The notes under the pieces: generated by a model
What the model saw: only the letters and a program-made list of their open reading frames with translations
What the model was told of the DNA's origin: nothing
Database searches by the model: none
From: Bacteroidales bacterium UBA2716
GTDB lineage: Bacteria > Bacteroidota > Bacteroidia > Bacteroidales > UBA932
NCBI GenBank assembly: GCA_002354005.1
Contig: DEKS01000148.1
Span: forward strand, 1-40,661
Length of the DNA stretch: 40,661 bases
Direction: 5' to 3'
Made by a program: the position numbers and the translations under genes
In this document: positions 1 to 40,661 of the stretch, piece after piece
Numbering within the stretch: position 1 is the stretch's first letter
Layout of the letters: the number at the start of each line of letters is the position of its first letter

Positions 1-270
1 ATAGTGCTCCAGAGCCCAGAGCATATCCAAATCGTCTATTCCGACAATATGGGCTATCTTGCGCAAAAAGCGGAACAAACCACAGAACTCATTATAGTCG
101 ACACCAAGTTTTCTCAACGAATAAGCACAGTCAATTATACTTTGTGTACTGACGTAGAGTTCATAGGTGTCCGGTCCTGCCGATGACAGGATTGTCTTGG
201 CAAAAGGATTCCCTGTGCGGTTTTTATCGCACCAATCCATAATAATATTGGTATCTAAAAAAACTTTCAT
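1..270 (-). CDS. PIN-domain (VapC-like) toxin of a type II TA pair; partial, runs off the left edge
   Basis: Not in the ORF track. Manual translation from ATG at 270 is open to position 1: MKVFLDTNIIMDW...YVSTQSIIDCAYSLRK..., a typical PIN N-terminal motif (xxFLDTNI). Starts 2 nt after the antitoxin stop. Confidence 0.85.
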   Translation of the reverse strand, partial: MKVFLDTNIIMDWCDKNRTGNPFAKTILSSAGPDTYELYVSTQSIIDCAYSLRKLGVDYNEFCGLFRFLRKIAHIVGIDDLDMLWALEHY

Positions 271-272
271 AC

Positions 273-545
273 TTAGAGGCCTTTATTGTAGATGTATGCC
301 AGGCGGTCATCTGCTGCCAACTGTTCTTGTGTGGGAGTGGGCATTAACCCGGAAAAACGCGCGATATCCGGGTCAATCTTGAAATCTTTGGGAAGCTTGG
401 GAATACGTGGCTTGACAGCCTGTGTAACGACTTCCTCCAAATACGCATTCAGGGACATGTTTTTTTGTTTGGCCTTGAAGCGTGCACGGTTCAGAATATC
501 CTCCCTAAATCTGATTACGGTTTGTATTCTTGCAATCGTTTCCAT
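273..545 (-). CDS. Putative ribbon-helix-helix antitoxin (DUF6364-like)
   Basis: About 90 aa with an RHH-like pattern (TVIRFREDILNRARFKAKQKNMSLNAYLEEVV), directly upstream of the PIN gene. Start placed at ATG 545 (557 also possible) because the promoter overlaps the ORF-track start at 575. Confidence 0.75.
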   Translation of the reverse strand: METIARIQTVIRFREDILNRARFKAKQKNMSLNAYLEEVVTQAVKPRIPKLPKDFKIDPDIARFSGLMPTPTQEQLAADDRLAYIYNKGL

Positions 546-557
546 ATCAGCTATCAT

Positions 558-594
558 TTTTGCAAATGTAATCATATTTTTTGTATTTGCAAAA
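558..594 (-). promoter_or_regulatory. Bacteroidetes sigma-A promoter of the TA operon, overlapped by an inverted-repeat operator
   Basis: Minus strand reads TTTG (593-590), 19 nt, TACATTTG (570-563), matching the -33/-7 consensus. TTTTGCAAAT (558-567) and ATTTGCAAAA (585-594) are exact reverse complements. Confidence 0.75.
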
Positions 595-638
595 TAATGG
601 TGTGCGTGGAGGTAACATTTTGATACATATACTATTAC

Positions 639-674
639 AAAAAACGACTTATCCGGTCCGGGATAAGTCGTTTT
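639..674 (-). terminator. Intrinsic terminator of the ABC export operon
   Basis: Perfect 14-bp stem aaaacgacttatcc (641-654) / ggataagtcgtttt (661-674), 6-nt loop, T-run on the minus strand, 45 nt after the TolC-family stop. Confidence 0.85.
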
Positions 675-719
675 CCGTAATTTTCTGTTAATCAGTGCGT
701 TGTGCTTACGCTGAAAATT

Positions 720-2033
720 TTACAGTGTAAGCTCCCCGCCACGGTAAAACTCTACCAGGTGGGTCTGGAACAAGTACTCATAGGTGGCCTGGGCGGCGTC
801 GGACTGGCTCTTTACCAGGCGGTTGCGGGCTTCGTTGAATTCGGTGAATGTGGCTTTCCCGTTCTCATACTTGGCCTCCTGCAGCTCAAAGGCTGCCTGC
901 GCGGCTTCCTGGGCCTGACGGGCGCTTTCCCACTTGGCCTGTGCTGCTACAGCACCGTTCCACGCCTGGACAATCTCCTTGTACAGGTTGTTTTTCACCC
1001 GTTGCAGTTGGATTTCCTGGTTCACGCGGTTGAGCCGGGCGGTGCGCAGCTGGTTCCGGGCACTGAAGCGCGTGAACAGCGGCACGCTGAGCCGCAGGCC
1101 CACGTACTGGCTGAAGTTGTTGCTCAGTTGCTCCAGAAAGCCTGTCGTACTGGTACTGTAGTAGCTGGCGTTCAGGCCGCCGGAGAGGGAGATGGAGGGG
1201 AGGTGCTGGGCATGCGCAATCTGGATGGAGCGCATCGTCCCTTCCAGCCGCAGTTCTTCCGCGCGGATGGACGGCCGGATTTGCACGGCATCGGCAAAAA
1301 TGTCGTCCGGACTGCTCAGCAGCACTTGTTCCAGTTCAACTTGTGGCCGGTCGATGTGGAAGCCCTCCCACACGTGGAGGTCCAGCAGCTGCGCCAGGTC
1401 CAGCAGGGAACTGCGCACGTTGTTGGCCGCCTGCACCCAGGTGAGCCGGCTGGAGGCCTGCGAGGCCTTCTGCTGCGCCAAATCGGCCGCCGAGGCCTTC
1501 CCGTTGTCAAACATGCCCTGCAGGCGCGCTACCTGCAGGGAGTCAATCCGCAACTGCCGGCGCGCAACGCCCTCAATCTCATAGTTATACAGCACCTGCA
1601 CGTAGGCCTTGGCCACGGATACGCGGATGTCGTCACGGGCCTTCTCCAGGTCCTGGGTGGCGGCTTCCAGGTTCAGGCGGGCCAGCTGGATGCGGCGCGG
1701 TGTGGCCAGGCCGTCGAACAGCGGCATGCTGCTGCTCAGGCTGAAACCGGTATTGGAACTGTTGCCATACTCATAGGTGTTGAAGTCGCCCAGGCCGCGG
1801 CCAAAGTTCCAGTTCTGGCTCACGGAGCCGCTTGCGTCGGGCACCCAGGACCATTCAGCCGTGTTTTTGTCCACGGCGCTTTTCTCCCGGGTAATGCTTT
1901 GCGTGGCAACGGTAAGGTTGTGCTCCAACGCCCAGTCCATGCACTCCTGCAGCGTCCAGGGGTGGGAGAGGTCCGGAAGGGAATCCGTAGGCGCCTGCAT
2001 CAGCAGGGCCAGGGTAATGAGCAAGGTTTTCAT
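720..2033 (-). CDS. TolC-family outer-membrane efflux protein
   Basis: Signal peptide, WTLQECMDWALEHN, two OEP repeats (SMPLFDG; SVPLFTRF), KYENGKAT motif; last gene of the ABC operon. Confidence 0.92.
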   Translation of the reverse strand: MKTLLITLALLMQAPTDSLPDLSHPWTLQECMDWALEHNLTVATQSITREKSAVDKNTAEWSWVPDASGSVSQNWNFGRGLGDFNTYEYGNSSNTGFSLSSSMPLFDGLATPRRIQLARLNLEAATQDLEKARDDIRVSVAKAYVQVLYNYEIEGVARRQLRIDSLQVARLQGMFDNGKASAADLAQQKASQASSRLTWVQAANNVRSSLLDLAQLLDLHVWEGFHIDRPQVELEQVLLSSPDDIFADAVQIRPSIRAEELRLEGTMRSIQIAHAQHLPSISLSGGLNASYYSTSTTGFLEQLSNNFSQYVGLRLSVPLFTRFSARNQLRTARLNRVNQEIQLQRVKNNLYKEIVQAWNGAVAAQAKWESARQAQEAAQAAFELQEAKYENGKATFTEFNEARNRLVKSQSDAAQATYEYLFQTHLVEFYRGGELTL

Positions 2034-2036
2034 GGC

Positions 2037-3128
2037 TTACTTGGTAGTGATGATTTGCGGACCACGGACCACATCGTCCAAGGACAGGCCGTGCTTGATT
2101 TCAATGTTTACGCCATCCGAAAGGCCGGTTTCCACCTCCCGGCGCTCGTACTCCAGCCCGTTTTTCACGTACACGAACGTCTGCTCGCCCTCGTACTGGA
2201 TGGCGCTTTCCGGCAGGGTAATCACGTCACTGACTTCCTGGAGCACAATTTCCGCATTGGCGCTGTAGCCGCTGCGGATAGTGACATCGGCAGGGACTTT
2301 GACGGAAGCCTTGATCTCGAAGAGGTTGGTGCCGTTGTTTTCGGTGGCTTTGGGGGCGATGTATTCCAGCGCCGCATCAAAGGTCAGATCCTGCAGGGCA
2401 CCCACGGAAATGCGCACCGGCAGGCCCAGGTGCAGGCGGCCCACTTCGGTCTCGTCAATATTGCCGTCGAAGATGAGGTCGTTCATGTTGGCCACCGTGG
2501 CAATGGTGGTGCCGTCGTTGAAGGTGTTGGAGTTAATCACGGAGTTACCTACCTTCACCGGCACGTTCAGGATGAGGCCCGATATGGTGGAGCGGATGAG
2601 GGTGGTGCTCCCGGTTTTGTTGGACGATGACACGCCGTCGCGGATAATCTCCAGCGCTTCCTGGGCAATCGCGTGCTCCTCCTTCGCCTGCTTGAGCGAC
2701 TGGCGAATCTTTTCGTACTCGTCGGCGCTCACGAGCTTCTTGTCGTACAGGGCTTTCTCGCGGTCGTAGTTGGTCTGGGCCTGCTCCAGGTTCACCTCGC
2801 TCAGACGCACGCGGCTCTGGGCGCTGGCCAGCTGGTTCATGTCCGGAATTACCTTGAGCTTGGCAATGACCTCGTTTTGCTGCACGGTTTGGCCGGCCTC
2901 CTTGTAAATCTCGGCCACAATGCCGCTGATTTGCGGTTTCACGTTTACCTCGTCCCGCGGCTGGATTTTGCCCGTCACCACGGTGCTCTTGGAAATATTG
3001 CCCAGGACGGGGGTGAGCTCCTGGTAGTGGATTTCCTTGGGCTGGGAGCGCTTGAACAGGTAGCCGAAGGTGCCCACAAAAATGAGGGCCACCAGGACGA
3101 TCATCAGAATTTTTCCAAACTTTTTCAT
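2037..3128 (-). CDS. Periplasmic adaptor / membrane fusion protein (MacA/HlyD family)
   Basis: N-terminal TM anchor, lipoyl halves (VKPQISGIVAEI; IRSTISGLIL), coiled hairpin, C-terminal VETGLSDGVNIEIKHGL. Confidence 0.92.
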   Translation of the reverse strand: MKKFGKILMIVLVALIFVGTFGYLFKRSQPKEIHYQELTPVLGNISKSTVVTGKIQPRDEVNVKPQISGIVAEIYKEAGQTVQQNEVIAKLKVIPDMNQLASAQSRVRLSEVNLEQAQTNYDREKALYDKKLVSADEYEKIRQSLKQAKEEHAIAQEALEIIRDGVSSSNKTGSTTLIRSTISGLILNVPVKVGNSVINSNTFNDGTTIATVANMNDLIFDGNIDETEVGRLHLGLPVRISVGALQDLTFDAALEYIAPKATENNGTNLFEIKASVKVPADVTIRSGYSANAEIVLQEVSDVITLPESAIQYEGEQTFVYVKNGLEYERREVETGLSDGVNIEIKHGLSLDDVVRGPQIITTK

Positions 3129-3154
3129 ATCTATAAACTTTTATATTCTATCAT

Positions 3155-3184
3155 GAGATACGCTCGCTTCGCTCGGTATGACAG
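3155..3184 (-). repeat. Single REP-like palindromic element (CGTC/TGTC-tagged family)
   Basis: Minus strand CTGTCATACCGAGCGAAGCGAGCGTATCTC resembles the widespread GTCAT..GAGCGAAGCGAG..ATCT intergenic repeat; lies in the 58-nt gap between the permease and adaptor genes. Confidence 0.55.
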
Positions 3185-3186
3185 GA

Positions 3187-4440
3187 CTATTCGTCTCGCA
3201 TAGCGTCTACGGGTTTGATTTGCATGGCGCGGGAGGCGGGCATCAGGCCGGCCACCACGCCCAGCACGGTGAGCAGCGAGGCCGTGAGCACTGCCGTGCC
3301 GAAGGGCACCTGGAACGGCGCCTTCAGGATGCCGTCCGTGGTCATGCCCAGCTCCACCCCGTGCAGGATAAGGACGCTGAACACAATCCCGCCCATGCCG
3401 GCCACCAGCGTGAGCACGGTGCTCTCCGCAATAATCTGCCCCAGAATCTGGCGCGGCGTGGCGCCGATAGCCCGCCGGATGCCAATCTCCGTGGTGCGCT
3501 CCTTCACGCTCACCATCATAATGTTGGATACGCCAATCACGCCCGCCAGCAGGGTTCCCAGGCCGATGAGCCAAATCAGGAAATTGACGCCGTTGAACAG
3601 ATTGTTTATAATCCCGAAAATGAGCTGCGTATTCAGCAGGAACATGGCCTGCTCGTCCTCCGGATGGATGTAGTGCGCCCGGGCAATGATTTCCCGCACG
3701 CGCGGCGTAATGTCGTTCATGACGATACCCTCCTTGGCGGTGAAGCAAATCATGTGCACGGTATTGCCCATGTTGTAGGCCTTCCGCGCCAGGCTGATGG
3801 GAATGGTCACCGTCTCCGACGCGCTGCCGTTGATGTTGATGCCGTTGCCCTCGTGCCAGTCCACGCCCACCACGCTGTAATAGGTCCCATCCACCTTGAT
3901 CCGCTCGCCGCAAGGGTCGCCGCCTTCCGGAAACAACTCATTATACACTTTTTTGCCGATGACGCAGACCTTGCGCTCCTGGGCAATGTCGGCGTCGTTC
4001 AGATACCGCCCGTAGCGGAGCTGGGGCGTCTCGATGCGGGCATAGTCGGCCCGGTGGCCCTTGACCACGGCGGAGGACGATACGGTTTCTCCGCGCATGA
4101 CGCTCTTGCCCCACAGGCTCACGGACGGGGTCACGGTTTCCAGTTCCGGCACCAGGTGCTTCAGGCGGTCCACATCGTCATAATTCATGTTCCAGCTGCG
4201 GCCCTTCTTGAAGCCCTTGTACGGCTTGGAGGTGTTGCCGGCAAAGACAATACAGGTGTTCTGCGCAAAGCCGTCGAACTCATTCATGAGGATTTGCTTG
4301 AGGCCCTGCCCGCCGCCTATGAGCAGCATGAGCATGAAGATGCCCCAGAACACGCCGAAGCCGGTGAGGAGGCTCCTGCTGCGGTTGCGCAGGATGCTGT
4401 CCAGAATTTCCCGGAAGGTATCTGTATCAAACCATTTCAT
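3187..4440 (-). CDS. ABC transporter permease (MacB/FtsX family)
   Basis: RSLLTGFGVFWGI TM1, periplasmic core, GVSNIMMVSVKERTTEIGIRRAIGA and C-terminal IKPVDAMRDE motifs. Confidence 0.93.
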   Translation of the reverse strand: MKWFDTDTFREILDSILRNRSRSLLTGFGVFWGIFMLMLLIGGGQGLKQILMNEFDGFAQNTCIVFAGNTSKPYKGFKKGRSWNMNYDDVDRLKHLVPELETVTPSVSLWGKSVMRGETVSSSAVVKGHRADYARIETPQLRYGRYLNDADIAQERKVCVIGKKVYNELFPEGGDPCGERIKVDGTYYSVVGVDWHEGNGININGSASETVTIPISLARKAYNMGNTVHMICFTAKEGIVMNDITPRVREIIARAHYIHPEDEQAMFLLNTQLIFGIINNLFNGVNFLIWLIGLGTLLAGVIGVSNIMMVSVKERTTEIGIRRAIGATPRQILGQIIAESTVLTLVAGMGGIVFSVLILHGVELGMTTDGILKAPFQVPFGTAVLTASLLTVLGVVAGLMPASRAMQIKPVDAMRDE

Positions 4441-5699
4441 TCGGCACGCAACGCTTCAATGGGTTTCACACGGGCCGCTTTCCAGGCGGGGATAATCCCG
4501 GCCAGGGTACCGGCCACTACAAGCAGCAGGGTGGCTTCCAGGGCCACGTCCACGCCCACCGACGGGTTCACCAGCATTTTTATTTCTTCAAAGCCGATAT
4601 TCACGCCTTTCTGGCCCACCGTCTTGTCCAGAATCTCGCACGCCACCATGCCCAGGAACATGCCCACATAGCCGAAGAGGGCGGTGATGCTCACGCTCTC
4701 GGCAATGATGAGCTTGAGGATGGCGCCGGGTTTTGCGCCAATCGCTTTGCGGATGCCGAACTCGTGCGTGCGCTCTTTCACGGTGATGAGCATGATATTG
4801 GACACGCCCACGATGCCGCTCACCAGGGTAAGCAGGCCCAGAATCCACATGGCTATGCTGAGGATGCGGCTGGCGTTGGACATTTGCAGGTTTTGGATGT
4901 ATCCGTTCTGGAACCAGATGCCGCGCTCGTCGTCCGGAGCAATGCTGTGGCGGCGGCGGAGGGCATCGCCATATTCTTTTTCAAAGGCCTGGTGTTCTTC
5001 CAGCGTCTGCGGCCCTTCCACCGTGAAGGTGATGGACTCGATTTTGTCCGTAGGGTCGTAAATGGCCTTGTAGGTGGAGTAGGGGATGGGGCAGCTGCGG
5101 CGCCAGCTCTGCTCGTCGGTGTGGTAGATGCCCACCACGCGGAAGGCGATTTTTCCGGCGCTTACCCATTCGCCGATAAGGGCTTCCGGGTTCTTGGGAC
5201 TCAGTTCCTTAGCCTGCGCCAGGCTCAGCACCATCACCTTGCGGCGGGCGTCCATGTCTCCCTGGTCGATGTATCGGCCCGCGGCCATCTGCAGTTTTTC
5301 CTGTTCCAGGTGCTCCGGCATCTTGCCCTCCAGCCAGCCGTCCACGGTGCGGCTGCCCAGGCTCAGCGTGACGGAGGTGCCTGTGGTGGCGCTGATGACG
5401 TTGTGGATACGGCCTTCCCAGTCCTTGCCGCCGGTGTAGGCCAAGTCTTTGGTGTCAAGTTGGATACGGCGGTTTTCCTTATAGCCTGCATAGGGCTTGG
5501 AGGTGCGCCAGCCTTGCACGGAAATGCTCTGGCTCACAAACTGGTCCATGTTGCCCATGAAGGAGTTCATGAGGCCGTTGCCGGCGCCCAGCAGCGCAAT
5601 GAGGAGGAAAATGCCCCAGCTCACCGCAAAGCCCGTGAGGGCCGTACGGAGCTTGTTCTGCCGCAGGGAACAGCCTATTTCGTGAAAAAGTTCGCGCAT
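4437..5699 (-). CDS. ABC transporter permease (MacB/FtsX family)
   Basis: RTALTGFAVSWGI, GVSNIMLITVKERTHEFGIRKAIGA, VKPIEALRAE; 4-nt overlap with the next permease. Confidence 0.93.
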   Translation of the reverse strand: MRELFHEIGCSLRQNKLRTALTGFAVSWGIFLLIALLGAGNGLMNSFMGNMDQFVSQSISVQGWRTSKPYAGYKENRRIQLDTKDLAYTGGKDWEGRIHNVISATTGTSVTLSLGSRTVDGWLEGKMPEHLEQEKLQMAAGRYIDQGDMDARRKVMVLSLAQAKELSPKNPEALIGEWVSAGKIAFRVVGIYHTDEQSWRRSCPIPYSTYKAIYDPTDKIESITFTVEGPQTLEEHQAFEKEYGDALRRRHSIAPDDERGIWFQNGYIQNLQMSNASRILSIAMWILGLLTLVSGIVGVSNIMLITVKERTHEFGIRKAIGAKPGAILKLIIAESVSITALFGYVGMFLGMVACEILDKTVGQKGVNIGFEEIKMLVNPSVGVDVALEATLLLVVAGTLAGIIPAWKAARVKPIEALRAE

Positions 5700-6415
5700 T
5701 ATTTCATTGCCGACCCTTGCCAGGCTTCATGTTTGGTGTTCTCTTCAATCTTGCCAATGAGTCCGTCCTTGATGTGGATAATCTTGTTGGTCTCGTTGGC
5801 AACGCCGCCTTCGTGCGTGACGACTATAATGGTAATGCCGTCCTCCTTGTTCAGCTGCTTGAGGAGCTGCATCACTTCTACGCTGGTTTTGGAATCCAGG
5901 GCGCCGGTGGGTTCATCGGCCAGGATAATCTGCGGCCGGGTAATGAGGGCGCGGGCAATGGCCACACGCTGCTTCTGGCCGCCGGACATCTCGTTGGGGA
6001 AGTGCTGGGCCCAGGGGGTGAGGCCCATCTTGTCCAGGTATTCCATGGCCAGTTCGTGGCGCTTTTTGCGGGGGACGCCCTGGTAGTAAAGCGGCAGTTC
6101 AACATTCTCTACGGCCGTTTTGAAGCCAATGAGATTGAAGCTCTGGAAGATGAACCCGATCAGGCGGTTGCGGTAGTCCGCCGCCTGTTTCTCGCTCAGG
6201 TTCTTGATGAGTTTGCCGTCCAGCATATAGGTGCCCGTGTCGTAGTTGTCCAGGATGCCCAGGATATTGAGGAGGGTACTTTTTCCGGAGCCGGAAGCGC
6301 CCATAATGGAAATGAATTCCCCCCGCTCAATGTGCAGGTCGATGCCCTTCAGGACATGCAGGGGCTGTCCGTTGTTGTAGGTTTTGTTGATATCGCTGAG
6401 TTCGATGAGCGCCAT
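5699..6415 (-). CDS. ABC transporter ATP-binding protein (MacB/LolD-like)
   Basis: Walker A GASGSGKST, signature MSGGQKQRV, Walker B IILADEPTGALD, H-loop VVTHE. Confidence 0.95.
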   Translation of the reverse strand: MALIELSDINKTYNNGQPLHVLKGIDLHIERGEFISIMGASGSGKSTLLNILGILDNYDTGTYMLDGKLIKNLSEKQAADYRNRLIGFIFQSFNLIGFKTAVENVELPLYYQGVPRKKRHELAMEYLDKMGLTPWAQHFPNEMSGGQKQRVAIARALITRPQIILADEPTGALDSKTSVEVMQLLKQLNKEDGITIIVVTHEGGVANETNKIIHIKDGLIGKIEENTKHEAWQGSAMK

Positions 6416-6444
6416 TTCTGCTGTATTAGTATGCTATTACACTG

Positions 6445-6476
6445 CAAATATACGAGGTAATTTTCTAACCACCAAA
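6445..6476 (-). promoter_or_regulatory. Sigma-A promoter of the ABC export operon
   Basis: Minus strand TTTG (6476-6473), 20 nt, TATATTTG (6452-6445), about 30 nt upstream of the ATPase start. Confidence 0.75.
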
Positions 6477-6530
6477 TATTTTTGCAAAAATTATGCTATG
6501 GGACAGGAGGACACTCCCGGGACGCGCTGG

Positions 6531-6610
6531 GGGCACGATTCAGGCCTAAAAAGTAGCACTGGCGGACCTTTTGGCCCGCCAGTGGCACATTATCGGGGCA
6601 TAGCGTGCCC
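6531..6610. repeat. 80-bp imperfect palindrome; inner hairpin may terminate the left PUL arm
   Basis: 35-nt arms (6531-6565, 6576-6610) match at 24/35 positions by hand count. Inner stem cactggcgg/ccgccagtg is followed on the minus strand by CTACTTTTT. Confidence 0.6.
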
Positions 6611-6620
6611 GTGGATGCTC

Positions 6621-9503
6621 CTACAGGGCCTTTAAGGCGCCGTCCAGGCGGCGGAAGGCAATGTCGATGAAGTCCTTGGTGCCGGAACCGTCGTTCACAT
6701 ACCCGATCACCATGTCGGCAAAGTCGATGGCCTCACGGAGCGGCGTGCTCTTGTCCTGGATGCCTTTGGCCCGGGTAACCAGCTTAAGGAGGGCGTCCAA
6801 ATCCTCCGGCTCCGCCAGGTTGCCGGGCCGCATGGAATTGATGGCTGCATTCAGGGCCGATGTAGCCTTGGTCACGGCCTCCTGCCCGGCGTTGTCATCG
6901 GCAAGGACAGCCTCTGCCGCAGCCATTTGCTCCTGCATGCGGGCGTAGCCGTTGGGGGCCCAGGGGGCGAACGGCGGCACTTTCTCCGCAAGGGCGTTCC
7001 AGGCATCCTGGGCCTCCACGCGGGAGCGGGCAATCTTCACGGCCTGCTCCAGGTAGGTCTTGTCCACCACGCCGGCCCTGGCGGCTTCCTTGTTGCCGGT
7101 GAGCACGTTCAGGCGCAGGTAGTGGGTGCTGTGCCCGGTCATGAAGTAGTCCGGATAGAAGGTTTTGTCGCCCAGGGTGAGGCTGTACACATTGCCATTG
7201 GTGCCTTCCCCGCCAGTGGTCCCCTTGAGCACCACGTCTTTCAGGTCTGCATCCAGGGTGAATTCCGCCTGTTCCCATACGGTGATGTCCGGGGTGGCCA
7301 TCACCAGCGGGCCGTACAGGATGGCGCCTTCCCACATGGGCTCGAACGGCGTACGGGCCTCGTTCACGCCCGTTGCCGCCAGGTCCATCTTGTCCGGGCC
7401 AAAATGGATGTGGGCGCTAAACGGCATCTTCACTTCCACTTTGTCGCCGGCCTTCCACTCCCGCTCGGGGATTTCCACGTAGGAGCAGGGTGCGTATTGT
7501 TTAGCCACGGACTTGCCGTTGAGCTTGACGCTGAAGCCCTGGGTGGCCCAGGACGGCACGCGGAGTTTCATGGCAAAGCGGCCGCCTTTGTCTATGCGAA
7601 TAACGGACTTCTCTGCCGGCCAGGCGCATTCCTGGGTGAATGCCACGTCCTTGGCGGCCCAGCGTACCTGCGTGGGCAGATACAGCGCCACCCAGAGGGT
7701 GTTGTCATTCACAAAGTAGGCGGCTTCCTGGTATTTCACGTGGTTTTCCGCACCGGTGCCGCCGCAGCAGGTGCTCTGGGGCGTTTCGCTGCCAAACGGC
7801 TTGGTGGCGTTCAGGCCCACGGCGTACTGATAGCACACGCCGTATTCCGTGGGATGCACGGAGCCCACCAGCTGGTTGTACAGCACGCGCTCATAGTAGT
7901 CCATATAGCGGGCGTCGTCCGGGTTGAAGCTGTTCAGGTCCTTGGTGAGCTTGGCCAGGTTGTAGGCGCAGCAGGTCTCGTTGATGTCCGGGTTGGGGAA
8001 GAGGTTGCCCTCGTGGTCGCTCATCACGCTGGTGTTCATGCTCATCATCTGGGAGTAGGGCTGACGGAACATTTCGCCGTTGCCCACGCCGCCCATGGCG
8101 TAGGCGTATCGGCCCTGAATCATTTCCCAGAAGTTGGAGGCGATGTTGTAGTAGCGCGGGTCTCCGCCCACCTCGTAGCTCTTGAGCGCGCCCACAATCA
8201 TGGGGATGTGCTGGTTGGCGTGGCGCGTGCGGATATCGTCGATGTTGCGGGACAGCGGCTCGTAGAAGGCCGGGGCGTCAAAATAGGACGCGGCCTCCGC
8301 CAGGCGCTGTTTTTCCGTGGCGTCCTGCACCATGTCGCTCAAGCGGGCCAGGGACTCCTGCATGCCGCCCACTTCGCCGGCAATGTACATGTTCCACATC
8401 TCGTAGCGGTTGCCGGGACGGGCCTGGCGCTCCGCCTTGGTGCCATCGGCCTTGACATAGGTGCGGTAGTGGAGGCGGTTCCACACCCACAGGCCCATGT
8501 CCTTGGCCACTAACAGCGCCTTGGCTGCCAGGGCTTCGTCGTCAATGTTGTTGGCAATGTCTATAAGGCCGGCCAGTTGCTTGTGGATGGAATAATACGG
8601 GGCCCAGACGCCGCTGAAGTTATTGTAGGCGGTGTATTTCTCGATGAGGACGGGGTGCTGGGCCGGAATGGCGTTGATGTAGCCGTAACCATACTGGGTG
8701 CAATCCTTCTTGTACTGGTCGAAGGCGTCCCAGGTGCCCTTCATATGCTTGAGCTCGGCTTCCGGGGCCAGGTCGCGGGCCTCCCGGTATCGGCCCAGCT
8801 TGGGGTCGTACACGAAGGTAAGTTCCTGGCAGGCCCGGAGTTCGTCCACCATGCGCTGGATGTTGGCCTTGAGGGCCGCCTTTTGCTCCGGATTGTCCGT
8901 GCTGGCGTAGGCGAAGGCCAGGGCGCTCATGTAGTGGCCGCTGCCGTGGCCCTTGAGCTTGGTGTCCGGGGAATCCCAGCCGTCGCTCTCCGTGTAGCCT
9001 TCCGTGGGGAGGCCGTAGGTGTCACGGTAGTTGTACAACTGCTGGGTAATGTCCTGGGCCAGCAGGTTGCGGATATCCATGTCCCGGTTGCCGGTGAGGC
9101 GGTTGTCACCAATCAGCTTAACATCGCCCAGCGGCAGGGGCTCTGCCACCTTTGCCGGAGTTTCCCATGTGCCGTCCACCACGGTGACGGAGGCTTCCAG
9201 CGGATAGCCGTTCTCGGTGGTGTTGTCGCCGATTACATAGCCTTTCACCACGTATGTGCTGCCCACGGGCAAGGCGGCTTCCTCCTCCTCGGTTTCGCGG
9301 AGGGAGTTGGTCCATTTTACCTGGCGCCACTCGCGGGTGCCATCGGCATAGGTTACCTGGATTTGCCAGGGCAGACGGGGAGCCGTTCCCTGCGGCGTTT
9401 CCACCGTTACGGCGGGCACTTCCTGGATGGTACGGGCGGTTTTGGAAGGGCTGCAGGCTACCGCCAGTGCGGCAACGAACGCAATTTTGGCTATGGTTTT
9501 CAT
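6621..9503 (-). CDS. Beta-L-arabinofuranosidase lipoprotein (GH146/GH127 Cys-glycosidase group) with N-terminal Ig-like and C-terminal FIVAR-like regions
   Basis: Lipobox ALAVAC; GWDSP..LKGHGSGHYMSA, WAPYYSIHK, RHANQHIP, NETCCAYN, DYYERVLYN, STCCGGTG Zn/Cys motifs; Big_4-like PRLPWQIQVTYADG; FIVAR-like VDKTYLEQAV...ALNAAIN. Confidence 0.85.
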   Translation of the reverse strand: MKTIAKIAFVAALAVACSPSKTARTIQEVPAVTVETPQGTAPRLPWQIQVTYADGTREWRQVKWTNSLRETEEEEAALPVGSTYVVKGYVIGDNTTENGYPLEASVTVVDGTWETPAKVAEPLPLGDVKLIGDNRLTGNRDMDIRNLLAQDITQQLYNYRDTYGLPTEGYTESDGWDSPDTKLKGHGSGHYMSALAFAYASTDNPEQKAALKANIQRMVDELRACQELTFVYDPKLGRYREARDLAPEAELKHMKGTWDAFDQYKKDCTQYGYGYINAIPAQHPVLIEKYTAYNNFSGVWAPYYSIHKQLAGLIDIANNIDDEALAAKALLVAKDMGLWVWNRLHYRTYVKADGTKAERQARPGNRYEMWNMYIAGEVGGMQESLARLSDMVQDATEKQRLAEAASYFDAPAFYEPLSRNIDDIRTRHANQHIPMIVGALKSYEVGGDPRYYNIASNFWEMIQGRYAYAMGGVGNGEMFRQPYSQMMSMNTSVMSDHEGNLFPNPDINETCCAYNLAKLTKDLNSFNPDDARYMDYYERVLYNQLVGSVHPTEYGVCYQYAVGLNATKPFGSETPQSTCCGGTGAENHVKYQEAAYFVNDNTLWVALYLPTQVRWAAKDVAFTQECAWPAEKSVIRIDKGGRFAMKLRVPSWATQGFSVKLNGKSVAKQYAPCSYVEIPEREWKAGDKVEVKMPFSAHIHFGPDKMDLAATGVNEARTPFEPMWEGAILYGPLVMATPDITVWEQAEFTLDADLKDVVLKGTTGGEGTNGNVYSLTLGDKTFYPDYFMTGHSTHYLRLNVLTGNKEAARAGVVDKTYLEQAVKIARSRVEAQDAWNALAEKVPPFAPWAPNGYARMQEQMAAAEAVLADDNAGQEAVTKATSALNAAINSMRPGNLAEPEDLDALLKLVTRAKGIQDKSTPLREAIDFADMVIGYVNDGSGTKDFIDIAFRRLDGALKAL

Positions 9504-9528
9504 ACGCGTGTAAGGTGTTGTGCAGAAT

Positions 9529-11682
9529 TTACTTGATGTGCATGTGAATGGTGACTACGGCCTGGTAGTCGCCGTACACGAACACCGGGCGGATGGTGTA
9601 ATCCTCGCCGGGGGAGACTACGCCGGGCTTGGTGCCCACTTGGAAGGTCCAGCTGGTGCGGTCGTACTGGGTGTACACGGTAGGCGTTCCGCCCCAAGGG
9701 GTGACGGACCCGTCCGGAGCATACCAGAAGCCGTAACCGTTGGCCGTGTACTGGTAACTCACCGTGCCGTCCGGCTCCAGCGAACCGAACTTCACCTTGC
9801 CCTTGGCGTAGTTGGCGCGGTCGGAGGCAATGGCGGCGGCAATCTCGGAGGGCTGCATCACAAAGGCATACCCAATCTTCTCGAAATCGTCCGCATCAAA
9901 AGTGAAGGTGGGGCCGGCATACCCGTCGGCGGCCGGGACGTCAATATCCTTGACGATTTCCGTGTTGTGCGGCGTTTCGTCGCCGGTGAAGGCAATCTTG
10001 GTGATGAGGTCGGTCCCGGTGAAACGTACGCGGTACGGCCAGGTGCCGCCCTGCTCGCTGCCGTAGTAGCGGGAAGGCGTGCAGGATACCACCAGCCACA
10101 GTTTTTCCGTTTCTGCAGGAACGGTCCAGTTGGCGCTGGAGGTCCCACTGGTAAGCGTAGGGGTGCTGTAGGCGCGGGAACCATCGGCCAGGAGGGCTAC
10201 AAAACCGTAGGTCCAGCCGGCATCGGCCTTCTTGGCCAGGCCTTCGAATTCCGCGCTTACACTGCTGCCGGCAGCGGGTTTCAGGCGGATGATGTTGAAG
10301 CCGGTGGCCTCCGGAGCGCGGGCGTCGCCCACTTTGTTCCAACCGTCGCCGTCGTCAGAACCCACCCAGCCGATGTTGCCGATGTAATCCGTGCCAAAGT
10401 CGCCAATAGAGGCGGTGCGTTCCACGTTGCCTTGCTCGTCCAGGTTCACCACTTCCGTCTTGAAGTCCCAGGTGGCGCAGCGGGCGGCGTATTCGTACAA
10501 ATCCTGGTTCAGGGTGGCTACGTCTCCGCCGCAGTAGAGGCGCATGTAGGCCTGGCAGGCGTCTTCCGTGCGCTTGGATTCCTTCCAGATGCGGCCGTAG
10601 GCGTCAAAGCCGTATTTGTCGGTCCATAGGAACTGGAACCAGTAGGAGGCGTAACGCATGTCAAAGTAATGGAAGTGCCGATGGCTGTTCTCCGCAAACA
10701 CGCGGAAGTTGTCCTGCGTGTAGGCCTGCTCGGCATAGAGGTTGAAGCTCTGCCAGTTGGCGCAGGCTTCCCAGAACACGCCGCCGCTCTGCATGAAGCC
10801 GGCGTCCTTTTGGCCGAAATCGGAGTATACCTGATACTGGAACGCGTGCCCAATCTCGTGGGCAACGGTGCTGCCGGTGGGCTGGCAGGCCGTGGCGCTC
10901 ACCCACAGGCCGCCCATGTTGCCGGAACCGCCGCCCTCGGCCTTCCAGGAAGTAGTGCCGTACAGGAAGATGGACATGTAGTATTTGTCCAGGAACGACT
11001 CTCCCTCGGGGCCGCGCATGCCGAACTTGTTCACATAGGTGTCGTAGTAAATCTCGGCCTTCTTGAGGAGGTCGTCCACGTCTACGCGGATTTCCTTGGG
11101 CGTGTCGTTATCGCCCGGGTCAATCTCCCCCGTCTCGTCGTAGCCCTTGTCCCACAGGACGATGAAGTGCTCGCTGGTGCGCGCACGGCCCAGGTAGAAC
11201 TCGCTGTCGGAGCTCTTGAGCTTGGCTAGGCTGCCCGTAATGCCGGTGTAGATGCGGCTGGCATCAATGCCCTTGGCGGCGATTTCCGCATCGGTGAGGG
11301 TAATTACCGGAGCCTTCTGCGTGACGGTAAAGCTATACTTGGATTCTCCGCTCATGATGGAAACATCGGCCTTGCGGGAGGCTCGGTCCGTGTTTTCATC
11401 GGCCGTAATGGTTACCTTGAACGACTTTTTCTCGCCGTTTCCCGTGGCGCGTTCCGGGTCAAAGTGCAGCCAGCTGGCCTCGCAGGCAATGTGCCAGGCC
11501 TCGGTGCAGGTGAAGCGGATGACCTTTTCGCCGCCCTCGGCCGTGAAAGTGGCCGCCGGGGCAATCTTGTAGGCAATCTCGCCGGTATTTTCCGTCCAGG
11601 TTTCCTTCTCCTGCTGCTTCTGGCAGGAGAAAAACAGCCCTGCGCAGAGGACGAGGGCTGTCAAATGAAGTACATGTTTCAT
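9529..11682 (-). CDS. Surface lipoprotein: BACON + HEXXH zinc-peptidase-like domain (DUF6055-like) + C-terminal DUF4859-like module
   Basis: Lipobox FFSC, BACON-like (FTAEGGEKVIRFTCTEAWHI..SWLHF), HEIGH at 10846-10860 then FWEA, C-terminal TANGYGFWY module. DUF names recalled, not searched. Confidence 0.75.
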   Translation of the reverse strand: MKHVLHLTALVLCAGLFFSCQKQQEKETWTENTGEIAYKIAPAATFTAEGGEKVIRFTCTEAWHIACEASWLHFDPERATGNGEKKSFKVTITADENTDRASRKADVSIMSGESKYSFTVTQKAPVITLTDAEIAAKGIDASRIYTGITGSLAKLKSSDSEFYLGRARTSEHFIVLWDKGYDETGEIDPGDNDTPKEIRVDVDDLLKKAEIYYDTYVNKFGMRGPEGESFLDKYYMSIFLYGTTSWKAEGGGSGNMGGLWVSATACQPTGSTVAHEIGHAFQYQVYSDFGQKDAGFMQSGGVFWEACANWQSFNLYAEQAYTQDNFRVFAENSHRHFHYFDMRYASYWFQFLWTDKYGFDAYGRIWKESKRTEDACQAYMRLYCGGDVATLNQDLYEYAARCATWDFKTEVVNLDEQGNVERTASIGDFGTDYIGNIGWVGSDDGDGWNKVGDARAPEATGFNIIRLKPAAGSSVSAEFEGLAKKADAGWTYGFVALLADGSRAYSTPTLTSGTSSANWTVPAETEKLWLVVSCTPSRYYGSEQGGTWPYRVRFTGTDLITKIAFTGDETPHNTEIVKDIDVPAADGYAGPTFTFDADDFEKIGYAFVMQPSEIAAAIASDRANYAKGKVKFGSLEPDGTVSYQYTANGYGFWYAPDGSVTPWGGTPTVYTQYDRTSWTFQVGTKPGVVSPGEDYTIRPVFVYGDYQAVVTIHMHIK

Positions 11683-13511
11683 TATTTACCGTAAGGTTTG
11701 ATGTTGCTGAACTGGGCTTTCCAGGGCCACTTGGTGTCCGTGTTGTCGGATTCGTCCGCCCAGGGATGGCGTTCATACTTGTTCGGAGCACCGGTAACCA
11801 CCAACCACACTTTGGAGGCGTTGGCAGGTACCGTCCAGGTCTGGGTTTCGCTGCTGCTCACGCTGGCTTTCCAGATAGGGCTGTAGGTGCGGGTGTTGTC
11901 AGCATTGAGGGAGACAAAGCCGTAGCGCCAGCCGGCCAGCGAGACCGAGCCGCTCTTGCAGCCGCTTGCGCCCAGGTTTGCGCCAAAGGTAACGCTTACT
12001 TCTTCACCCTTAGGAACCGTCATGCGGACAGCGTTATAACCGGTGGTCTCGGGGGAGAGGGAAGCGTTTACGCTCCACCAGCCGTCGCTTTCGCTGATGT
12101 TTCCGGCCGAAATAGCCATCTCACCATGATGGTCGATGGTCATGCTTCCGTATTTGTATTTGGCATATTGACGGAGCTCTTCGGTGTCGTAGGTGACCAT
12201 GTGCGAGGCATAGCCGTACATGGAGTCGTTCATCTGCTCCACGTCGTAGTCCATCAGGCGCATGTAGGTCTCGATGGGATCTTCGGGGAACTGGGCTTCG
12301 TTCCACAGGCGGCCGATGAAGGTGATGTCGTTCTGCTCCACCCACCACCAGTGGATGAAGTAGTCGGCGTAGCGCGGACGCTCGTGCAATACGTGCAGAT
12401 GCGTGGACTTGGTATATTCGCCATACCAGCCGGCGAAGGTTTCCTCGCGGTACTGGCTCATGACCATGCTCTGCCACTGGGCGGTCTGCTCCCAGAAAGC
12501 GTTGCCGCCGTCACCGTTGTCACCGTAGCCATAGCGCCAGCCGGGACCCTGCAGGCCGGAAGTGGAAGGGGCTTTGTCCACGCTCACGCCCTGGCGGACC
12601 AGGTAGTCGCAGAAGGTCATGTACTGGAAGCAGTGGCCAATCTCATGGCCGATGGTGCTGCCCACAGGCTTGCAGGTGGACGGATTCACCCACAGGGCGC
12701 CAATCACGTTGTCGTAACCGGAACCGGTGGCCAGCCATTCGCTCTGGTAGATGAGGTAGATTTCCATCTTGTACTTGTCCAGGACGGACTGTCCTTTGCC
12801 GGTGTTTGCAAATTTGAGCTTGTTCACGTTGAGGTCGTAGAATTCTTCGGCTTTTTTGAGGAGGTCGTCAATGTCCACGGCCATGGAACTGGTCTTGCAG
12901 GTGGTGGGCCAGGTATTGGCTTCACCCATGCGATCGCCGTAAAGGCCGTACTGGCCGTATTTGATGTCCCAGAACACCACAAAGTGCTCGCTCTGCTTGC
13001 TGCGGCACCAGCTCCACTTGGCGTCCGAGCGGAACATGTCAAAGTTGAATTCCTGCGGCTTGTAGTATTTCTCCAGGTCCGGAACGTCGGCTGCCGTCAG
13101 GATAAGAACGGCGGCATTCTGGTTCACGGTGAATTTCTTTTTCTTGGAGCCGGAAAGGATGCGGCAGGTTGCCGAGCGTGCAGGGCCATTGTTGGCTTTG
13201 CCCGCCAGGGTGACGCGGATGGTCTTACCGCTCTTGCCGCTCATTTTCTCGGCGGAGAGCCAGCTCTGGGCCTCTTCCGGAATTTCCAGGAACCACTCGT
13301 GGTCGCAGGCAAAAATGAGGATGCCGGTATCGCCTTCTTCGGGCCCGATGGTTACGGACTGCGTAGTAAGGGTGATGGTGGCCTCGTAGTTGTCCGTCGG
13401 GCCGGTGGGTGTGTTTTCCGCGGGCGTCTGGTCCGTGTTGTCCTTTTGGCAGGCGGGTACGGCGAACAGGGCCGCCGCCAGCATCAGATACAGAAAAAGT
13501 TTTTTCATCAT
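11682..13511 (-). CDS. Surface lipoprotein: BACON + HEXXH zinc-peptidase-like domain (DUF6055-like), no C-terminal module
   Basis: Lipobox AVPAC, BACON-like (FACDHEWFLEIPEEAQSWLS), HEIGH at 12633-12647 then FWEQ; paralog of both neighbours. Confidence 0.75.
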   Translation of the reverse strand: MMKKLFLYLMLAAALFAVPACQKDNTDQTPAENTPTGPTDNYEATITLTTQSVTIGPEEGDTGILIFACDHEWFLEIPEEAQSWLSAEKMSGKSGKTIRVTLAGKANNGPARSATCRILSGSKKKKFTVNQNAAVLILTAADVPDLEKYYKPQEFNFDMFRSDAKWSWCRSKQSEHFVVFWDIKYGQYGLYGDRMGEANTWPTTCKTSSMAVDIDDLLKKAEEFYDLNVNKLKFANTGKGQSVLDKYKMEIYLIYQSEWLATGSGYDNVIGALWVNPSTCKPVGSTIGHEIGHCFQYMTFCDYLVRQGVSVDKAPSTSGLQGPGWRYGYGDNGDGGNAFWEQTAQWQSMVMSQYREETFAGWYGEYTKSTHLHVLHERPRYADYFIHWWWVEQNDITFIGRLWNEAQFPEDPIETYMRLMDYDVEQMNDSMYGYASHMVTYDTEELRQYAKYKYGSMTIDHHGEMAISAGNISESDGWWSVNASLSPETTGYNAVRMTVPKGEEVSVTFGANLGASGCKSGSVSLAGWRYGFVSLNADNTRTYSPIWKASVSSSETQTWTVPANASKVWLVVTGAPNKYERHPWADESDNTDTKWPWKAQFSNIKPYGK

Positions 13512-15775
13512 TCGGTAATGGTTATGTTGAATTTCAGTGTTGCTTTGTAGTTGCCTTTCACAAAGGCGAAGCGAACGGTGTATTGGTCGCCGGCCTTGAT
13601 GTCGCCGCTTTTCACCTTGTCCGGATGTACGCCGAACTGGCAGCTCCAGGTACCCGGCGTATATTCCATGTAGGTGTAGGCTGCGCCCCAGCTTTGCACG
13701 GACCCGTCGGCGCCATACCAGAAGCCGTAGCCGTTGGCGGTGTAGTTGTAACTGAGCGATCCGTCAGGCAGTACGGCGGCAATTTTCACGGCGGCGCTCT
13801 GCACGTTGGCGCGGTCCGCCGGAATGGCGGATACAATGTCCGAGGGCTGCATCACAAAGGCCTTGGCAATCTCAATCACGTCGTCGTCCAGGGTGAAGGA
13901 CGTGCCGGCGTAGCCTGCTGCGGCCGATGTGCTGATGTTGTGCTCCAGTTCAATGCTCCTGGGCGTCTCGGTGCCGTCGAAGGAAATATTGCCGTACAGG
14001 TCCGTGCCGGTGAATTTCACGCGGAAGGGCCACTGCTCGTCGTTGCTGTTGTCCTCATCCCAAGGGTGCTGGAGATAGGTTTCCGGTGTGGCGGCAACCA
14101 CAAACCAGAGTTTCTGGGCGCCTTCCGGAACAGTCCAGCTGATATCGGCGTTGTCGCGCACGCGTGTGCTTTCAGAATACTTTCTGCTTCCATCCTGCAT
14201 AAGGGCCACAAAGCCCACGTTCCAGCCTGCGATGGAAGGGTTGGCTACGCGGTTGAAGCCCGTAGCGTTGGGCAGGCCCTCAAAGCGGACGGAAAGCTGC
14301 CTGTCGGCCGGAATGTTGATGCGGATGTGGTTGAAGCCGGTAGCTTCCGGGGCACGGGAGTAGTCTACGGTATAGAAGCCGCTGGCGTTGTCGTAATTGC
14401 CCGTCCAGCCAATCTTGCCTATGTAATTTTTGCCGAATTCCCTCACCGGCTGCGTGACGCCTGTCAGTTTCCCCTCGTCCAGGTTGGTGGCTTCTGCGCT
14501 GAAGTCCCAGGTGACGCAGCGGGCGGCGTAGTCGTACAGGTCGGCATTCAGTTCATCCATGCTCAGGCCATGCATGCGCTGGTAGGCCTGGATGGGGTCT
14601 TCGGGCTTCTTGGCACCGCGCCAGACCTCGCCAATCTCCGCCACACCGTGCTTGGAGGCCCAGTGCCACTGCAGGAAGTAGCTGGCGTAGCGCTGGTGCT
14701 CGTGGGTGAAGTGACGGTGACTGTTGTTCACGAACTCCGAGAAGTTCACGGTGGAGAAGGCCTGCTCCGCATAGGACTGGTAGGCCTGCCACTGGGCGCA
14801 CTGCTCCCAGAAGCCGCAGCCCTGGCCAATCTCGTAGCGGAAACCCGTGGAGAAGTCGTTGGGGGCGCCGTTCAGGATGGCATCGGCATACACCATATAC
14901 TGGAAGCTGTGGCCAATTTCATGGGCGATGGTGCTGCCCACCGGATGGCAGGTGGCGGGATTGATCCACAGCGCGCCAATGGTGTTGTCGTAGCCGCTAC
15001 CGGTGGCCAGCCATTCGGTCTGGTGGAGGATGTAAATCTCCATCTTATATTTGTCCAGATTGGATTTTCCCTTCCCGGTGTCTGCAAATTTGAGCTGGTC
15101 AATGTTGACCCGGTAGAATTCCTCCGCCTTTTCCAGGAGGTCGTCAATGTCCACGTAATAGGCATTGGACGGGTCCAGGGTGGCAGGGGAGGTGTTCTCC
15201 GTTCCAGCCTTGGCGCCGTACAGGCCGTAGGCGCCGTATTCCTTTTCCCAGAATACCACAAAGTGCGTGCTCTGCTTGCTGCGGCACCAGCTCCAGTGGG
15301 AGTCCGAGCGCAGCATGTCGTAATTGAATTCGGCAGGCTGGTAATACTTGTCGATGTCGGGGACGTCGCTCCGGCTCAGGATGAGCACGGCCATGTCCTG
15401 GGACACCGTAAATTTCTTCTTGTTTTTGCCGGAGAGAATGCGGCAGGTGACGCTTCGCCGTGCACCCGTGTTCTCTTTGGCGGTAAAGGTGATGGCCGTG
15501 GTTTTGGTGGACTTGCCGGACGTCTTATTGGCGCTGAGCCAGTCCTGGGCCTCTTCCGGAATCTCCAGCGTCCATTCATGGTCGCAGGAGAAGGTGAACA
15601 TGCCCGTGGCTCCCTCCTCGGCCGAGAGGGTGACAGCGCTGGTGTTCAGCGTGATGGTGGCGTCATAGGTGTCCGTTTCCGTGGGCGTGGTGTTGTCCGT
15701 TTCGGGATTCTGTTTGTTGCAGGCCACAGCCACGGCAAGGACCAGCAGCAGGCTGTTCCGGAAGAATGATTTCAT
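13508..15775 (-). CDS. Surface lipoprotein: BACON + HEXXH zinc-peptidase-like domain (DUF6055-like) + C-terminal DUF4859-like module
   Basis: Lipobox AVAC, BACON-like, HEIGH at 14909-14923 then FWEQ, C-terminal TANGYGFWY module. Confidence 0.75.
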   Translation of the reverse strand: MKSFFRNSLLLVLAVAVACNKQNPETDNTTPTETDTYDATITLNTSAVTLSAEEGATGMFTFSCDHEWTLEIPEEAQDWLSANKTSGKSTKTTAITFTAKENTGARRSVTCRILSGKNKKKFTVSQDMAVLILSRSDVPDIDKYYQPAEFNYDMLRSDSHWSWCRSKQSTHFVVFWEKEYGAYGLYGAKAGTENTSPATLDPSNAYYVDIDDLLEKAEEFYRVNIDQLKFADTGKGKSNLDKYKMEIYILHQTEWLATGSGYDNTIGALWINPATCHPVGSTIAHEIGHSFQYMVYADAILNGAPNDFSTGFRYEIGQGCGFWEQCAQWQAYQSYAEQAFSTVNFSEFVNNSHRHFTHEHQRYASYFLQWHWASKHGVAEIGEVWRGAKKPEDPIQAYQRMHGLSMDELNADLYDYAARCVTWDFSAEATNLDEGKLTGVTQPVREFGKNYIGKIGWTGNYDNASGFYTVDYSRAPEATGFNHIRINIPADRQLSVRFEGLPNATGFNRVANPSIAGWNVGFVALMQDGSRKYSESTRVRDNADISWTVPEGAQKLWFVVAATPETYLQHPWDEDNSNDEQWPFRVKFTGTDLYGNISFDGTETPRSIELEHNISTSAAAGYAGTSFTLDDDVIEIAKAFVMQPSDIVSAIPADRANVQSAAVKIAAVLPDGSLSYNYTANGYGFWYGADGSVQSWGAAYTYMEYTPGTWSCQFGVHPDKVKSGDIKAGDQYTVRFAFVKGNYKATLKFNITITE

Positions 15776-15789
15776 AAGTGTTTGATTTT

Positions 15790-15826
15790 AAAAGCAAAAG
15801 CCAGAGGAAAGCCCCCTGGCTTTTGC
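15790..15826 (-). terminator. Intra-operon stem-loop (partial terminator or mRNA stabiliser)
   Basis: Stem gcaaaagccag (15794-15804) / ctggcttttgc (15816-15826); on the minus strand it extends by G:U pairs and is followed by TTTT. Confidence 0.75.
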
Positions 15827-15841
15827 GTAAAAAATAACGAA

Positions 15842-17437
15842 TTATTGAGCTGTATTGAAGGTAAGGCTGTAATTCAGCGTTGCAGTTACAGTCTTGTCTG
15901 CGGCAGTAAAGCTGACTACAATTTTGTAATTGTTGATGGTCTTGCCGTTTACGCCGGCCATATCAGAATCATAGAAGCCACAGGTGGTAGTAAAATCATC
16001 ATAGAATTCTACATAGTAGCTGCGTGCATTTGCTGCGCCCTCTTCCTCACTTACTTTATCTCCGAAGTTAATGGATTTACCATTGACATCGAACCAGTTT
16101 CCGAATAAGCCACCTGCGGTAGGAGTAACTTCTTCTTCTCCGACGTAAGCTTTCGCTGTAAGTTGACCGGAAAGGGCGGCGCTGCCAACTTGGTCCGCGG
16201 TAATCTGGAAGGCGTCCAGAATTGCTTCACTTGCGTCGTAGCTGGCTCCTTCTGTGGTTACAGTCATGGTAACAGGAATGACAACATCTTTCATTTTGGC
16301 AGCGTCAATAGGCTCAACTTCGCTTACGCCTTCAAATTGGGAATCGAAAGCGAATGTTGCAACGGCCTTGCCTCCTGTGTAGGTGAAGGTGAGCTCGAGT
16401 TTGAGGTTGTCAACCTTCTTTCCTGCAACAGCTGCGTAGTCGTTATAACCAACGCGGAGAATAAGGTCCGTGCCCAACTCAAAGTAGTAGGCATAGCCTT
16501 CGGAGCCCCAGGTGCAAACCTGCAGATCGCCGTTGAACCATGCTCCGGCGATACCGGCTGCGGTGTTGTCAACTTCTTCATTATTGATATAATTTTTGCC
16601 TACGATGGCGCCAGTGCCACAAGCAATGCCAAAGTCTTCGGCGGAAAGCTTGAATGCATCAAGAACCTGTTCGGAGAAGTCAATCTCAGCACCGGCTGCA
16701 GTGAAGGTTTCCTTCACCGGGATTTCGATGTCCTTGGTCGCACCGCTGGGCTCAATGGCTCCGGCATCAACAATCTTGATGTTCCATTCTACATAGTAGT
16801 AACGTTCTACATCGTCATCATCGGTAATGAAGAATACTTCCGTAGCTTTGTATACATCGCCTACTTTACCGTCAAAACCTCCGTCAAGGAAGCCGATATT
16901 GTAGGTCCACATGGCATCAAGTGTCTCTGCATCCGGAGAATCAGCACCCCAGTCAACAACACTTTCGGTGTAGAAAAGTTTGTCGCCCGCTTCATCGCTC
17001 CAGTACGTCATACGGCCGGTTTTGCTCCACCAGTGACCATAATTGGCAGAAGTTTTGGGAATCCATTTCATGTTGTCATGGTTATTCTCGTCGGCAACAC
17101 CAAACATCATGGTGTTGTCCTTCTGGGCAGAAATACCGGTGGCGCCGGCATCGTCATCGCAATACCCCATGGCTTTGTAGAACTCTTCTGCGGTCATGTC
17201 GAAGAAATCAAGGATGTCGTCGCCAGGCATCTCCGCTGCGTGGGCAGCCCATTTACTGGTTTCCACGCCGTTGATCATTTCTACAGTTACTACAGTGGTC
17301 TTCTCAACGAAGCCTTCCTCAACGGGATCGGGATTCTCATTGCCGTTGCCGCCGTTGTCCACGGGGATGACGGGCTTTTTCTCACAGGCAGCGAGGGTGA
17401 GGGCTGCGGCTGCAATAAACAAGAATACTTTTTTCAT
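15842..17437 (-). CDS. SusE-positioned surface binding lipoprotein with three DUF4859-like repeats
   Basis: Lipobox TLAAC; very acidic; three repeats (ILDFFDMTAEEF..GHWW, VLDAFKLSAEDF..GAWF, ILDAFQITADQV..GNWF); immediately after SusD. Confidence 0.7.
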   Translation of the reverse strand: MKKVFLFIAAAALTLAACEKKPVIPVDNGGNGNENPDPVEEGFVEKTTVVTVEMINGVETSKWAAHAAEMPGDDILDFFDMTAEEFYKAMGYCDDDAGATGISAQKDNTMMFGVADENNHDNMKWIPKTSANYGHWWSKTGRMTYWSDEAGDKLFYTESVVDWGADSPDAETLDAMWTYNIGFLDGGFDGKVGDVYKATEVFFITDDDDVERYYYVEWNIKIVDAGAIEPSGATKDIEIPVKETFTAAGAEIDFSEQVLDAFKLSAEDFGIACGTGAIVGKNYINNEEVDNTAAGIAGAWFNGDLQVCTWGSEGYAYYFELGTDLILRVGYNDYAAVAGKKVDNLKLELTFTYTGGKAVATFAFDSQFEGVSEVEPIDAAKMKDVVIPVTMTVTTEGASYDASEAILDAFQITADQVGSAALSGQLTAKAYVGEEEVTPTAGGLFGNWFDVNGKSINFGDKVSEEEGAANARSYYVEFYDDFTTTCGFYDSDMAGVNGKTINNYKIVVSFTAADKTVTATLNYSLTFNTAQ

Positions 17438-17484
17438 TGTGTAAATAAATTAATTGGTGTTTGTATTTCGTGTTCTATAAGCGA

Positions 17485-19425
17485 CTAGTCGCCAGGCTGA
17501 TCGGTAGTGGATGCGTCGGAGAAGCCGTAGTTCTGGACCAGCTTGATGTTGGACTGGATGAATTCCGTGTAAATGGGGAATACATTGTTGTGCCAGTCGC
17601 CCACGTCCATCTTTTTCTTGCGGCAGAACCAGGTTTTTCCGTTGTACACGTTGCGGCCGTCGGAGCACATGAAGCGCTGCAGGTCCTGGCGGCGGTGGTG
17701 TTCACCCACGAACTCCCAGGCCAGGTCATCCAGGAGACCGCCCAACTCGATGCTGGCGCTGTTGTCCTTGGTGTATTCCGTGAAGGAGGATGCGAGCACA
17801 TTGCCATTGGCGTCGTACTTGAAGTCGGCGTACGGGTTGGCGGAGGTGGAGGTGGTGCATTCACGCACGCCGTAGTCATACACGGAGTCTCCGCGGAGCT
17901 GTGCGGCGGTACGGGTGGCCTTGGCCGGATTGTCCTTGAAGGCGCGCTGGCGCACCATGGTTACCCAATTGGCGGCATCGGCATCGCTCTTGCCGTCAAT
18001 GCCACCGGCGCGGAGCACGGTCTCGGCCATGATGAAGTAGGCGTCCGACAGGCGGTAGAAGCACACGTCGTCACCATAGGTGCCGCGGTTACCGGGCACA
18101 ATTTCCTGTCTCTTGAAGCGGGCGCCTTCAAAGTCGTAAGCTCCGGGATTGTTGATGGAGTGGACTTCTACGGTGTAGATGAGCGGGTAGTTGCCGGCGG
18201 CGTGGTTGTGCGTCTTGTGCTTGGGCTCGGCGGAAATCATGGCGGCGGTAAGCATGTCGGGACCGTCGTCGGAACGTTTCTGCTCTTCCTCGTAGATGGG
18301 GAAGCCCGGGTCGTCATAATAATACTGCTGGCCAATGGCCCAGGTGTCCGTGAGACGGGTGTCGTCCGGGTCATAGCTGTGGATGAACTGCGGCACGGCG
18401 CAGGAACCGTTCCAAGGGGTTCCGCTGTAGCCGAAGGCGGCGCCGCCGCGGCCCACGAAGCACTTGTTTACCAGGTAGTTGTGGCTGGCCTTGGCACCGT
18501 CCAGCGGAAGGACAAAGATGACTTCCTTGGCGCCGTTCAGGTTGTTGCGGCTGTTGTCCAGATAGTTGTCGGCCAAGCTGTAACCGCCTTCGTCAACAAC
18601 CATCTTGGCATATTCGTAAGCCTTCTTGTACCACTTGTTGCCGTTCTGGGCGTTGGTCTGGAAGAACTCGCTGTCCCAGTTGCGGTTGTTGCGGGCGTGT
18701 TCCGACATCACCAGATTGGTGGCGGCATCTTTCTCGAAGCCGCGCAGCCAGCTGTCGTGCATGAGGAAGGTCTTGGCGGCCAGCATGCAGGCGGCGTACT
18801 TGTTCATACGGCCGTACAGCTTGGTAGTGGGCATGTCGGGAATGCACTCTTCCACTTCTTTGGCCAGGAAGTCCCATACGTGTTCCGGAGCCACCTGCTC
18901 GGGCAGGTAACCGGGGGTAAGGGTGGCTTCATAGCTGATTTCCAGCGGAATGTTGCGCCACAGGTCAAAGAGCACGAAGTAGTACAGGGCGCGCAGGGCG
19001 CGAACCTCTGCATAGGCTTCCTTGTTGTCCTTGATGGCCTGGGTCTCAAGCAGCTGGTTGGCTTTCATGATACCGTTGTAGCAGTAGTTCCACTCCTGCC
19101 AGAGGTGCGGAATACCGGCATAAGGGTCGTTCTGGTGCAGGTTGATGTATTGGGCGCCCCAGCCGCCGTAGGTGCGGTAGGGAGTCATGATGAGGTCCGA
19201 GCTTTCTTCGTTGATGTCGAAGTAGCCTTCCCAAGCCCAGTACATGAAACGGAGCTGTACATACAGGTTGCCCAGCATGTCCGCGGTTTCGTCTTCCGTT
19301 CCGGAAAGGTTAGCCGGGGAAAGGGAAGAGTAAACGTGCTCTGTAAGGTCCGTACAGGAGGGAGCAGCTCCGAGGATGGCGGCAGCAGCAAAAGTGCTGG
19401 CAATGATTTTGGTAATGGTTTTCAT
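17485..19425 (-). CDS. SusD/RagB-family nutrient-binding lipoprotein
   Basis: Lipobox AAPSC, AEVRALRALYYFVLFDLWRNIP, GRMNKYAA, YRLSDAYFIMAE, LAWEFVGEHHRRQDLQRF. Confidence 0.93.
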   Translation of the reverse strand: MKTITKIIASTFAAAAILGAAPSCTDLTEHVYSSLSPANLSGTEDETADMLGNLYVQLRFMYWAWEGYFDINEESSDLIMTPYRTYGGWGAQYINLHQNDPYAGIPHLWQEWNYCYNGIMKANQLLETQAIKDNKEAYAEVRALRALYYFVLFDLWRNIPLEISYEATLTPGYLPEQVAPEHVWDFLAKEVEECIPDMPTTKLYGRMNKYAACMLAAKTFLMHDSWLRGFEKDAATNLVMSEHARNNRNWDSEFFQTNAQNGNKWYKKAYEYAKMVVDEGGYSLADNYLDNSRNNLNGAKEVIFVLPLDGAKASHNYLVNKCFVGRGGAAFGYSGTPWNGSCAVPQFIHSYDPDDTRLTDTWAIGQQYYYDDPGFPIYEEEQKRSDDGPDMLTAAMISAEPKHKTHNHAAGNYPLIYTVEVHSINNPGAYDFEGARFKRQEIVPGNRGTYGDDVCFYRLSDAYFIMAETVLRAGGIDGKSDADAANWVTMVRQRAFKDNPAKATRTAAQLRGDSVYDYGVRECTTSTSANPYADFKYDANGNVLASSFTEYTKDNSASIELGGLLDDLAWEFVGEHHRRQDLQRFMCSDGRNVYNGKTWFCRKKKMDVGDWHNNVFPIYTEFIQSNIKLVQNYGFSDASTTDQPGD

Positions 19426-19444
19426 AGATGCTTTCCTCCTTGAA

Positions 19445-22400
19445 TTACTTGTTGCCGAAGGTGAGATTTACGCCCAGGGTGAAGGTACGGATGGTAGGAT
19501 ACTTGTTGCGGTAGTCCACACCGAAGCCGAAACGGTCGCCGGAGGACATTTCCGGGTCGATGCCCTTGTATCCGGTGATGCAGAATACGTTCTCGCCGGA
19601 GAAGAAGATGCGGGCACGGTCCAGGTATTTCACGTTGTCTGTCTTGAAGGTGTAGCCGAAGTTGAGGTTGTCCAGCTTCAGGTAGTCACCGTTCTCCAGG
19701 TAGTAGCTCACGGCCACCGGCTGCTGGGAAGAGGAGAGAACGCCGCCATAAACGGGCTCTACGGCGCTCTGATAACGGTTGAGGCCGATATTCAGGTTCT
19801 CGTAGAACATGCGCTGGCAGTTGAAGATCTTGAAGCCCAGGGCAGAGGAGAAGGCCAGGGTGAGGTCGAAGCCCCTGTAGCGGAAGGTGTTGCTCCAGCC
19901 AAAGTTCACGGCCGGAACACCGGAGCCCAGATACTGGCGGTAGCGGGAGTCATAACTGCGCATGCCATCCACGAACATGGTGGATTCGCCGGTCTCAGGG
20001 TCTTCAATCATCCACATGCCTTTTGCTGAACGGCTGGTGCTCAGTCCGGTGGACTTAAGCATGTAGAAGTCGCCCAGGGCACCGCCTACATAGGTACGCT
20101 GCAGGACCATGGAAGTGGGTTCTTCCGTCCAGGCGCCGTCCAGGTAGTCCTCGGTCTGATACAGGTCATTGGAGAGGGACTCCAGGCGGTTCTTGTTGTG
20201 GGAAACGGTGAGGGTGGTGTTCCACTCGAAGTTGCGGGTACGTACGGGCGTACCGCCCACCATGAGTTCCACACCGGTGTTGGACATGGTGCCCACATTG
20301 GCGGTGGTACTGTTGTACAGGTTCGGGGGTACCGGCACGGAGTAATCCCACAGGAGGTCTACGGTGCGCTTGTGATACACATCCAGGGAACCGTACAGGC
20401 GGCCGTCGAAGAAACCGAAGTCCACACCCACGTTCACCTCATGGGAGGTCTCCCACTTGAGGTTCTTGTTCTCGTTCTGGATAGGCGTGAGGGAAGGACG
20501 CCATACCCCGTCCGGGGTGATGTAGTTGCCGTAGGAGGTGTCATAGTCGTACAGCAACAGCGACATGTAGGAAGCGCTGGGAATAACGCCCGTTTTACCG
20601 TAACCGGCACGGATTTTCAAGTTGTCCAGCCAGCGGACGTCCTTGAGCCAGTCTTCGTTGGAGAGGGTCCAGCCGGCGCTGACGGCAGGGAACAGACCCC
20701 ACTTGTTGTTGGCGGCGAACTTGGAGCAGCCTTCATAGCGCAGGGTAGCCAGCACATTGAAGCGGTTGTCGAAGTTATAGGTGAAACGGCCGAAGAAACC
20801 AATAAGCGTGGCTTCTTCCTTGTGAGAGGAAACGCCGCCGTAGGTTTTCAGGGTATAGGTCTTGTTTTCGCCTTCACCGGATTCCACCAACTCTGCCAGA
20901 CGGCCGGCTTCCAGGGCGTTGTACAGGTAGGCGTCCGTAGGGAATTCGGAGTTGGAAGCGCCAAAGCTGCTGCTGGTGCTGCGCATCCAGCTGTAGCCAA
21001 GCATGCCGCTGATATGGTGCTTGCCCAGTTGGCGGTCGTATTGGGTGGTGAGCTCCAGCAGGTTTTGGGTGAAGTCTCCCTGGCTCTTGCCGGCGCTGCC
21101 GTTGATGCCGCCCCAGCGGTTGCCCTGGTATTTGGCGGTGTTGTAGTATTCGTTCACGGAGTTGTTGCGGCGGGTGCTCAGCTGCAGGTTGGTTTTCCAG
21201 CCGGCGATGGGCTCTACAGTGATGTTACCGGTGAGGCGGGTGGTCTCAATGCGGTAGTCTCCCGTGTGCTCCTTATTATAAGGGATAGGGTTGTAGTAAT
21301 ACAGCGGAGCGGTTTGCTCGTAGTAGTCCTGCGTGGGGTCGTTGTCCACATAGATGGGCGCCGTAGGGTTGCGGATGACCGCCTGGTGGTATATGGTCCA
21401 GCTGTCCTGGTTGTCGCTCTTTGAGAGCGTCTTGAGCATGTTGACGTTAATCTTCAGGATGTCGTTGAACAGGTACTGGGTGAGGTCCACCTGGGCGCGG
21501 AGGTCCTGGCTGTAAGAGCCTTTGATCACACCCTGGTTGTCTTTATAGGTAACGTTGGCGGAATAGGCCATGTGCTTGGTGCCGCCTTCAAGGTTGATGT
21601 TGTGGTTGTGGGCAAAGCCGGGGTGGGAAACCTCGGAGAGCCAGTCCGTATTGTAACCCAGGTCTGCGAACGGGGAATACTTGGCCAGGTAGGTTTGGCC
21701 GCTGCTGTCCGTTCCCAGGTCTTCCAGCATGTGCATGAAGTCCGCATCCATGAATTTCACGCGCTTGGAGAAAGTGGAGACGGAAGCATAGCCGTTGTAG
21801 GAGATGTTGAAGCGCTCTCCCACTTTACCGGCCTTGGTGGTGATGAGAATGACACCGGCGGCACCGCGGGTACCGTAAATGGCGGCTGCGGAAGCATCCT
21901 TCAGGACGGTGATTTCCTCGATGGCCTCGGGAGCCACGGTGGAGAGGGAACCTTCAATGCCGTCCACGAGGACCAGCGGAGTGTAACCGCCCATCAGGGA
22001 GTTCACGCCACGGAGCATGATGGTGGAAGTGGAGTTGGGGTCGCCGTTGCCCTTGGTAACGTTGAGACCGGCCACTTTGCCTTTCACCAGCTGGGCTGCG
22101 TCCCCGATGTTACCGGCAAGGAAGTCCTCGCTTTTTACATTGGCGACGGCTGAGGTGATGTCACCTTTCTTCTGGGTACCGTAACCGATGACCACGGCGT
22201 CTTCCAGGGAGAGGAAGTCCTCCTGGAGGGTCTGGTTGATGACGGTGCGGCCCTGAACGGGTTCATCGGCCTGCAGATAGCCGATGGCGGAGAAGGTAAT
22301 GGTGGCATTGGCACTGATGCCGGTAAGGTGGTACTTACCTTGCTCGTTGGTGATGTCACCGCTGCGGGTACCGGCTACAAGCACGCCTACGCCAATGATG

Positions 22401-22522
22401 GGTTCACCTTTGGCATCGGTCACCGTACCGGTAACGTCGATGGTCCGCTGGGCGAAGGCCTGCGTGCCCACGAGGAGCATCAGACCGGCAGCCAAAGCAG
22501 AACAAATGGATTTGAAGTGCAT
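19445..22522 (-). CDS. SusC/RagA-family TonB-dependent transporter
   Basis: Signal peptide, N-terminal extension domain (VTGTVTDAKGEPIIG), VVIGYGTQKK, plug VLKDASAAAIYGTRGAAGVILITTK, LKWETS, ENGDYLKLDNL, terminal beta strand TFTLGVNLTF. Confidence 0.96.
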   Translation of the reverse strand: MHFKSICSALAAGLMLLVGTQAFAQRTIDVTGTVTDAKGEPIIGVGVLVAGTRSGDITNEQGKYHLTGISANATITFSAIGYLQADEPVQGRTVINQTLQEDFLSLEDAVVIGYGTQKKGDITSAVANVKSEDFLAGNIGDAAQLVKGKVAGLNVTKGNGDPNSTSTIMLRGVNSLMGGYTPLVLVDGIEGSLSTVAPEAIEEITVLKDASAAAIYGTRGAAGVILITTKAGKVGERFNISYNGYASVSTFSKRVKFMDADFMHMLEDLGTDSSGQTYLAKYSPFADLGYNTDWLSEVSHPGFAHNHNINLEGGTKHMAYSANVTYKDNQGVIKGSYSQDLRAQVDLTQYLFNDILKINVNMLKTLSKSDNQDSWTIYHQAVIRNPTAPIYVDNDPTQDYYEQTAPLYYYNPIPYNKEHTGDYRIETTRLTGNITVEPIAGWKTNLQLSTRRNNSVNEYYNTAKYQGNRWGGINGSAGKSQGDFTQNLLELTTQYDRQLGKHHISGMLGYSWMRSTSSSFGASNSEFPTDAYLYNALEAGRLAELVESGEGENKTYTLKTYGGVSSHKEEATLIGFFGRFTYNFDNRFNVLATLRYEGCSKFAANNKWGLFPAVSAGWTLSNEDWLKDVRWLDNLKIRAGYGKTGVIPSASYMSLLLYDYDTSYGNYITPDGVWRPSLTPIQNENKNLKWETSHEVNVGVDFGFFDGRLYGSLDVYHKRTVDLLWDYSVPVPPNLYNSTTANVGTMSNTGVELMVGGTPVRTRNFEWNTTLTVSHNKNRLESLSNDLYQTEDYLDGAWTEEPTSMVLQRTYVGGALGDFYMLKSTGLSTSRSAKGMWMIEDPETGESTMFVDGMRSYDSRYRQYLGSGVPAVNFGWSNTFRYRGFDLTLAFSSALGFKIFNCQRMFYENLNIGLNRYQSAVEPVYGGVLSSSQQPVAVSYYLENGDYLKLDNLNFGYTFKTDNVKYLDRARIFFSGENVFCITGYKGIDPEMSSGDRFGFGVDYRNKYPTIRTFTLGVNLTFGNK

Positions 22523-22569
22523 GGTTATAAAATTTGGTTAATAGTTGTAGGTGCATTTTTATGCAAGGG

Positions 22570-22636
22570 CAAATGTAAATGAAACACATGTTGCCTAATG
22601 AAAGGATAGTCCAAGGTTTTTGGAAAATCGTCCAAA
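22570..22636 (-). promoter_or_regulatory. Activator-dependent susC promoter: TTGGAC direct repeat plus -7 box
   Basis: Minus strand TTTGGACGATTTTCCAAAAACCTTGGAC with half-sites 21 bp apart (22635, 22614); TACATTTG at 22577-22570; no canonical -33. Confidence 0.8.
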
Positions 22637-22637
22637 C

Positions 22638-25517
22638 CTATTCCTCGTTGAATGCAGCCTGTTTTTTGGCCCAGTCGTGGGGCGTCATGCCAAATTGCGC
22701 GGCAAAAACCTTGGAGAAATAGCTGGGAGACGAAAAACCGGTCATGTAACAAATTTCGCCTACCGAATGTTTGCCTTGCGCAAGCAGGTTGGCCGCCGTG
22801 TTCAGCCGAGCCTGCGAGATTAAGTTGTTGGGTGTTTCGCCTGTATACTCCTTCACCTTGGCAAAGAGGCCGGAGCGGGAGATGGCCATTTCTTTGGACA
22901 GGAACGCCACCGACAAGTCCGGGTTTGCCAAGTTCTCGGAAATCAGCCGGTCCAGGCGGGCCATGAATCCCTCCGGACTGACGGCATCGGGGGCGGCGGG
23001 CTCCCCGGCGGCGGGTCCTTCCGCTTTAATCTGCCGCAGGTTGCCCACAATCTGCCGCAGCATCCGCTGGTTCTTGTCAATGGCTGTCAGTTCCGGTGAA
23101 GGCAGGCCGCCTTTCAGTTTCTTTACCTGCAGGCCGATTCCCGTCACGGGCGCCTCCAACTGGTCGGCCAGGTCGGAGAGCATTTGTTTGCGGTCGTCCT
23201 GCTCCTCCCCCTTAATCAGGATTTCCGTCTTGCGCTCTACGTGCTGGGTGATGGCGAGCAAGGCCAGCCATACCATGAGGCCTCCCAGAAGGATGTATAG
23301 GACGATGGCCACGTTGGACAGCAGGGGATGCGGCTTGATTTGGAATTCCAGCACGGCGCCGTCGTTCCACGGGCCGCCGTTGTTGCGCGCTTTGATGTGC
23401 AGCCGGTAATGGCGGGGAGGCAACTGGCTCAGGCTCACCCAGTTCTGGTTGCCCAGCTCCATCCATTGACCGTCGCCACCGTCCAACTTATACATATATT
23501 GCACTTTCTCAGGGACGCTGAAGGTGGGTGCGGCAAAGCCGATGGTCAGGTTGCGCATCCGGAAGGGAAGCCGGATGCCTTTGTCTCCCTGCGAGCGGAA
23601 AACGTCTTCGTTTATGCCTGGTGCCGATGCGTAAAAACGCGTGAAAAGAACATTGGGGACGGGCGGGTTGGCGGGTACGGCTCCGGGATAGAAGGTGACA
23701 AATCCGTTAGCGGCGCCCATATACACGTGTCCGTCCCGGGTGACGAGTCCTGCTCCGGGCATGTACTGCTCTGTGAAAACGCCGTCGTTTTGCTGATAGC
23801 GTTCCAGTCCCAGATTTTCACGCGGGCCATAGCGCAGCAGTGTTTTGGACGATGAAAGCCAGAGCTGGGCGGTGCTGTAAGCGGCAAAGCAGACATCCGT
23901 TTTGGGTAGCAGCACCTGCGGGTCCTCCGGATTCAGTACGGCAAAGCCCCGGCGCGTACTTACGCACAGCGTTCCGTTGGAGAGCATGAGGTGATTGACG
24001 TGGTCGTTGGGGATGATGGAGTTGTAGCTGTTCAGTTCTTCCCAGGAGCCGTCCGTATGCCGGACAAGGATGCCTTTGCCGGTGGTCCCGAACCATAGCG
24101 TCCCGGCGGCGTCTCCCACAATGGCACTCACCCCTTCGCCGATGTTCTTCTCCGGGACAAAGCGGTCTTCTGCGGCATTGTAGCGCCATATATCGGAGGT
24201 GTTGCCCGCCCACAGCGTGCCGTCTCCTGCCAGATAAAAGGCATAGATGCTCAGCGGCTCGTATTCTATTATGGCTTTGGTTTTCAGGTTTACGCGAAGG
24301 GTGCGGGAAGGATAGTTGCCAATCCACAGCCAGTCTCCCTGGCGTAGGAGGGCATGGATGTTCAGGGCGGAAAAACGGGCTTCCCAGGCTTTTGACGGGG
24401 CCCAAGGCGCGGCTTGTCCGCTGGCGGGGTTATAGCGGAAAAGGCCGCCGTTGTCGGAGCCCATCCAGATGCTGCCGTCCGGGTCCTCGCAGAAGCAGCT
24501 CACGGCGTAGTCTTCCTGGGCGTCCGTGAGGTCCGACAAGGAGTGGGACTGGAACAGGCCGTTTCCGGGAGCCACATAGTTGACGCCGCCATAGTAAGTG
24601 CCTATCCACAAGCCGTTTTCGTGGTCCTTTAACAGGGGGTACACAAATTTGTTGGACAGCGTGCGCGGGGTGTTGCGGTCGTTGGTGTACAGGGTGCTTT
24701 CCCCGGTAAACGGGTCCACCTGGAACAGGCCGTCGTCGGAGCCGGCCAGCAGGTTCCGGGAATTCTCCTGTAAAAGCGAATGGATGCGCGTGAGGCCGTT
24801 TTGGGCGGAGACCGCGCAGCAGATGGTGCGGGTGGACGGGTCCAGGCGGTAGATGCCCTTGTCCCAGGTGCCCAGCCAGAGATTTCCCGCACCGTCTTCT
24901 TCCAATGCGCATATGCGCGCGGGCGTACAATTATTATACGTGAAAGAGGGGGGGGTGAAATCTTCCGTAGAGGCGTTGTACAGGTACAGTCCTTCCGGTG
25001 CGGACTGCGCGGCGGCCCACAGCCGGCCGTCTGCGGTAAAGCGGAGGGCTTCGATGCCTTGTCCCGCCAGATAATGGCTCCAGGCTCCTTTCCGGAGACG
25101 GTAAATGCCCTGGTCGAAGGTGCCTAACCACAAAGCGCCTTCACTGTCTTCGGCCATACAGGTGTATGCGGTGTGCGGAGCGCTCTCCACCTTTTGCATG
25201 GACATTCCGTCATAGCGATACAGTCCGTCGTCGGTGCCGGCCCAGAGTGTTTGGGCGGCGTCTTCCCACAGGCAGTTGACATAATTGGCGCCGGCGCCGG
25301 AAAACTCATGGTGGATGACCTCCCGGCCGTCAAAACTGTCCAGACCGTCGGCCGTGCCAATCCAGATCAGTCCCCGGTGATCCTGTATCATGCTGCGAAC
25401 GGTGTTGGACGATAATCCGTCGCTGATGTTCAGGTGCCGGAAACTGTAAGAGGGGCCTGCTACAGCGGTATAGAGGGCTGTAAGTGTCAGGAATAGTGTG
25501 GTTAGTGTCCTTTTCAT
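22638..25517 (-). CDS. HTCS-derived membrane-bound AraC regulator (beta-propeller sensor, Y_Y_Y, TM, degenerate DHp, AraC HTH; no HATPase or REC)
   Basis: Propeller repeats (GLSSNTVRSMIQDHRGLIWIGTADGL), Y_Y_Y (QYMYKLDG..YRLHIKARN), TM, about 90-aa linker, AraC HTH (GFSSPSYFSKVF). Only 959 aa. Confidence 0.88.
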   Translation of the reverse strand: MKRTLTTLFLTLTALYTAVAGPSYSFRHLNISDGLSSNTVRSMIQDHRGLIWIGTADGLDSFDGREVIHHEFSGAGANYVNCLWEDAAQTLWAGTDDGLYRYDGMSMQKVESAPHTAYTCMAEDSEGALWLGTFDQGIYRLRKGAWSHYLAGQGIEALRFTADGRLWAAAQSAPEGLYLYNASTEDFTPPSFTYNNCTPARICALEEDGAGNLWLGTWDKGIYRLDPSTRTICCAVSAQNGLTRIHSLLQENSRNLLAGSDDGLFQVDPFTGESTLYTNDRNTPRTLSNKFVYPLLKDHENGLWIGTYYGGVNYVAPGNGLFQSHSLSDLTDAQEDYAVSCFCEDPDGSIWMGSDNGGLFRYNPASGQAAPWAPSKAWEARFSALNIHALLRQGDWLWIGNYPSRTLRVNLKTKAIIEYEPLSIYAFYLAGDGTLWAGNTSDIWRYNAAEDRFVPEKNIGEGVSAIVGDAAGTLWFGTTGKGILVRHTDGSWEELNSYNSIIPNDHVNHLMLSNGTLCVSTRRGFAVLNPEDPQVLLPKTDVCFAAYSTAQLWLSSSKTLLRYGPRENLGLERYQQNDGVFTEQYMPGAGLVTRDGHVYMGAANGFVTFYPGAVPANPPVPNVLFTRFYASAPGINEDVFRSQGDKGIRLPFRMRNLTIGFAAPTFSVPEKVQYMYKLDGGDGQWMELGNQNWVSLSQLPPRHYRLHIKARNNGGPWNDGAVLEFQIKPHPLLSNVAIVLYILLGGLMVWLALLAITQHVERKTEILIKGEEQDDRKQMLSDLADQLEAPVTGIGLQVKKLKGGLPSPELTAIDKNQRMLRQIVGNLRQIKAEGPAAGEPAAPDAVSPEGFMARLDRLISENLANPDLSVAFLSKEMAISRSGLFAKVKEYTGETPNNLISQARLNTAANLLAQGKHSVGEICYMTGFSSPSYFSKVFAAQFGMTPHDWAKKQAAFNEE

Positions 25518-25524
25518 AACGAGA

Positions 25525-25532
25525 CAAAGATA
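25525..25532 (-). promoter_or_regulatory. Candidate -7 box for the regulator gene (near-leaderless transcript)
   Basis: TATCTTTG on the minus strand, 7 nt upstream of ATG 25517; no clear -33. Confidence 0.45.
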
Positions 25533-25563
25533 GTTGATTTTTTTAACTTTTGTTTCATTTGTC

Positions 25564-25630
25564 TTTGGACGATTTTACAAAACAATTGGATTCTGTTACT
25601 TTTTTTTGCCCGGAAGATTCGGTAAATTTG
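25564..25630 (+). promoter_or_regulatory. Activator-dependent promoter of the right-arm operon: TTGGA(C/T) direct repeat plus -7 box
   Basis: TTTGGACGATTTTACAAAACAATTGGAT with half-sites at 25565 and 25586 (21 bp apart); TAAATTTG at 25623-25630; same geometry as the susC promoter. Confidence 0.8.
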
Positions 25631-25653
25631 CCCTAACACGTAACACAAGAACT

Positions 25654-28071
25654 ATGTCCAACCATTTTATCGCCGTTTTGGCCGGCCTGACAGCCGTTGT
25701 TTCTGTCCAGGCCCAACCCGTCCCGGAAGCCGGTTATCCCATCAACCCCGTTCCGTTTACCAGTGTAAAAATTGAGCAGAACTCCTTCTGGGGGCAGCGC
25801 CTCCGGGCCTCCCGTGAGGTCACCATCCCGCTGGCCTTCTCCAAGTGCGAGAGCGAGGGCCGCTATGAGAACTTCGTGAAGGCGGAAAAGCAAATGCACT
25901 CCCCGGTGAACCTGGGGTATGAGGTAAAAGGCTATTCCTTTGACGATACGGATGTGTACAAAACCATCGAAGGTGCCTCCTATGTGCTGCAAACCTATCC
26001 GGACAAAAAGCTGGAACATTACATTGACAGCATTCTGGTCATTGTGGCCGCTGCTCAGGAGCCGGACGGCTACCTGTACACTGCCCGCACTATGAATCCG
26101 GAGCACCCGCACGAGTGGGCCGGCGACCGCCGCTGGGTAAAGGACGAGGAACTGAGCCATGAGCTGTACAACCTGGGCCACATGGTAGACGCCGCCGTCG
26201 CCCATTACCAGGCCACCGGCAAGCGCAATTTCCTGGACATCGCCATCAAATATGCAGACTGCGTGGTGCGGGAGGTGGGCCCCCATGCCGGACAGGCCTG
26301 CGTGGTGCCCGGTCACCAGATTGCGGAAATGGCCCTGGCGCGCCTGTATCTGGCCACCGGGGAAAAGAAATACCTGGAAGAGGCCAAGTTTTTCCTGGAC
26401 GAGCGCGGCAAAACCGAGTATCGTGATGCGTACAACCAGACGCATCTGCCAGTGCTGGAGCAGGACGAGGCCGTAGGGCACGCCGTCCGTGCCGCCTATA
26501 TGTATGCCGGCATGGCGGACGTGGCCGCCCTCACCGGCGACGAGGGCTACATCCATGCCATTGACGCCATTTGGGAAAACATCGTTTCCAAAAAACTGTA
26601 CATTACCGGCGGCATCGGTGCTACCAATGCCGGCGAGGCCTTCGGCGAGAATTACCAGCTGCCCAACATGAGCGCCTATTGCGAGACCTGCGCCGCCATC
26701 GGCAATGTGTATGTGAACCACCGCATGTTCCTGCTGCACGGGGAGTCCAAGTATTATGACGTGCTGGAGCGCACCCTGTACAACGGCCTCATCAGCGGCG
26801 TTTCGCTGGAAGGCAACGGTTTCTTCTACCCCAACCCGCTGGAGAGCATCGGCCAGCATCAGCGCCAGGCCTGGTTCGGCTGCGCCTGCTGCCCGTCCAA
26901 CATTGCGCGTTTCATTCCTTCCGTCCCCGGTTACGTGTATGCCGTGAAGGACAACGCCCTGTACGTGAACCTGTTCATGCCCAATACCATGAAGCAGAAG
27001 GTGCTGGGCAAGGAAGTGGTGCTGTCGCAGCACACCGCCTATCCCTGGAACGGGGACATTGACATCACCGTGGACAAAACGGCTCTCCGCAAGGAGATGG
27101 CCCTCAAAATCCGCATCCCCGGCTGGGTGAAAGGGGAGGTGGTCCCCTCGGACCTGTATAAATATGCCGACGGCAAGCGCCTGGGTTACAGCGTGTGCCT
27201 GAACGGCGAAAAAGTGGAAAGCGAGCTGGTGGACGGCTACTTTGTGATTGCCCGCAAGTGGAAGAAGGGGGACAAGGTGAGCGTGCACTTTGACATGGAG
27301 CCGCGCGTGGTGAAGGCCCATCAGCTGGTGCAAGCGGACCAGGGACGCATTTCCATCGAGCGTGGTCCGCTTGTGTATTGTGCCGAATGGCCGGACAACG
27401 CGGGTTTCAGCGTACGCAGCATCCTCATGAACCAGGCTCCCAAGTTTGGCGTAAAGCATGCCGATGAACTTTTTGGCCTGGATAAAATCACCACCGGTGC
27501 ACAAACCCTGTCCTTCGGTGAAGATGGCCGCCTGGCCACCCAGGATGTGCTTCTCACCCTTATCCCGTACTATGCCTGGTGCCACCGCGGCAGCGGCGAA
27601 ATGGCCGTGTGGCTTCCGCAGTCCTTGCGTGCCACCAAGCCGTCCAAACCGGCTACGCTGGCCTCCGAGAGCGCAATAGACGCCTCCCATAAGGTCCGTT
27701 CCATCGGCGCCATCAACGACCAGCTTATTCCTGGAGATGAGTCATCCCCGTACTACCACTGGTGGCCCAAGAACGGTGGTACCGAGTGGATTACCTATAC
27801 CTTCAAGGCGCCCGCAACCATCTCGTCCAGCACCATTTACTGGTTCGACGACCAGCCCTGGGGCGGCTGCTCCGTGCCCAAGGCCTGGCGCGTCCTGTAC
27901 AAGAACGCGGCAGGGGAGTGGGTGCCCGTGGAAGGCGCCAGCGGCTATCCTACCGTAAAGGGCGCTGCCTGCGAAGTGAATTTTGCGCCGGTTACCACCA
28001 GCGCAGTAAAACTGGAAGTGGACCTGCCGGAGGAGCTGTCGGCCGGCCTGTATGAATGGGAAGTAAAATGA
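25654..28071 (+). CDS. GH127 beta-L-arabinofuranosidase (HypBA1-like), secreted, with C-terminal discoidin/CBM32-like domain
   Basis: Start moved to ATG 25654 (signal peptide MSNHFIAVLAGLTAVVSVQA; ORF-track start lies within the promoter region). FDDTDVYK, HELYNLGH, AVGHAVRA, AYCETCAAIGN, CACCPSN motifs. Confidence 0.92.
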   Translation: MSNHFIAVLAGLTAVVSVQAQPVPEAGYPINPVPFTSVKIEQNSFWGQRLRASREVTIPLAFSKCESEGRYENFVKAEKQMHSPVNLGYEVKGYSFDDTDVYKTIEGASYVLQTYPDKKLEHYIDSILVIVAAAQEPDGYLYTARTMNPEHPHEWAGDRRWVKDEELSHELYNLGHMVDAAVAHYQATGKRNFLDIAIKYADCVVREVGPHAGQACVVPGHQIAEMALARLYLATGEKKYLEEAKFFLDERGKTEYRDAYNQTHLPVLEQDEAVGHAVRAAYMYAGMADVAALTGDEGYIHAIDAIWENIVSKKLYITGGIGATNAGEAFGENYQLPNMSAYCETCAAIGNVYVNHRMFLLHGESKYYDVLERTLYNGLISGVSLEGNGFFYPNPLESIGQHQRQAWFGCACCPSNIARFIPSVPGYVYAVKDNALYVNLFMPNTMKQKVLGKEVVLSQHTAYPWNGDIDITVDKTALRKEMALKIRIPGWVKGEVVPSDLYKYADGKRLGYSVCLNGEKVESELVDGYFVIARKWKKGDKVSVHFDMEPRVVKAHQLVQADQGRISIERGPLVYCAEWPDNAGFSVRSILMNQAPKFGVKHADELFGLDKITTGAQTLSFGEDGRLATQDVLLTLIPYYAWCHRGSGEMAVWLPQSLRATKPSKPATLASESAIDASHKVRSIGAINDQLIPGDESSPYYHWWPKNGGTEWITYTFKAPATISSSTIYWFDDQPWGGCSVPKAWRVLYKNAAGEWVPVEGASGYPTVKGAACEVNFAPVTTSAVKLEVDLPEELSAGLYEWEVK

Positions 28072-30101
28072 GAAAAATTCTTGTAAGCACTGCGCTCGCG
28101 GCCCTTTGCCTGGCGGCGGGCGCCCAAACGCCTAAGAACGTACTCCGGATAGATGTGGATGCCCCCGGCATTCCCATCCAGCCCACCATGTACGGCATTT
28201 TCCTGGAGGATATCAATTTTGCGGCCGACGGCGGCCTGTATGCAGAGAAGATTGCAAACCGTTCCTTCGAGTACGACAACCCTCTTCAGGACTGGAAAAC
28301 CTTCGGGAAGGTGGAGGTCCTTACGGAAGGCGCACCGTTTGCCAACAATCCTCACTACGTACGCTTGAAAGCCCAGGCCCATCCTGCCATGCAGTGCGGC
28401 CTGCAGAACGAAGGCTGGTTTGGAATCGGCCTTGAAAAGGGGGCCGAATATAAACTGAGCTTCTGGGCCCGTACGGTAGGAAAGGCCAAAGAGGTGGGCC
28501 TGGCGGGCATTCTGTGCCAACCTGCCGGTCAGGTGGAAAACCAGAACCTGGCGCTGGCGGAAATCACCGTGAAAGGGAGTAAATGGACCAAGTATGAGGC
28601 TACCCTCACCGCTCCTGAAACCTTGGAGAAGGGTGCTTTCCGCTTGCTGCTGTGGGACGATAATCCCCAGGCGGCAGTGGACGTGGAACACATTTCCCTG
28701 TTCCCGGCAGAGACGTTCCACGGTGACGAAAACGGTCTCCGGAAGGACTTGGCACAGGCCCTGGCGGACCTCCATCCCGGCATCCTCCGCTTCCCCGGCG
28801 GCTGCATTGTGGAGGGAACCAACCTGGACAACCGGTATCAGTGGAAAAATACGGTGGGTCCGGTGGAAAACCGTCCCATCAACATTAACCGCTGGAACTA
28901 CGGCACCTTCGAGCGCATGTTCCCGGATTATTACCAAAGCGGCGGCCTGGGCTTCTATGAGTATTTCCGCCTGGCGGAGGAAATGGGTGCGGAGCCCGTT
29001 CCCATCGTGAGCTGCGGCATGGCCTGCCAGTTTCAGAATGACCCTGAGTGGAAGCCCAACTGCGCCATGGAGGACTTGCAGGGCTACATCCAGGACGCCC
29101 TGGACCTCATTGAATTCGCCAACGGATCCCCCAAGAGCAAATGGGGCAAGGTGCGCGCCCAGATGGGCCATCCGGCTCCTTTCAACCTCAAATACCTGGG
29201 CATTGGCAACGAGCAGTGGGGAGCGGAATTCCTGGAGCGCTTTGTCCCCTTCATGAAGGCTGTGCGCGAGAAATACCCTGACATAAAGATAGTGGGCACC
29301 TCAGGCCCTTATTCCGGCGGCGAATGGTTCGACGACCTCTGGAAAGAGATGCGCAAGCTTAACGTGGACCTGGTAGACGAGCACTATTACAGCTGGGAAG
29401 GCTTCTATGAGAAGAAGGCGGACCGCTATGACGACTATCCCCGCACCGGCCCCAAGGTGTTTGCCGGCGAATATGCCTGCCACGGCTCCGACGGCAAAAA
29501 GTTCAACCACTTCAACGCCGCCCTCCTGGAAGCCAGCTTTATGACGGGCCTGGAGCGCAACGCAGACGTGGTGGTGATGTCCAGCTACGCGCCCACCTTC
29601 GCCCACGTGGAGGGCTGGCAGTGGCGTCCGGACCTTATTTGGTTCGACAACCTCCGTGTCATGAAAACCTGTAGCTACTATGTGCAGCAGCTATACGCCA
29701 CCAATAAAGGCGACCGCGCCATCCCCATCGCGGTGGACGGCAAGCCCGTGGTGAATGCGAATGGCCTCAACGCTACCGCCGCCATGGACGATGCCACCGG
29801 CGACATCATTGTCAAGATGGCCAACGTGAGTCCGTACTCGCAGGTGGTGCGCTTTGTGCTCCCTGCGGGCGTGAAGGCGGCCGAAAGGACCACGCTGCAC
29901 AGCGAGAATCCGGTGGCGGAAAATACGCTGGAGGCCCCTGAGACCATTGTCCCGGAAACCAAGACACTGGATTTCACGCCGGTGGAGGACCCGGACAACG
30001 CCTGGCTCCTGGGCGTGCGCAAGCAGGAAGACGGAAGCATGGAATACAGTGAGCGGCTGGGCGGAAGAACCTTTGCCGTGTACAGATTTCACAGAAACTA
30101 A
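28068..30101 (+). CDS. GH51 alpha-L-arabinofuranosidase
   Basis: Signal peptide; YGIFLEDINFAADGGLYAE, LRFPGGC, GIGNEQWG, VDEHYY, VFAGEYA, MSSYAP; ATGA overlap with GH127. Confidence 0.93.
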   Translation: MRKILVSTALAALCLAAGAQTPKNVLRIDVDAPGIPIQPTMYGIFLEDINFAADGGLYAEKIANRSFEYDNPLQDWKTFGKVEVLTEGAPFANNPHYVRLKAQAHPAMQCGLQNEGWFGIGLEKGAEYKLSFWARTVGKAKEVGLAGILCQPAGQVENQNLALAEITVKGSKWTKYEATLTAPETLEKGAFRLLLWDDNPQAAVDVEHISLFPAETFHGDENGLRKDLAQALADLHPGILRFPGGCIVEGTNLDNRYQWKNTVGPVENRPININRWNYGTFERMFPDYYQSGGLGFYEYFRLAEEMGAEPVPIVSCGMACQFQNDPEWKPNCAMEDLQGYIQDALDLIEFANGSPKSKWGKVRAQMGHPAPFNLKYLGIGNEQWGAEFLERFVPFMKAVREKYPDIKIVGTSGPYSGGEWFDDLWKEMRKLNVDLVDEHYYSWEGFYEKKADRYDDYPRTGPKVFAGEYACHGSDGKKFNHFNAALLEASFMTGLERNADVVVMSSYAPTFAHVEGWQWRPDLIWFDNLRVMKTCSYYVQQLYATNKGDRAIPIAVDGKPVVNANGLNATAAMDDATGDIIVKMANVSPYSQVVRFVLPAGVKAAERTTLHSENPVAENTLEAPETIVPETKTLDFTPVEDPDNAWLLGVRKQEDGSMEYSERLGGRTFAVYRFHRN

Positions 30102-30104
30102 ACG

Positions 30105-31442
30105 ATGGAAATGAAGAAACTTGGATGGGGCCTGCTTGTGGTATTGGCACTGGCCGCCTGTAAAAAGGAAATCGGCCCCGGAGGAGAAAAACCCGGTCCG
30201 GAACAACAACCGGAGGAGGTGGTTATTGCTCCGCAAACCGCTATAGGGGAGATAATGATTGTTACCGATAACGGGGCGGCCGTGGACAGCAAGGATCCGG
30301 CCGACTATCGTCCTTGTACGGTGAAAGTGTTGGGCACCAGGTATGACGCCACCTATAATCTGGAAGCGCGGGGCGCTATCCGCGGACGTGGCAATTCCAC
30401 CTGGAACTGGTACCCCAAGAAGCCTTATCGCATCAAACTGGACGAGTCTGCCTCCGTGCTGGGCCTGCCCCAAAACCGCGACTGGGTGCTGCTGGCGGAC
30501 TACCGGGACGTGACGCACATGATGAACGCCACGGGCTTTTATCTGGCCAAAGAACTGGGCCTGCCCCATGCCAACCACATCCGCTATGTCAAACTCATCC
30601 TGAACGGACAGGACATGGGCCTGTATGCCCTTACGGAGCAGGTGGAGGAAGGCGGCAACCGCGTCAAACTGGATAAGGACGAAGGCATTCTGCTGGCCCT
30701 GGACATCAATGACGGCCCGGACGACGAGCCCCGTGCCACCAACAATTTCTGGAGTGAGGTATTCGAGATGGCCTGCGCCGTGAAATATCCGGACGACGCC
30801 ACCAAAGCCATCTCCAAGCAGGTGAAGGCCGCATTCGCTGAGCTGGAGCAGGCTATTGAGGACGAGGACTGGGAGGAAATCCAGGAGCTGCTGGACGTGG
30901 AGTCCATGATTCACTACATCCTTATCCAGGAAATTATCGGCAATGTGGAAATGGACAATTATCCCAGCATGCGCAGCGGCTTTATCCATCGGTATAATAG
31001 TGATGCCAAATGGGTGATGGGGCCCCTGTGGGACTGCGACGGCGGTTTCTCCTACAACTGGGGCGACATGTACGACTATTACGGCTGGGGACATACCTTC
31101 TTTGAGAATTACCGCTACCTGGTCTTTGGTTCGGATCCTTATAACCATTCCGGCGCATACGGCAGCACAGCATCGCCCTTCTTCTGCCGCCTGTTCGGCA
31201 TTCCCGAGTTTGTGGAAATGCTCCAAGCCCGCTGGAAGGAAACCCACAATGCCCTGCTGGAAGGCCTGCTGACGTATTTGGACGAGGTGGAGGAGCTGAT
31301 TGGCGAAGATGCCCAGGCGGACATGGAGCTCTGGGGCATCGACAATTACACGCACGAGGAAGAGTATAAAAAGTTGGTTACCTGGCTGGCCAACCGCTTC
31401 AATTACCTGGACGACGTTATCCGAAAATATCCCAAGTACTGA
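30105..31442 (+). CDS. CotH-family atypical kinase lipoprotein
   Basis: Lipobox ALAAC; IRGRGNSTW, KKPYRIKL, DWVLLA, GLYALTEQVE, MGPLWDCD motifs. Confidence 0.85.
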   Translation: MEMKKLGWGLLVVLALAACKKEIGPGGEKPGPEQQPEEVVIAPQTAIGEIMIVTDNGAAVDSKDPADYRPCTVKVLGTRYDATYNLEARGAIRGRGNSTWNWYPKKPYRIKLDESASVLGLPQNRDWVLLADYRDVTHMMNATGFYLAKELGLPHANHIRYVKLILNGQDMGLYALTEQVEEGGNRVKLDKDEGILLALDINDGPDDEPRATNNFWSEVFEMACAVKYPDDATKAISKQVKAAFAELEQAIEDEDWEEIQELLDVESMIHYILIQEIIGNVEMDNYPSMRSGFIHRYNSDAKWVMGPLWDCDGGFSYNWGDMYDYYGWGHTFFENYRYLVFGSDPYNHSGAYGSTASPFFCRLFGIPEFVEMLQARWKETHNALLEGLLTYLDEVEELIGEDAQADMELWGIDNYTHEEEYKKLVTWLANRFNYLDDVIRKYPKY

Positions 31443-32971
31443 TGAGAAAACTGTTATTCCTGTTTGCTGCACTTGCCGTTTCCCTGGTGGCCCTTTCCGG
31501 CTGCGGGGGAAGGGAGCATCCCTACACGATGGACTATACGGTGGCTGTAGATACCGTCGGTCATTATCTTCTTGTGGACCTGGATTTGTCCATGACACCC
31601 GGCTCAGGCCCCGTCACGCTGAACATGCCCCGCTGGACGCCGGGGTATTATGAGATGCTGGATTTTCCCAAGCACCTGTGCGACTTTTCCGTGGCGGATG
31701 CTGTCGGAACACCCTTGGCCTGGGAGAAGAGCGGGATGAACCGCTGGGTGGTCTCGCTTCCGGAAGACGGCCGCGTGAAGGTGTCGTACCGCATCTATGC
31801 CAACCGGAGGGATGTGGGATCCAGCCGCGTGGAAGGCGGAGTCGCCTTCGTTTCCCCGGCGGGCGTGTTCATGCATGTGGACGGCGACCTGCAGCATCCG
31901 GTGCGGGTGCGTTTCCGCCTCCCGGAAGGCTGGGAGAAAATTTCTTCCGGACTACTCCCCGTGGAGGGAACGGCAGATACTTTCCAGGCCGATGACTTCG
32001 ACCGCCTGTACGACAGCCCGTTCCTCCTGGGCAACTATTACACCTGTAATTTTGAGCACGAAGGACATCCTTACCATTTTGCCATTGAAACGCCCGAAGG
32101 TTTGGAAGAGAGCGGTTTCCGGGAGGATTTCTGCCGGATTGTGAGCGCAACTACGCGCCTGATGGGGGAGGTCCCCTATAATAACTACTGCCTCATCCAT
32201 ATGGGGGCTGGCGGCGGAGGCCTGGAACACTGGAACTCCCAGGCTTGCTATACGGACGGCACCTATCGGTTTGCGAACCGGGAACGGCAGGTCTCTTTCC
32301 TGGGCTTTGTTGCGCACGAGTACTTTCATCTGTACAACGTCAAGTGCATCCGTCCGGCAGAGCTGTGGCCCTTCAACTATGATACCGAGGCTGTTACGCC
32401 CATGCTCTGGGTAAGCGAGGGGCTCACTTGCTACTACGAGTTCCGTCTCATCCGCTCTTCCGGCGCGGTTACCCCGGAGGAGGCCCTGGCCCAGCTTTCC
32501 GGCTATTTCTCCCGCTATGCCCCATATGAGGGCCAGCGCCACATGAGCCTTCGTCAGAGCAGTTACGATATTTGGCTCAACTTCATGAACGAAGATGCCA
32601 ACGAGAAGGACGTCCGTATCAACTATTATTTCAAGGGCCCTGTAGTGGGGCTGCTCATGGACATTGACATCCGGCGCCACACTGCGCAGGCGAAGTCCCT
32701 GGACGATGTGATGCGCGGCCTCTATCAGCGCTATTACAAGGAACTTCAGCGCGGATTCACGGAAGAGGAGTTCTGGCAGGAGGTGGAAAAGACCTACGGC
32801 GGCCCCGTTCCGCATCTCCGCGCGCTTGCAAATACTACGGAAACAATTGATTATGAGGCGTATCTCAAGGACGCCGGCCTGTACGTGGATACGGCGTCCT
32901 GGTCCATCTGCCGGGTGGAGAGCCCTACGCCGGAACAGCGCGATTTTCTGGAACACTTGGATTTGATATAA
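31442..32971 (+). CDS. M61-family (glycyl aminopeptidase-like) metallopeptidase lipoprotein
   Basis: Lipobox LSGC; MPRWTPGYY, GGGLEH, AHEYFHLYNVK, LWVSEGLTCYY, NYYFKG; appears to lack the usual C-terminal PDZ. Confidence 0.88.
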   Translation: MRKLLFLFAALAVSLVALSGCGGREHPYTMDYTVAVDTVGHYLLVDLDLSMTPGSGPVTLNMPRWTPGYYEMLDFPKHLCDFSVADAVGTPLAWEKSGMNRWVVSLPEDGRVKVSYRIYANRRDVGSSRVEGGVAFVSPAGVFMHVDGDLQHPVRVRFRLPEGWEKISSGLLPVEGTADTFQADDFDRLYDSPFLLGNYYTCNFEHEGHPYHFAIETPEGLEESGFREDFCRIVSATTRLMGEVPYNNYCLIHMGAGGGGLEHWNSQACYTDGTYRFANRERQVSFLGFVAHEYFHLYNVKCIRPAELWPFNYDTEAVTPMLWVSEGLTCYYEFRLIRSSGAVTPEEALAQLSGYFSRYAPYEGQRHMSLRQSSYDIWLNFMNEDANEKDVRINYYFKGPVVGLLMDIDIRRHTAQAKSLDDVMRGLYQRYYKELQRGFTEEEFWQEVEKTYGGPVPHLRALANTTETIDYEAYLKDAGLYVDTASWSICRVESPTPEQRDFLEHLDLI

Positions 32972-32981
32972 GTCTAACCCT

Positions 32982-34220
32982 ATGCGTATGAAACTGATAA
33001 CCAAACACATCCTGACGGTGGCAGCTGCTCTCTCCCTAAGCTGCACCGGCCTGTTTGCACAGGAAGCGCCGCAACCCCTTTCTGATTCCCTGTACCGGAG
33101 TCTCGCCGCCACCCCGCCCATGGGATGGAACAGCTGGAACAAATTCGGCTGCAACGTGAGCGAGCAGCTCATCCGGGACATGGCCGACGCCATGGCCGCT
33201 TCCGGCATGGCGGATGCGGGGTACCAGTACATCGTCATTGACGACTGCTGGCAGGTGAGTCGCGACGCGGATGGCAACATTGTCCCGGATCCGGAGCGTT
33301 TCCCTTCCGGCATGAAGGCCCTGGCCGATTATATCCATAGCCTGGGCCTCAAGTTCGGCGTGTATTCCTGCGCCGGTTCCCTGACCTGCCAGGCCCGTCC
33401 GGGCAGCAAGGGCCACCAGTTCCAGGATGCCCTGCAGTATGCCAAGTGGGGCGTGGACTACCTCAAGTACGACTGGTGCTACAATGACGGCCAGAACGCC
33501 AAGGCAGCCTACCAGACCATGTCGGAGGCCATCAAGGCTGCGGGCCGTCCCATCGTCCTGAGCATTTGCGAATGGGGCGAGAACAAGCCTTGGGAGTGGG
33601 GCGAGGGCATCGGCCACCTGTGGCGCGTAACGCCGGATATCCGTGCGTGCTATGACTGCACCTTCGACTGGGGCGGCGTGGGCGTGCTCCAGTGCATCGA
33701 CGCCGCTGCCGACCTGTACCCTTACGCTGGTCCCGGCCATTGGAACGACATGGAAATGCTGGAAGTGGGCAACGGCGAGCTCACCTATGACGAGAACGTG
33801 ACCCATTTCTCCATGTGGTGCATGATGGCGGCCCCGCTGATGAGCGGCAATGACCTCCGGGAAATGGACCACAAAACGCGCGAAATCCTCACCAACAAGG
33901 AAGTGATTGCAGTGAACCAGGACCCGCTGGGCCGGCAGGGCATCCGTTTCATGAAGATGGGTGACCAGGAAATCTGGGCCAAACCCCTCGCCGACGGTGA
34001 AATTGCCGTGTGCTTCATGAACCGCAGCAGCCTGCCCTGGAAATTGGATTACAACTGGACCGCGCAGACCATGTACTTTGCCAAGGACGTGAACCTCAAA
34101 AAGAACACTTATACGGTACGGGACCTCTGGAAGCACAAGTACATCGGCACCACCAAGGACCGCCTGAAAGCGGAAATTCCCAGCCACGGTGTCCTGATGG
34201 TCCGTCTCACCCAAATGTAA
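32982..34220 (+). CDS. GH27 alpha-galactosidase
   Basis: Signal peptide; TPPMGWNSWN, IDDCWQ (Asp-Asp, alpha-galactosidase type), YLKYDWC nucleophile, WRVTPDI acid/base, WNDMEMLEVGN. Confidence 0.93.
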   Translation: MRMKLITKHILTVAAALSLSCTGLFAQEAPQPLSDSLYRSLAATPPMGWNSWNKFGCNVSEQLIRDMADAMAASGMADAGYQYIVIDDCWQVSRDADGNIVPDPERFPSGMKALADYIHSLGLKFGVYSCAGSLTCQARPGSKGHQFQDALQYAKWGVDYLKYDWCYNDGQNAKAAYQTMSEAIKAAGRPIVLSICEWGENKPWEWGEGIGHLWRVTPDIRACYDCTFDWGGVGVLQCIDAAADLYPYAGPGHWNDMEMLEVGNGELTYDENVTHFSMWCMMAAPLMSGNDLREMDHKTREILTNKEVIAVNQDPLGRQGIRFMKMGDQEIWAKPLADGEIAVCFMNRSSLPWKLDYNWTAQTMYFAKDVNLKKNTYTVRDLWKHKYIGTTKDRLKAEIPSHGVLMVRLTQM

Positions 34221-34226
34221 ACGCAT

Positions 34227-36275
34227 ATGAGGAAGACATTTGCCACCCTTTTTGCAGGCTTGCTCACGCTGGGCATGAACGCGCAGGACTTTGATGCCGC
34301 CTACGCCAAGACGGAACCCGTGCTCCATTGGGGGGAGAAATTGTACAACGGCGCCGTCCGGCCCGTTTGGACGGGGGAGGACAGTTTTGTGTTCCAGACA
34401 CGCGAGACTACCGGCGAGGTGTGGTACCGGGTATGTGGTACGCAGAAAGTGGCCGTGGCCAAAGAGGTCTATGAGAATGCCCTCAAGAGCGACCGCAAGG
34501 ACTGGTACGATGCCTCCGACGAGAGCCAGTACGCGGTACGCAAGGAAGTGAAGGAACTGTCTCCGGACAGCACCCGGGTGGCCTTCGTCCGTGACAACAA
34601 TGTCTGGATAAGCCGGGCCGATGGTGCCCAGCCGGTGCAGCTGAGCTTTGACGGAACGGACGGAGAGGCCTACAGCGAACTGCTTTGGTCGCCCGACGGC
34701 ACCCGTCTGGCGGCACTGAAAAAGGAAGTGCTCAAGGAGCGCCAGATCCTGCTCCGTGTTTCGCGGCCGGACATCCAGGTGCAGCCCAAGTACCGCTGGC
34801 TGGACTATGCCAAGCCCGGCGACCGCCTGCCCCAGTGCACGCCGGCCCTCTTCGACACGGAAGCGCAGGTGCAGATTCCCCTGAACCGCAGCATCCCCCT
34901 GGACCAGTACTTCCTGGTGCTGGGCCAGTGGTCGGAAGACAGCGAATTCTTTACCTTCGAATACAACCAGCGCGGTCACCAGCGTTATGAACTGTGCGCC
35001 GTGGATGCCGCTACCGGCGAGGTGCGCACCGTGACGCGCGAGCAGAGCGATACCTTTATCTATTACTATGACCTTTGGCGCTACCTGTTCCGTGACGGTA
35101 AACGCCTGCTCTGGATTTCCGAGCGCGACAACTGGCGCCACCTTTATATGATAGACACACGCACCGGCAAGGCGCGCCAGCTCACCAAGGGCGCGTGGAA
35201 CGTGCGGGAAATCCACCATGTGGACGAGGAGGGCGGTTTTGTGCTGGCCAATGCCAACGGCCTGGGAGCCGAAAAGGGAGAGGACCCGTATAACAAGCAT
35301 GTCATCCGCATTGACCTGGCTACCGGCAAGGTGACGGACCTTACGCCGGAGAATGCGCACCATGAGGCATCCTTCAACCCTTCCGCCTCGGTGTTTGTGG
35401 ACAATTACTCGCGTCCGGACCTGCCGTATACGTCCGTGCTTCGCAGCGCCAGGGACGGCAGCGTGCTTTTGGAAATCCAGCGGGAGGACATATCGGCCCT
35501 CCTGAAAGAAGGCTTTACCCTGCCGGAGGTGTTTGTGGCCAAGGGACGTGACGGCGTCACGGACATCTGGGGCACCATCTGGCGGCCCTCGCACTTCAAG
35601 GCGGGGAAGAAATACCCGGTGGTGGAATACATCTATGCCGGTCCGCACGACTCCCATGTGGACAAGAACTTCATGAATTATCCGCCCCGCTTCATGCGCC
35701 TGACGCAGCTGGGCTTCATTGTGGTGTGCATCGACGGCATGGGTACCGACAATCGTTCCAAGCAGTTCCAGGACGTGGCTTGGCGCAATCTCAAGGACGC
35801 CGGCTTTCCGGACCGTATCCTGTGGATGCAGGCGGCCGCCGCCAAATATAAGTACATGGACCTGTCCAATGTGGGCATCTACGGTTATTCCGCCGGCGGC
35901 CAGAATACCCTGGCGGCCCTGCTGTTCCATCCGGAGTTCTACAAGGTGGGCGTGGCCCTGTGCGGCTGCCACGACAACCGTATGGACAAAATCTGGTGGA
36001 ACGAGCAGTGGATGGGCTACCCCGTGGGCCCTTGGTACGGCGAAAATTCCAATGTGGACAATGCCTGGCGCCTGGAGGGTAAACTCTTCATTATCAACGG
36101 AGAGGTGGATGACAACGTGGACCCTGCTTCCTCGCTGCAGGTGGTGTCGGAACTTGTTAAACACAACAAGGACTTCGAGCAGCTCTATCTGCCCGGCTTT
36201 TCCCACAATTTGAGCGCTCCCTGGGTGACGCGCCGCGTATTTGAATTCTTCTATAGAAATTGTAAAACAAAATAA
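34227..36275 (+). CDS. S9 family serine peptidase with DPP-IV-type beta-propeller
   Basis: Signal peptide; propeller (LSPDSTRVAFVRDNNVW, WSPDG, GAWNVREI); YAGPH, GYSAGG nucleophile, DDNV, terminal His. Confidence 0.9.
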   Translation: MRKTFATLFAGLLTLGMNAQDFDAAYAKTEPVLHWGEKLYNGAVRPVWTGEDSFVFQTRETTGEVWYRVCGTQKVAVAKEVYENALKSDRKDWYDASDESQYAVRKEVKELSPDSTRVAFVRDNNVWISRADGAQPVQLSFDGTDGEAYSELLWSPDGTRLAALKKEVLKERQILLRVSRPDIQVQPKYRWLDYAKPGDRLPQCTPALFDTEAQVQIPLNRSIPLDQYFLVLGQWSEDSEFFTFEYNQRGHQRYELCAVDAATGEVRTVTREQSDTFIYYYDLWRYLFRDGKRLLWISERDNWRHLYMIDTRTGKARQLTKGAWNVREIHHVDEEGGFVLANANGLGAEKGEDPYNKHVIRIDLATGKVTDLTPENAHHEASFNPSASVFVDNYSRPDLPYTSVLRSARDGSVLLEIQREDISALLKEGFTLPEVFVAKGRDGVTDIWGTIWRPSHFKAGKKYPVVEYIYAGPHDSHVDKNFMNYPPRFMRLTQLGFIVVCIDGMGTDNRSKQFQDVAWRNLKDAGFPDRILWMQAAAAKYKYMDLSNVGIYGYSAGGQNTLAALLFHPEFYKVGVALCGCHDNRMDKIWWNEQWMGYPVGPWYGENSNVDNAWRLEGKLFIINGEVDDNVDPASSLQVVSELVKHNKDFEQLYLPGFSHNLSAPWVTRRVFEFFYRNCKTK

Positions 36276-36287
36276 TAACACAAAACC

Positions 36288-37913
36288 ATGAACAACGCAA
36301 TCGTCAATTTCCCGGTGCCGGCCAACGAGCCGGTGAAGGCTTATCTGGAAGGTTCTCCGGAGCGTGTGGCCCTGGACGCCGAGCTCAAACGCCAATACAA
36401 CACGGTGGTGGACATCCCCATCATCATCGGCGGCAAGGAAATCCGCACCGGAAATACCGGCAAGGTGGTTTGCCCGCATGACCACAAACACGTGCTGGCC
36501 ACCTTCCACAAAGTTGGGGAGAAGGAAGTGCAAATGGCCGTGGAGGCTGCCATGGAGGCCCACAAGATTTGGAGCGAGACTCCCTGGACCACCCGCGCCG
36601 CCATCGTCCTCAAAATGGCGGAACTGCTCGCTACCAAGTATCGTCCCATCCTCAATGCCGCCTGCATGCTGGGCCAGAGCAAGAATATCTATCAGGCGGA
36701 GATTGACAGCGCCTGCGAGACCATCGACTTCTTCCGCTACAACGTGCACTTCGCCTCCAAGATTTACGGCATGCAGCCCAAGAACGGCGCCGGCAACATC
36801 AACCATACGGAGTACCGTCCCCTGGAAGGCTTCATCCTTGCGGTTACTCCCTTCAACTTCACATCCATCGCCTCCAACCTGTGCATGACGCCGGTCCTGA
36901 TGGGCAACGTGGCCCTGTGGAAGCCTTCCACCACTTCTACGCTCTCCAACTACTATCTTATGCAGCTGTACAAGGAAGCCGGCCTGCCGGACGGCGTCAT
37001 CAACTTCCTGCCGGGCAGCGGCGCCCTCATCGGCAAGGTGGCTACTTCTTCCAAGTGGTTCGCCGGCATTCACTTCACCGGCTCCACCGGCACCTTCAAC
37101 AGCCTGTGGCGTCAGGCTGGCGAAAACCTGGGCAATTACGTGAGCTATCCCCGCCTGGTTGGTGAAACCGGCGGCAAGGACTTCATCTTTGTGCATCCTT
37201 CCGCAGATGCCAAGGCCGTGGCAACGGCTGCATTCTGCGGTGCCTACGAATTCCAGGGCCAGAAGTGCTCCGCAGCTTCCCGCATGTACGTGCCCAAGAG
37301 CCTGTGGCCGGAAGTGCTGGGCATCATGAAGCAGTATGCCTCGGAGGTGAAGATGGGCGATGTGATGGACCACGGCAACTTCATCAACGCCGTCATCGAC
37401 GAAGCCTCCTGGGACAATATCGACAGCTATATTTCCTATGCGGAGAAGGCCTCCGACGCCAAAGTGGTGATGGGCGGAGGACGCGACAAGAGCGTAGGCT
37501 ATTTTGTGGAACCCACCATCATCGAAACCACCAACCCGCACTTCAAGAGCATGGAAGAGGAAATCTTCGGTCCCGTGCTCACCGTGTATCCCTATGACGA
37601 TGACAAGGTGGACGAGGCTGTGAAACTGTGCGATGAGACTTCCCCGTACGGCCTCACCGGTTCCGTCTTTGCCAAGGACCGCCTGGCCGCGGAGAAGATT
37701 ACCCACGACCTCCGCTATGCCGCCGGCAACTTCTACATCAACGACAAACCCACCGGAGCCGTTGTGGGCAATCAGCCGTTCGGCGGCGCCCGCGCTTCCG
37801 GTACCAACGACAAGGCCGGCGGTGAGTTCAACCTCATCCGTTGGGTCATCCCCAGAGTCATCAAGGAAACCCTGGTGAGCCCTACCGACTACCGTTACAC
37901 CTACATGAAGTAA
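36288..37913 (+). CDS. pruA: L-glutamate gamma-semialdehyde (P5C) dehydrogenase
   Basis: PANEPV, QAEIDSACETIDF, YRPLEGF..TPFNF, FTGST, ETGGKDF, FQGQKCSA, EEIFGP, INDKPTGAVV.QPFGGARASGTNDKAG. Confidence 0.95.
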   Translation: MNNAIVNFPVPANEPVKAYLEGSPERVALDAELKRQYNTVVDIPIIIGGKEIRTGNTGKVVCPHDHKHVLATFHKVGEKEVQMAVEAAMEAHKIWSETPWTTRAAIVLKMAELLATKYRPILNAACMLGQSKNIYQAEIDSACETIDFFRYNVHFASKIYGMQPKNGAGNINHTEYRPLEGFILAVTPFNFTSIASNLCMTPVLMGNVALWKPSTTSTLSNYYLMQLYKEAGLPDGVINFLPGSGALIGKVATSSKWFAGIHFTGSTGTFNSLWRQAGENLGNYVSYPRLVGETGGKDFIFVHPSADAKAVATAAFCGAYEFQGQKCSAASRMYVPKSLWPEVLGIMKQYASEVKMGDVMDHGNFINAVIDEASWDNIDSYISYAEKASDAKVVMGGGRDKSVGYFVEPTIIETTNPHFKSMEEEIFGPVLTVYPYDDDKVDEAVKLCDETSPYGLTGSVFAKDRLAAEKITHDLRYAAGNFYINDKPTGAVVGNQPFGGARASGTNDKAGGEFNLIRWVIPRVIKETLVSPTDYRYTYMK

Positions 37914-37916
37914 GTT

Positions 37917-38777
37917 ATGAAACGTCTTATCCTTCCCGTGGTGGTGCTTGCAGCCCTTATCCTGGGCTGCAAGGGCCCCCAGAAGGCGGTGGAAGTGGAC
38001 TTTGTCACCGCCTTGGGCATTCCGGAGTGTGTTATCACCACACCTCCGGATTCGCTGCATCTGGACCCTTGGTACAAAAAGTATGTGGACGTGAACGGCA
38101 TTCCGCTGTGCAGCTCCCGGCGTTGCCCGGACAGCGCACTGGTAGCCGGTTACAACACCCTGTGGGCCATGACCTCCATGTTGTCGGATGACGTTATGGA
38201 CGCCCTCAGGAAGGCCGGTACCAGGGTTACCATGATGGGCCGGTACGAGGGCACCACGGATGTGCCGGAGCACGCTTATCTTGCGGCGGATACCACCCTC
38301 AACTGGGACTTGAGGGCCCGCGGCCTGGGCGGCGACCTGGAGTTCCCGCTCACCTCCTGCGCGGAGGAGAACGTGCTGGGCTACCAGATAGACAAGTACC
38401 ACGCGGAGGATATCCTCATTCACGAATTCGCCCACAGCATCCACCTGGTGGGCATTGTCCAGGTGGAGCCGGACATCAACGGGCGCCTGGAGGTGCTGCT
38501 GCAAAATGCCATCGACAAAGGGCTGTGGTGGAATACGTACCGTACCACGGACATTGCGGAGTACTTTGCGGAGGGCGTGCAGGACTGGTTCAACGTGAAT
38601 GCGGAGATGGACCATCCTGACGGCAAACACAACTACGTGAACACCCGCGAGGAACTCAAGGAACGGGACCCGGGCCTATGGCAGCTTCTCAGTGAGTATT
38701 TCCCCGCCACGGACCAGCAAATCTCCAAGCACAAGTACGTAAACCTTTGCACCAAAGCTAATAGTCGAACCCGATAA
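37917..38777 (+). CDS. Small HEXXH zinc-metallopeptidase-like lipoprotein (lethal-factor/PPEP- or M90-like zincin)
   Basis: Lipobox LILGC; WDLRARGLGG, ILIHEFAHSIH, EYFAEG third-ligand motif, ELKERDPGLWQLL. Confidence 0.7.
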   Translation: MKRLILPVVVLAALILGCKGPQKAVEVDFVTALGIPECVITTPPDSLHLDPWYKKYVDVNGIPLCSSRRCPDSALVAGYNTLWAMTSMLSDDVMDALRKAGTRVTMMGRYEGTTDVPEHAYLAADTTLNWDLRARGLGGDLEFPLTSCAEENVLGYQIDKYHAEDILIHEFAHSIHLVGIVQVEPDINGRLEVLLQNAIDKGLWWNTYRTTDIAEYFAEGVQDWFNVNAEMDHPDGKHNYVNTREELKERDPGLWQLLSEYFPATDQQISKHKYVNLCTKANSRTR

Positions 38778-40171
38778 TGTTCAGTAAAGAAACCTATATC
38801 TCCCGCCGTGCGGCCCTCCGTGAAAAAGTGGGCAGCGGCATCCTCCTGTTCCTGGGAAACAACCAGGTAGGCATGAATTACGAAGGCAACGAGTACGACT
38901 TCCGTCAGGACAGTTCCTTCCTCTATTTCTGGGGCCTGGACTACGCCGGGCTCTCGGCTGTCATCGACGCAGATTCCGGTGAGGAAATCATCTTTGGCGA
39001 CGAGCTCACCATTGACGATATTGTCTGGACTGGCACCATGCCGTCCCTCTCGGACAATGCCAAACTGGTGGGTGTGGAGAAAACCCTTCCGGTGAAAGAC
39101 CTGAAGGAGTACCTTCGCAAGGCCATGCACCAGGGCCGGAACGTGCGCTTCCTGCCGCCGTACCGTGGAGACCATTACCTCCGCCTGATGGACCTGCTTG
39201 GCATTCTGCCGGAGGTGCAAACTGTCAGGGCGGACGAACCTCTCATCAAGGCTATTGTGGATATGCGTATCCACAAGACGGCGGAAGAGATTGCCGTGAT
39301 TGAGGATGCGGTGGACGTGAGCACCCTGATGCATCTGGAGGCGTACCGCCGCGTGCGTCCCGGCGTTCATGAGGCCCAGGTTGCCTCTTCTGTCCTCAAG
39401 ATTGCCACCAAGCGCCCCGGCGGCCGGCTTGCCTTCCCTACCATTGCCACCGTGGCGGGTCAAGTGCTTCACAATCACGGATTTATCCATACCCTCAAAG
39501 AGGGAGACATCTTCCTGTTGGATGCGGGCGCGGAGAATGCCTACCATTACTGCGGAGACCTTTCTTCCTCCATGCCCGTGAGCGAGCGTTTCACCCGTCG
39601 GCAGGAGGAGATTTACAACCTGCACCTGCGCAGCTTTGATGCGGCCGTGAAGGAACTCCGTCCCGGGAATCCGTACCGCAACGCCCACCTGGCCGCGGCG
39701 GAAACCATTGCGGAAGGCATGGTGGACCTGGGCCTCATGAAGGGAAATCCCCGCGACATTGCGGAGAGTGGCGCCTACGCCCTTGTATTCCCATGCGGCA
39801 CCGGCCACATGATGGGACTGGATGTCCACAATATGGAAAACCTCGGAGAGCAGTACGTGGGATACGCAAACGGGGAGAAGAAGAGCACCCAGTTCGGCTT
39901 CAAGTCCCTGCGCCTTGCACGCCCGCTGGAAAAGGGCTTTGTGTTTACGGTGGAGCCAGGCATCTACTTCATACCTGAACTGATAGACCTTTGGAAGGCC
40001 GAAGGCAGGTTCAAGGAATTCATCAATTATGACAAATTCGAGGCTTGGAAGGGTTTCGGAGGCCTCCGCAACGAGTTGGACTATGTAATCACGGAAACGG
40101 GCGCCCGGGTCCTTGGCAAACTCAAAAAGCCCATGACCCTGGAAGAAGTTTACAACGCAAAACATTCATGA
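38777..40171 (+). CDS. Aminopeptidase P / Xaa-Pro peptidase (M24B), cytoplasmic
   Basis: AMP_N (FRQDSSFLYFWG), LLDAG, GDLS, GHMMGLDVH, TVEPGIYF, GLRNE; no signal peptide. Confidence 0.93.
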   Translation: MFSKETYISRRAALREKVGSGILLFLGNNQVGMNYEGNEYDFRQDSSFLYFWGLDYAGLSAVIDADSGEEIIFGDELTIDDIVWTGTMPSLSDNAKLVGVEKTLPVKDLKEYLRKAMHQGRNVRFLPPYRGDHYLRLMDLLGILPEVQTVRADEPLIKAIVDMRIHKTAEEIAVIEDAVDVSTLMHLEAYRRVRPGVHEAQVASSVLKIATKRPGGRLAFPTIATVAGQVLHNHGFIHTLKEGDIFLLDAGAENAYHYCGDLSSSMPVSERFTRRQEEIYNLHLRSFDAAVKELRPGNPYRNAHLAAAETIAEGMVDLGLMKGNPRDIAESGAYALVFPCGTGHMMGLDVHNMENLGEQYVGYANGEKKSTQFGFKSLRLARPLEKGFVFTVEPGIYFIPELIDLWKAEGRFKEFINYDKFEAWKGFGGLRNELDYVITETGARVLGKLKKPMTLEEVYNAKHS

Positions 40172-40661
40172 AGAATTTTGGCATCAAATATCCGCAGAAC
40201 GACGGCGGAATGAACGCGCGCATCAAACGGCTGCGCCAGGAAAGTATTGAAACGCCCGCCACCCTCACCATTGAGCGGGCCCTGATAGAAACCGCTTTCT
40301 ACAAGGAGAATTATGGCAAGTACCCCACCCCGGTGCTGCGCGCCAAAAACTTCTATGAGATTTGCGCCAAGAAAACCATCTATATCGGCCCGGATGAGCT
40401 TATTGTAGGGGAGCGCGGCCCCAAGCCTAAGGCGGTGCCCACATTCCCGGAACTCACGTGCCACTCTGTGGAGGACCTCCATGTGCTGGACACCCGTGAA
40501 CTGCAGCAGTACAACATTTCGCAGGCCGACATTGACACCTACGAGCGCGAGGTCATCCCTTACTGGCAGGGCAAAACCCAGCGGGAGCGTATTTTCAACC
40601 ACGTTTCCAAGGAGTGGGAGGAAGCCTACCACGCCGGTGTGTTCACCGAGTTCATGGAGCA
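40168..40661 (+). CDS. hypD: trans-4-hydroxy-L-proline dehydratase (glycyl radical enzyme), N-terminal part; runs off the right edge
   Basis: Not in the ORF track. ATGA overlap at 40168; MKNFGIKYPQNDGGMNARIKRLRQES...IERAL...PVLRA...ELIVGERG...PTFPELTCHSVEDL...IPYW...EWEEAYHAGVFTEFME matches the HypD N-terminus as I recall it (PTYPEICCH, EWLAAYEAGMFTEFMEQ). The active-site Cys and Gly lie outside the window. Confidence 0.85.
   Translation, partial: MKNFGIKYPQNDGGMNARIKRLRQESIETPATLTIERALIETAFYKENYGKYPTPVLRAKNFYEICAKKTIYIGPDELIVGERGPKPKAVPTFPELTCHSVEDLHVLDTRELQQYNISQADIDTYEREVIPYWQGKTQRERIFNHVSKEWEEAYHAGVFTEFME

Follow-up and report, generated by a model that had tools for sequence, protein, structure and literature searches.

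The locus lies in a gut Bacteroidales genome (UBA2716; 2.25 Mb, 91%-complete), within a window that comprises the whole 40,661-nucleotide stretch of DNA analyzed here, and consists of two arms around a regulator gene. The minus arm carries susC, susD, a DUF4859 lipoprotein gene, three BACON-DUF6055 genes, and a GH146-like gene. The plus arm (25654-40661) carries, in order, GH127, GH51, CotH, M61, GH27, S9, P5C dehydrogenase, small HEXXH, M24B, and hypD; these ten genes abut, with intergenic gaps of -16 to +12 bases. Pfam and NCBIfam scans, together with motif checks, recovered every gene named in a first-pass annotation of this DNA at its given position and added three that its list lacked: the CotH gene, the DUF4859 lipoprotein gene, and the regulator. 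Its description of the locus as complete did not hold, since the contig breaks off within hypD and the candidate activase gene lies on another contig. A flanking ABC system is MacAB-TolC-like.

The SusC-like TonB-dependent transporter (19445..22522, minus strand) scored 724.5 bits against TIGR04056 (cutoff, 368), and the SusD-like lipoprotein (17485..19425, minus strand) matched PF07980 and PF14322 above cutoff. The two genes are adjacent, with a gap of 19 bases, and are co-located with CAZyme genes (GH127, GH146-like, GH51, and GH27) and a sensor-regulator, the features by which a Sus-like PUL is recognized. The DUF4859-repeat lipoprotein (15842..17437, minus strand) has three PF16151 stretches and a lipobox; judging from its place after susD, it is likely a surface binding protein. 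The role of the CotH kinase-like lipoprotein (30105..31442, plus strand; PF08757, E 7e-44), found in 18 of the best 75 related loci, is unexplained. A paralogous GH51-CotH pair sits beside a GH43 gene on contig C79, so the pair may derive from an arabinan locus.

GH127 and GH146 enzymes hydrolyze beta-L-arabinofuranosides, and the two beta-L-arabinofuranosidases proposed at first pass are borne out, as GH127 and GH146-like, by PF07944, PDB matches, and motifs. The GH146-like protein (6621..9503, minus strand; PF07944 E 5e-55) is predicted to be a lipoprotein and has Big_4 and FIVAR domains along with the motifs GEVGGM, ETCC, and CCGGT; in the PDB it matched 5opj best (E 1e-47), followed by 8k7x/8k7y (E 2e-30 to 6e-30), versus only 3e-8 and 1e-6 for GH127 structures. 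The GH127 protein (25654..28071, plus strand; PF07944 E 2e-122) has a signal peptide and the motifs GHQIAE, CETCA, and CACCP, and its closest PDB entry is 6ex6 (1032 bits), which we take to be BT3674, a GH127 of Bacteroides thetaiotaomicron. BT3674 acts with galactanases on larch arabinogalactan (PMC10850190).

The GH27 protein (32982..34220, plus strand; PF16499) is likely an alpha-galactosidase: its top PDB matches are alpha-galactosidases (E 8e-107 to 2e-97), while the beta-L-arabinopyranosidase Abp matched at only 6.5e-31. It carries an IDDCW motif of the Asp type, onto which we presume the diagnostic Asp of GH27 to map. This Asp marks GH27 alpha-galactosidases (PMC4598101); GH27 and GH97 also include beta-L-arabinopyranosidases of AGP use (PMC8056906). 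With the GH51 alpha-L-arabinofuranosidase (28056..30101, plus strand; PF22848, PF06964, PF02018), four glycosidases are present; their specificities are predicted, and action of GH51 on the alpha-1,3 arabinose cap is a guess, the characterized cap enzymes being GH43. The Pfam scan found no galactanase, arabinanase, uronidase, sialidase, fucosidase, or hexosaminidase families among the locus proteins, from which the beta-1,3/1,6-galactanases and uronic-acid enzymes that characterize AGP glycan PULs are likewise absent.

Seven predicted peptidases, the number first proposed, were recovered by Pfam families or motifs: three DUF6055 proteins, M61, S9, the small HEXXH protein, and M24B. The DUF6055 proteins, all encoded on the minus strand, are predicted zinc peptidase lipoproteins with BACON-DUF6055-DUF4859 architecture in two cases (9529..11682, PF19527 E 2e-100, HEIGH at 275; 13508..15775, PF19527 E 1e-131) and BACON-DUF6055 in the third (11682..13511, PF19527 E 2e-121, HEIGH at 289). 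Each of the three genes encodes HExxH and a downstream Glu, and H285, E286, H289, and E324 are invariant in all 10 aligned DUF6055 proteins. Nine of these 10 matched the Svx/AvrXca model NF040510, which the 9529..11682 protein hit at E 3.8e-14 (52 bits against a cutoff of 625) and the 13508..15775 protein at E 9.8e-22 over positions 66-515 (77 bits, same cutoff). At the sequence level, DUF6055 had no match in the PDB; a structure model of the 13508..15775 protein (pLDDT 79.8) matched the gluzincin M30 entry 7bb8 (Z 15.1, rmsd 5.4, 275 aligned) and the M60 O-glycopeptidase ZmpB 7js4 (E 1.2e-6).

Svx of Pectobacterium degrades carrot extensin, not mucin (PMC13164431). DUF6055 shares the gluzincin HExxH...E and fold with Pectobacterium Svx and Xanthomonas AvrXca but falls far under the family cutoff and stands in a nutritional context. 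Its members are BACON/DUF4859 lipoproteins, whereas Svx is secreted and bears a C-terminal acyltransferase-like domain that it needs for extensin cleavage; in DUF6055 this domain is absent, the C-terminus being DUF4859 or nothing. Where Svx has its proposed alpha-Gal pocket, W136-G137, DUF6055 has S-T at an equal offset from HExxH.

Among the remaining peptidases, the M61 aminopeptidase lipoprotein (31442..32971, plus strand; PF17899, PF05299) contains HEYFH, and the S9 (DPP-IV-type) peptidase (34227..36275, plus strand; PF00930, PF00326) has a signal peptide and Ser-Asp-His motifs. The M24B protein (38777..40171, plus strand; PF00557, PF05195) is Xaa-Pro aminopeptidase/prolidase-like and without signal peptide; its match to NF008131 (E 8e-45, 153 bits) is far below the cutoff of 465, so the original label, aminopeptidase P, is more safely widened to aminopeptidase P/prolidase-like. 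The small HEXXH lipoprotein (37917..38777, plus strand) is, by the matches of its homologue family, a probable ATLF/M90-like zincin and a candidate Pro/Hyp endopeptidase. Alone, it matched no named family at E 0.001, and phmmer against the PDB came back empty; among 20 homologues, ATLF was matched by 5 (best E 2.4e-5) and M90 by 12. The protein had an Atlas feature match of 0.96 and a poor single-sequence structure model (pLDDT 31.8). A family profile matched PPEP-3 (9g0j) weakly (E 0.55), aligning the HExxH, an invariant Tyr (at about Tyr190 of PPEP-3), and the EEY-AE Glu; unlike PPEP-3, the family is a Bacteroidota lipoprotein, and its N-terminal half is unaligned.

HypD, an enzyme of anaerobic Hyp degradation, turns Hyp into P5C. 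The 5' part of hypD (trans-4-hydroxy-L-proline dehydratase; 40168..40661, plus strand; NF043068) extends beyond the window until the contig stops, and the gene is split by an NN assembly gap at 40662-40663 into 164 + 361 of about 800 codons. For both pieces, NF043068 was best among GRE models (E 3e-52 and 2e-163), with 178 and 545 bits against a whole-protein cutoff of 1100 in a gene that runs off the contig. The match to PDB 6vxc, the Clostridioides difficile HypD, was E 3e-135 (next GRE, 3.5e-65), and all eight active-site residues that fall in the assembled part are kept and are the same in 6vxc (His160, Asp278, Ser334, Asp339, Phe340, Cys434, Glu436, and Tyr450); Thr645 and the Gly765 radical loop fall outside this part. 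In the closest relative (G069), a 96% identical hypD is full length, with an RVAGYS loop. The window holds no radical-SAM activase; a candidate gene on contig C122 shares 56-77% identity with 17 activases encoded in the hypD loci of relatives. The P5C (glutamate semialdehyde) dehydrogenase (36288..37913, plus strand) scored 750 bits against TIGR01236 (cutoff, 614) and was found as a single copy in the genome; no proline dehydrogenase was found in this 91%-complete assembly. The C. difficile cluster pairs HypD and activase with P5C reductase, whereas here the partner is P5C dehydrogenase, leading to glutamate, and hypD closes a glycosidase-peptidase operon.

The hybrid-two-component-like regulator (22638..25517, minus strand) has a propeller sensor, Y_Y_Y, and an AraC HTH in the Pfam scan, which detected no kinase or receiver domains. 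A TTGGAC repeat with 21-bp spacing forms a predicted operator ahead of susC (22609..22635, minus strand) and a second ahead of GH127 and the ten-gene row (25565..25591, plus strand), the latter conserved in relatives. TTGGAC-N15-TTGGAY occurs at 2 sites in the window versus 0.00 in 100 shuffles, a flattering comparison in that the pattern was derived from those sites; with 4 mismatches allowed, the same two sites are the only ones in the 2.25-Mb genome. In three relatives (G313, G297, and G293), the operator recurs before GH127, GH146, GH27, and the susC heading the P5C dehydrogenase-hypD row. The repeat, a predicted form of the shared operator originally proposed, heads both arms here and precedes glycan and hypD arms in relatives too; the neighboring regulator would bind both copies. 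Both arms are covered by RNA-library contigs (4 runs, 3 studies), in some cases to at least 99%, and two contigs bridge the M24B-hypD junction; strand and level are not readable from contigs, and the flanking ABC genes are also covered, so this coverage carries no weight as a sign of expression. Sigma-70 promoter and terminator scans, not fitted to Bacteroidota promoters, were at chance level (10 versus 6.0 and 12 versus 14.9).

In a draw of 300 genomes from the genus, HypD occurred in 22, DUF6055 in 21, and both in 18, such that DUF6055 was present in 18/22 HypD carriers and 3/278 other genomes. A GH146 orthologue (at least 65% identity) was present in 20/22 carriers and 12/278 others; GH127, at 73/300, is so widespread among these genomes that it says less than GH146. 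The rpoB tree was built with FastTree from 65 rows, namely, G000 and 64 of 80 chosen genomes (of the rest, 14 lacked an rpoB match, G160 was not retrieved, and G183 was omitted as partial; one of two G230 copies was used). On this tree the joint trait is patchy, requiring 10 changes across 65 genomes, of which at least 7 are forced by supported branches. When 9 independent pairs with unlike HypD status are compared, DUF6055 changes in the same direction in about 7 and in the opposite one in none (median p 0.016); GH146 tracks HypD likewise, even where unlinked. The HypD-DUF6055-GH146 link in the genus is not due to chance. At the order level, where HypD occurs in 10/16 DUF6055 carriers and 100/284 others, the DUF6055-HypD association is weak.

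Within the genus, the loci did not refute the linkage of hypD and the peptidases to the glycosidases, the relation on which the first-pass annotation had staked its reading. Among 21 genus hypD loci, M24B lies immediately upstream in 19, P5C dehydrogenase at most 4 genes away in 15, and DUF6055 immediately before in 9; beta-arabinofuranosidases share the contig stretch in 5 (G069, G313, G297, G293, and G289). DUF6055 genes occur in both glycan and hypD modules. Three distant Bacteroidales (L089, L137, and L103; hypD identity 72, 67, and 53%) also join hypD and M24B to SusC/D, DUF6055, and GH127/GH146, in differing gene orders, with GH43 replacing GH51 and, in 2/3, GH97 beside or replacing GH27. 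Elsewhere outside the genus, hypD is usually unlinked: none of 11 order-level hypD neighborhoods fetched lay inside such a locus, and a hand-picked set of 10 named genomes comprised 3 with a linked hypD, 5 that carry it at another site, and 2 in which none was found. Two further candidates were rejected as linked loci; in G601, 18 kb of a single contig separates DUF6055 from hypD, with housekeeping genes in this interval, and in G619 the matching coordinates fell on different contigs. Of the best 75 DUF6055 loci in Bacteroidota, 47, as a raw count, have GH127 or GH146-like genes within 10 kb.

Extensin consists of Ser-Hyp4 repeats carrying 1-4 Araf, plus alpha-Gal-Ser. We infer that this SusC/D locus probably uses extensin-type Hyp-rich glycoproteins and carries Hyp to glutamate, with a likewise inferred order of steps set on observed gene content, motifs, spacing, repeats, linkage, and co-occurrence. 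DUF6055 zinc peptidases, predicted from their signal peptides to lie at the surface, would cleave the glycosylated chain, and SusC/D would take up the glycopeptides. GH51, GH127, GH146, and GH27, if their predicted specificities hold, would remove arabinose chains and Ser-linked galactose; the S9, M61, small HEXXH, and M24B enzymes would liberate free Hyp; and HypD followed by P5C dehydrogenase would convert it to glutamate. The claim that both glycan and Hyp backbone of an extensin-type glycoprotein are used gains from the phylogenetically controlled co-occurrence, synteny, operator, distant re-assembly, and distant DUF6055-Svx match, and the lack of galactanase, arabinanase, and uronidase families and a P5C dehydrogenase with no proline dehydrogenase found also speak for it; it is weakened by a GH127 nearest an arabinogalactan-use enzyme, the absence of GH121, and a hypD mostly unlinked outside the genus.

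Several known systems share parts of this design. The hypBA system of Bifidobacterium longum comprises HypBA1 (GH127), HypBA2 (GH121), HypAA (GH43), Bll4HypBA1 (GH146), and an ABC importer (PMC6085000, PMC10850190), and likewise combines GH127, GH146, and an alpha-arabinofuranosidase for Hyp-linked arabinosides. The present locus differs in that import is by SusC/D, GH51 takes the place of GH43, and an alpha-galactosidase is joined by seven predicted peptidases and by Hyp catabolism; GH121, GH43 HypAA, and an ABC sugar importer are absent, every locus gene being otherwise assigned. Xanthomonas euvesicatoria XCV2724/2728/2729 also joins Hyp-arabinoside glycosidases to a peptidase, with a prolyl oligopeptidase gene adjoining, in an aerobic plant pathogen, the strain in question having only a pseudogene for the peptidase; the accessible part of PMC6085000 mentions neither a SusC/D pair nor HypD. 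An avrXca-like gene presumed to lie inside the Xanthomonas hypBA cluster was not confirmed in the literature and was set aside. The AGP PULs of B. thetaiotaomicron share SusC/D, HTCS-type control, and a near-orthologous GH127 (6ex6), whereas this locus lacks galactan-backbone enzymes and has peptidases and Hyp catabolism instead. Our literature search found no SusC/D locus of this kind joined to HypD, in agreement with the first-pass annotation, which knew of none characterized in Bacteroidales, and no PUL literature on DUF6055, DUF4859, or the small HEXXH family.

Another Hyp-rich glycoprotein, such as AGP or gum cores after galactan removal elsewhere or algal wall glycoproteins, would keep the same glycan-plus-Hyp logic, and we consider it an unlikely target. 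It would suit a GH127 nearest 6ex6 (taken to be BT3674, working on larch arabinogalactan with galactanases), the beta-L-arabinopyranosidases for AGP caps within GH27 and GH97, and the frequent marine and sediment Bacteroidota origin of related DUF6055 loci. Yet the locus has no beta-galactanase family, its GH27 is near alpha-galactosidases and far from Abp with an Asp-type IDDCW, and the Svx relative is extensin-selective. The second susC/D cassette in G069, between S9 and P5C dehydrogenase, and the separation of glycan and hypD modules in many relatives would instead fit two unrelated modules, a beta-arabinoside PUL (for branched arabinan or side chains of RG-I) and an operon that scavenges Pro/Hyp peptides of collagen type or peptides released beforehand, as would a hypD mostly unlinked beyond the genus and alone in G106, and the GH51-CotH paralogues next to GH43. 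This is quite improbable given one operator heading both modules in three relatives, DUF6055 genes in both, a GH146 that follows HypD across independent pairs, three distant lineages that combine the modules, ten abutting plus-strand genes in the window, and no endo-arabinanase in the locus. BACON domains and the fold match to ZmpB could also point to a glycoprotein from a source other than plants, be it microbes, protozoa, or the host, with DUF6055 as mucin-type O-glycopeptidases and HypD incidental; against arabinose- and galactose-directed glycosidases, the missing sialidase, fucosidase, and hexosaminidase families, and tight HypD co-occurrence, this seems very improbable.

Returning to extensin, there is about an even chance that the locus represents an undescribed, phylum-wide class for the intact glycoprotein, with a single regulator governing its use all the way from the surface to glutamate. 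In such a class, DUF6055 would be surface Svx-related extensin glycopeptidases, the small HEXXH protein a Hyp-Hyp/Pro-Pro endopeptidase, and DUF5695 of the sister loci, which has no PDB sequence match, a new beta-arabinoside hydrolase; hypD and P5C dehydrogenase would have been attached separately in several anaerobic lineages. Huang et al. (2018) put forward the idea that gut Bacteroidetes with HypD possess proteases and hydrolases able to free Hyp from plant glycoproteins and called identifying such Hyp-releasing enzymes an important challenge (PMC6219649). The locus supplies concrete candidate enzymes for each Hyp-release step, making this stated question testable, and yields a substrate hypothesis for DUF6055, DUF4859, and the small HEXXH family; as cultured Bacteroides carry the front half, first tests are possible without a new isolate. 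If the extensin reading is true, the P5C dehydrogenase next to hypD would be explained, enzymes for dissecting extensin would become available, and a structural plant wall protein would join the targets of PULs, with a bearing on nitrogen and fiber use in herbivore guts.

The locus is real and conserved, and we infer that it quite probably serves the utilization of an extensin-type glycoprotein, ending in anaerobic oxidation of hydroxyproline (Hyp) to glutamate. The window starts at base 1 of a 41,748-base contig and runs to base 40,661; the genome measures 2.25 Mb and is 91% complete. Two divergent arms flank the regulator gene. The minus arm (6621-22522, - strand) encodes, in order, SusC, SusD, a DUF4859 lipoprotein, three BACON-DUF6055 lipoproteins (predicted zinc peptidases), and a GH146-like lipoprotein. 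The plus arm (25654-40661, + strand) encodes GH127, GH51, CotH, M61, GH27, S9, P5C dehydrogenase, a small HEXXH lipoprotein (37917-38777), an M24B peptidase (38777-40171), and HypD (from 40168), with intergenic gaps of -16 to +12 bases. Every hydrolase checked has its catalytic motifs intact. Among the matches listed, the closest named DUF6055 loci come from MAGs of Bacteroidales from ruminant guts, including one under the title Candidatus Cryptobacteroides sp., and the window stretch is present in gut RNA libraries, some of them labeled sheep.

Several further genes were recorded. The CotH kinase-like lipoprotein (30105-31442) sits within the plus-arm operon; such genes occur in 18 of the best 75 related loci, mostly directly 3' of DUF6055, and a paralogue lies near a GH51 and a GH43 on contig C79 of the same genome (G000). 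A MacAB-TolC-like ABC exporter (720-6415; TolC, adaptor, two permeases, and ATPase) lies 205 bases beyond the GH146-like gene. It adjoins that gene in the closest relative (G069) and in the related locus L068, not so in most relatives, and is probably unrelated to the locus. Positions 1-575 hold two small minus-strand ORFs of lower GC, one with the look of a small antitoxin and the other beginning with a DTN motif as in PIN-domain (VapC-like) proteins.

The first-pass annotation had proposed a candidate complete locus reaching through to Hyp catabolism. The identity and active site of HypD bear out the catabolic step, but "complete" goes too far: the gene is cut at the contig end, and its activase candidate lies on another contig. 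For both assembled hypD pieces, the best match was the HypD model, and comparison with Clostridioides difficile HypD (6vxc) gave an E value of 3e-135, against 3.5e-65 for the next radical enzyme. Residues His160, Asp278, Ser334, Asp339, Phe340, Cys434, Glu436, and Tyr450, the set named in PMC7077986, are all retained. The NN at 40662-40663 is an assembly seam within a five-base duplication that is missing from the 96%-identical hypD of G069, and the C-terminal third of the gene is unassembled. In three other genomes (G210, G147, and G076), hypD is flanked by the same neighbors as the single activase candidate (G000:C122:14288-15193), namely dxs, two MFS transporters, and a UvrA-like gene. Since the P5C dehydrogenase of the plus-arm row is the sole copy detected in the 91%-complete genome, where a search for proline dehydrogenase found none, Hyp is likely oxidized here via P5C to glutamate. 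A dehydrogenase near hypD in Oscillibacter was noted by Huang et al. (PMC6219649, excerpt).

Two of the three window DUF6055 proteins, and 9 of 10 DUF6055 proteins in an alignment, matched the Svx/AvrXca model (NF040510; best E value, 9.8e-22), at a score far under the family cutoff. The predicted DUF6055 structure has a gluzincin fold whose relatives are M30, M1, and the M60 O-glycopeptidase ZmpB, on which the Svx structure was itself modeled (PMC9266454, excerpt). Carrot extensin is degraded by Svx; mucin and concanavalin A are not (PMC13164431, excerpt). Unlike Svx, DUF6055 reads S-T at the W-G pocket residues, and the window proteins lack the C-terminal domain that Svx requires, for which BACON and DUF4859 may stand in. 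The resemblance to Svx, on which the first-pass annotation did not draw, is independent of the glycosidases and only a lead to extensin cleavage. In the small HEXXH family, H-E-F-x-H, a Tyr, and EY-AE are invariant, and similarity to ATLF/M90 is weak. Its profile drew just two PDB matches, a lethal-factor fragment (E value, 0.034) and 9g0j (E value, 0.55), the Pro-Pro endopeptidase PPEP-3; by the latter, weak match, the protein would suit as a candidate for Hyp-Hyp bonds. In 6 genus genomes, the gene encodes a tandem two-domain protein of 534 to 564 amino acids (e.g., L013:6815-8416, L015:14703-16373, L024:6932-8623, and L032:11573-13204), and an M64 peptidase stands in its place or alongside it in 4.

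Extensin Ser-Hyp4 repeats bear Araf-alpha1,3-Araf-beta1,2-Araf-beta1,2-Araf-beta-Hyp (PMC6085000, excerpt) and alpha-Gal on Ser (PMC9266454, excerpt), and the last Araf on Hyp is removed by GH146 in Bifidobacterium and Xanthomonas (PMC10850190, excerpt). The claim of a matching enzyme for every bond class holds insofar as predicted GH127, GH146-like, alpha-arabinofuranosidase, and GH27 enzymes are present, the GH27 nearest to alpha-galactosidases; however, GH121 is absent from the locus, and GH127 and GH27 would fit arabinogalactan protein (AGP) too. On extensin, GH51 would be expected to take off the alpha-1,3 cap, GH127 to act on the beta-1,2 links, and GH146 on Araf-beta-Hyp. The structure nearest to the window GH127 is, we presume, BT3674, of arabinogalactan use. 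Beta-arabinopyranosidases occur in both GH27 and GH97 (PMC8056906). Other Hyp-rich glycoprotein cores, such as those of AGP or algal walls, are nevertheless an unlikely target: a Pfam scan of the locus proteins found no galactan, arabinan-backbone, or uronic-acid enzymes. Beside this glycosidase set, a non-plant glycoprotein is a very improbable one, although the M60-like fold predicted for DUF6055 would speak for it. In relatives, GH43 takes the place of the window's GH51 and often GH97 that of GH27, so that bond classes are kept and families are not. A third GH127-family gene lies on contig C135.

It is also quite unlikely that two unrelated modules have simply come to lie adjacent. A predicted operator common to the locus, as first annotated, was borne out: the repeat TTGGAC-N15-TTGGAY heads each arm, and at four mismatches the pattern matches just these two sites genome-wide. 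Tandem repeats spaced by 21 bp are typical of hybrid two-component regulators. The regulator (22638-25517; 959 amino acids) has sensor, Y_Y_Y, and AraC domains with no kinase or receiver detected by Pfam scan, which suggests a hybrid-two-component-like protein that would pass its signal directly from sensor to AraC domain. In three relatives (G313, G297, and G293), the operator lies before glycosidase genes as well as before the susC or GH27 gene heading the hypD row, which points to one predicted regulon, also when the modules form operons of their own. An even sample of 300 genomes from the genus, each at least 80% complete, included 21 with DUF6055, 22 with HypD, and 18 with both; GH146-like orthologues (65 to 95% identity; next tier, ≤37%) were present in 32, among them 20 of the 22 genomes with HypD. 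A FastTree rpoB phylogeny of 65 genomes, deliberately enriched for carriers, put the joint trait at 10 changes, and two non-carriers share 99% RpoB identity with the window's genome. In 9 independent pairs with HypD in one member alone, DUF6055 was concordant in ~7 and discordant in 0 (median P = 0.016), as was GH146 (~7 and 0). The grouping of HypD, DUF6055, and GH146 is therefore unexplained by kinship.

Physical linkage in relatives, also expected from the first-pass annotation, held within the genus; at order level, 0 of 11 fetched hypD neighborhoods lay in such a locus. Among hypD loci fetched from 21 of the 22 genus carriers (G186 left out), M24B is immediately upstream in 19, P5C dehydrogenase is at most four genes away in 15, DUF6055 adjoins hypD in 9, and beta-arabinofuranosidases share the stretch in 5. 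Four loci end at contig edges, two (G106 and G230) have hypD alone, and those of G007 and G306 are probably joined to beta-arabinofuranosidases across a contig break. In G069 (G069:C11:38325-51470; L003-L004), an extra susC/D pair, three uncharacterized proteins, and a fourth DUF6055 lie between S9 and P5C dehydrogenase. This cassette is missing from the window, where the gap is 12 bases; the window thus appears to be a condensed fusion between a glycan module and one for Hyp peptides.

The best 75 of at least 469 confirmed DUF6055 loci come from gut Bacteroides, Prevotellaceae, Tannerella, Proteiniphilum, marine Marinilabiliales, and Sphingobacterium. Within 10 kb of DUF6055 in these 75 lie susC (63), susD (57), GH51 or a GH43 cluster (21), CotH (18), GH27 or GH97 (15), S9 (15), DUF5695 (13), and small HEXXH (8); GH127 or GH146-like genes do so in 47, or 42/60 where the locus is at least 15 kb. 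Three loci (L089, L137, and L103) join hypD, activase, and M24B to the DUF6055 kit in differing gene orders. An order-wide draw of 300 had HypD in 10/16 DUF6055 carriers versus 100/284 others, and of 10 named genomes chosen by hand, 3 had hypD linked, 5 had it unlinked, and 2, both Bacteroides, gave no hypD match. Among cultured strains, the SusC/D-DUF6055-GH127 locus is carried by Bacteroides intestinalis (L077 and L079), B. reticulotermitis JCM 10512 (L098), and Mangrovibacterium marinum DSM 28823 (L086), the last with hypD at another site. By these counts, the PUL of peptidases and arabinosidases is widespread, whereas its hypD tail was added in particular lineages. DUF5695 (~900 amino acids; e.g., L130:3557-6262), present in 13 of the best 75 loci and often adjoining GH146/GH127, is a candidate unrecognized beta-arabinoside enzyme; it had no PDB sequence match and was not found in the window's genome. 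A lipoprotein of ~540 amino acids with a HEGIH motif and no or weak Pfam match occurs in 7 of the best 75 named loci and in 3 genus loci (L076:9504-11126; L004:7818-9413). In Sinomicrobium (L109 and L110), L-arabinose isomerase and aldose epimerase adjoin the DUF6055 and DUF5695 genes.

Searches of the open full-text literature turned up no paper whose title or abstract reports a Bacteroidota SusC/D locus for extensin or one joined to hypD, in line with the first-pass annotation, which knew of no characterized Bacteroidales SusC/D locus joined to HypD. DUF6055, DUF5695, or DUF4859 is mentioned there in two fungal papers only. Hyp-freeing enzymes of this kind were predicted by Huang et al. (PMC6219649, excerpt), and extensin use in Latescibacteria was inferred from GH127 alone (PMC4454575, excerpt). 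With the substrate as we infer it, a SusC/D PUL for an extensin-type glycoprotein that includes hypD would be a new form of PUL.

Follow-up and report, generated by a model that had tools for sequence, protein, structure and literature searches.

Three tandem surface lipoproteins encoded in a Bacteroidales genome (peptidases A, B, and C) are candidate outer-membrane-anchored zinc endopeptidases. We propose, with a probability of roughly 0.7, that they cut extensin-type backbones, which are rich in hydroxyproline (Hyp) and arabinosylated, into glycopeptides for SusC/D import. The three proteins likely start plant extensin digestion in the gut, because they are related to the peptidase Svx and lie among genes predicted for extensin sugar removal and Hyp breakdown. 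All coordinates below are positions in the window, the whole stretch of 40,661 nt that was analyzed.

Predicted peptidases: genes and fold

Positions 9529–15775 were filled exactly by three intact, stop-free lipoprotein open reading frames on the minus strand.

13508..15775, minus strand: peptidase A, 755 aa lipoprotein; BACON at residues ~50–128, DUF6055 gluzincin domain at 142–594, DUF4859 at 622–745
14909–14923 and 14804–14806, minus strand: HEIGH and third-ligand Glu324 of peptidase A
11682..13511, minus strand: peptidase B, 609 aa lipoprotein; BACON and DUF6055, no C-terminal DUF4859
12633–12647 and 12489–12491, minus strand: HEIGH and Glu341 of peptidase B
9529..11682, minus strand: peptidase C, 717 aa lipoprotein; BACON, DUF6055, and DUF4859
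10846–10860 and 10768–10770, minus strand: HEIGH and Glu305 of peptidase C, with an Asn at E+4 as in Svx

The genes overlap at ATGA (A/B) and TAATG (B/C). HEIGH occupies H285–H289 in A, H289–H293 in B, and H275–H279 in C, and is followed in each by an FWE ending in E324, E341, and E305, with spacers of 34, 47, and 25 residues, respectively. Charged stretches follow the lipobox Cys in A (C19, NKQNPETD), B (C21, QKDNTD), and C (C20, QKQQEKE), of which only that of B seems to resemble the textbook Bacteroidetes lipoprotein export signal. Pfam BACON matched all three proteins (E = 7e-8, 1e-5, and 3e-10 for A, B, and C), as did DUF6055 (PF19527; E = 1e-131, 2e-121, and 2e-100), with scores of 440, 406, and 337 bits against a gathering cut-off of 27 bits and coverage of model positions 5–416 of 417. 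The tandem HEIGH–FWE lipoprotein genes, the charged lipoboxes, the BACON-like N-terminus, and the likeness to DUF6055 that a preliminary description of this DNA had claimed were thus all confirmed; it had overlooked the C-terminal DUF4859 that Pfam finds in A and C.

An alignment of 145 homologues keeps each of the two His in 143 rows, the catalytic Glu in 144, and the third-ligand Glu in 143, and the HEXXH+E motif is therefore not a chance occurrence. All four orthologue pairs showed dN/dS of 0.08–0.20, indicating purifying selection, and the three old paralogues keep their gene order in four genomes.

The AlphaFold model of peptidase A, an alignment-based prediction, reached a pLDDT of 96.6 (33 from the single sequence). 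It places HEIGH on one helix and the conserved Glu on the following one, the arrangement that defines gluzincins at clan level. The best solved structural match to its catalytic region was the M30 peptidase lugdulysin (PDB 7BB8; Z 15.4, rmsd 4.7, 273 aa aligned, 10% identity), a common fold that is uninformative on substrate; M30, M1, M9, M36, and M4 peptidases were its structural neighbours. With the whole three-domain model as query, Foldseek also listed ZmpB (7js4, E = 7.5e-7, TM 0.2; 5kds, E = 1.8e-5). Whole-model structural searches barely covered DUF4859. Sequence searches with A alone and with the 145-row profile retrieved no solved homologue. Taken as model-based predictions, A, B, and C are zinc peptidases with a gluzincin-like fold.

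The BACON-M60 architecture is known from lipoproteins of Bacteroides PULs, and the preliminary description had cast A, B, and C as M60-like. The shared features are the gluzincin fold, the BACON surface lipoprotein in a PUL, and a proposed strategy in which the glycosylated backbone is cut ahead of import. The gluzincin-like fold was recovered as expected; the M60-like identity was rejected, because none of the three proteins matched Pfam M60 (PF13402) at E ≤ 0.01, the residues before HEXXH are S-T rather than W-G, so that the conserved Trp is missing, and the closest solved fold is M30. A DUF6055-bearing fungal protein has been assigned to MEROPS M106 (PMC11241649).

Relationship to Svx and the place of DUF4859

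The Svx protein of Pectobacterium, a Zn-dependent gluzincin (PMC9266454), belongs to a family also found in Dickeya and Xanthomonas (Svx/AvrXca; NF040510; PMC9266454, PMC10815107, PMC13164431). This plant-pathogen enzyme degrades carrot extensin, as judged by gel and immunoblot assays with no mapped cut sites, and cuts azocasein but not porcine mucin or ConA; deletion of its β-helix abolished extensin cleavage (PMC13164431, published 2026). The NF040510 model matched A with 77 bits (E = 1e-21) and C with 52 bits, far under the cut-off of 625, and did not match B. The bridge is a Novosphingobium protein, a full Svx member (835 bits) that carries full-length DUF6055 (E = 2e-96, model positions 25–416 of 417) and aligns collinearly with peptidase C (24% identity over 424 aa, E = 5e-17). 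It, too, has GH146-like and S9 genes in its neighbourhood. By its sequence, the peptidase domain of A, B, and C is homologous to that of Svx/AvrXca over its whole length, and the two groups share HEXXH with a downstream Glu and extensin as proposed substrate. Since the Svx peptidase domain falls within DUF6055, this is not, as had been supposed, a new family devoid of function: extensin degradation is already published for that domain (PMC13164431). The DUF6055–Svx link was absent from the literature occurrences that we checked.

There are also differences. A, B, and C are BACON lipoproteins proposed for nutrient uptake by a gut anaerobe, whereas Svx is a secreted protein that acts in virulence. 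Their H-to-E spacers are 25–47 residues, compared with 19–22 in Svx. The Svx signature W/F-G at H-4/H-3, in which Trp-Gly has been proposed to bind α-Gal-Ser (PMC9266454), is S-T in all three, and at E+4 peptidases A and B carry Gln instead of the Asn of Svx. The C-terminal β-helix is absent from all three, its place being taken by DUF4859 in A and C and by nothing in B; a query from the C-terminus of the Novosphingobium protein matched five other Bacteroidales proteins among 1181 compared.

DUF4859 is common to A, C, and the SusD-adjacent lipoprotein, and its aromatics Y622, W686, and W696 are conserved in 85–92 of 97 rows. As far as domain matches tell, a DUF4859 in place of the β-helix that Svx needs for extensin cleavage is a new architecture. 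No paper on the role of DUF4859 or on a Bacteroidales extensin locus was found in the open-access literature searched.

The locus and its relatives

The remaining features of the window are as follows.

6621..9503, minus strand: GH146-like β-L-arabinofuranosidase, immediately downstream of the gene for peptidase C; its best match in the PDB is 5OPJ (E = 1e-47), which we take to be the GH146 enzyme BT0349
15790..15826 (approximate), minus strand: 14-bp hairpin with a U-rich run after it, in the gap that separates peptidase A from the DUF4859 lipoprotein
15842..17437, minus strand: 531 aa lipoprotein with three DUF4859-type repeats, directly after SusD, in the position of a surface glycan-binding protein
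17485..19425, minus strand: SusD (Pfam)
19445..22522, minus strand: SusC TonB-dependent transporter (TIGR04056, 724 bits, cut-off 368)
22638..25517, minus strand: sensor/AraC-type regulator (HTCS; two-component propeller, Y_Y_Y, HTH_18)
25654..28071, plus strand: GH127 β-L-arabinofuranosidase (PDB 6EX6, presumably BT3674; 1032 bits); ATG at 25654, open frame from 25534
28056..30101, plus strand: GH51 α-L-arabinofuranosidase (Pfam)
30105..31442, plus strand: CotH-family kinase-like protein, found repeatedly near DUF6055 genes
31442..32971, plus strand: M61 aminopeptidase
32982..34220, plus strand: GH27 α-galactosidase family
34227..36275, plus strand: S9 dipeptidyl-peptidase IV-like protein (prolyl oligopeptidase family)
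36288..37913, plus strand: P5C (glutamate semialdehyde) dehydrogenase (TIGR01236, 750 bits, cut-off 614)
37917..38777, plus strand: 286 aa lipoprotein with a conserved HEFAH...EYFAE motif
38777..40171, plus strand: M24 Xaa-Pro aminopeptidase
40168..40661, plus strand: N-terminus of trans-4-hydroxy-L-proline dehydratase HypD, at the window edge (NF043068, E = 3e-52 for this piece)

The order HTCS, SusC, SusD, DUF4859-repeat lipoprotein, A, B, C, and GH146-like gene unites a SusC/SusD pair, a regulator, surface lipoproteins, and CAZymes, the mark of a Bacteroidota PUL, and puts the peptidases where surface endo-acting enzymes usually sit, as had been noted before. The hairpin upstream of A (-26.7 kcal/mol, z -7.15; none of 200 shuffles as stable) is likely a terminator or stabilising stem. 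The 286 aa lipoprotein matched no Pfam or NCBIfam family and, judging from its motif, is a fourth predicted zinc peptidase, of a different fold family. The HypD gene continues beyond the window to the contig end, with an NN gap at contig positions 40662–3 shifting its frame; a full-length HypD homologue is 82–85% identical (NF043068, 1150 bits, cut-off 1100). The locus fits extensin because it joins SusC/D, GH127, GH146, GH51, GH27, S9 and M24 proline peptidases, P5C dehydrogenase, and HypD.

Across the genus, HypD occurred in 19 of 24 DUF6055-positive genomes and in 4 of 327 others (Fisher p = 3e-23, overstated because of physical linkage and kinship); an underpowered independent-pairs test with only four pairs on well-supported branches gave 2.3 concordant and 0 discordant pairs (p = 0.5). 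A GH127/GH146 gene lay within 25 kb of 15 of the 44 DUF6055 matches, compared with at most 4.2 by chance, and the other 29 had no listed one within that distance. DUF6055 was fused to GH27 in seven proteins and to GH97 in one. At least one Araf, α-Gal, or Hyp marker was present at the loci of all 20 genus genomes whose loci were examined. Two genomes from a different family had a DUF6055 gene beside the aerobic Hyp pathway, which includes 4-hydroxyproline epimerase (573 bits, cut-off 376). Goat gut, a herbivore-gut habitat, was among the labelled sources of matching DNA.

At genome level, DUF6055 co-occurred with GH127/146 in 24 of 27 cases, which we do not count as support, there being no DUF6055-negative comparison set. 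In four RNA runs (three studies), contigs match stretches of A, B, and C, mostly at 90–99% identity, which is no proof of transcription and gives no gene ranking. One run (X15) has coverage in all 30 bins and may contain DNA; in X16, X18, and X20 most of the regulator gene is uncovered, a weak hint only.

A proposed route and its alternatives

In the proposed route, the lipid anchor and BACON spacer would keep the catalytic domain exposed on the cell surface, and DUF4859 of A, C, and the SusD-adjacent lipoprotein would bind Hyp-arabinoside clusters in the role of the β-helix. The three paralogues, with differing active-site loops, may cut different glyco-contexts. After import, GH51 would take the α-Araf cap and GH27 the α-Gal on Ser, and GH127/GH146 would remove the β-Araf chain together with the Araf-Hyp link. 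Pro and Hyp would be freed by S9, M24, M61, and the 286-aa zincin, and Hyp converted to glutamate via HypD and P5C dehydrogenase. Comparable systems are HypBA1/HypBA2/HypAA of Bifidobacterium longum and XeHyp of Xanthomonas, which, as described in PMC6085000 and PMC10850190, use GH127/GH146 β-L-arabinofuranosidases on HRGP β-L-arabinooligosaccharides and release sugars; a prolyl oligopeptidase gene likewise adjoins xehypAA. The present locus has, in addition, surface endopeptidases, import through SusC/D, and HypD, and therefore the protein part is likely used too.

A Hyp-rich arabinosylated plant glycoprotein as substrate, as first suggested, is well supported by the Svx homology, by the presence of HypD and P5C dehydrogenase genes at the locus, and by the conserved context in relatives. 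Several observations weigh against the extensin reading. Identity to the Svx family, the source of the activity assays, is only 24%; the W-G motif and the β-helix are missing, and in B no other C-terminal domain replaces the helix. Co-occurrence with HypD partly reflects linkage and kinship, most DUF6055 matches have no nearby GH127/146, and several lie outside PULs. β-Araf also occurs in AGP, arabinan, and RG-II (PMC10850190), which counts against extensin specificity. It is unlikely, though worth serious consideration, that the target is not intact extensin and that the peptidases instead cut other plant Hyp-glycoproteins, mainly proline-rich proteins or the backbones of AGPs, or need their substrate to be deglycosylated first. 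The nearest PDB match of the GH127 is 6EX6, and BT3674 acts on larch arabinogalactan (PMC10850190); GH43 of related loci resembles B. thetaiotaomicron enzymes, and the missing W-G motif points the same way. However, no β-1,3/1,6-galactanase family was present in the window or in the scanned neighbours (cluster representatives and 44 of 115 listed singletons, with a single GH2, in L055), and the α-galactosidases (GH27, GH97) that adjoin or fuse with the peptidase fit Ser-α-Gal.

General proteolysis of Pro/Hyp peptides, collagen, or gelatin, with the arabinosidases as a separate co-located module, seems improbable to us. Two loci (L026, L027) do pair DUF6055 with Hyp catabolism and have no glycosidase in 20 kb, Svx also cuts azocasein (PMC13164431), and collagenase activity has been predicted, though not demonstrated, for a fungal DUF6055 protein (PMC11241649), but the GH146-like gene in the same operon, the enrichment of DUF6055 near GH127/146, the glycosidase fusions, and the herbivore-gut habitat argue otherwise. 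We give very little credence to a reading of the three as surface binding proteins that lack catalysis and whose HEXXH is a relic: the genes occupy the position of such proteins, but the three Zn ligands and catalytic Glu are kept in A, B, and C and in 143–144 of 145 homologues, under the purifying selection noted above. Just as slight is the chance of M60-like mucin O-glycopeptidases acting on host glycoproteins, for which the BACON N-terminus and the ZmpB matches speak. Against it stand the missing M60 match, the failure of Svx to cut mucin (PMC13164431), and neighbouring glycosidases of plant type rather than mucin type; fucosidase, sialidase, GH20, and sulfatase genes were all absent from the window and from the scanned neighbours.

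Beyond the extensin reading itself, we tentatively suggest, at somewhat under even odds, a glycoprotein utilization locus through which a gut anaerobe eats both the protein and the sugars of extensin. Its endopeptidases would be guided by glycans, DUF4859 would be an undescribed Hyp-arabinoside-binding module replacing the Svx β-helix, and the three paralogues would read different glycoforms and feed HypD. The extensin activity of the family was already published for Svx, which tempers the appeal of the finding; the architecture with DUF4859 and three ordered paralogues is new. The analysis ties DUF6055 to Svx and proposes a role for DUF4859, and extensin-specific endopeptidases would be useful in plant cell-wall glycoproteomics and feed digestion. 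For Bacteroidales of the herbivore gut, the locus represents a complete candidate path that begins with cleavage at the cell surface and ends in Hyp fermentation.

Anatomy and predicted fold of peptidases A, B and C

The preliminary description of three tandem HEXXH lipoproteins was borne out by the gene models, all three on the minus strand.

Tandem predicted peptidase genes of the window
13508-15775, minus strand: peptidase A, intact ORF
11682-13511, minus strand: peptidase B, intact ORF
9529-11682, minus strand: peptidase C, intact ORF

The genes are tightly coupled, A and B overlapping as ATGA and B and C as TAATG. In every protein, a lipobox Cys at about residue 20 was combined with BACON and full-length DUF6055 domains (Pfam) and with HEIGH plus FWE further downstream; A and C also carried a C-terminal DUF4859. 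Judged by sequence, A, B and C are members of DUF6055, and they were the only three matches to this family in the 2.25-Mb genome (G000). Their pairwise identities were 32–48%. The triple was conserved in the same order in three other genomes (G467, G470, G517), where each paralogue was 60–85% identical to its counterpart, which argues that A, B and C are not recent duplicates. In a 92-row tree, they fell into a 39-row clade (support 97) of mostly PUL lipoproteins, within which each occupied a separate well-supported lineage.

A strong 14-bp hairpin (z -7.15) was located between the DUF4859 lipoprotein gene and the gene for peptidase A (window 15776-15841, minus strand); it may reduce read-through into the genes for A, B and C. 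Ten studies contributed the 20 listed runs that contained the stretch, and one run is its possible source; the runs were mostly labelled as gut or goat gut metagenomes, and the rest as "metagenome" or coded organisms. RNA-library contigs from three studies covered parts of A, B and C, which is compatible with, but no proof of, their expression.

To compare the catalytic residues, we used a 145-sequence alignment comprising A, B, C, 71 of the 120 matches listed in one search and 71 of the 150 listed in another. H285, E286, H289 and E324 were present in 143, 144, 143 and 143 rows, respectively. The model of A (residues 38-755, pLDDT 96.6) placed HEIGH and E324 on two helices. Among 48,161 representative chains, lugdulysin was its top structural match (Z 15.4, rmsd 4.7, 273 aa aligned); next came M1, M9, M36 and M4 peptidases (Z 9–11), and its N-terminal domain matched that of 3ZMR, which is Ig-like (Z 12). 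ZmpB was listed by Foldseek only. The dN/dS values against orthologues were 0.08–0.20 (four pairs). A, B and C are predicted to be active zinc peptidases.

Relationship to the Svx family

The model of Svx/AvrXca (NF040510), a plant-pathogen gluzincin family, matched A (E 1e-21) and C (E 4e-14), both far below cut-off, and gave no match to B. When 72,556 plasmid records were searched by tblastn with the catalytic domain of A, two matches were found, one of them the Novosphingobium locus L010. The L010 protein scored as a full member of the Svx family (835 bits against a cut-off of 625), also matches DUF6055 over nearly the whole model, and is collinear with C (24% over 424 aa). Judged from this one family member, the peptidase domain of Svx belongs to DUF6055.

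According to PMC9266454, Pectobacterium Svx is an EDTA-sensitive peptidase whose E141A and E167A mutants had 3-fold lower activity. PMC13164431 reports that it degraded extensin from carrot but neither porcine mucin nor ConA; once its C-terminal beta-helix was removed, it no longer cleaved extensin but still cleaved azocasein. Bacteroidota were absent from the accounts of Svx in the accessible portions of PMC10815107 and a published survey. In the open-access literature, DUF6055 appeared in one paper, on a fungal protein placed in MEROPS M106 (PMC11241649).

By membership tests, A, B and C belong neither to M60 nor to Svx/AvrXca, although they resemble BACON-M60 glycopeptidase PULs in the logic of the locus and Svx in family and likely substrate. 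Unlike Svx, they have no beta-helix and carry S-T rather than W/F-G ahead of HEXXH, and A and B have Gln instead of Asn at E+4. A beta-helix region was found in five other Bacteroidales DUF6055 proteins (L040, L041, L043, L044, L046), which thus show the true Svx architecture and grouped loosely with the L010 protein (support 90, long branches; 92-row tree).

Gene content of the locus and the likely substrate

Upstream of A, the same strand encoded a regulator, SusC, SusD and the DUF4859 lipoprotein, and downstream of C a GH146-like enzyme. The divergent operon encoded GH127, GH51, CotH, M61, GH27, S9, P5C dehydrogenase, a 286-aa HEXXH lipoprotein and an M24 Xaa-Pro aminopeptidase. The last, cut ORF of the window was the Hyp dehydratase HypD, 82–85% identical to a full-length homologue (L090) that scored above the HypD cut-off and matched PDB 6VXC with 936 bits (next enzyme, 500). 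The active-site residues named in PMC7077986 (H160, D278, S334, D339, F340, C434, E436, Y450, T645) were kept in a hand-read 6VXC alignment with a 20-residue offset. Just beyond the window end (G000 contig C31, 40662-40663), hypD contains an NN gap at which the reading frame changes, most likely an assembly join; the contig end truncates the gene as well.

In extensin, Hyp bears beta-Araf chains and Ser bears alpha-Gal (PMC9266454, PMC10850190); an alpha-Araf cap is described in PMC13164431. We infer that each of these linkages has a matching enzyme in the gene set, and we put the probability of an extensin-type substrate for A, B and C at about 0.7. The earlier interpretation as Hyp-glycopeptidases was largely right on substrate, but its family framing was wrong. 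Searches of the open-access literature returned no account of an extensin locus in Bacteroidales.

The C-terminal DUF4859 profile, which has conserved Tyr/Trp positions, found three repeats in the post-SusD lipoprotein in the window and many related loci; we infer that DUF4859 is a putative binder of the substrate glycan. The CotH kinase-like gene (window 30105-31442, plus strand) recurred beside DUF6055 in L012, L013, L031, L037, L050, L056, L061, L071 and L085, and its product had a C-terminal DUF4859 in two cases (L012, L056). A MacAB-TolC-like ABC exporter cluster (window 720-6415, minus strand) lay directly downstream of the GH146-like gene and was kept in G467 (L052).

The 286-aa lipoprotein (window 37917-38777, plus strand) had no Pfam or NCBIfam family, contained an invariant HEFxH...EYxAE and was weakly similar to a lethal-factor-type zincin core (E 0.23). 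Proteins of this type were also encoded in L015, L017, L022, L038, L048 and in 10 of the 20 genus genomes; those of L017 and L038 were joined to a GH97 alpha-galactosidase, and three loci had two copies. The 286-aa protein presumably resembles Pro-Pro endopeptidases and is a candidate Pro/Hyp-peptide endopeptidase. Fusions of short-type DUF6055 to GH27 (L066, L072-L077) or GH97 (L067) suggest that Ser-alpha-Gal removal is coupled to backbone cleavage. DUF5695 (~900 aa, without an NCBIfam match) was found beside or near DUF6055/Svx genes (L010 9054-11810, L022, L072, L087) in both Alphaproteobacteria and Bacteroidales, and is a candidate for a new glycosidase acting on Hyp-arabinosides. Unannotated ~530-aa lipoproteins with HEGIH...WFHE (cluster u2; L086 5313-6893 and five similar proteins), one member of which showed weak similarity to the profile of DUF6055 (E 6e-6), were encoded between DUF4859 lipoprotein and DUF6055 genes.

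Distribution and co-occurrence of DUF6055

Across the order, 27 of 401 genomes had DUF6055 matches above cut-off (G000 and two borderline matches counted), and 24 of the 351 genus genomes carried the family. Of 44 strong matches in 24 genomes, a set without G000 and without five fragments or weak matches, 15 had a GH127/146 gene no more than 25 kb away, with at most 4.2 expected, as counted from 150 of 164 listed GH127/146 matches. The loci fetched from 20 genus genomes, labelled by BLAST to Pfam-annotated references, contained SusC/D (17), alpha-galactosidase (13), HypD or P5C dehydrogenase (11), alpha-Araf enzymes (11), beta-Araf enzymes (9) and ara operon genes (7), and all 20 had at least one sugar or Hyp marker.

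HypD was found in 23 of 351 genus genomes, 19 of them among the 24 DUF6055 carriers; three of the five carriers without it were 58–72% complete. A recA tree was built from 69 of the 80 searched genomes (three without a match, four partial and four not fetched were left out). The DUF6055 carriers did not form one clade on it (AU p 1e-4), and 11 changes were needed. The sign test of DUF6055 with HypD on this tree, which offered only four independent pairs, was not significant. In G253 and G350, from another family, DUF6055 was instead beside an aerobic Hyp pathway. Counting against these associations, many DUF6055 genes of other clades had no such neighbours within 10 kb, so the roles of DUF6055 proteins in general may be broader.

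What the first reader, a model, noticed from the sequence alone, without database searches (positions are those of the whole stretch)
22638..23310. Hybrid two-component regulator reduced to a phosphorylation-independent one-component system
Seen: after the TM, KQMLSDLADQLEAPVTGI aligns with the HTCS H-box (typically FFTNISHELRTPLTLI) but has Asp at the phospho-His position. ELTAIDKNQRMLRQIVGNL resembles DHp helix 2. A short Ala/Pro linker then joins directly to the AraC HTH. HATPase and receiver domains are absent with the frame intact. Inference: signalling is by direct conformational transmission through a pseudo-DHp bundle. The two well-conserved operators suggest it is functional rather than decayed.
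Basis: partly seen in the sequence, partly recalled or inferred. Interest (0 to 1): 0.75.

Follow-up and report, generated by a model that had tools for sequence, protein, structure and literature searches.

The report
Sugar sensor keeping dead kinase stub
Gut bacteria of ruminants carry a membrane sugar-sensing regulator that has lost its kinase and receiver parts but keeps a conserved, histidine-less stub of the kinase's pairing helices, and it likely switches on neighbouring plant-glycan genes without any phosphorylation.

Summary
Observation confirmed. The 959-aa gene encodes propeller/Y_Y_Y sensor, one membrane helix, a histidine-less DHp hairpin, a short linker and AraC, with no ATP-binding or receiver domain. 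It is not an artefact or recent decay. All 120 listed homologues share the layout, none of 121 aligned proteins keeps the His (Asp 92, Glu 24), and the stub has dN/dS about 0.15. The family is one clade nested among intact hybrid two-component systems (HTCS). A syntenic full-length relative uses the same 21-bp direct-repeat operator, which lies 37 nt before the -7 promoter box in 20 of 22 family loci. The receiver-latch Asp is also lost. Best reading (0.65): a ligand-switched one-component activator of an arabinofuranoside/proline-rich glycoprotein locus; how the stub gates AraC is untested. The principle is already shown for BguR (2026 preprint, GerE output), and this scan noted kinase-less HTCS on other DNA before. 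New here: the retained, re-conserved pseudo-DHp with AraC output, and a natural reduction series of at least 13 tree-forced changes. New variant of a known kind.

The parts
22638..25517 (-). Regulator gene, 959 aa (P0001): signal peptide, double beta-propeller, Y_Y_Y, TM, pseudo-DHp, linker, AraC
   Evidence: best fold match BT4663 sensor 4A2M/4A2L, E about 1e-49
23325..25445 (-). Periplasmic HTCS-type sensor (propellers and Y_Y_Y, residues about 25-731)
   Evidence: Pfam Reg_prop and Y_Y_Y; Foldseek; dN/dS 0.29 and 0.22
23193..23315 (-). Transmembrane helix (735-757) and signalling helix (758-775); this lineage has an 11-residue deletion relative to the family majority
   Evidence: continuous helix 735-801 in the model; spacing 70/66/59 only
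23025..23192 (-). Pseudo-DHp hairpin (helix 1 776-802, helix 2 808-831); Asp785 (codon 23163-23165) at the phospho-His position
   Evidence: hhalign 94.6-98%; column counts; dN/dS 0.147 and 0.142
22974..23024 (-). Ala/Pro-rich flexible linker replacing the ATP-binding and receiver domains
   Evidence: pLDDT<50 at 829-844; variable length; dN/dS 0.38
22665..22973 (-). AraC-type DNA-binding domain; receiver-latch Asp position (848) is Pro here
   Evidence: Pfam HTH_18; latch counts; dN/dS 0.10
22609..22635 (-). Operator 1, direct repeat TTGGAC-N15-TTGGAC, upstream of susC
22570..22577 (-). -7 promoter box (TAnnTTTG type) of the susC operon, 37 nt after the start of the second half-site
   Evidence: sequence; the box consensus is recalled Bacteroidota knowledge
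25565..25591 (+). Operator 2, upstream of GH127 and between the divergent genes
25623..25630 (+). -7 promoter box of the GH127 operon, same 37-nt offset
6621..22522 (-). Predicted target operon 1: susC, susD, DUF4859, three BACON-DUF6055 proteins, second GH127-type enzyme
   Evidence: Pfam
25654..40171 (+). Predicted target operon 2: GH127, GH51, CotH, M61, GH27, S9 dipeptidyl peptidase, glutamate-semialdehyde (P5C) dehydrogenase, unknown, M24 Xaa-Pro aminopeptidase
   Evidence: Pfam, NCBIfam TIGR01236 above cut-off; how far the operon is co-transcribed is inferred

Best explanation
This is an HTCS-derived membrane regulator that has lost its ATP-binding and receiver domains and its phospho-histidine, and it likely works as a ligand-switched one-component activator of the two flanking operons. 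Shown: the architecture, its descent from intact HTCS, selection on every structured part, loss of the receiver-latch Asp, and an operator at a fixed distance from the promoter. Inferred steps: (1) an arabinofuranose-containing oligosaccharide or glycopeptide, imported through SusC/D, binds the propeller dimer; (2) the Y_Y_Y/TM movement passes in helical register into the pseudo-DHp four-helix bundle; (3) the bundle, which has replaced the receiver as the 'off' device, probably holds the flexibly tethered AraC domains docked or mis-spaced until ligand binds; (4) the two freed AraC domains bind half-sites 21 bp apart next to the -33 region and recruit RNA polymerase.
For: No relay residues or domains: His in 0 of 121 against 87 of 87 full-length relatives; CA and REC profiles hit 0 of 121 at E<1e-3. 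Selection over 7 non-overlapping pairs: pseudo-DHp 0.15/0.14, signalling helix 0.21, sensor 0.29, AraC 0.10, linker 0.38. The H-box was re-conserved to a new motif rather than randomised (Q786 118/121, E/D788 118/121, Q797 121/121). Y_Y_Y-end-to-H-box spacing takes only three values, 70 (111), 66 (2) and 59 (8), i.e. steps of 4 and 11 residues, about one and three helical turns; the 59 class was reached by two differently placed deletions. In one pair that lost the sensor (L017/L118) the gene's dN/dS is 0.85, against 0.15 and 0.12 for neighbouring susC and GH127 at the same synonymous distance. Operator at offset 37 in 35 of 38 box-linked hits and 20 of 22 loci, against 2 of 16 hits and 2 of 22 loci for unrelated HTCS. 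No other HTCS of the related clade was found in the 91%-complete genome. Latch Asp in 15 of 121 against 83 of 87 (motif from PMC11253607). BguR shows by knockout and RNA-seq that such a sensor can activate a PUL without a relay (10.64898/2026.01.10.698779).
Against: No experiment on this family. The linker to AraC is flexible and variable, so the coupling step has no direct support. Many relatives with no DHp stub at all persist, so a stub is not generally needed. A separate sensor-less TM-helix-AraC lineage (L119/L120) is under strong selection (dN/dS 0.08), which shows that such a cytoplasmic module can be useful without a periplasmic input. The sensor-loss comparison is a single pair with few synonymous sites, and general decay of a useless gene would explain it equally. 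The ligand is inferred only from gene content.
Confidence: 0.65

Rival explanations
1. The protein is ligand-regulated, but the stub is only a passive dimer clamp; the switch is dimer assembly or spacing set by the sensor and TM, as proposed for DHp-less forms such as BguR.
For: DHp-less reduced forms arose repeatedly from the same HTCS group, and one (L037) has the same operator. The variable linker argues against a rigid path. PMC11253607 notes that placing two AraC domains side by side can itself activate.
Against: A passive clamp would not obviously need near-invariant polar residues (R776, Q786, Q797, E814-K815-N816) or turn-preserving indels.
Confidence: 0.15
2. The protein is a constitutive or weakly regulated activator: loss of the receiver latch leaves two tethered AraC domains always on.
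For: Latch mutants of BT4124 and BT4663 bind DNA without phosphorylation (PMC11253607; PMC13292587). The latch Asp is lost here. Sensor-less derivatives exist beside intact PULs with operators.
Against: The 700-residue sensor is kept under purifying selection (dN/dS 0.22-0.29) across more than 100 clusters, and its loss is followed by relaxation in the one testable pair.
Confidence: 0.08
3. The pseudo-DHp is a docking site for a partner acting in trans (a stand-alone receiver, another kinase forming a heterodimer, or a protease that releases AraC), so signalling is not one-component.
For: DHp helix 1 is the normal receiver-docking surface (established knowledge), and its surface residues are conserved.
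Against: No receiver or kinase gene in the window, and no CA- or REC-bearing ORF in the family loci scanned, although gene order is heavily shuffled. Distant partners were not excluded.
Confidence: 0.09
4. Assembly artefact or recent strain-specific decay of a normal HTCS.
For: Full-length orthologues exist in the same genus at the same locus position (L121-L123). Some other reduced representatives are single-member clusters (P0251, P0265).
Against: The 120 listed homologue clusters at 45-99% identity share the layout. Independent contigs bridge the junction. dN/dS is about 0.15. The family is one deep clade.
Confidence: 0.01

Closest known systems
BguR of Formosa agariphila (bioRxiv 10.64898/2026.01.10.698779; read abstract, introduction, results and start of methods, parts 1-2 of 4)
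   Same: Double propeller + Y_Y_Y + one TM + DNA-binding domain, no phosphorelay, activator next to susC/D; knockout abolishes induction.
   Different: BguR has a GerE/LuxR HTH, an alpha-helical linker and, per the authors, no HisKA; it is tied to beta-glucans. Here the output is AraC, a DHp remnant is kept, and descent from a specific intact HTCS clade is traceable.
Bacteroides hybrid two-component systems (BT4663, BT3049, BT4124; PMC3243724 passages, PMC11253607 abstract and sections 7 and 11, PMC13292587 abstract and section 7, PMC3878776 passages)
   Same: Same sensor fold, AraC domain, 21-bp direct-repeat operator, PUL context.
   Different: No HATPase_c, no receiver, no phospho-His, no S/CHIP-DK latch.
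BT4236 (PMC11253607, section 11)
   Same: HTCS with the phospho-His replaced (Gln), suggested to be phosphorylation-independent.
   Different: It keeps a receiver domain (CSIP motif) and was listed as an HTCS; the mechanism was only suggested.
SusR (as described in PMC3878776 passages and the BguR preprint)
   Same: Membrane-spanning one-component PUL activator binding a direct repeat.
   Different: Separate family, with half-site spacing of 67-77 bp rather than 21 bp; no DHp remnant reported in what I read.
BT4673 (PDB titles only)
   Same: Entry 3OTT calls it a 'putative one component system' with this sensor type.
   Different: Entry 3VA6 and PMC3878776 list it as an HTCS; I did not see its cytoplasmic sequence or the structure paper.

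Membership tests
Hybrid two-component system (HTCS) | Reg_prop/Y_Y_Y periplasmic sensor and one TM | tested here: met
Hybrid two-component system (HTCS) | HisKA domain with phospho-acceptor His | tested here: not met
   DHp homologue present but His absent in 121 of 121
Hybrid two-component system (HTCS) | HATPase_c domain | tested here: not met
Hybrid two-component system (HTCS) | Receiver domain with S/CHIP-DK latch | tested here: not met
   no REC; latch Asp 15 of 121
Hybrid two-component system (HTCS) | AraC-type DNA-binding domain and 21-bp direct-repeat site | tested here: met
   DNA binding itself not tested
BguR family | HTCS-like sensor without HATPase_c or receiver | tested here: met
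BguR family | GerE/LuxR HTH (PF00196) | tested here: not met
   AraC instead
BguR family | Beta-glucan PUL context | tested here: not met
   GH127/GH51/GH27 and peptidases
Membrane-spanning one-component system (functional class) | Sensor and output in one chain with no phosphotransfer module | tested here: met
Membrane-spanning one-component system (functional class) | Ligand-dependent transcription control without a partner protein | not testable with these tools
   indirect support only
SusR family | Sequence family membership and 67-77 bp half-site spacing | tested here: not met
   spacing is 21 bp; no SusR-type model hit; no direct alignment to SusR made

The most novel reading that the evidence does not exclude
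The kinase dimerisation hairpin has been repurposed as a phosphorylation-free allosteric gate. Its re-conserved acidic surface holds the AraC domains off DNA in place of the lost receiver latch and releases them when the sensor closes. HTCS collapse into one-component regulators repeatedly (intact; DHp plus receiver only; receiver only; pseudo-DHp only; half a DHp; none; sensor-less) while keeping the same operator, giving a natural series in which to test how much of two-component signalling needs phosphate at all.
Probability: 0.35. Interest if true: 0.75.

Novelty: new variant of a known kind. Interest (0 to 1): 0.52.

Why it matters
HTCS are the main PUL regulators of Bacteroidota. How a movement of the propeller dimer is read out inside the cell, and how tethered AraC domains are kept off, are open questions. 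Here close relatives drive the same operator with and without the relay, so chimeras and register scans can separate the mechanical signal from phosphorylation. Domain-based HTCS searches that require kinase and receiver domains would skip these regulators, which databases call just 'helix-turn-helix domain-containing protein'. The operator also marks a likely arabinofuranoside regulon in ruminant gut Bacteroidales.

Tried and rejected
Homodimer prediction of residues 620-959 gave no verdict (0.23 against a mark of 0.42) and is not used. The monomer model has pLDDT about 50 over the stub, so only its secondary structure is used. 'Asp as phospho-His mimic' was considered and not adopted: Gly/Gln occur in the family and Lys, Arg or Glu in other pseudo-DHp lineages. 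'Asp785 as a new phospho-acceptor' was not adopted: it is not invariant, and there is no ATP-binding domain or receiver fold. RNA-library contigs from 4 studies cover susC/susD and GH127/GH51; three of the four show no depth over 22813-25216. Contigs cannot show strand, level or induction, so this is not used as evidence. PDB sequence search of the C-terminal part hit AraC domains only, best 12AW. The family was not found in 400 other genomes sampled across the order at E<=1e-40 (only 4 of them from the own family, so this is a limit of sampling and of one query). Literature: nine full-text searches found BguR and the latch papers but no description of a sensor-pseudo-DHp-AraC protein. The library lacks most subscription papers; two HTCS sensor-structure papers were not held, and the BguR supplements were not seen. 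An Atlas look-up for the regulator gave no answer.

Full report
1. What is there. The finding covers the 3' end of a minus-strand ORF, 22638..25517, 959 aa. Pfam finds Reg_prop repeats, Y_Y_Y (666-728) and AraC (873-951), and no HATPase_c or receiver. The AlphaFold2 model (mean pLDDT 84) matches the BT4663 and BT3049 HTCS sensors best (E about 1e-49 and 4e-47). It shows one helix from 735 to 801, a second from 808 to 832, a low-confidence linker and the AraC domain. The gene sits between susC-susD-DUF4859-DUF6055 x3-GH127 downstream and a divergent run of GH127, GH51, CotH, M61, GH27, S9, P5C dehydrogenase and M24. Related records are titled uncultured Bacteroidales or Bacteroidia, and near-identical DNA occurs in goat and sheep gut runs.

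2. The stub is a real DHp homologue. Pfam HisKA is weak (E 0.004-0.02, below cut-off). The family profile aligns to the DHp of 87 full-length relatives with probability 94.6% (cytoplasmic part only) and 98.0% (with the TM), without a gap through the H-box. A DHp profile hits 116 of 121 family rows at E<1e-3; P0001 itself scores only E 1.5. CA and REC profiles hit 0 of 121. At the His column: D 92, E 24, G 4, Q 1, H 0; after thinning to 49 rows at 80% identity, D 32, E 14, G 2, Q 1. The following residues are also replaced and re-conserved (E to Q 118/121, R to E/D 118/121, T to A 112/121, P 121/121). From recalled kinase biology, H+1 and H+4 serve kinase and phosphatase activity, so both activities are gone.

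3. Not an artefact, not decay. The search with residues 600-959 gave 351 hits among 6899 candidates of 527-1679 aa. None of the 120 listed carries HisKA, HATPase_c or receiver annotations. An independent contig bridges the junction. Nei-Gojobori dN/dS pooled over 7 non-overlapping pairs (pS about 0.43): propellers 0.29, Y_Y_Y 0.22, TM 0.46, signalling helix 0.21, stub helices 0.15 and 0.14, linker 0.38, AraC 0.10. The family is patchy. In the own family 5 of 301 genomes have the reduced form and 5 more hits are full-length. In the own genus 9 of 401 match over nearly the whole C-terminal query, two of them sensor-less. None of 400 genomes sampled across the order matched.

4. Origin. Trees on sensor plus AraC columns, leaving the stub out, place the family as one clade (support 100) nested among intact HTCS (FastTree; IQ-TREE LG+G4 quick on 27 rows). 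Its nearest intact relatives include L121 (1322 aa). L121 lies in the same arrangement next to susC/susD/DUF6055 and GH127, with His, ATP-binding motifs and receiver Asp visible in the sequence, and the same operator. A 94-row tree (2 rows left out for lack of a Y_Y_Y match) needs 17 changes between intact and reduced forms, 13 of them forced by starred branches (FastTree with some long branches, and a change count cannot itself tell loss from gain). Reduced forms seen: other His-less DHp stubs (P0245 as sister; P0251 with Pfam HisKA above cut-off and Lys at the His; P0275, P0320), half a DHp (P0270), DHp plus receiver, receiver only (L124), nothing between TM and AraC (L037, L125 and about 18 representatives), and sensor-less forms. 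Some of these are single-member clusters and may be recent breakage.

5. Operators. TTGGAC-N15-TTGGAY occurs twice in the window. In both, the second half-site starts 37 nt before a TAnnTTTG box. With a loose pattern, 35 of 38 box-linked hits in 22 family loci fall at offset 37, and 20 of 22 loci have at least one (L030 is 1.5 kb; L033 lacks the upstream flank). In 22 unrelated HTCS loci 2 of 16 hits do. The pattern and offset came from the window, and the loci are related, but gene order differs widely among them. Four of 14 close full-length loci and 3 of 5 other reduced loci have the same site. The 21-bp repeat is the general HTCS geometry (PMC3878776 passages; PMC13292587 section 7). A position abutting the -33 region suggests activation (inference from AraC biology). 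A strict scan of the own genome finds operator plus box only at these two places, and a loose scan one more at offset 38 on contig C3. The other propeller/Y_Y_Y regulators of the genome fall far away in the tree or lack AraC.

6. Mechanism. In intact HTCS the receiver latches AraC off through S/CHIP-DK, and breaking the latch gives phosphorylation-independent DNA binding (PMC11253607). Here the receiver is gone and the latch Asp is kept in 15 of 121 against 83 of 87 intact relatives, while the Lys stays. So something else must hold the protein off, or it is always on. For coupling through the stub: the Y_Y_Y-to-H-box distance is 70, 66 or 59 and nothing else, whereas the hairpin loop (26-32) and the linker (30-42) vary freely. 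In the sensor-less pair L017/L118 constraint has relaxed (0.85 overall, AraC 0.43) while neighbours stay at 0.12-0.15 (one pair). Against: the linker is flexible, DHp-less relatives persist, and the sensor-less L119/L120 lineage is well conserved (0.08). I therefore commit to a ligand-switched activator in which the stub probably gates tethered AraC domains by docking or spacing; that step is untested. The ligand is likely an arabinofuranose-bearing fragment. The locus has GH127, GH51 and GH27 with proline-directed peptidases and P5C dehydrogenase, and related loci run into aldose epimerase, a sodium symporter and L-arabinose isomerase. Hydroxyproline-rich glycoproteins are a reasonable but unproven substrate (abstract listings only).

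7. Novelty. Relay-free signalling by this sensor type is shown for BguR, and SusR is the older precedent. BT4236 was flagged as a His-less HTCS. This scan's earlier notes describe kinase-less HTCS on other genomes (unchecked AI notes). I found no paper on a conserved His-less DHp kept between TM and AraC in nine searches of an incomplete library. Verdict: real, functional, new variant of a known kind; interest 0.52.

Noticed in passing
L017:4230-4970 and L118:9951-10691: Family members of about 246 aa with the whole periplasmic sensor deleted, in an otherwise intact PUL with operators; two genomes, cluster of 6; selection relaxed (dN/dS 0.85).
   Followed up: partly
L119:9257-10210 and L120:9304-10170: Separate sensor-less TM-helical-AraC regulators (dN/dS 0.08) with the same operator, upstream of GH97, GH127 and an arabinose catabolism run; their input is unexplained.
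   Followed up: partly
L037:7920-10820, L035: Independent loss of the entire relay including DHp, 65% identical to intact L043, with the same operator at offset 37.
   Followed up: partly
L124:7892-11029: Sensor-TM-receiver-AraC with no DHp or ATP-binding domain; the receiver looks degenerate (phospho-Asp region reads FCELSQP).
   Followed up: no
G000 contig C79:3254-6199: Second relay-free regulator in the same genome: sensor, TM, long coiled coil, AraC, no DHp; unrelated branch.
   Followed up: partly
window 25525-25532 (-): A TAnnTTTG box lies only 7 nt before the regulator's ATG and is seen in L001 and L002, suggesting a nearly leaderless transcript; operator 2 lies just upstream, so autoregulation is possible.
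   Followed up: no
window 9529-15775 (-): Three tandem BACON-DUF6055 proteins plus DUF4859 travel with this regulon, including loci with intact HTCS; function unknown.
   Followed up: no
window 37917-38777 (+): 286-aa ORF with no Pfam or NCBIfam hit, also present (64%) beside the intact HTCS PUL in L018/L019; Atlas neighbours are mostly unnamed Bacteroidota clusters.
   Followed up: partly
window 720-6415 (-): MacAB-TolC-type ABC export cassette (OEP, HlyD, two MacB/FtsX permeases, ATPase) next to the PUL.
   Followed up: no
G000 contig C3, near 21809 (+): Operator-like repeat 38 nt before a TAnnTTTG box; a possible distant regulon member.
   Followed up: no
L020 and L022, just downstream of the HTCS gene: Conserved structured-looking sequence resembling a cobalamin riboswitch (recalled motif, not scanned).
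   Followed up: no

Follow-up and report, generated by a model that had tools for sequence, protein, structure and literature searches.

The 40,661-nt window analysed here, meaning the whole stretch of DNA taken from the genome of Bacteroidales bacterium UBA2716 (label G000; 91.21% complete), contains a locus of ~35 kb that is, on balance, probably an extensin-type glycoprotein utilisation locus ending in the conversion of Hyp via P5C to glutamate. It comprises SusC/D, GH146, GH127, GH51, GH27, three DUF6055 gluzincins, peptidases, HypD and PruA. What was observed directly is the gene content and order, the placing of HypD and PruA in their families, conservation in Bacteroidales of the rumen type, and the co-occurrence of GH146, DUF6055 and HExxH genes with hypD. 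The peptidases and glycosidases, which the first-pass annotation had passed over, would explain the origin of the Hyp.

Locus architecture

With tandem susC/susD, glycosidases and a sensor-regulator, the locus qualifies as a polysaccharide utilisation locus. Seven predicted peptidases are encoded in the window. The features were as follows:

6621..9503, −, GH146-type beta-L-arabinofuranosidase, predicted lipoprotein (PF07944/PF20736; closest solved chains 5OPJ, E 1e-47, and 8K7Y/8K7X)
9529..11682, −, DUF6055 gluzincin lipoprotein a (Pfam: BACON-DUF6055-DUF4859; HExxH at residue 275; Svx model E 3.8e-14, under cut-off)
11682..13511, −, DUF6055 gluzincin lipoprotein b (Pfam: BACON-DUF6055; HExxH at residue 289; no NCBIfam match at 1e-8)
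13508..15775, −, DUF6055 gluzincin lipoprotein c (Pfam: BACON-DUF6055-DUF4859; AF2 model; 77 bits against the Svx model, E 9.8e-22, cut-off 625)
15842..17437, −, DUF4859 lipoprotein, candidate surface binding protein (PF16151, three stretches)
17485..19425, −, SusD-like lipoprotein (PF07980, PF14322)
19445..22522, −, SusC-like TonB-dependent transporter (TIGR04056, 724.5 bits, above cut-off)
22638..25517, −, sensor-regulator (Pfam: Reg_prop, Y_Y_Y, AraC HTH; no kinase or receiver domain match)
25654..28071 (likely ATG start; open frame from 25534), +, GH127 beta-L-arabinofuranosidase (PF07944/20736/20737; closest solved chain 6EX6, 1031.6 bits)
28068..30101 (likely start; open frame from 28056), +, GH51 alpha-L-arabinofuranosidase (PF22848, PF06964; closest solved chain 6ZPS MgGH51)
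30105..31442, +, CotH-family lipoprotein (PF08757), no role explained
31442..32971, +, M61 aminopeptidase, predicted lipoprotein (PF17899, PF05299; HExxH at residue 292)
32982..34220, +, GH27 alpha-galactosidase (PF16499; closest solved chains the alpha-galactosidases 6F4C, 3A5V, 1UAS)
34227..36275, +, S9B DPP-IV-like dipeptidyl peptidase with signal peptide (PF00930, PF00326; GxSxG near residue 553)
36288..37913, +, pruA, P5C / glutamate-semialdehyde dehydrogenase (TIGR01236 above cut-off; closest solved chains P5C dehydrogenases)
37917..38777, +, 286-aa HExxH zinc-peptidase lipoprotein, Pro-Pro endopeptidase / ATLF fold (no Pfam or NCBIfam match; AF2 fold comparison)
38777..40171, +, M24B Xaa-Pro peptidase, prolidase / aminopeptidase P type, no signal peptide seen (PF00557, PF05195; closest solved chains Xaa-Pro dipeptidases, E 2.7e-43)
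40168..40661, +, 5′ part of hypD (NF043068, 6VXC; residue check)

The ten genes from GH127 to hypD share a strand and are spaced by −4 to +12 nt; taking the likely ATG starts, GH127 and GH51 overlap by 4 nt (−4). The first-pass annotation had placed pruA and hypD in one coupled operon. The common strand and tight gaps agree with this, but the two genes are not neighbours, as 37917–38777 and 38777–40171 intervene. Assembled contigs from RNA libraries bridge gene junctions, which falls short of proving co-transcription.

HypD and its activating enzyme

The segment from 40168 to the window edge was correctly recognised as the HypD N-terminus (best family NF043068, best PDB chain 6VXC). At its 3′ edge, the window runs into a scaffold artefact of 7 nt, made up of NN and a duplicated 5 nt; a contig of another DNA run spans this point, omitting those seven letters. 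hypD runs on to the end (41748) of C31, the contig continuing past the edge, and its last 18 codons are located at the end of contig C122. This incomplete copy scored 178 and 545 bits against NF043068 in two pieces (curated whole-protein cut-off: 1100 bits), and the closest relative, 95% identical (499 of 525 aligned positions), scored 1134.5 bits.

Nine of eleven active-site residues checked (F152, H160, D278, S334, D339, F340, C434, E436 and Y450; C. difficile numbering) were present in the source HypD and in all 89 near-full-length relative rows. Of these nine, all but F152, which we also count as an active-site residue, are named for C. difficile HypD in the literature consulted. The other two, T645 and the glycyl-radical Gly765, fall in the assembly gap between C31 and C122; in the relatives, T645 was found in 89/89 rows and G765 in 87/89 (two rows gapped). 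Judged by sequence, the locus protein almost certainly converts Hyp to P5C.

The probable activating enzyme was not just beyond the edge, as had been predicted, but on C122 (15193–14285, −), ~5.6 kb past the inferred hypD stop. Four to five unrelated ORFs lie in between, and two MFS transporter genes come after it. Its best model was NF043069 (315.9 bits, under the cut-off of 425); it scored above the cut-off of the general model TIGR02494 and was 66% identical to the activase adjoining hypD in the relative G007.

Conservation and co-occurrence with hypD

The genus sample comprised 401 genomes (25 hypD+ and 376 hypD−). pruA was found in 21/25 hypD+ and 13/376 hypD− genomes, a pairing that exceeds chance. 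Of 24 relatives in the genus, 16 have the order pruA-(HExxH or M64)-pepP-hypD on a single contig, and in 4 others contig ends interrupt it. Among 78 further hypD loci, 22 had pruA and 39 had pepP within 10 kb.

The GH146 orthologue was present in 22/24 hypD+ and 4/56 hypD− genus genomes, DUF6055 in 20/24 and 3/56, and the HExxH peptidase gene in 20/24 and 2/56; GH127 homologues were frequent in hypD− genomes (23/56). Often, the GH146 orthologue was distant from hypD, amid housekeeping genes. In the wider locus search, it was found in 36 of 50 hypD+ genomes with no preference for pruA-linked loci (8/13 vs 28/37). None of six more distant HypD-bearing genomes of the order was found to have it. 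The rpoB tree contained eight hypD state changes. In the tree-aware test, GH146 followed hypD in 5.7 of 6 independent pairs (median p 0.031); pruA, DUF6055 and HExxH reached only p 0.0625 each (6 pairs).

Predicted peptidases

The AF2 model of DUF6055c (pLDDT 97.1) showed a zincin domain and a beta-sandwich. Two DUF6055 proteins of the window matched the Svx/AvrXca model NF040510 with 77.3 and 52.2 bits, below its cut-off of 625, and the third was unmatched. Of 33 homologues tested, 31 matched, the highest score being 96.9 bits. These 31 matches end near model position 445–449 of 601 or earlier, and one window protein reaches 515; as the match mostly stops near 445, it does not clearly take in the C-terminal domain that Svx requires to cleave extensin. 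The spacer of the Svx motif HEXXHX(8,28)E is 25 in DUF6055a and 34 in DUF6055c. At the sugar site, the N171 position is Asn or Gln, and W136/G137 are not kept, with S/T instead. Svx itself cleaves extensin and not mucin (PMC13164431), and docking suggests that it binds alpha-Gal-Ser rather than beta-Gal-Hyp (PMC9266454).

In the 286-aa HExxH protein (AF2 pLDDT 83.5), H169, E170, H173, Y208 and E215 were invariant in 12/12 sequences. The best folds were Pro-Pro endopeptidases (PPEP-2: Z 11.9; PPEP-3: Z 11.3), with lethal-factor-type domains closely behind (Z 9.4). Compared with 6FPC (Z 11.9, rmsd 3.2, 170 aligned), the fold, HExxH, Tyr and the third zinc-ligand Glu were all found, though the similarity to PPEPs is confined to the fold (18% identity; best Foldseek E 2e-3). 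In profile searching, PDB matches had E values of 0.03–1.3 only, and the Atlas cluster of the protein carries PF07737 on 18% of members.

Likely substrate

The extensin glycan consists of Hyp-beta-Araf, beta-1,2 links, terminal alpha-1,3-Araf and Ser-alpha-Gal (PMC7933510). At the level of families, GH127/GH146, GH51 and GH27 match these linkage types. Two characterised GH146 enzymes cut Araf-beta1-Hyp (PMC10850190); a GH146 search of the PDB returned only 5OPJ and 8K7X/8K7Y. Counting against this reading, beta-Araf and alpha-Gal are also found in arabinan and arabinogalactan proteins (AGPs). Overall, a substrate of the extensin type is likely.

In an alternative that we regard as unlikely, pruA-HExxH-pepP-hypD scavenges Hyp from unglycosylated Pro/Hyp peptides, either of the collagen/gelatin type or released by other microbes, and the glycosidases form a separate arabinan/pectin locus adjoining by chance. 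The cassette is indeed often without neighbouring glycosidases; apart from the source genome, no more than 7 of 24 relatives had them in physical linkage with the pruA/hypD block. Fold comparison of DUF6055 also brings up collagenases (7WSS, Z 9.7), the characterised GH146 BT0349 acts on arabinan-derived oligomers, and DPP-IV-like and prolidase-like enzymes suit Gly-Pro-Hyp peptides. However, the GH146 orthologue accompanies hypD also where the two genes are not linked, and does so on separate branches of the tree, and a GH27-DUF6055 fusion in a relative (L052:247-2733) ties glycosidase to peptidase. The match of DUF6055 to the Svx model and the near-identical DNA in goat and sheep gut runs, i.e. 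from plant-eating hosts, also argue against scavenging.

It is somewhat less likely still that the target is a plant Hyp-rich glycoprotein with mainly AGP core or gum-type glycans, which would lead to the same Hyp-to-Glu end. The closest solved chain to GH127 is 6EX6, which we take to be BT3674, from an AGP locus; the GH146 enzyme Bll3HypBA1 acts on AGP, and some GH27 enzymes are beta-L-arabinopyranosidases. Yet a scan of 23 window proteins turned up no galactan-backbone enzyme family, the solved chains nearest to GH27 are alpha-galactosidases, and the docking preference of Svx points to alpha-Gal-Ser.

Fate of P5C

PruA scored 750.2 bits against TIGR01236 (equivalog cut-off: 613.6), and its E293 and C327, which we take to be the catalytic residues, align with conserved motifs (alignment to 3V9J). 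P5C dehydrogenase activity of the locus protein is predicted with near certainty. As the first-pass annotation had stated for the window, no proline dehydrogenase or proC was found there, and the same held for the 91.21%-complete genome. Neither a class III (ornithine) aminotransferase nor proB was found in the source genome (91% complete), and no genus-level hypD locus had the adjacent proC of the Stickland type. PF09338 (proline reductase) had no match in the source genome, but none in the control genomes either. Two glutamate dehydrogenases and araA were found.

The proposed route Hyp to P5C to Glu is the most likely one, given genuine families, synteny and no other P5C source or sink found, but it was not new: Huang et al. 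(2018; PMC6219649) reported a neighbouring proC in few hypD genomes and suggested P5C oxidation to glutamate from a dehydrogenase near hypD. For the source genome, Hyp to Glu is very likely the main flux. For the family, the wording "rather than P5C reductase" was too strong: proC was present, unlinked, in 18/25 hypD+ genomes (hypD−: 111/376), and 7 of 108 hypD loci carry a proC-pepP-hypD cassette with no pruA match. Because 16 of the 21 genus genomes with hypD and pruA also have an unlinked proC, flux could split. That P5C from HypD goes mainly to proline via a proC elsewhere in the genome, with PruA clearing surplus P5C or serving an ornithine route, is improbable: these proC counts, proC in 4/5 other-family genomes tested and pruA directly after a class III aminotransferase in two hypD− genomes favour it, but proC and this aminotransferase were not found in the 91%-complete source genome, the tree-aware test shows no tracking of hypD by proC (median p 0.625), and within the genus proC is never in the hypD locus.

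Proposed pathway and significance

In the extensin pathway that we propose, surface DUF6055 gluzincins would cut glycosylated extensin to glycopeptides, which SusC/D would import. GH51 would take off terminal alpha-1,3-Araf, GH127 and GH146 would strip beta-linked Araf down to Hyp, and GH27 would take alpha-Gal off Ser. The PPEP-fold peptidase may then cut inside runs of Hyp/Pro. Trimming to short peptides may fall to the DPP-IV-like and M61 enzymes, and the cytoplasmic M24B peptidase would free Hyp from Xaa-Hyp. HypD, activated by the C122 radical-SAM enzyme, would dehydrate Hyp to P5C in an anaerobic route, and PruA would oxidise P5C to glutamate, forming NAD(P)H. One of the two glutamate dehydrogenases could pass glutamate to carbon and nitrogen metabolism.

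We give slightly less than an even chance to the boldest version, in which rumen-type Bacteroidales have a complete, undescribed pathway for whole extensin: Svx-like DUF6055 glycopeptidases, a Gram-negative PPEP-fold enzyme cutting Hyp-Hyp, GH146 removing the last arabinose from Hyp, a prolidase, and then HypD and PruA to glutamate.

The Hyp-to-Glu claim alone is sound but has been in print since 2018; the locus context is the more interesting result. Huang et al. (PMC6219649) left open the fate of P5C in most HypD-encoding anaerobes and the gut enzymes that free Hyp from plant glycoproteins or collagen. The locus offers named, expressible candidates for both questions in one block. If the proposal is true, structural protein of the plant cell wall provides nitrogen and carbon to a specialised minority of rumen Bacteroidales (25 of the 401 genomes in the genus sample), functions can be assigned to DUF6055 and to the 286-aa peptidase, and there is an identifiable origin for the pool of free Hyp that C. 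difficile also uses.

Comparison with known systems

The locus shares the dehydratase, its active-site residues and, in all likelihood, the activating-enzyme type with C. difficile HypD / HypD-AE / P5C reductase (6VXC/6VXE; PMC7077986, PMC6219649), but has a P5C dehydrogenase in place of an adjacent proC, and its hypD sits amid peptidases, glycosidases and SusC/D. Instead of accepting electrons, Hyp would here be oxidised as a source of carbon and nitrogen. The Oscillibacter valericigenes type, hypD with a nearby putative dehydrogenase (PMC6219649), has the same proposed route to glutamate; in contrast, the dehydrogenase here is a clear TIGR01236 member, and candidate Hyp-releasing enzymes, an open challenge in that paper, are also encoded.

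Svx/AvrXca, the secreted gluzincin of Pectobacterium (NF040510; PMC13164431, PMC9266454), is a distant homologue of the DUF6055 peptidase domain, with the HExxH...E zinc site and the proposed extensin substrate in common. The DUF6055 proteins differ in being far under the family cut-off, in being lipoproteins with BACON and DUF4859 domains, in their nutritional, gut-commensal context and in having no clear match to the C-terminal acyltransferase-like domain of Svx. PPEP-1/2/3 (6FPC, 9G0J, 5A0P; ATLF-type fold) share HExxH, a conserved Tyr and, seven positions on, a Glu with the HExxH protein, which is only 16–19% identical, at times a tandem double domain, and a Bacteroidales lipoprotein in a catabolic context. 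PPEPs are described from two Firmicutes orders (PMC8610288).

According to citations in PMC10850190 and PMC7933510, the HRGP arabinoside systems of Bifidobacterium longum (HypBA1 GH127, HypBA2 GH121, HypAA GH43, Bll4HypBA1 GH146) and Xanthomonas euvesicatoria (XeHypBA1/2, XeHypAA) likewise combine GH127 and GH146 beta-L-arabinofuranosidases with an alpha-L-arabinofuranosidase, which is GH51 here in place of GH43. As cited, those clusters harvest sugar, whereas the present locus also encodes SusC/D, GH27 and several peptidases and goes on to Hyp catabolism. With Bacteroidota polysaccharide utilisation loci, it shares tandem susC/susD, a sensor-regulator, surface lipoproteins and glycosidases; unlike them, it is peptidase-rich and ends in cytoplasmic amino-acid catabolism via a glycyl radical enzyme.

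Gene order around pruA and hypD

The locus is probably devoted to the breakdown of extensin-type glycoprotein, ending in the conversion of hydroxyproline (Hyp) via P5C to glutamate. The first-pass annotation had placed pruA and hypD together in one operon. Both genes are real and lie on the same strand, but they are not adjacent, as two peptidase genes intervene. These encode a 286-aa lipoprotein with an HExxH motif (no Pfam or NCBIfam match) and an M24B Xaa-Pro peptidase (pepP).

Features from pruA to the window end
36288-37913, plus strand: pruA, P5C dehydrogenase (TIGR01236 equivalog, 750.2 bits vs a cut-off of 613.6)
37917-38777, plus strand: 286-aa HExxH zinc-peptidase lipoprotein
38777-40171, plus strand: pepP, M24B Xaa-Pro peptidase
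40168 onward, plus strand: hypD, 5' part (best family NF043068, best PDB chain 6VXC)

The nearest solved structures to the pruA product are all P5C dehydrogenases. The plus-strand series reads GH127, GH51, CotH, M61, GH27, DPP-IV-like, pruA, HExxH, pepP and hypD, with gaps of at most 12 nt. The minus strand carries a sensor-regulator, susC, susD, a DUF4859 lipoprotein, three DUF6055 lipoproteins and a GH146-type enzyme. RNA-library contigs span pruA-HExxH, HExxH-pepP, pepP-hypD, GH127-GH51, CotH-M61, M61-GH27 and GH27-DPP, which does not imply a single transcript. The sensor-regulator gene had almost no cover in four RNA runs; these data are assembled contigs only, so missing cover is not evidence and depth is unfit for ranking genes. 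The promoter/terminator scan was uninformative (12 vs 7.0 ± 2.9 and 15 vs 18.3 ± 4.7 in shuffles).

The CotH-family lipoprotein gene (30105-31442) is retained in two relatives (G088 and G372) and immediately precedes hypD in locus L134. MacAB/TolC-type exporter genes occupy 720-6415 (minus strand); homologues follow pruA-MFS-MFS in L077 and L078 and lie close to hypD in L098 and L112. The nearest relative (L061/L054) carries ~15 kb of additional sequence, with another susC/susD, lipoproteins and DUF6055, where the DPP gene and pruA adjoin in the window (36275-36288); the host genome G000 lacks this block.

HypD beyond the window edge

The contig carrying the window, C31, extends 1087 nt past the window end and stops at position 509 of 784 in the HypD model. 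The window ends in NN and a 5-nt duplication. Since a contig from sequencing run X6 reads across the edge with these 7 letters omitted, the hypD frame is intact, and a frameshift was ruled out as an assembly artefact. The last 18 HypD residues are encoded at the end of contig C122, where the gene order after hypD is that downstream of hypD in the nearest relative. Presumably ~258 hypD codons are missing between the two contigs.

The identification as HypD held when active-site residues (from PMC7077986) and glycyl radical enzyme (GRE) class were checked. Nine of 11 residues are present, and T645 and G765 fall in the assembly gap. The HypD model scores about twice as high as any other GRE model, which rules out another class; the Cys-Val-Thr sister branch of HypD was also ruled out (Cys-Ile-Glu in G000). 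In an alignment of 89 near-full-length HypD rows from relatives, with some genomes represented more than once, ten of the 11 residues never vary; 87 rows have the Gly and the other two are gapped there. The nearest relative's HypD passes NF043068 and is identical to that of G000 at 499 of 525 aligned residues.

The radical-SAM activating enzyme had been predicted just past the edge; the probable activase lies instead on C122, ~5.6 kb beyond the hypD stop. The two MFS genes 3' of it (G000:C122:14231-11437; L218:3938-6732) are candidate Hyp or peptide transporters. Homologues of the pair stand at the head of the locus in eight relatives and after pruA in two hypD-negative genomes. As they also adjoin dxs, their linkage to hypD may be positional.

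Conservation and co-occurrence

In 16 of the 24 other hypD-positive genomes of the genus, pruA, the HExxH and/or an M64-type gene, pepP and hypD follow one another on one contig. Four more keep the pruA-to-hypD order, split by contig ends. The remaining four lack pruA: in two the contig start truncates the cassette, in a third hypD has only its activase for company, and the fourth is contamination-like. Immediately upstream, most of the relatives carry susC and susD together with DUF4859 or DUF6055 lipoprotein genes. In L044, an M64 peptidase replaces the HExxH gene between pruA and pepP.

At 78 further hypD loci, mostly titled uncultured Bacteroidales (Prevotellaceae, Bacteroidaceae, Muribaculaceae; one Candidatus Cryptobacteroides) and some from this genus, the genes found within 10 kb were pruA (22), pepP (39), the HExxH gene (31) and the activase (54). 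Locus L133 (titled Phocaeicola oris) has pruA, the HExxH gene, hypD and the activase, as well as the GH146 orthologue; neither proC nor DUF6055 was found in it. At six HypD loci from more remote members of the order, no pruA was found nearby. Near-identical DNA is present in goat and sheep gut runs.

In five pruA-positive, hypD-negative loci (L079, L083, L076, L086, L082), GH127 directly precedes pruA in two, which are possible remnants, a class III aminotransferase in two and an amidinotransferase-type gene in one. A second locus type in relatives, unlinked to hypD (L219, L220, L221), combines GH127 and GH97 or GH2 with a sensor-regulator and susC/D; L219 and L220 also hold DUF6055 genes.

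Co-occurrence was counted in a panel of 24 hypD-positive and 56 hypD-negative genomes of the genus (80 of 400, controls in handle order).

Panel genomes with each gene (hypD-positive; hypD-negative)
GH146 orthologue: 22/24; 4/56
DUF6055: 20/24; 3/56
HExxH gene: 20/24; 2/56
GH127 homologues: 22/24; 23/56

Three of the four GH146-positive controls are 58-72% complete, and these three have DUF6055 as well. Fisher tests across genomes (pruA p 2e-22, proC p 3e-5) overstate the association because the genomes are kin, and were replaced by independent pairs on an rpoB tree. The tree had 51 rows (50 of the 54 matching panel genomes and G000). G287 was afterwards dropped from the counts: its clostridial-like hypD sits on a 3-kb contig (C64, L038) and is interrupted by a stop, and the genome has two copies of rpoB; bin contamination is likely. 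The tree requires eight changes of hypD state. GH146 follows hypD in 5.7 of 6 independent pairs (median p 0.031), pruA in 4.9 (p 0.0625), and DUF6055 and the HExxH gene in 4.8 each (p 0.0625 for both); for proC, 3.2 pairs agree with hypD and 1.2 run the other way (p 0.625).

In five neighbourhoods read (G096, G171, G276, G013, G132), GH146 is separated from hypD and has unrelated genes around it, so the link is not simple hitchhiking. Of 50 genomes that supplied the further hypD loci (50 of the 78 given), 36 have the GH146 orthologue. It was found in none of 24 genomes from other families of the order, including six with HypD, which confines the link to this HypD clade.

Glycosidases, peptidases and their likely substrate

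From gene identities, order and co-occurrence we infer the substrates and flux as follows. Surface DUF6055 proteases would cut extensin-type glycoprotein, and SusC/D would bring the pieces in. GH51, GH127, GH146 and GH27 would strip the sugars, and the PPEP-fold, DPP-IV-like and M61 peptidases would shorten Ser-Hyp runs. The M24B peptidase would then release Hyp, HypD would make P5C and PruA would turn this into glutamate and NAD(P)H.

The glycosidases are, by family, predicted to act on beta-Araf (GH127 and GH146), alpha-Araf (GH51) and alpha-Gal (GH27). In extensin, Hyp is reported to bear beta-Araf chains capped by a terminal alpha-1,3-Araf, and Ser to bear alpha-Gal (PMC7933510). An aceric acid hydrolase role for GH127 was rejected (468.9 bits vs a cut-off of 950; 5MQO last among the GH127 chains). 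We take 6EX6 to be BT3674 and 5OPJ to be BT0349.

In the 286-aa HExxH protein (2034 database relatives), H169, E170, H173, Y208 and E215 are kept in 12 of 12 aligned homologues. Its predicted model (pLDDT 83.5) gave PPEP-2 and PPEP-1 at Foldseek ranks 1-11, with a best E of only 2e-3. Structure comparison gave Z 11.9 for PPEP-2 (rmsd 3.2, 170 aligned), 11.3 for PPEP-3 and at most 9.4 for lethal-factor domains. The model thus best resembles Pro-Pro endopeptidases at the fold level, from which specificity does not follow, and the protein is, by its PPEP fold, a candidate for the cleavage of Hyp runs. An 'alpha-glucosidase' label on homologues was rejected: no glycosidase domain matched, and the fold is that of a zinc peptidase. 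Tandem double domains with the zinc motif in both occur in L039 (7474-9105), L040, L046, L048 and L050.

The nearest solved structures to the M24B enzyme are Xaa-Pro dipeptidases. Enzymes of this type split Xaa-Hyp.

The DUF6055 domain (model pLDDT 97.1) consists of a zincin and a C-terminal beta-sandwich, and 140 of 150 homologues have HExxH. Its best fold match is an M30 peptidase (Z 15.2), followed by M1 peptidases; M60 O-glycopeptidases are among the Foldseek matches. In a relative, a GH27 alpha-galactosidase is fused to a DUF6055 peptidase (L052:247-2733); an 829-aa GH27 match (L066:7978-10467) is listed alongside it.

Unglycosylated collagen-type peptides are an unlikely Hyp source; a collagenase is among the DUF6055 fold matches (Z 9.7). 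Arabinogalactan-protein (AGP) cores are a slightly less likely target still. Two characterised GH146 enzymes are reported to cut Araf-beta1-Hyp, while the substrates of others are arabinan oligomers or AGP (PMC10850190).

Sources and sinks of P5C

The window had been noted to lack proline dehydrogenase and proC. Neither gene was found in the whole of G000 (91.21% complete), nor were a class III aminotransferase or proB (only weak partial matches). A tblastn search with two ProC proteins of the genus was also blank, and two Rossmann-fold matches, considered as a hidden proC, are prephenate dehydrogenase and ketopantoate reductase. HypD is therefore the sole P5C source found, and PruA the sole sink. 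Two genes for glutamate dehydrogenase and a fragment of araA are also present in G000. The proline reductase profile search was silent in G000, as was its control.

Across 401 genus genomes, hypD was found in 25, pruA in 34 and proC in 129. pruA is present in 21 of 25 hypD-positive vs 13 of 376 hypD-negative genomes. Of the 25, 18 carry proC (among the 21 pruA-positive ones, 16), in every case on a different contig or at least about 100 kb distant. At seven of 108 hypD loci (L098, L101, L102, L105, L143, L149, L164), the neighbours of hypD include proC and pepP, with no pruA match. The same family thus handles the P5C step both ways, with a pruA or a proC cassette.

The unlinked proC copies and the seven proC-pepP loci weaken an exclusive pruA reading. 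Proline supply via an unlinked proC is improbable, more so than either alternative substrate. The pairing of HypD with PruA in place of P5C reductase is partly supported; the route from Hyp via P5C to glutamate is the likeliest one and had been proposed in print.

Comparison with known systems

Huang et al. (2018, PMC6219649) state that a neighbouring proC is rare among hypD genomes, and propose P5C oxidation to glutamate in those with a dehydrogenase near hypD. They also suggest that Bacteroidetes obtain Hyp from hydroxyproline-rich glycoproteins (HRGPs), and call the Hyp-releasing enzymes an open challenge. The accessible part of a 2026 GRE review (PMC13450708) gives no downstream route. We found no published description of an extensin/HRGP utilisation locus with hypD in Bacteroidota, in a search of main texts from a library with few subscription journals.

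A single paper in the literature searched mentions DUF6055, and describes it as uncharacterised (PMC11241649). The Svx/AvrXca model was the top NCBIfam match for 31 of 33 DUF6055 proteins tested, all far under the cut-off. No Svx structure was among the fold-search matches, so the suggested relation comes from the profile match. Svx is reported to cut carrot extensin and spare mucin, and to require its C-terminal domain (PMC13164431). The profile match is mostly limited to the peptidase domain, and DUF6055 does not retain two residues of the Svx sugar site (reported in PMC9266454).

PPEPs have been described from two Firmicutes orders (PMC8610288). The value of the present case lies in the surrounding locus, a single block in which predicted deglycosylation, proteolysis and Hyp breakdown come together. 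This adds tree-aware support for the link between GH146 and hypD, and a PPEP-fold candidate for Hyp-run cleavage.
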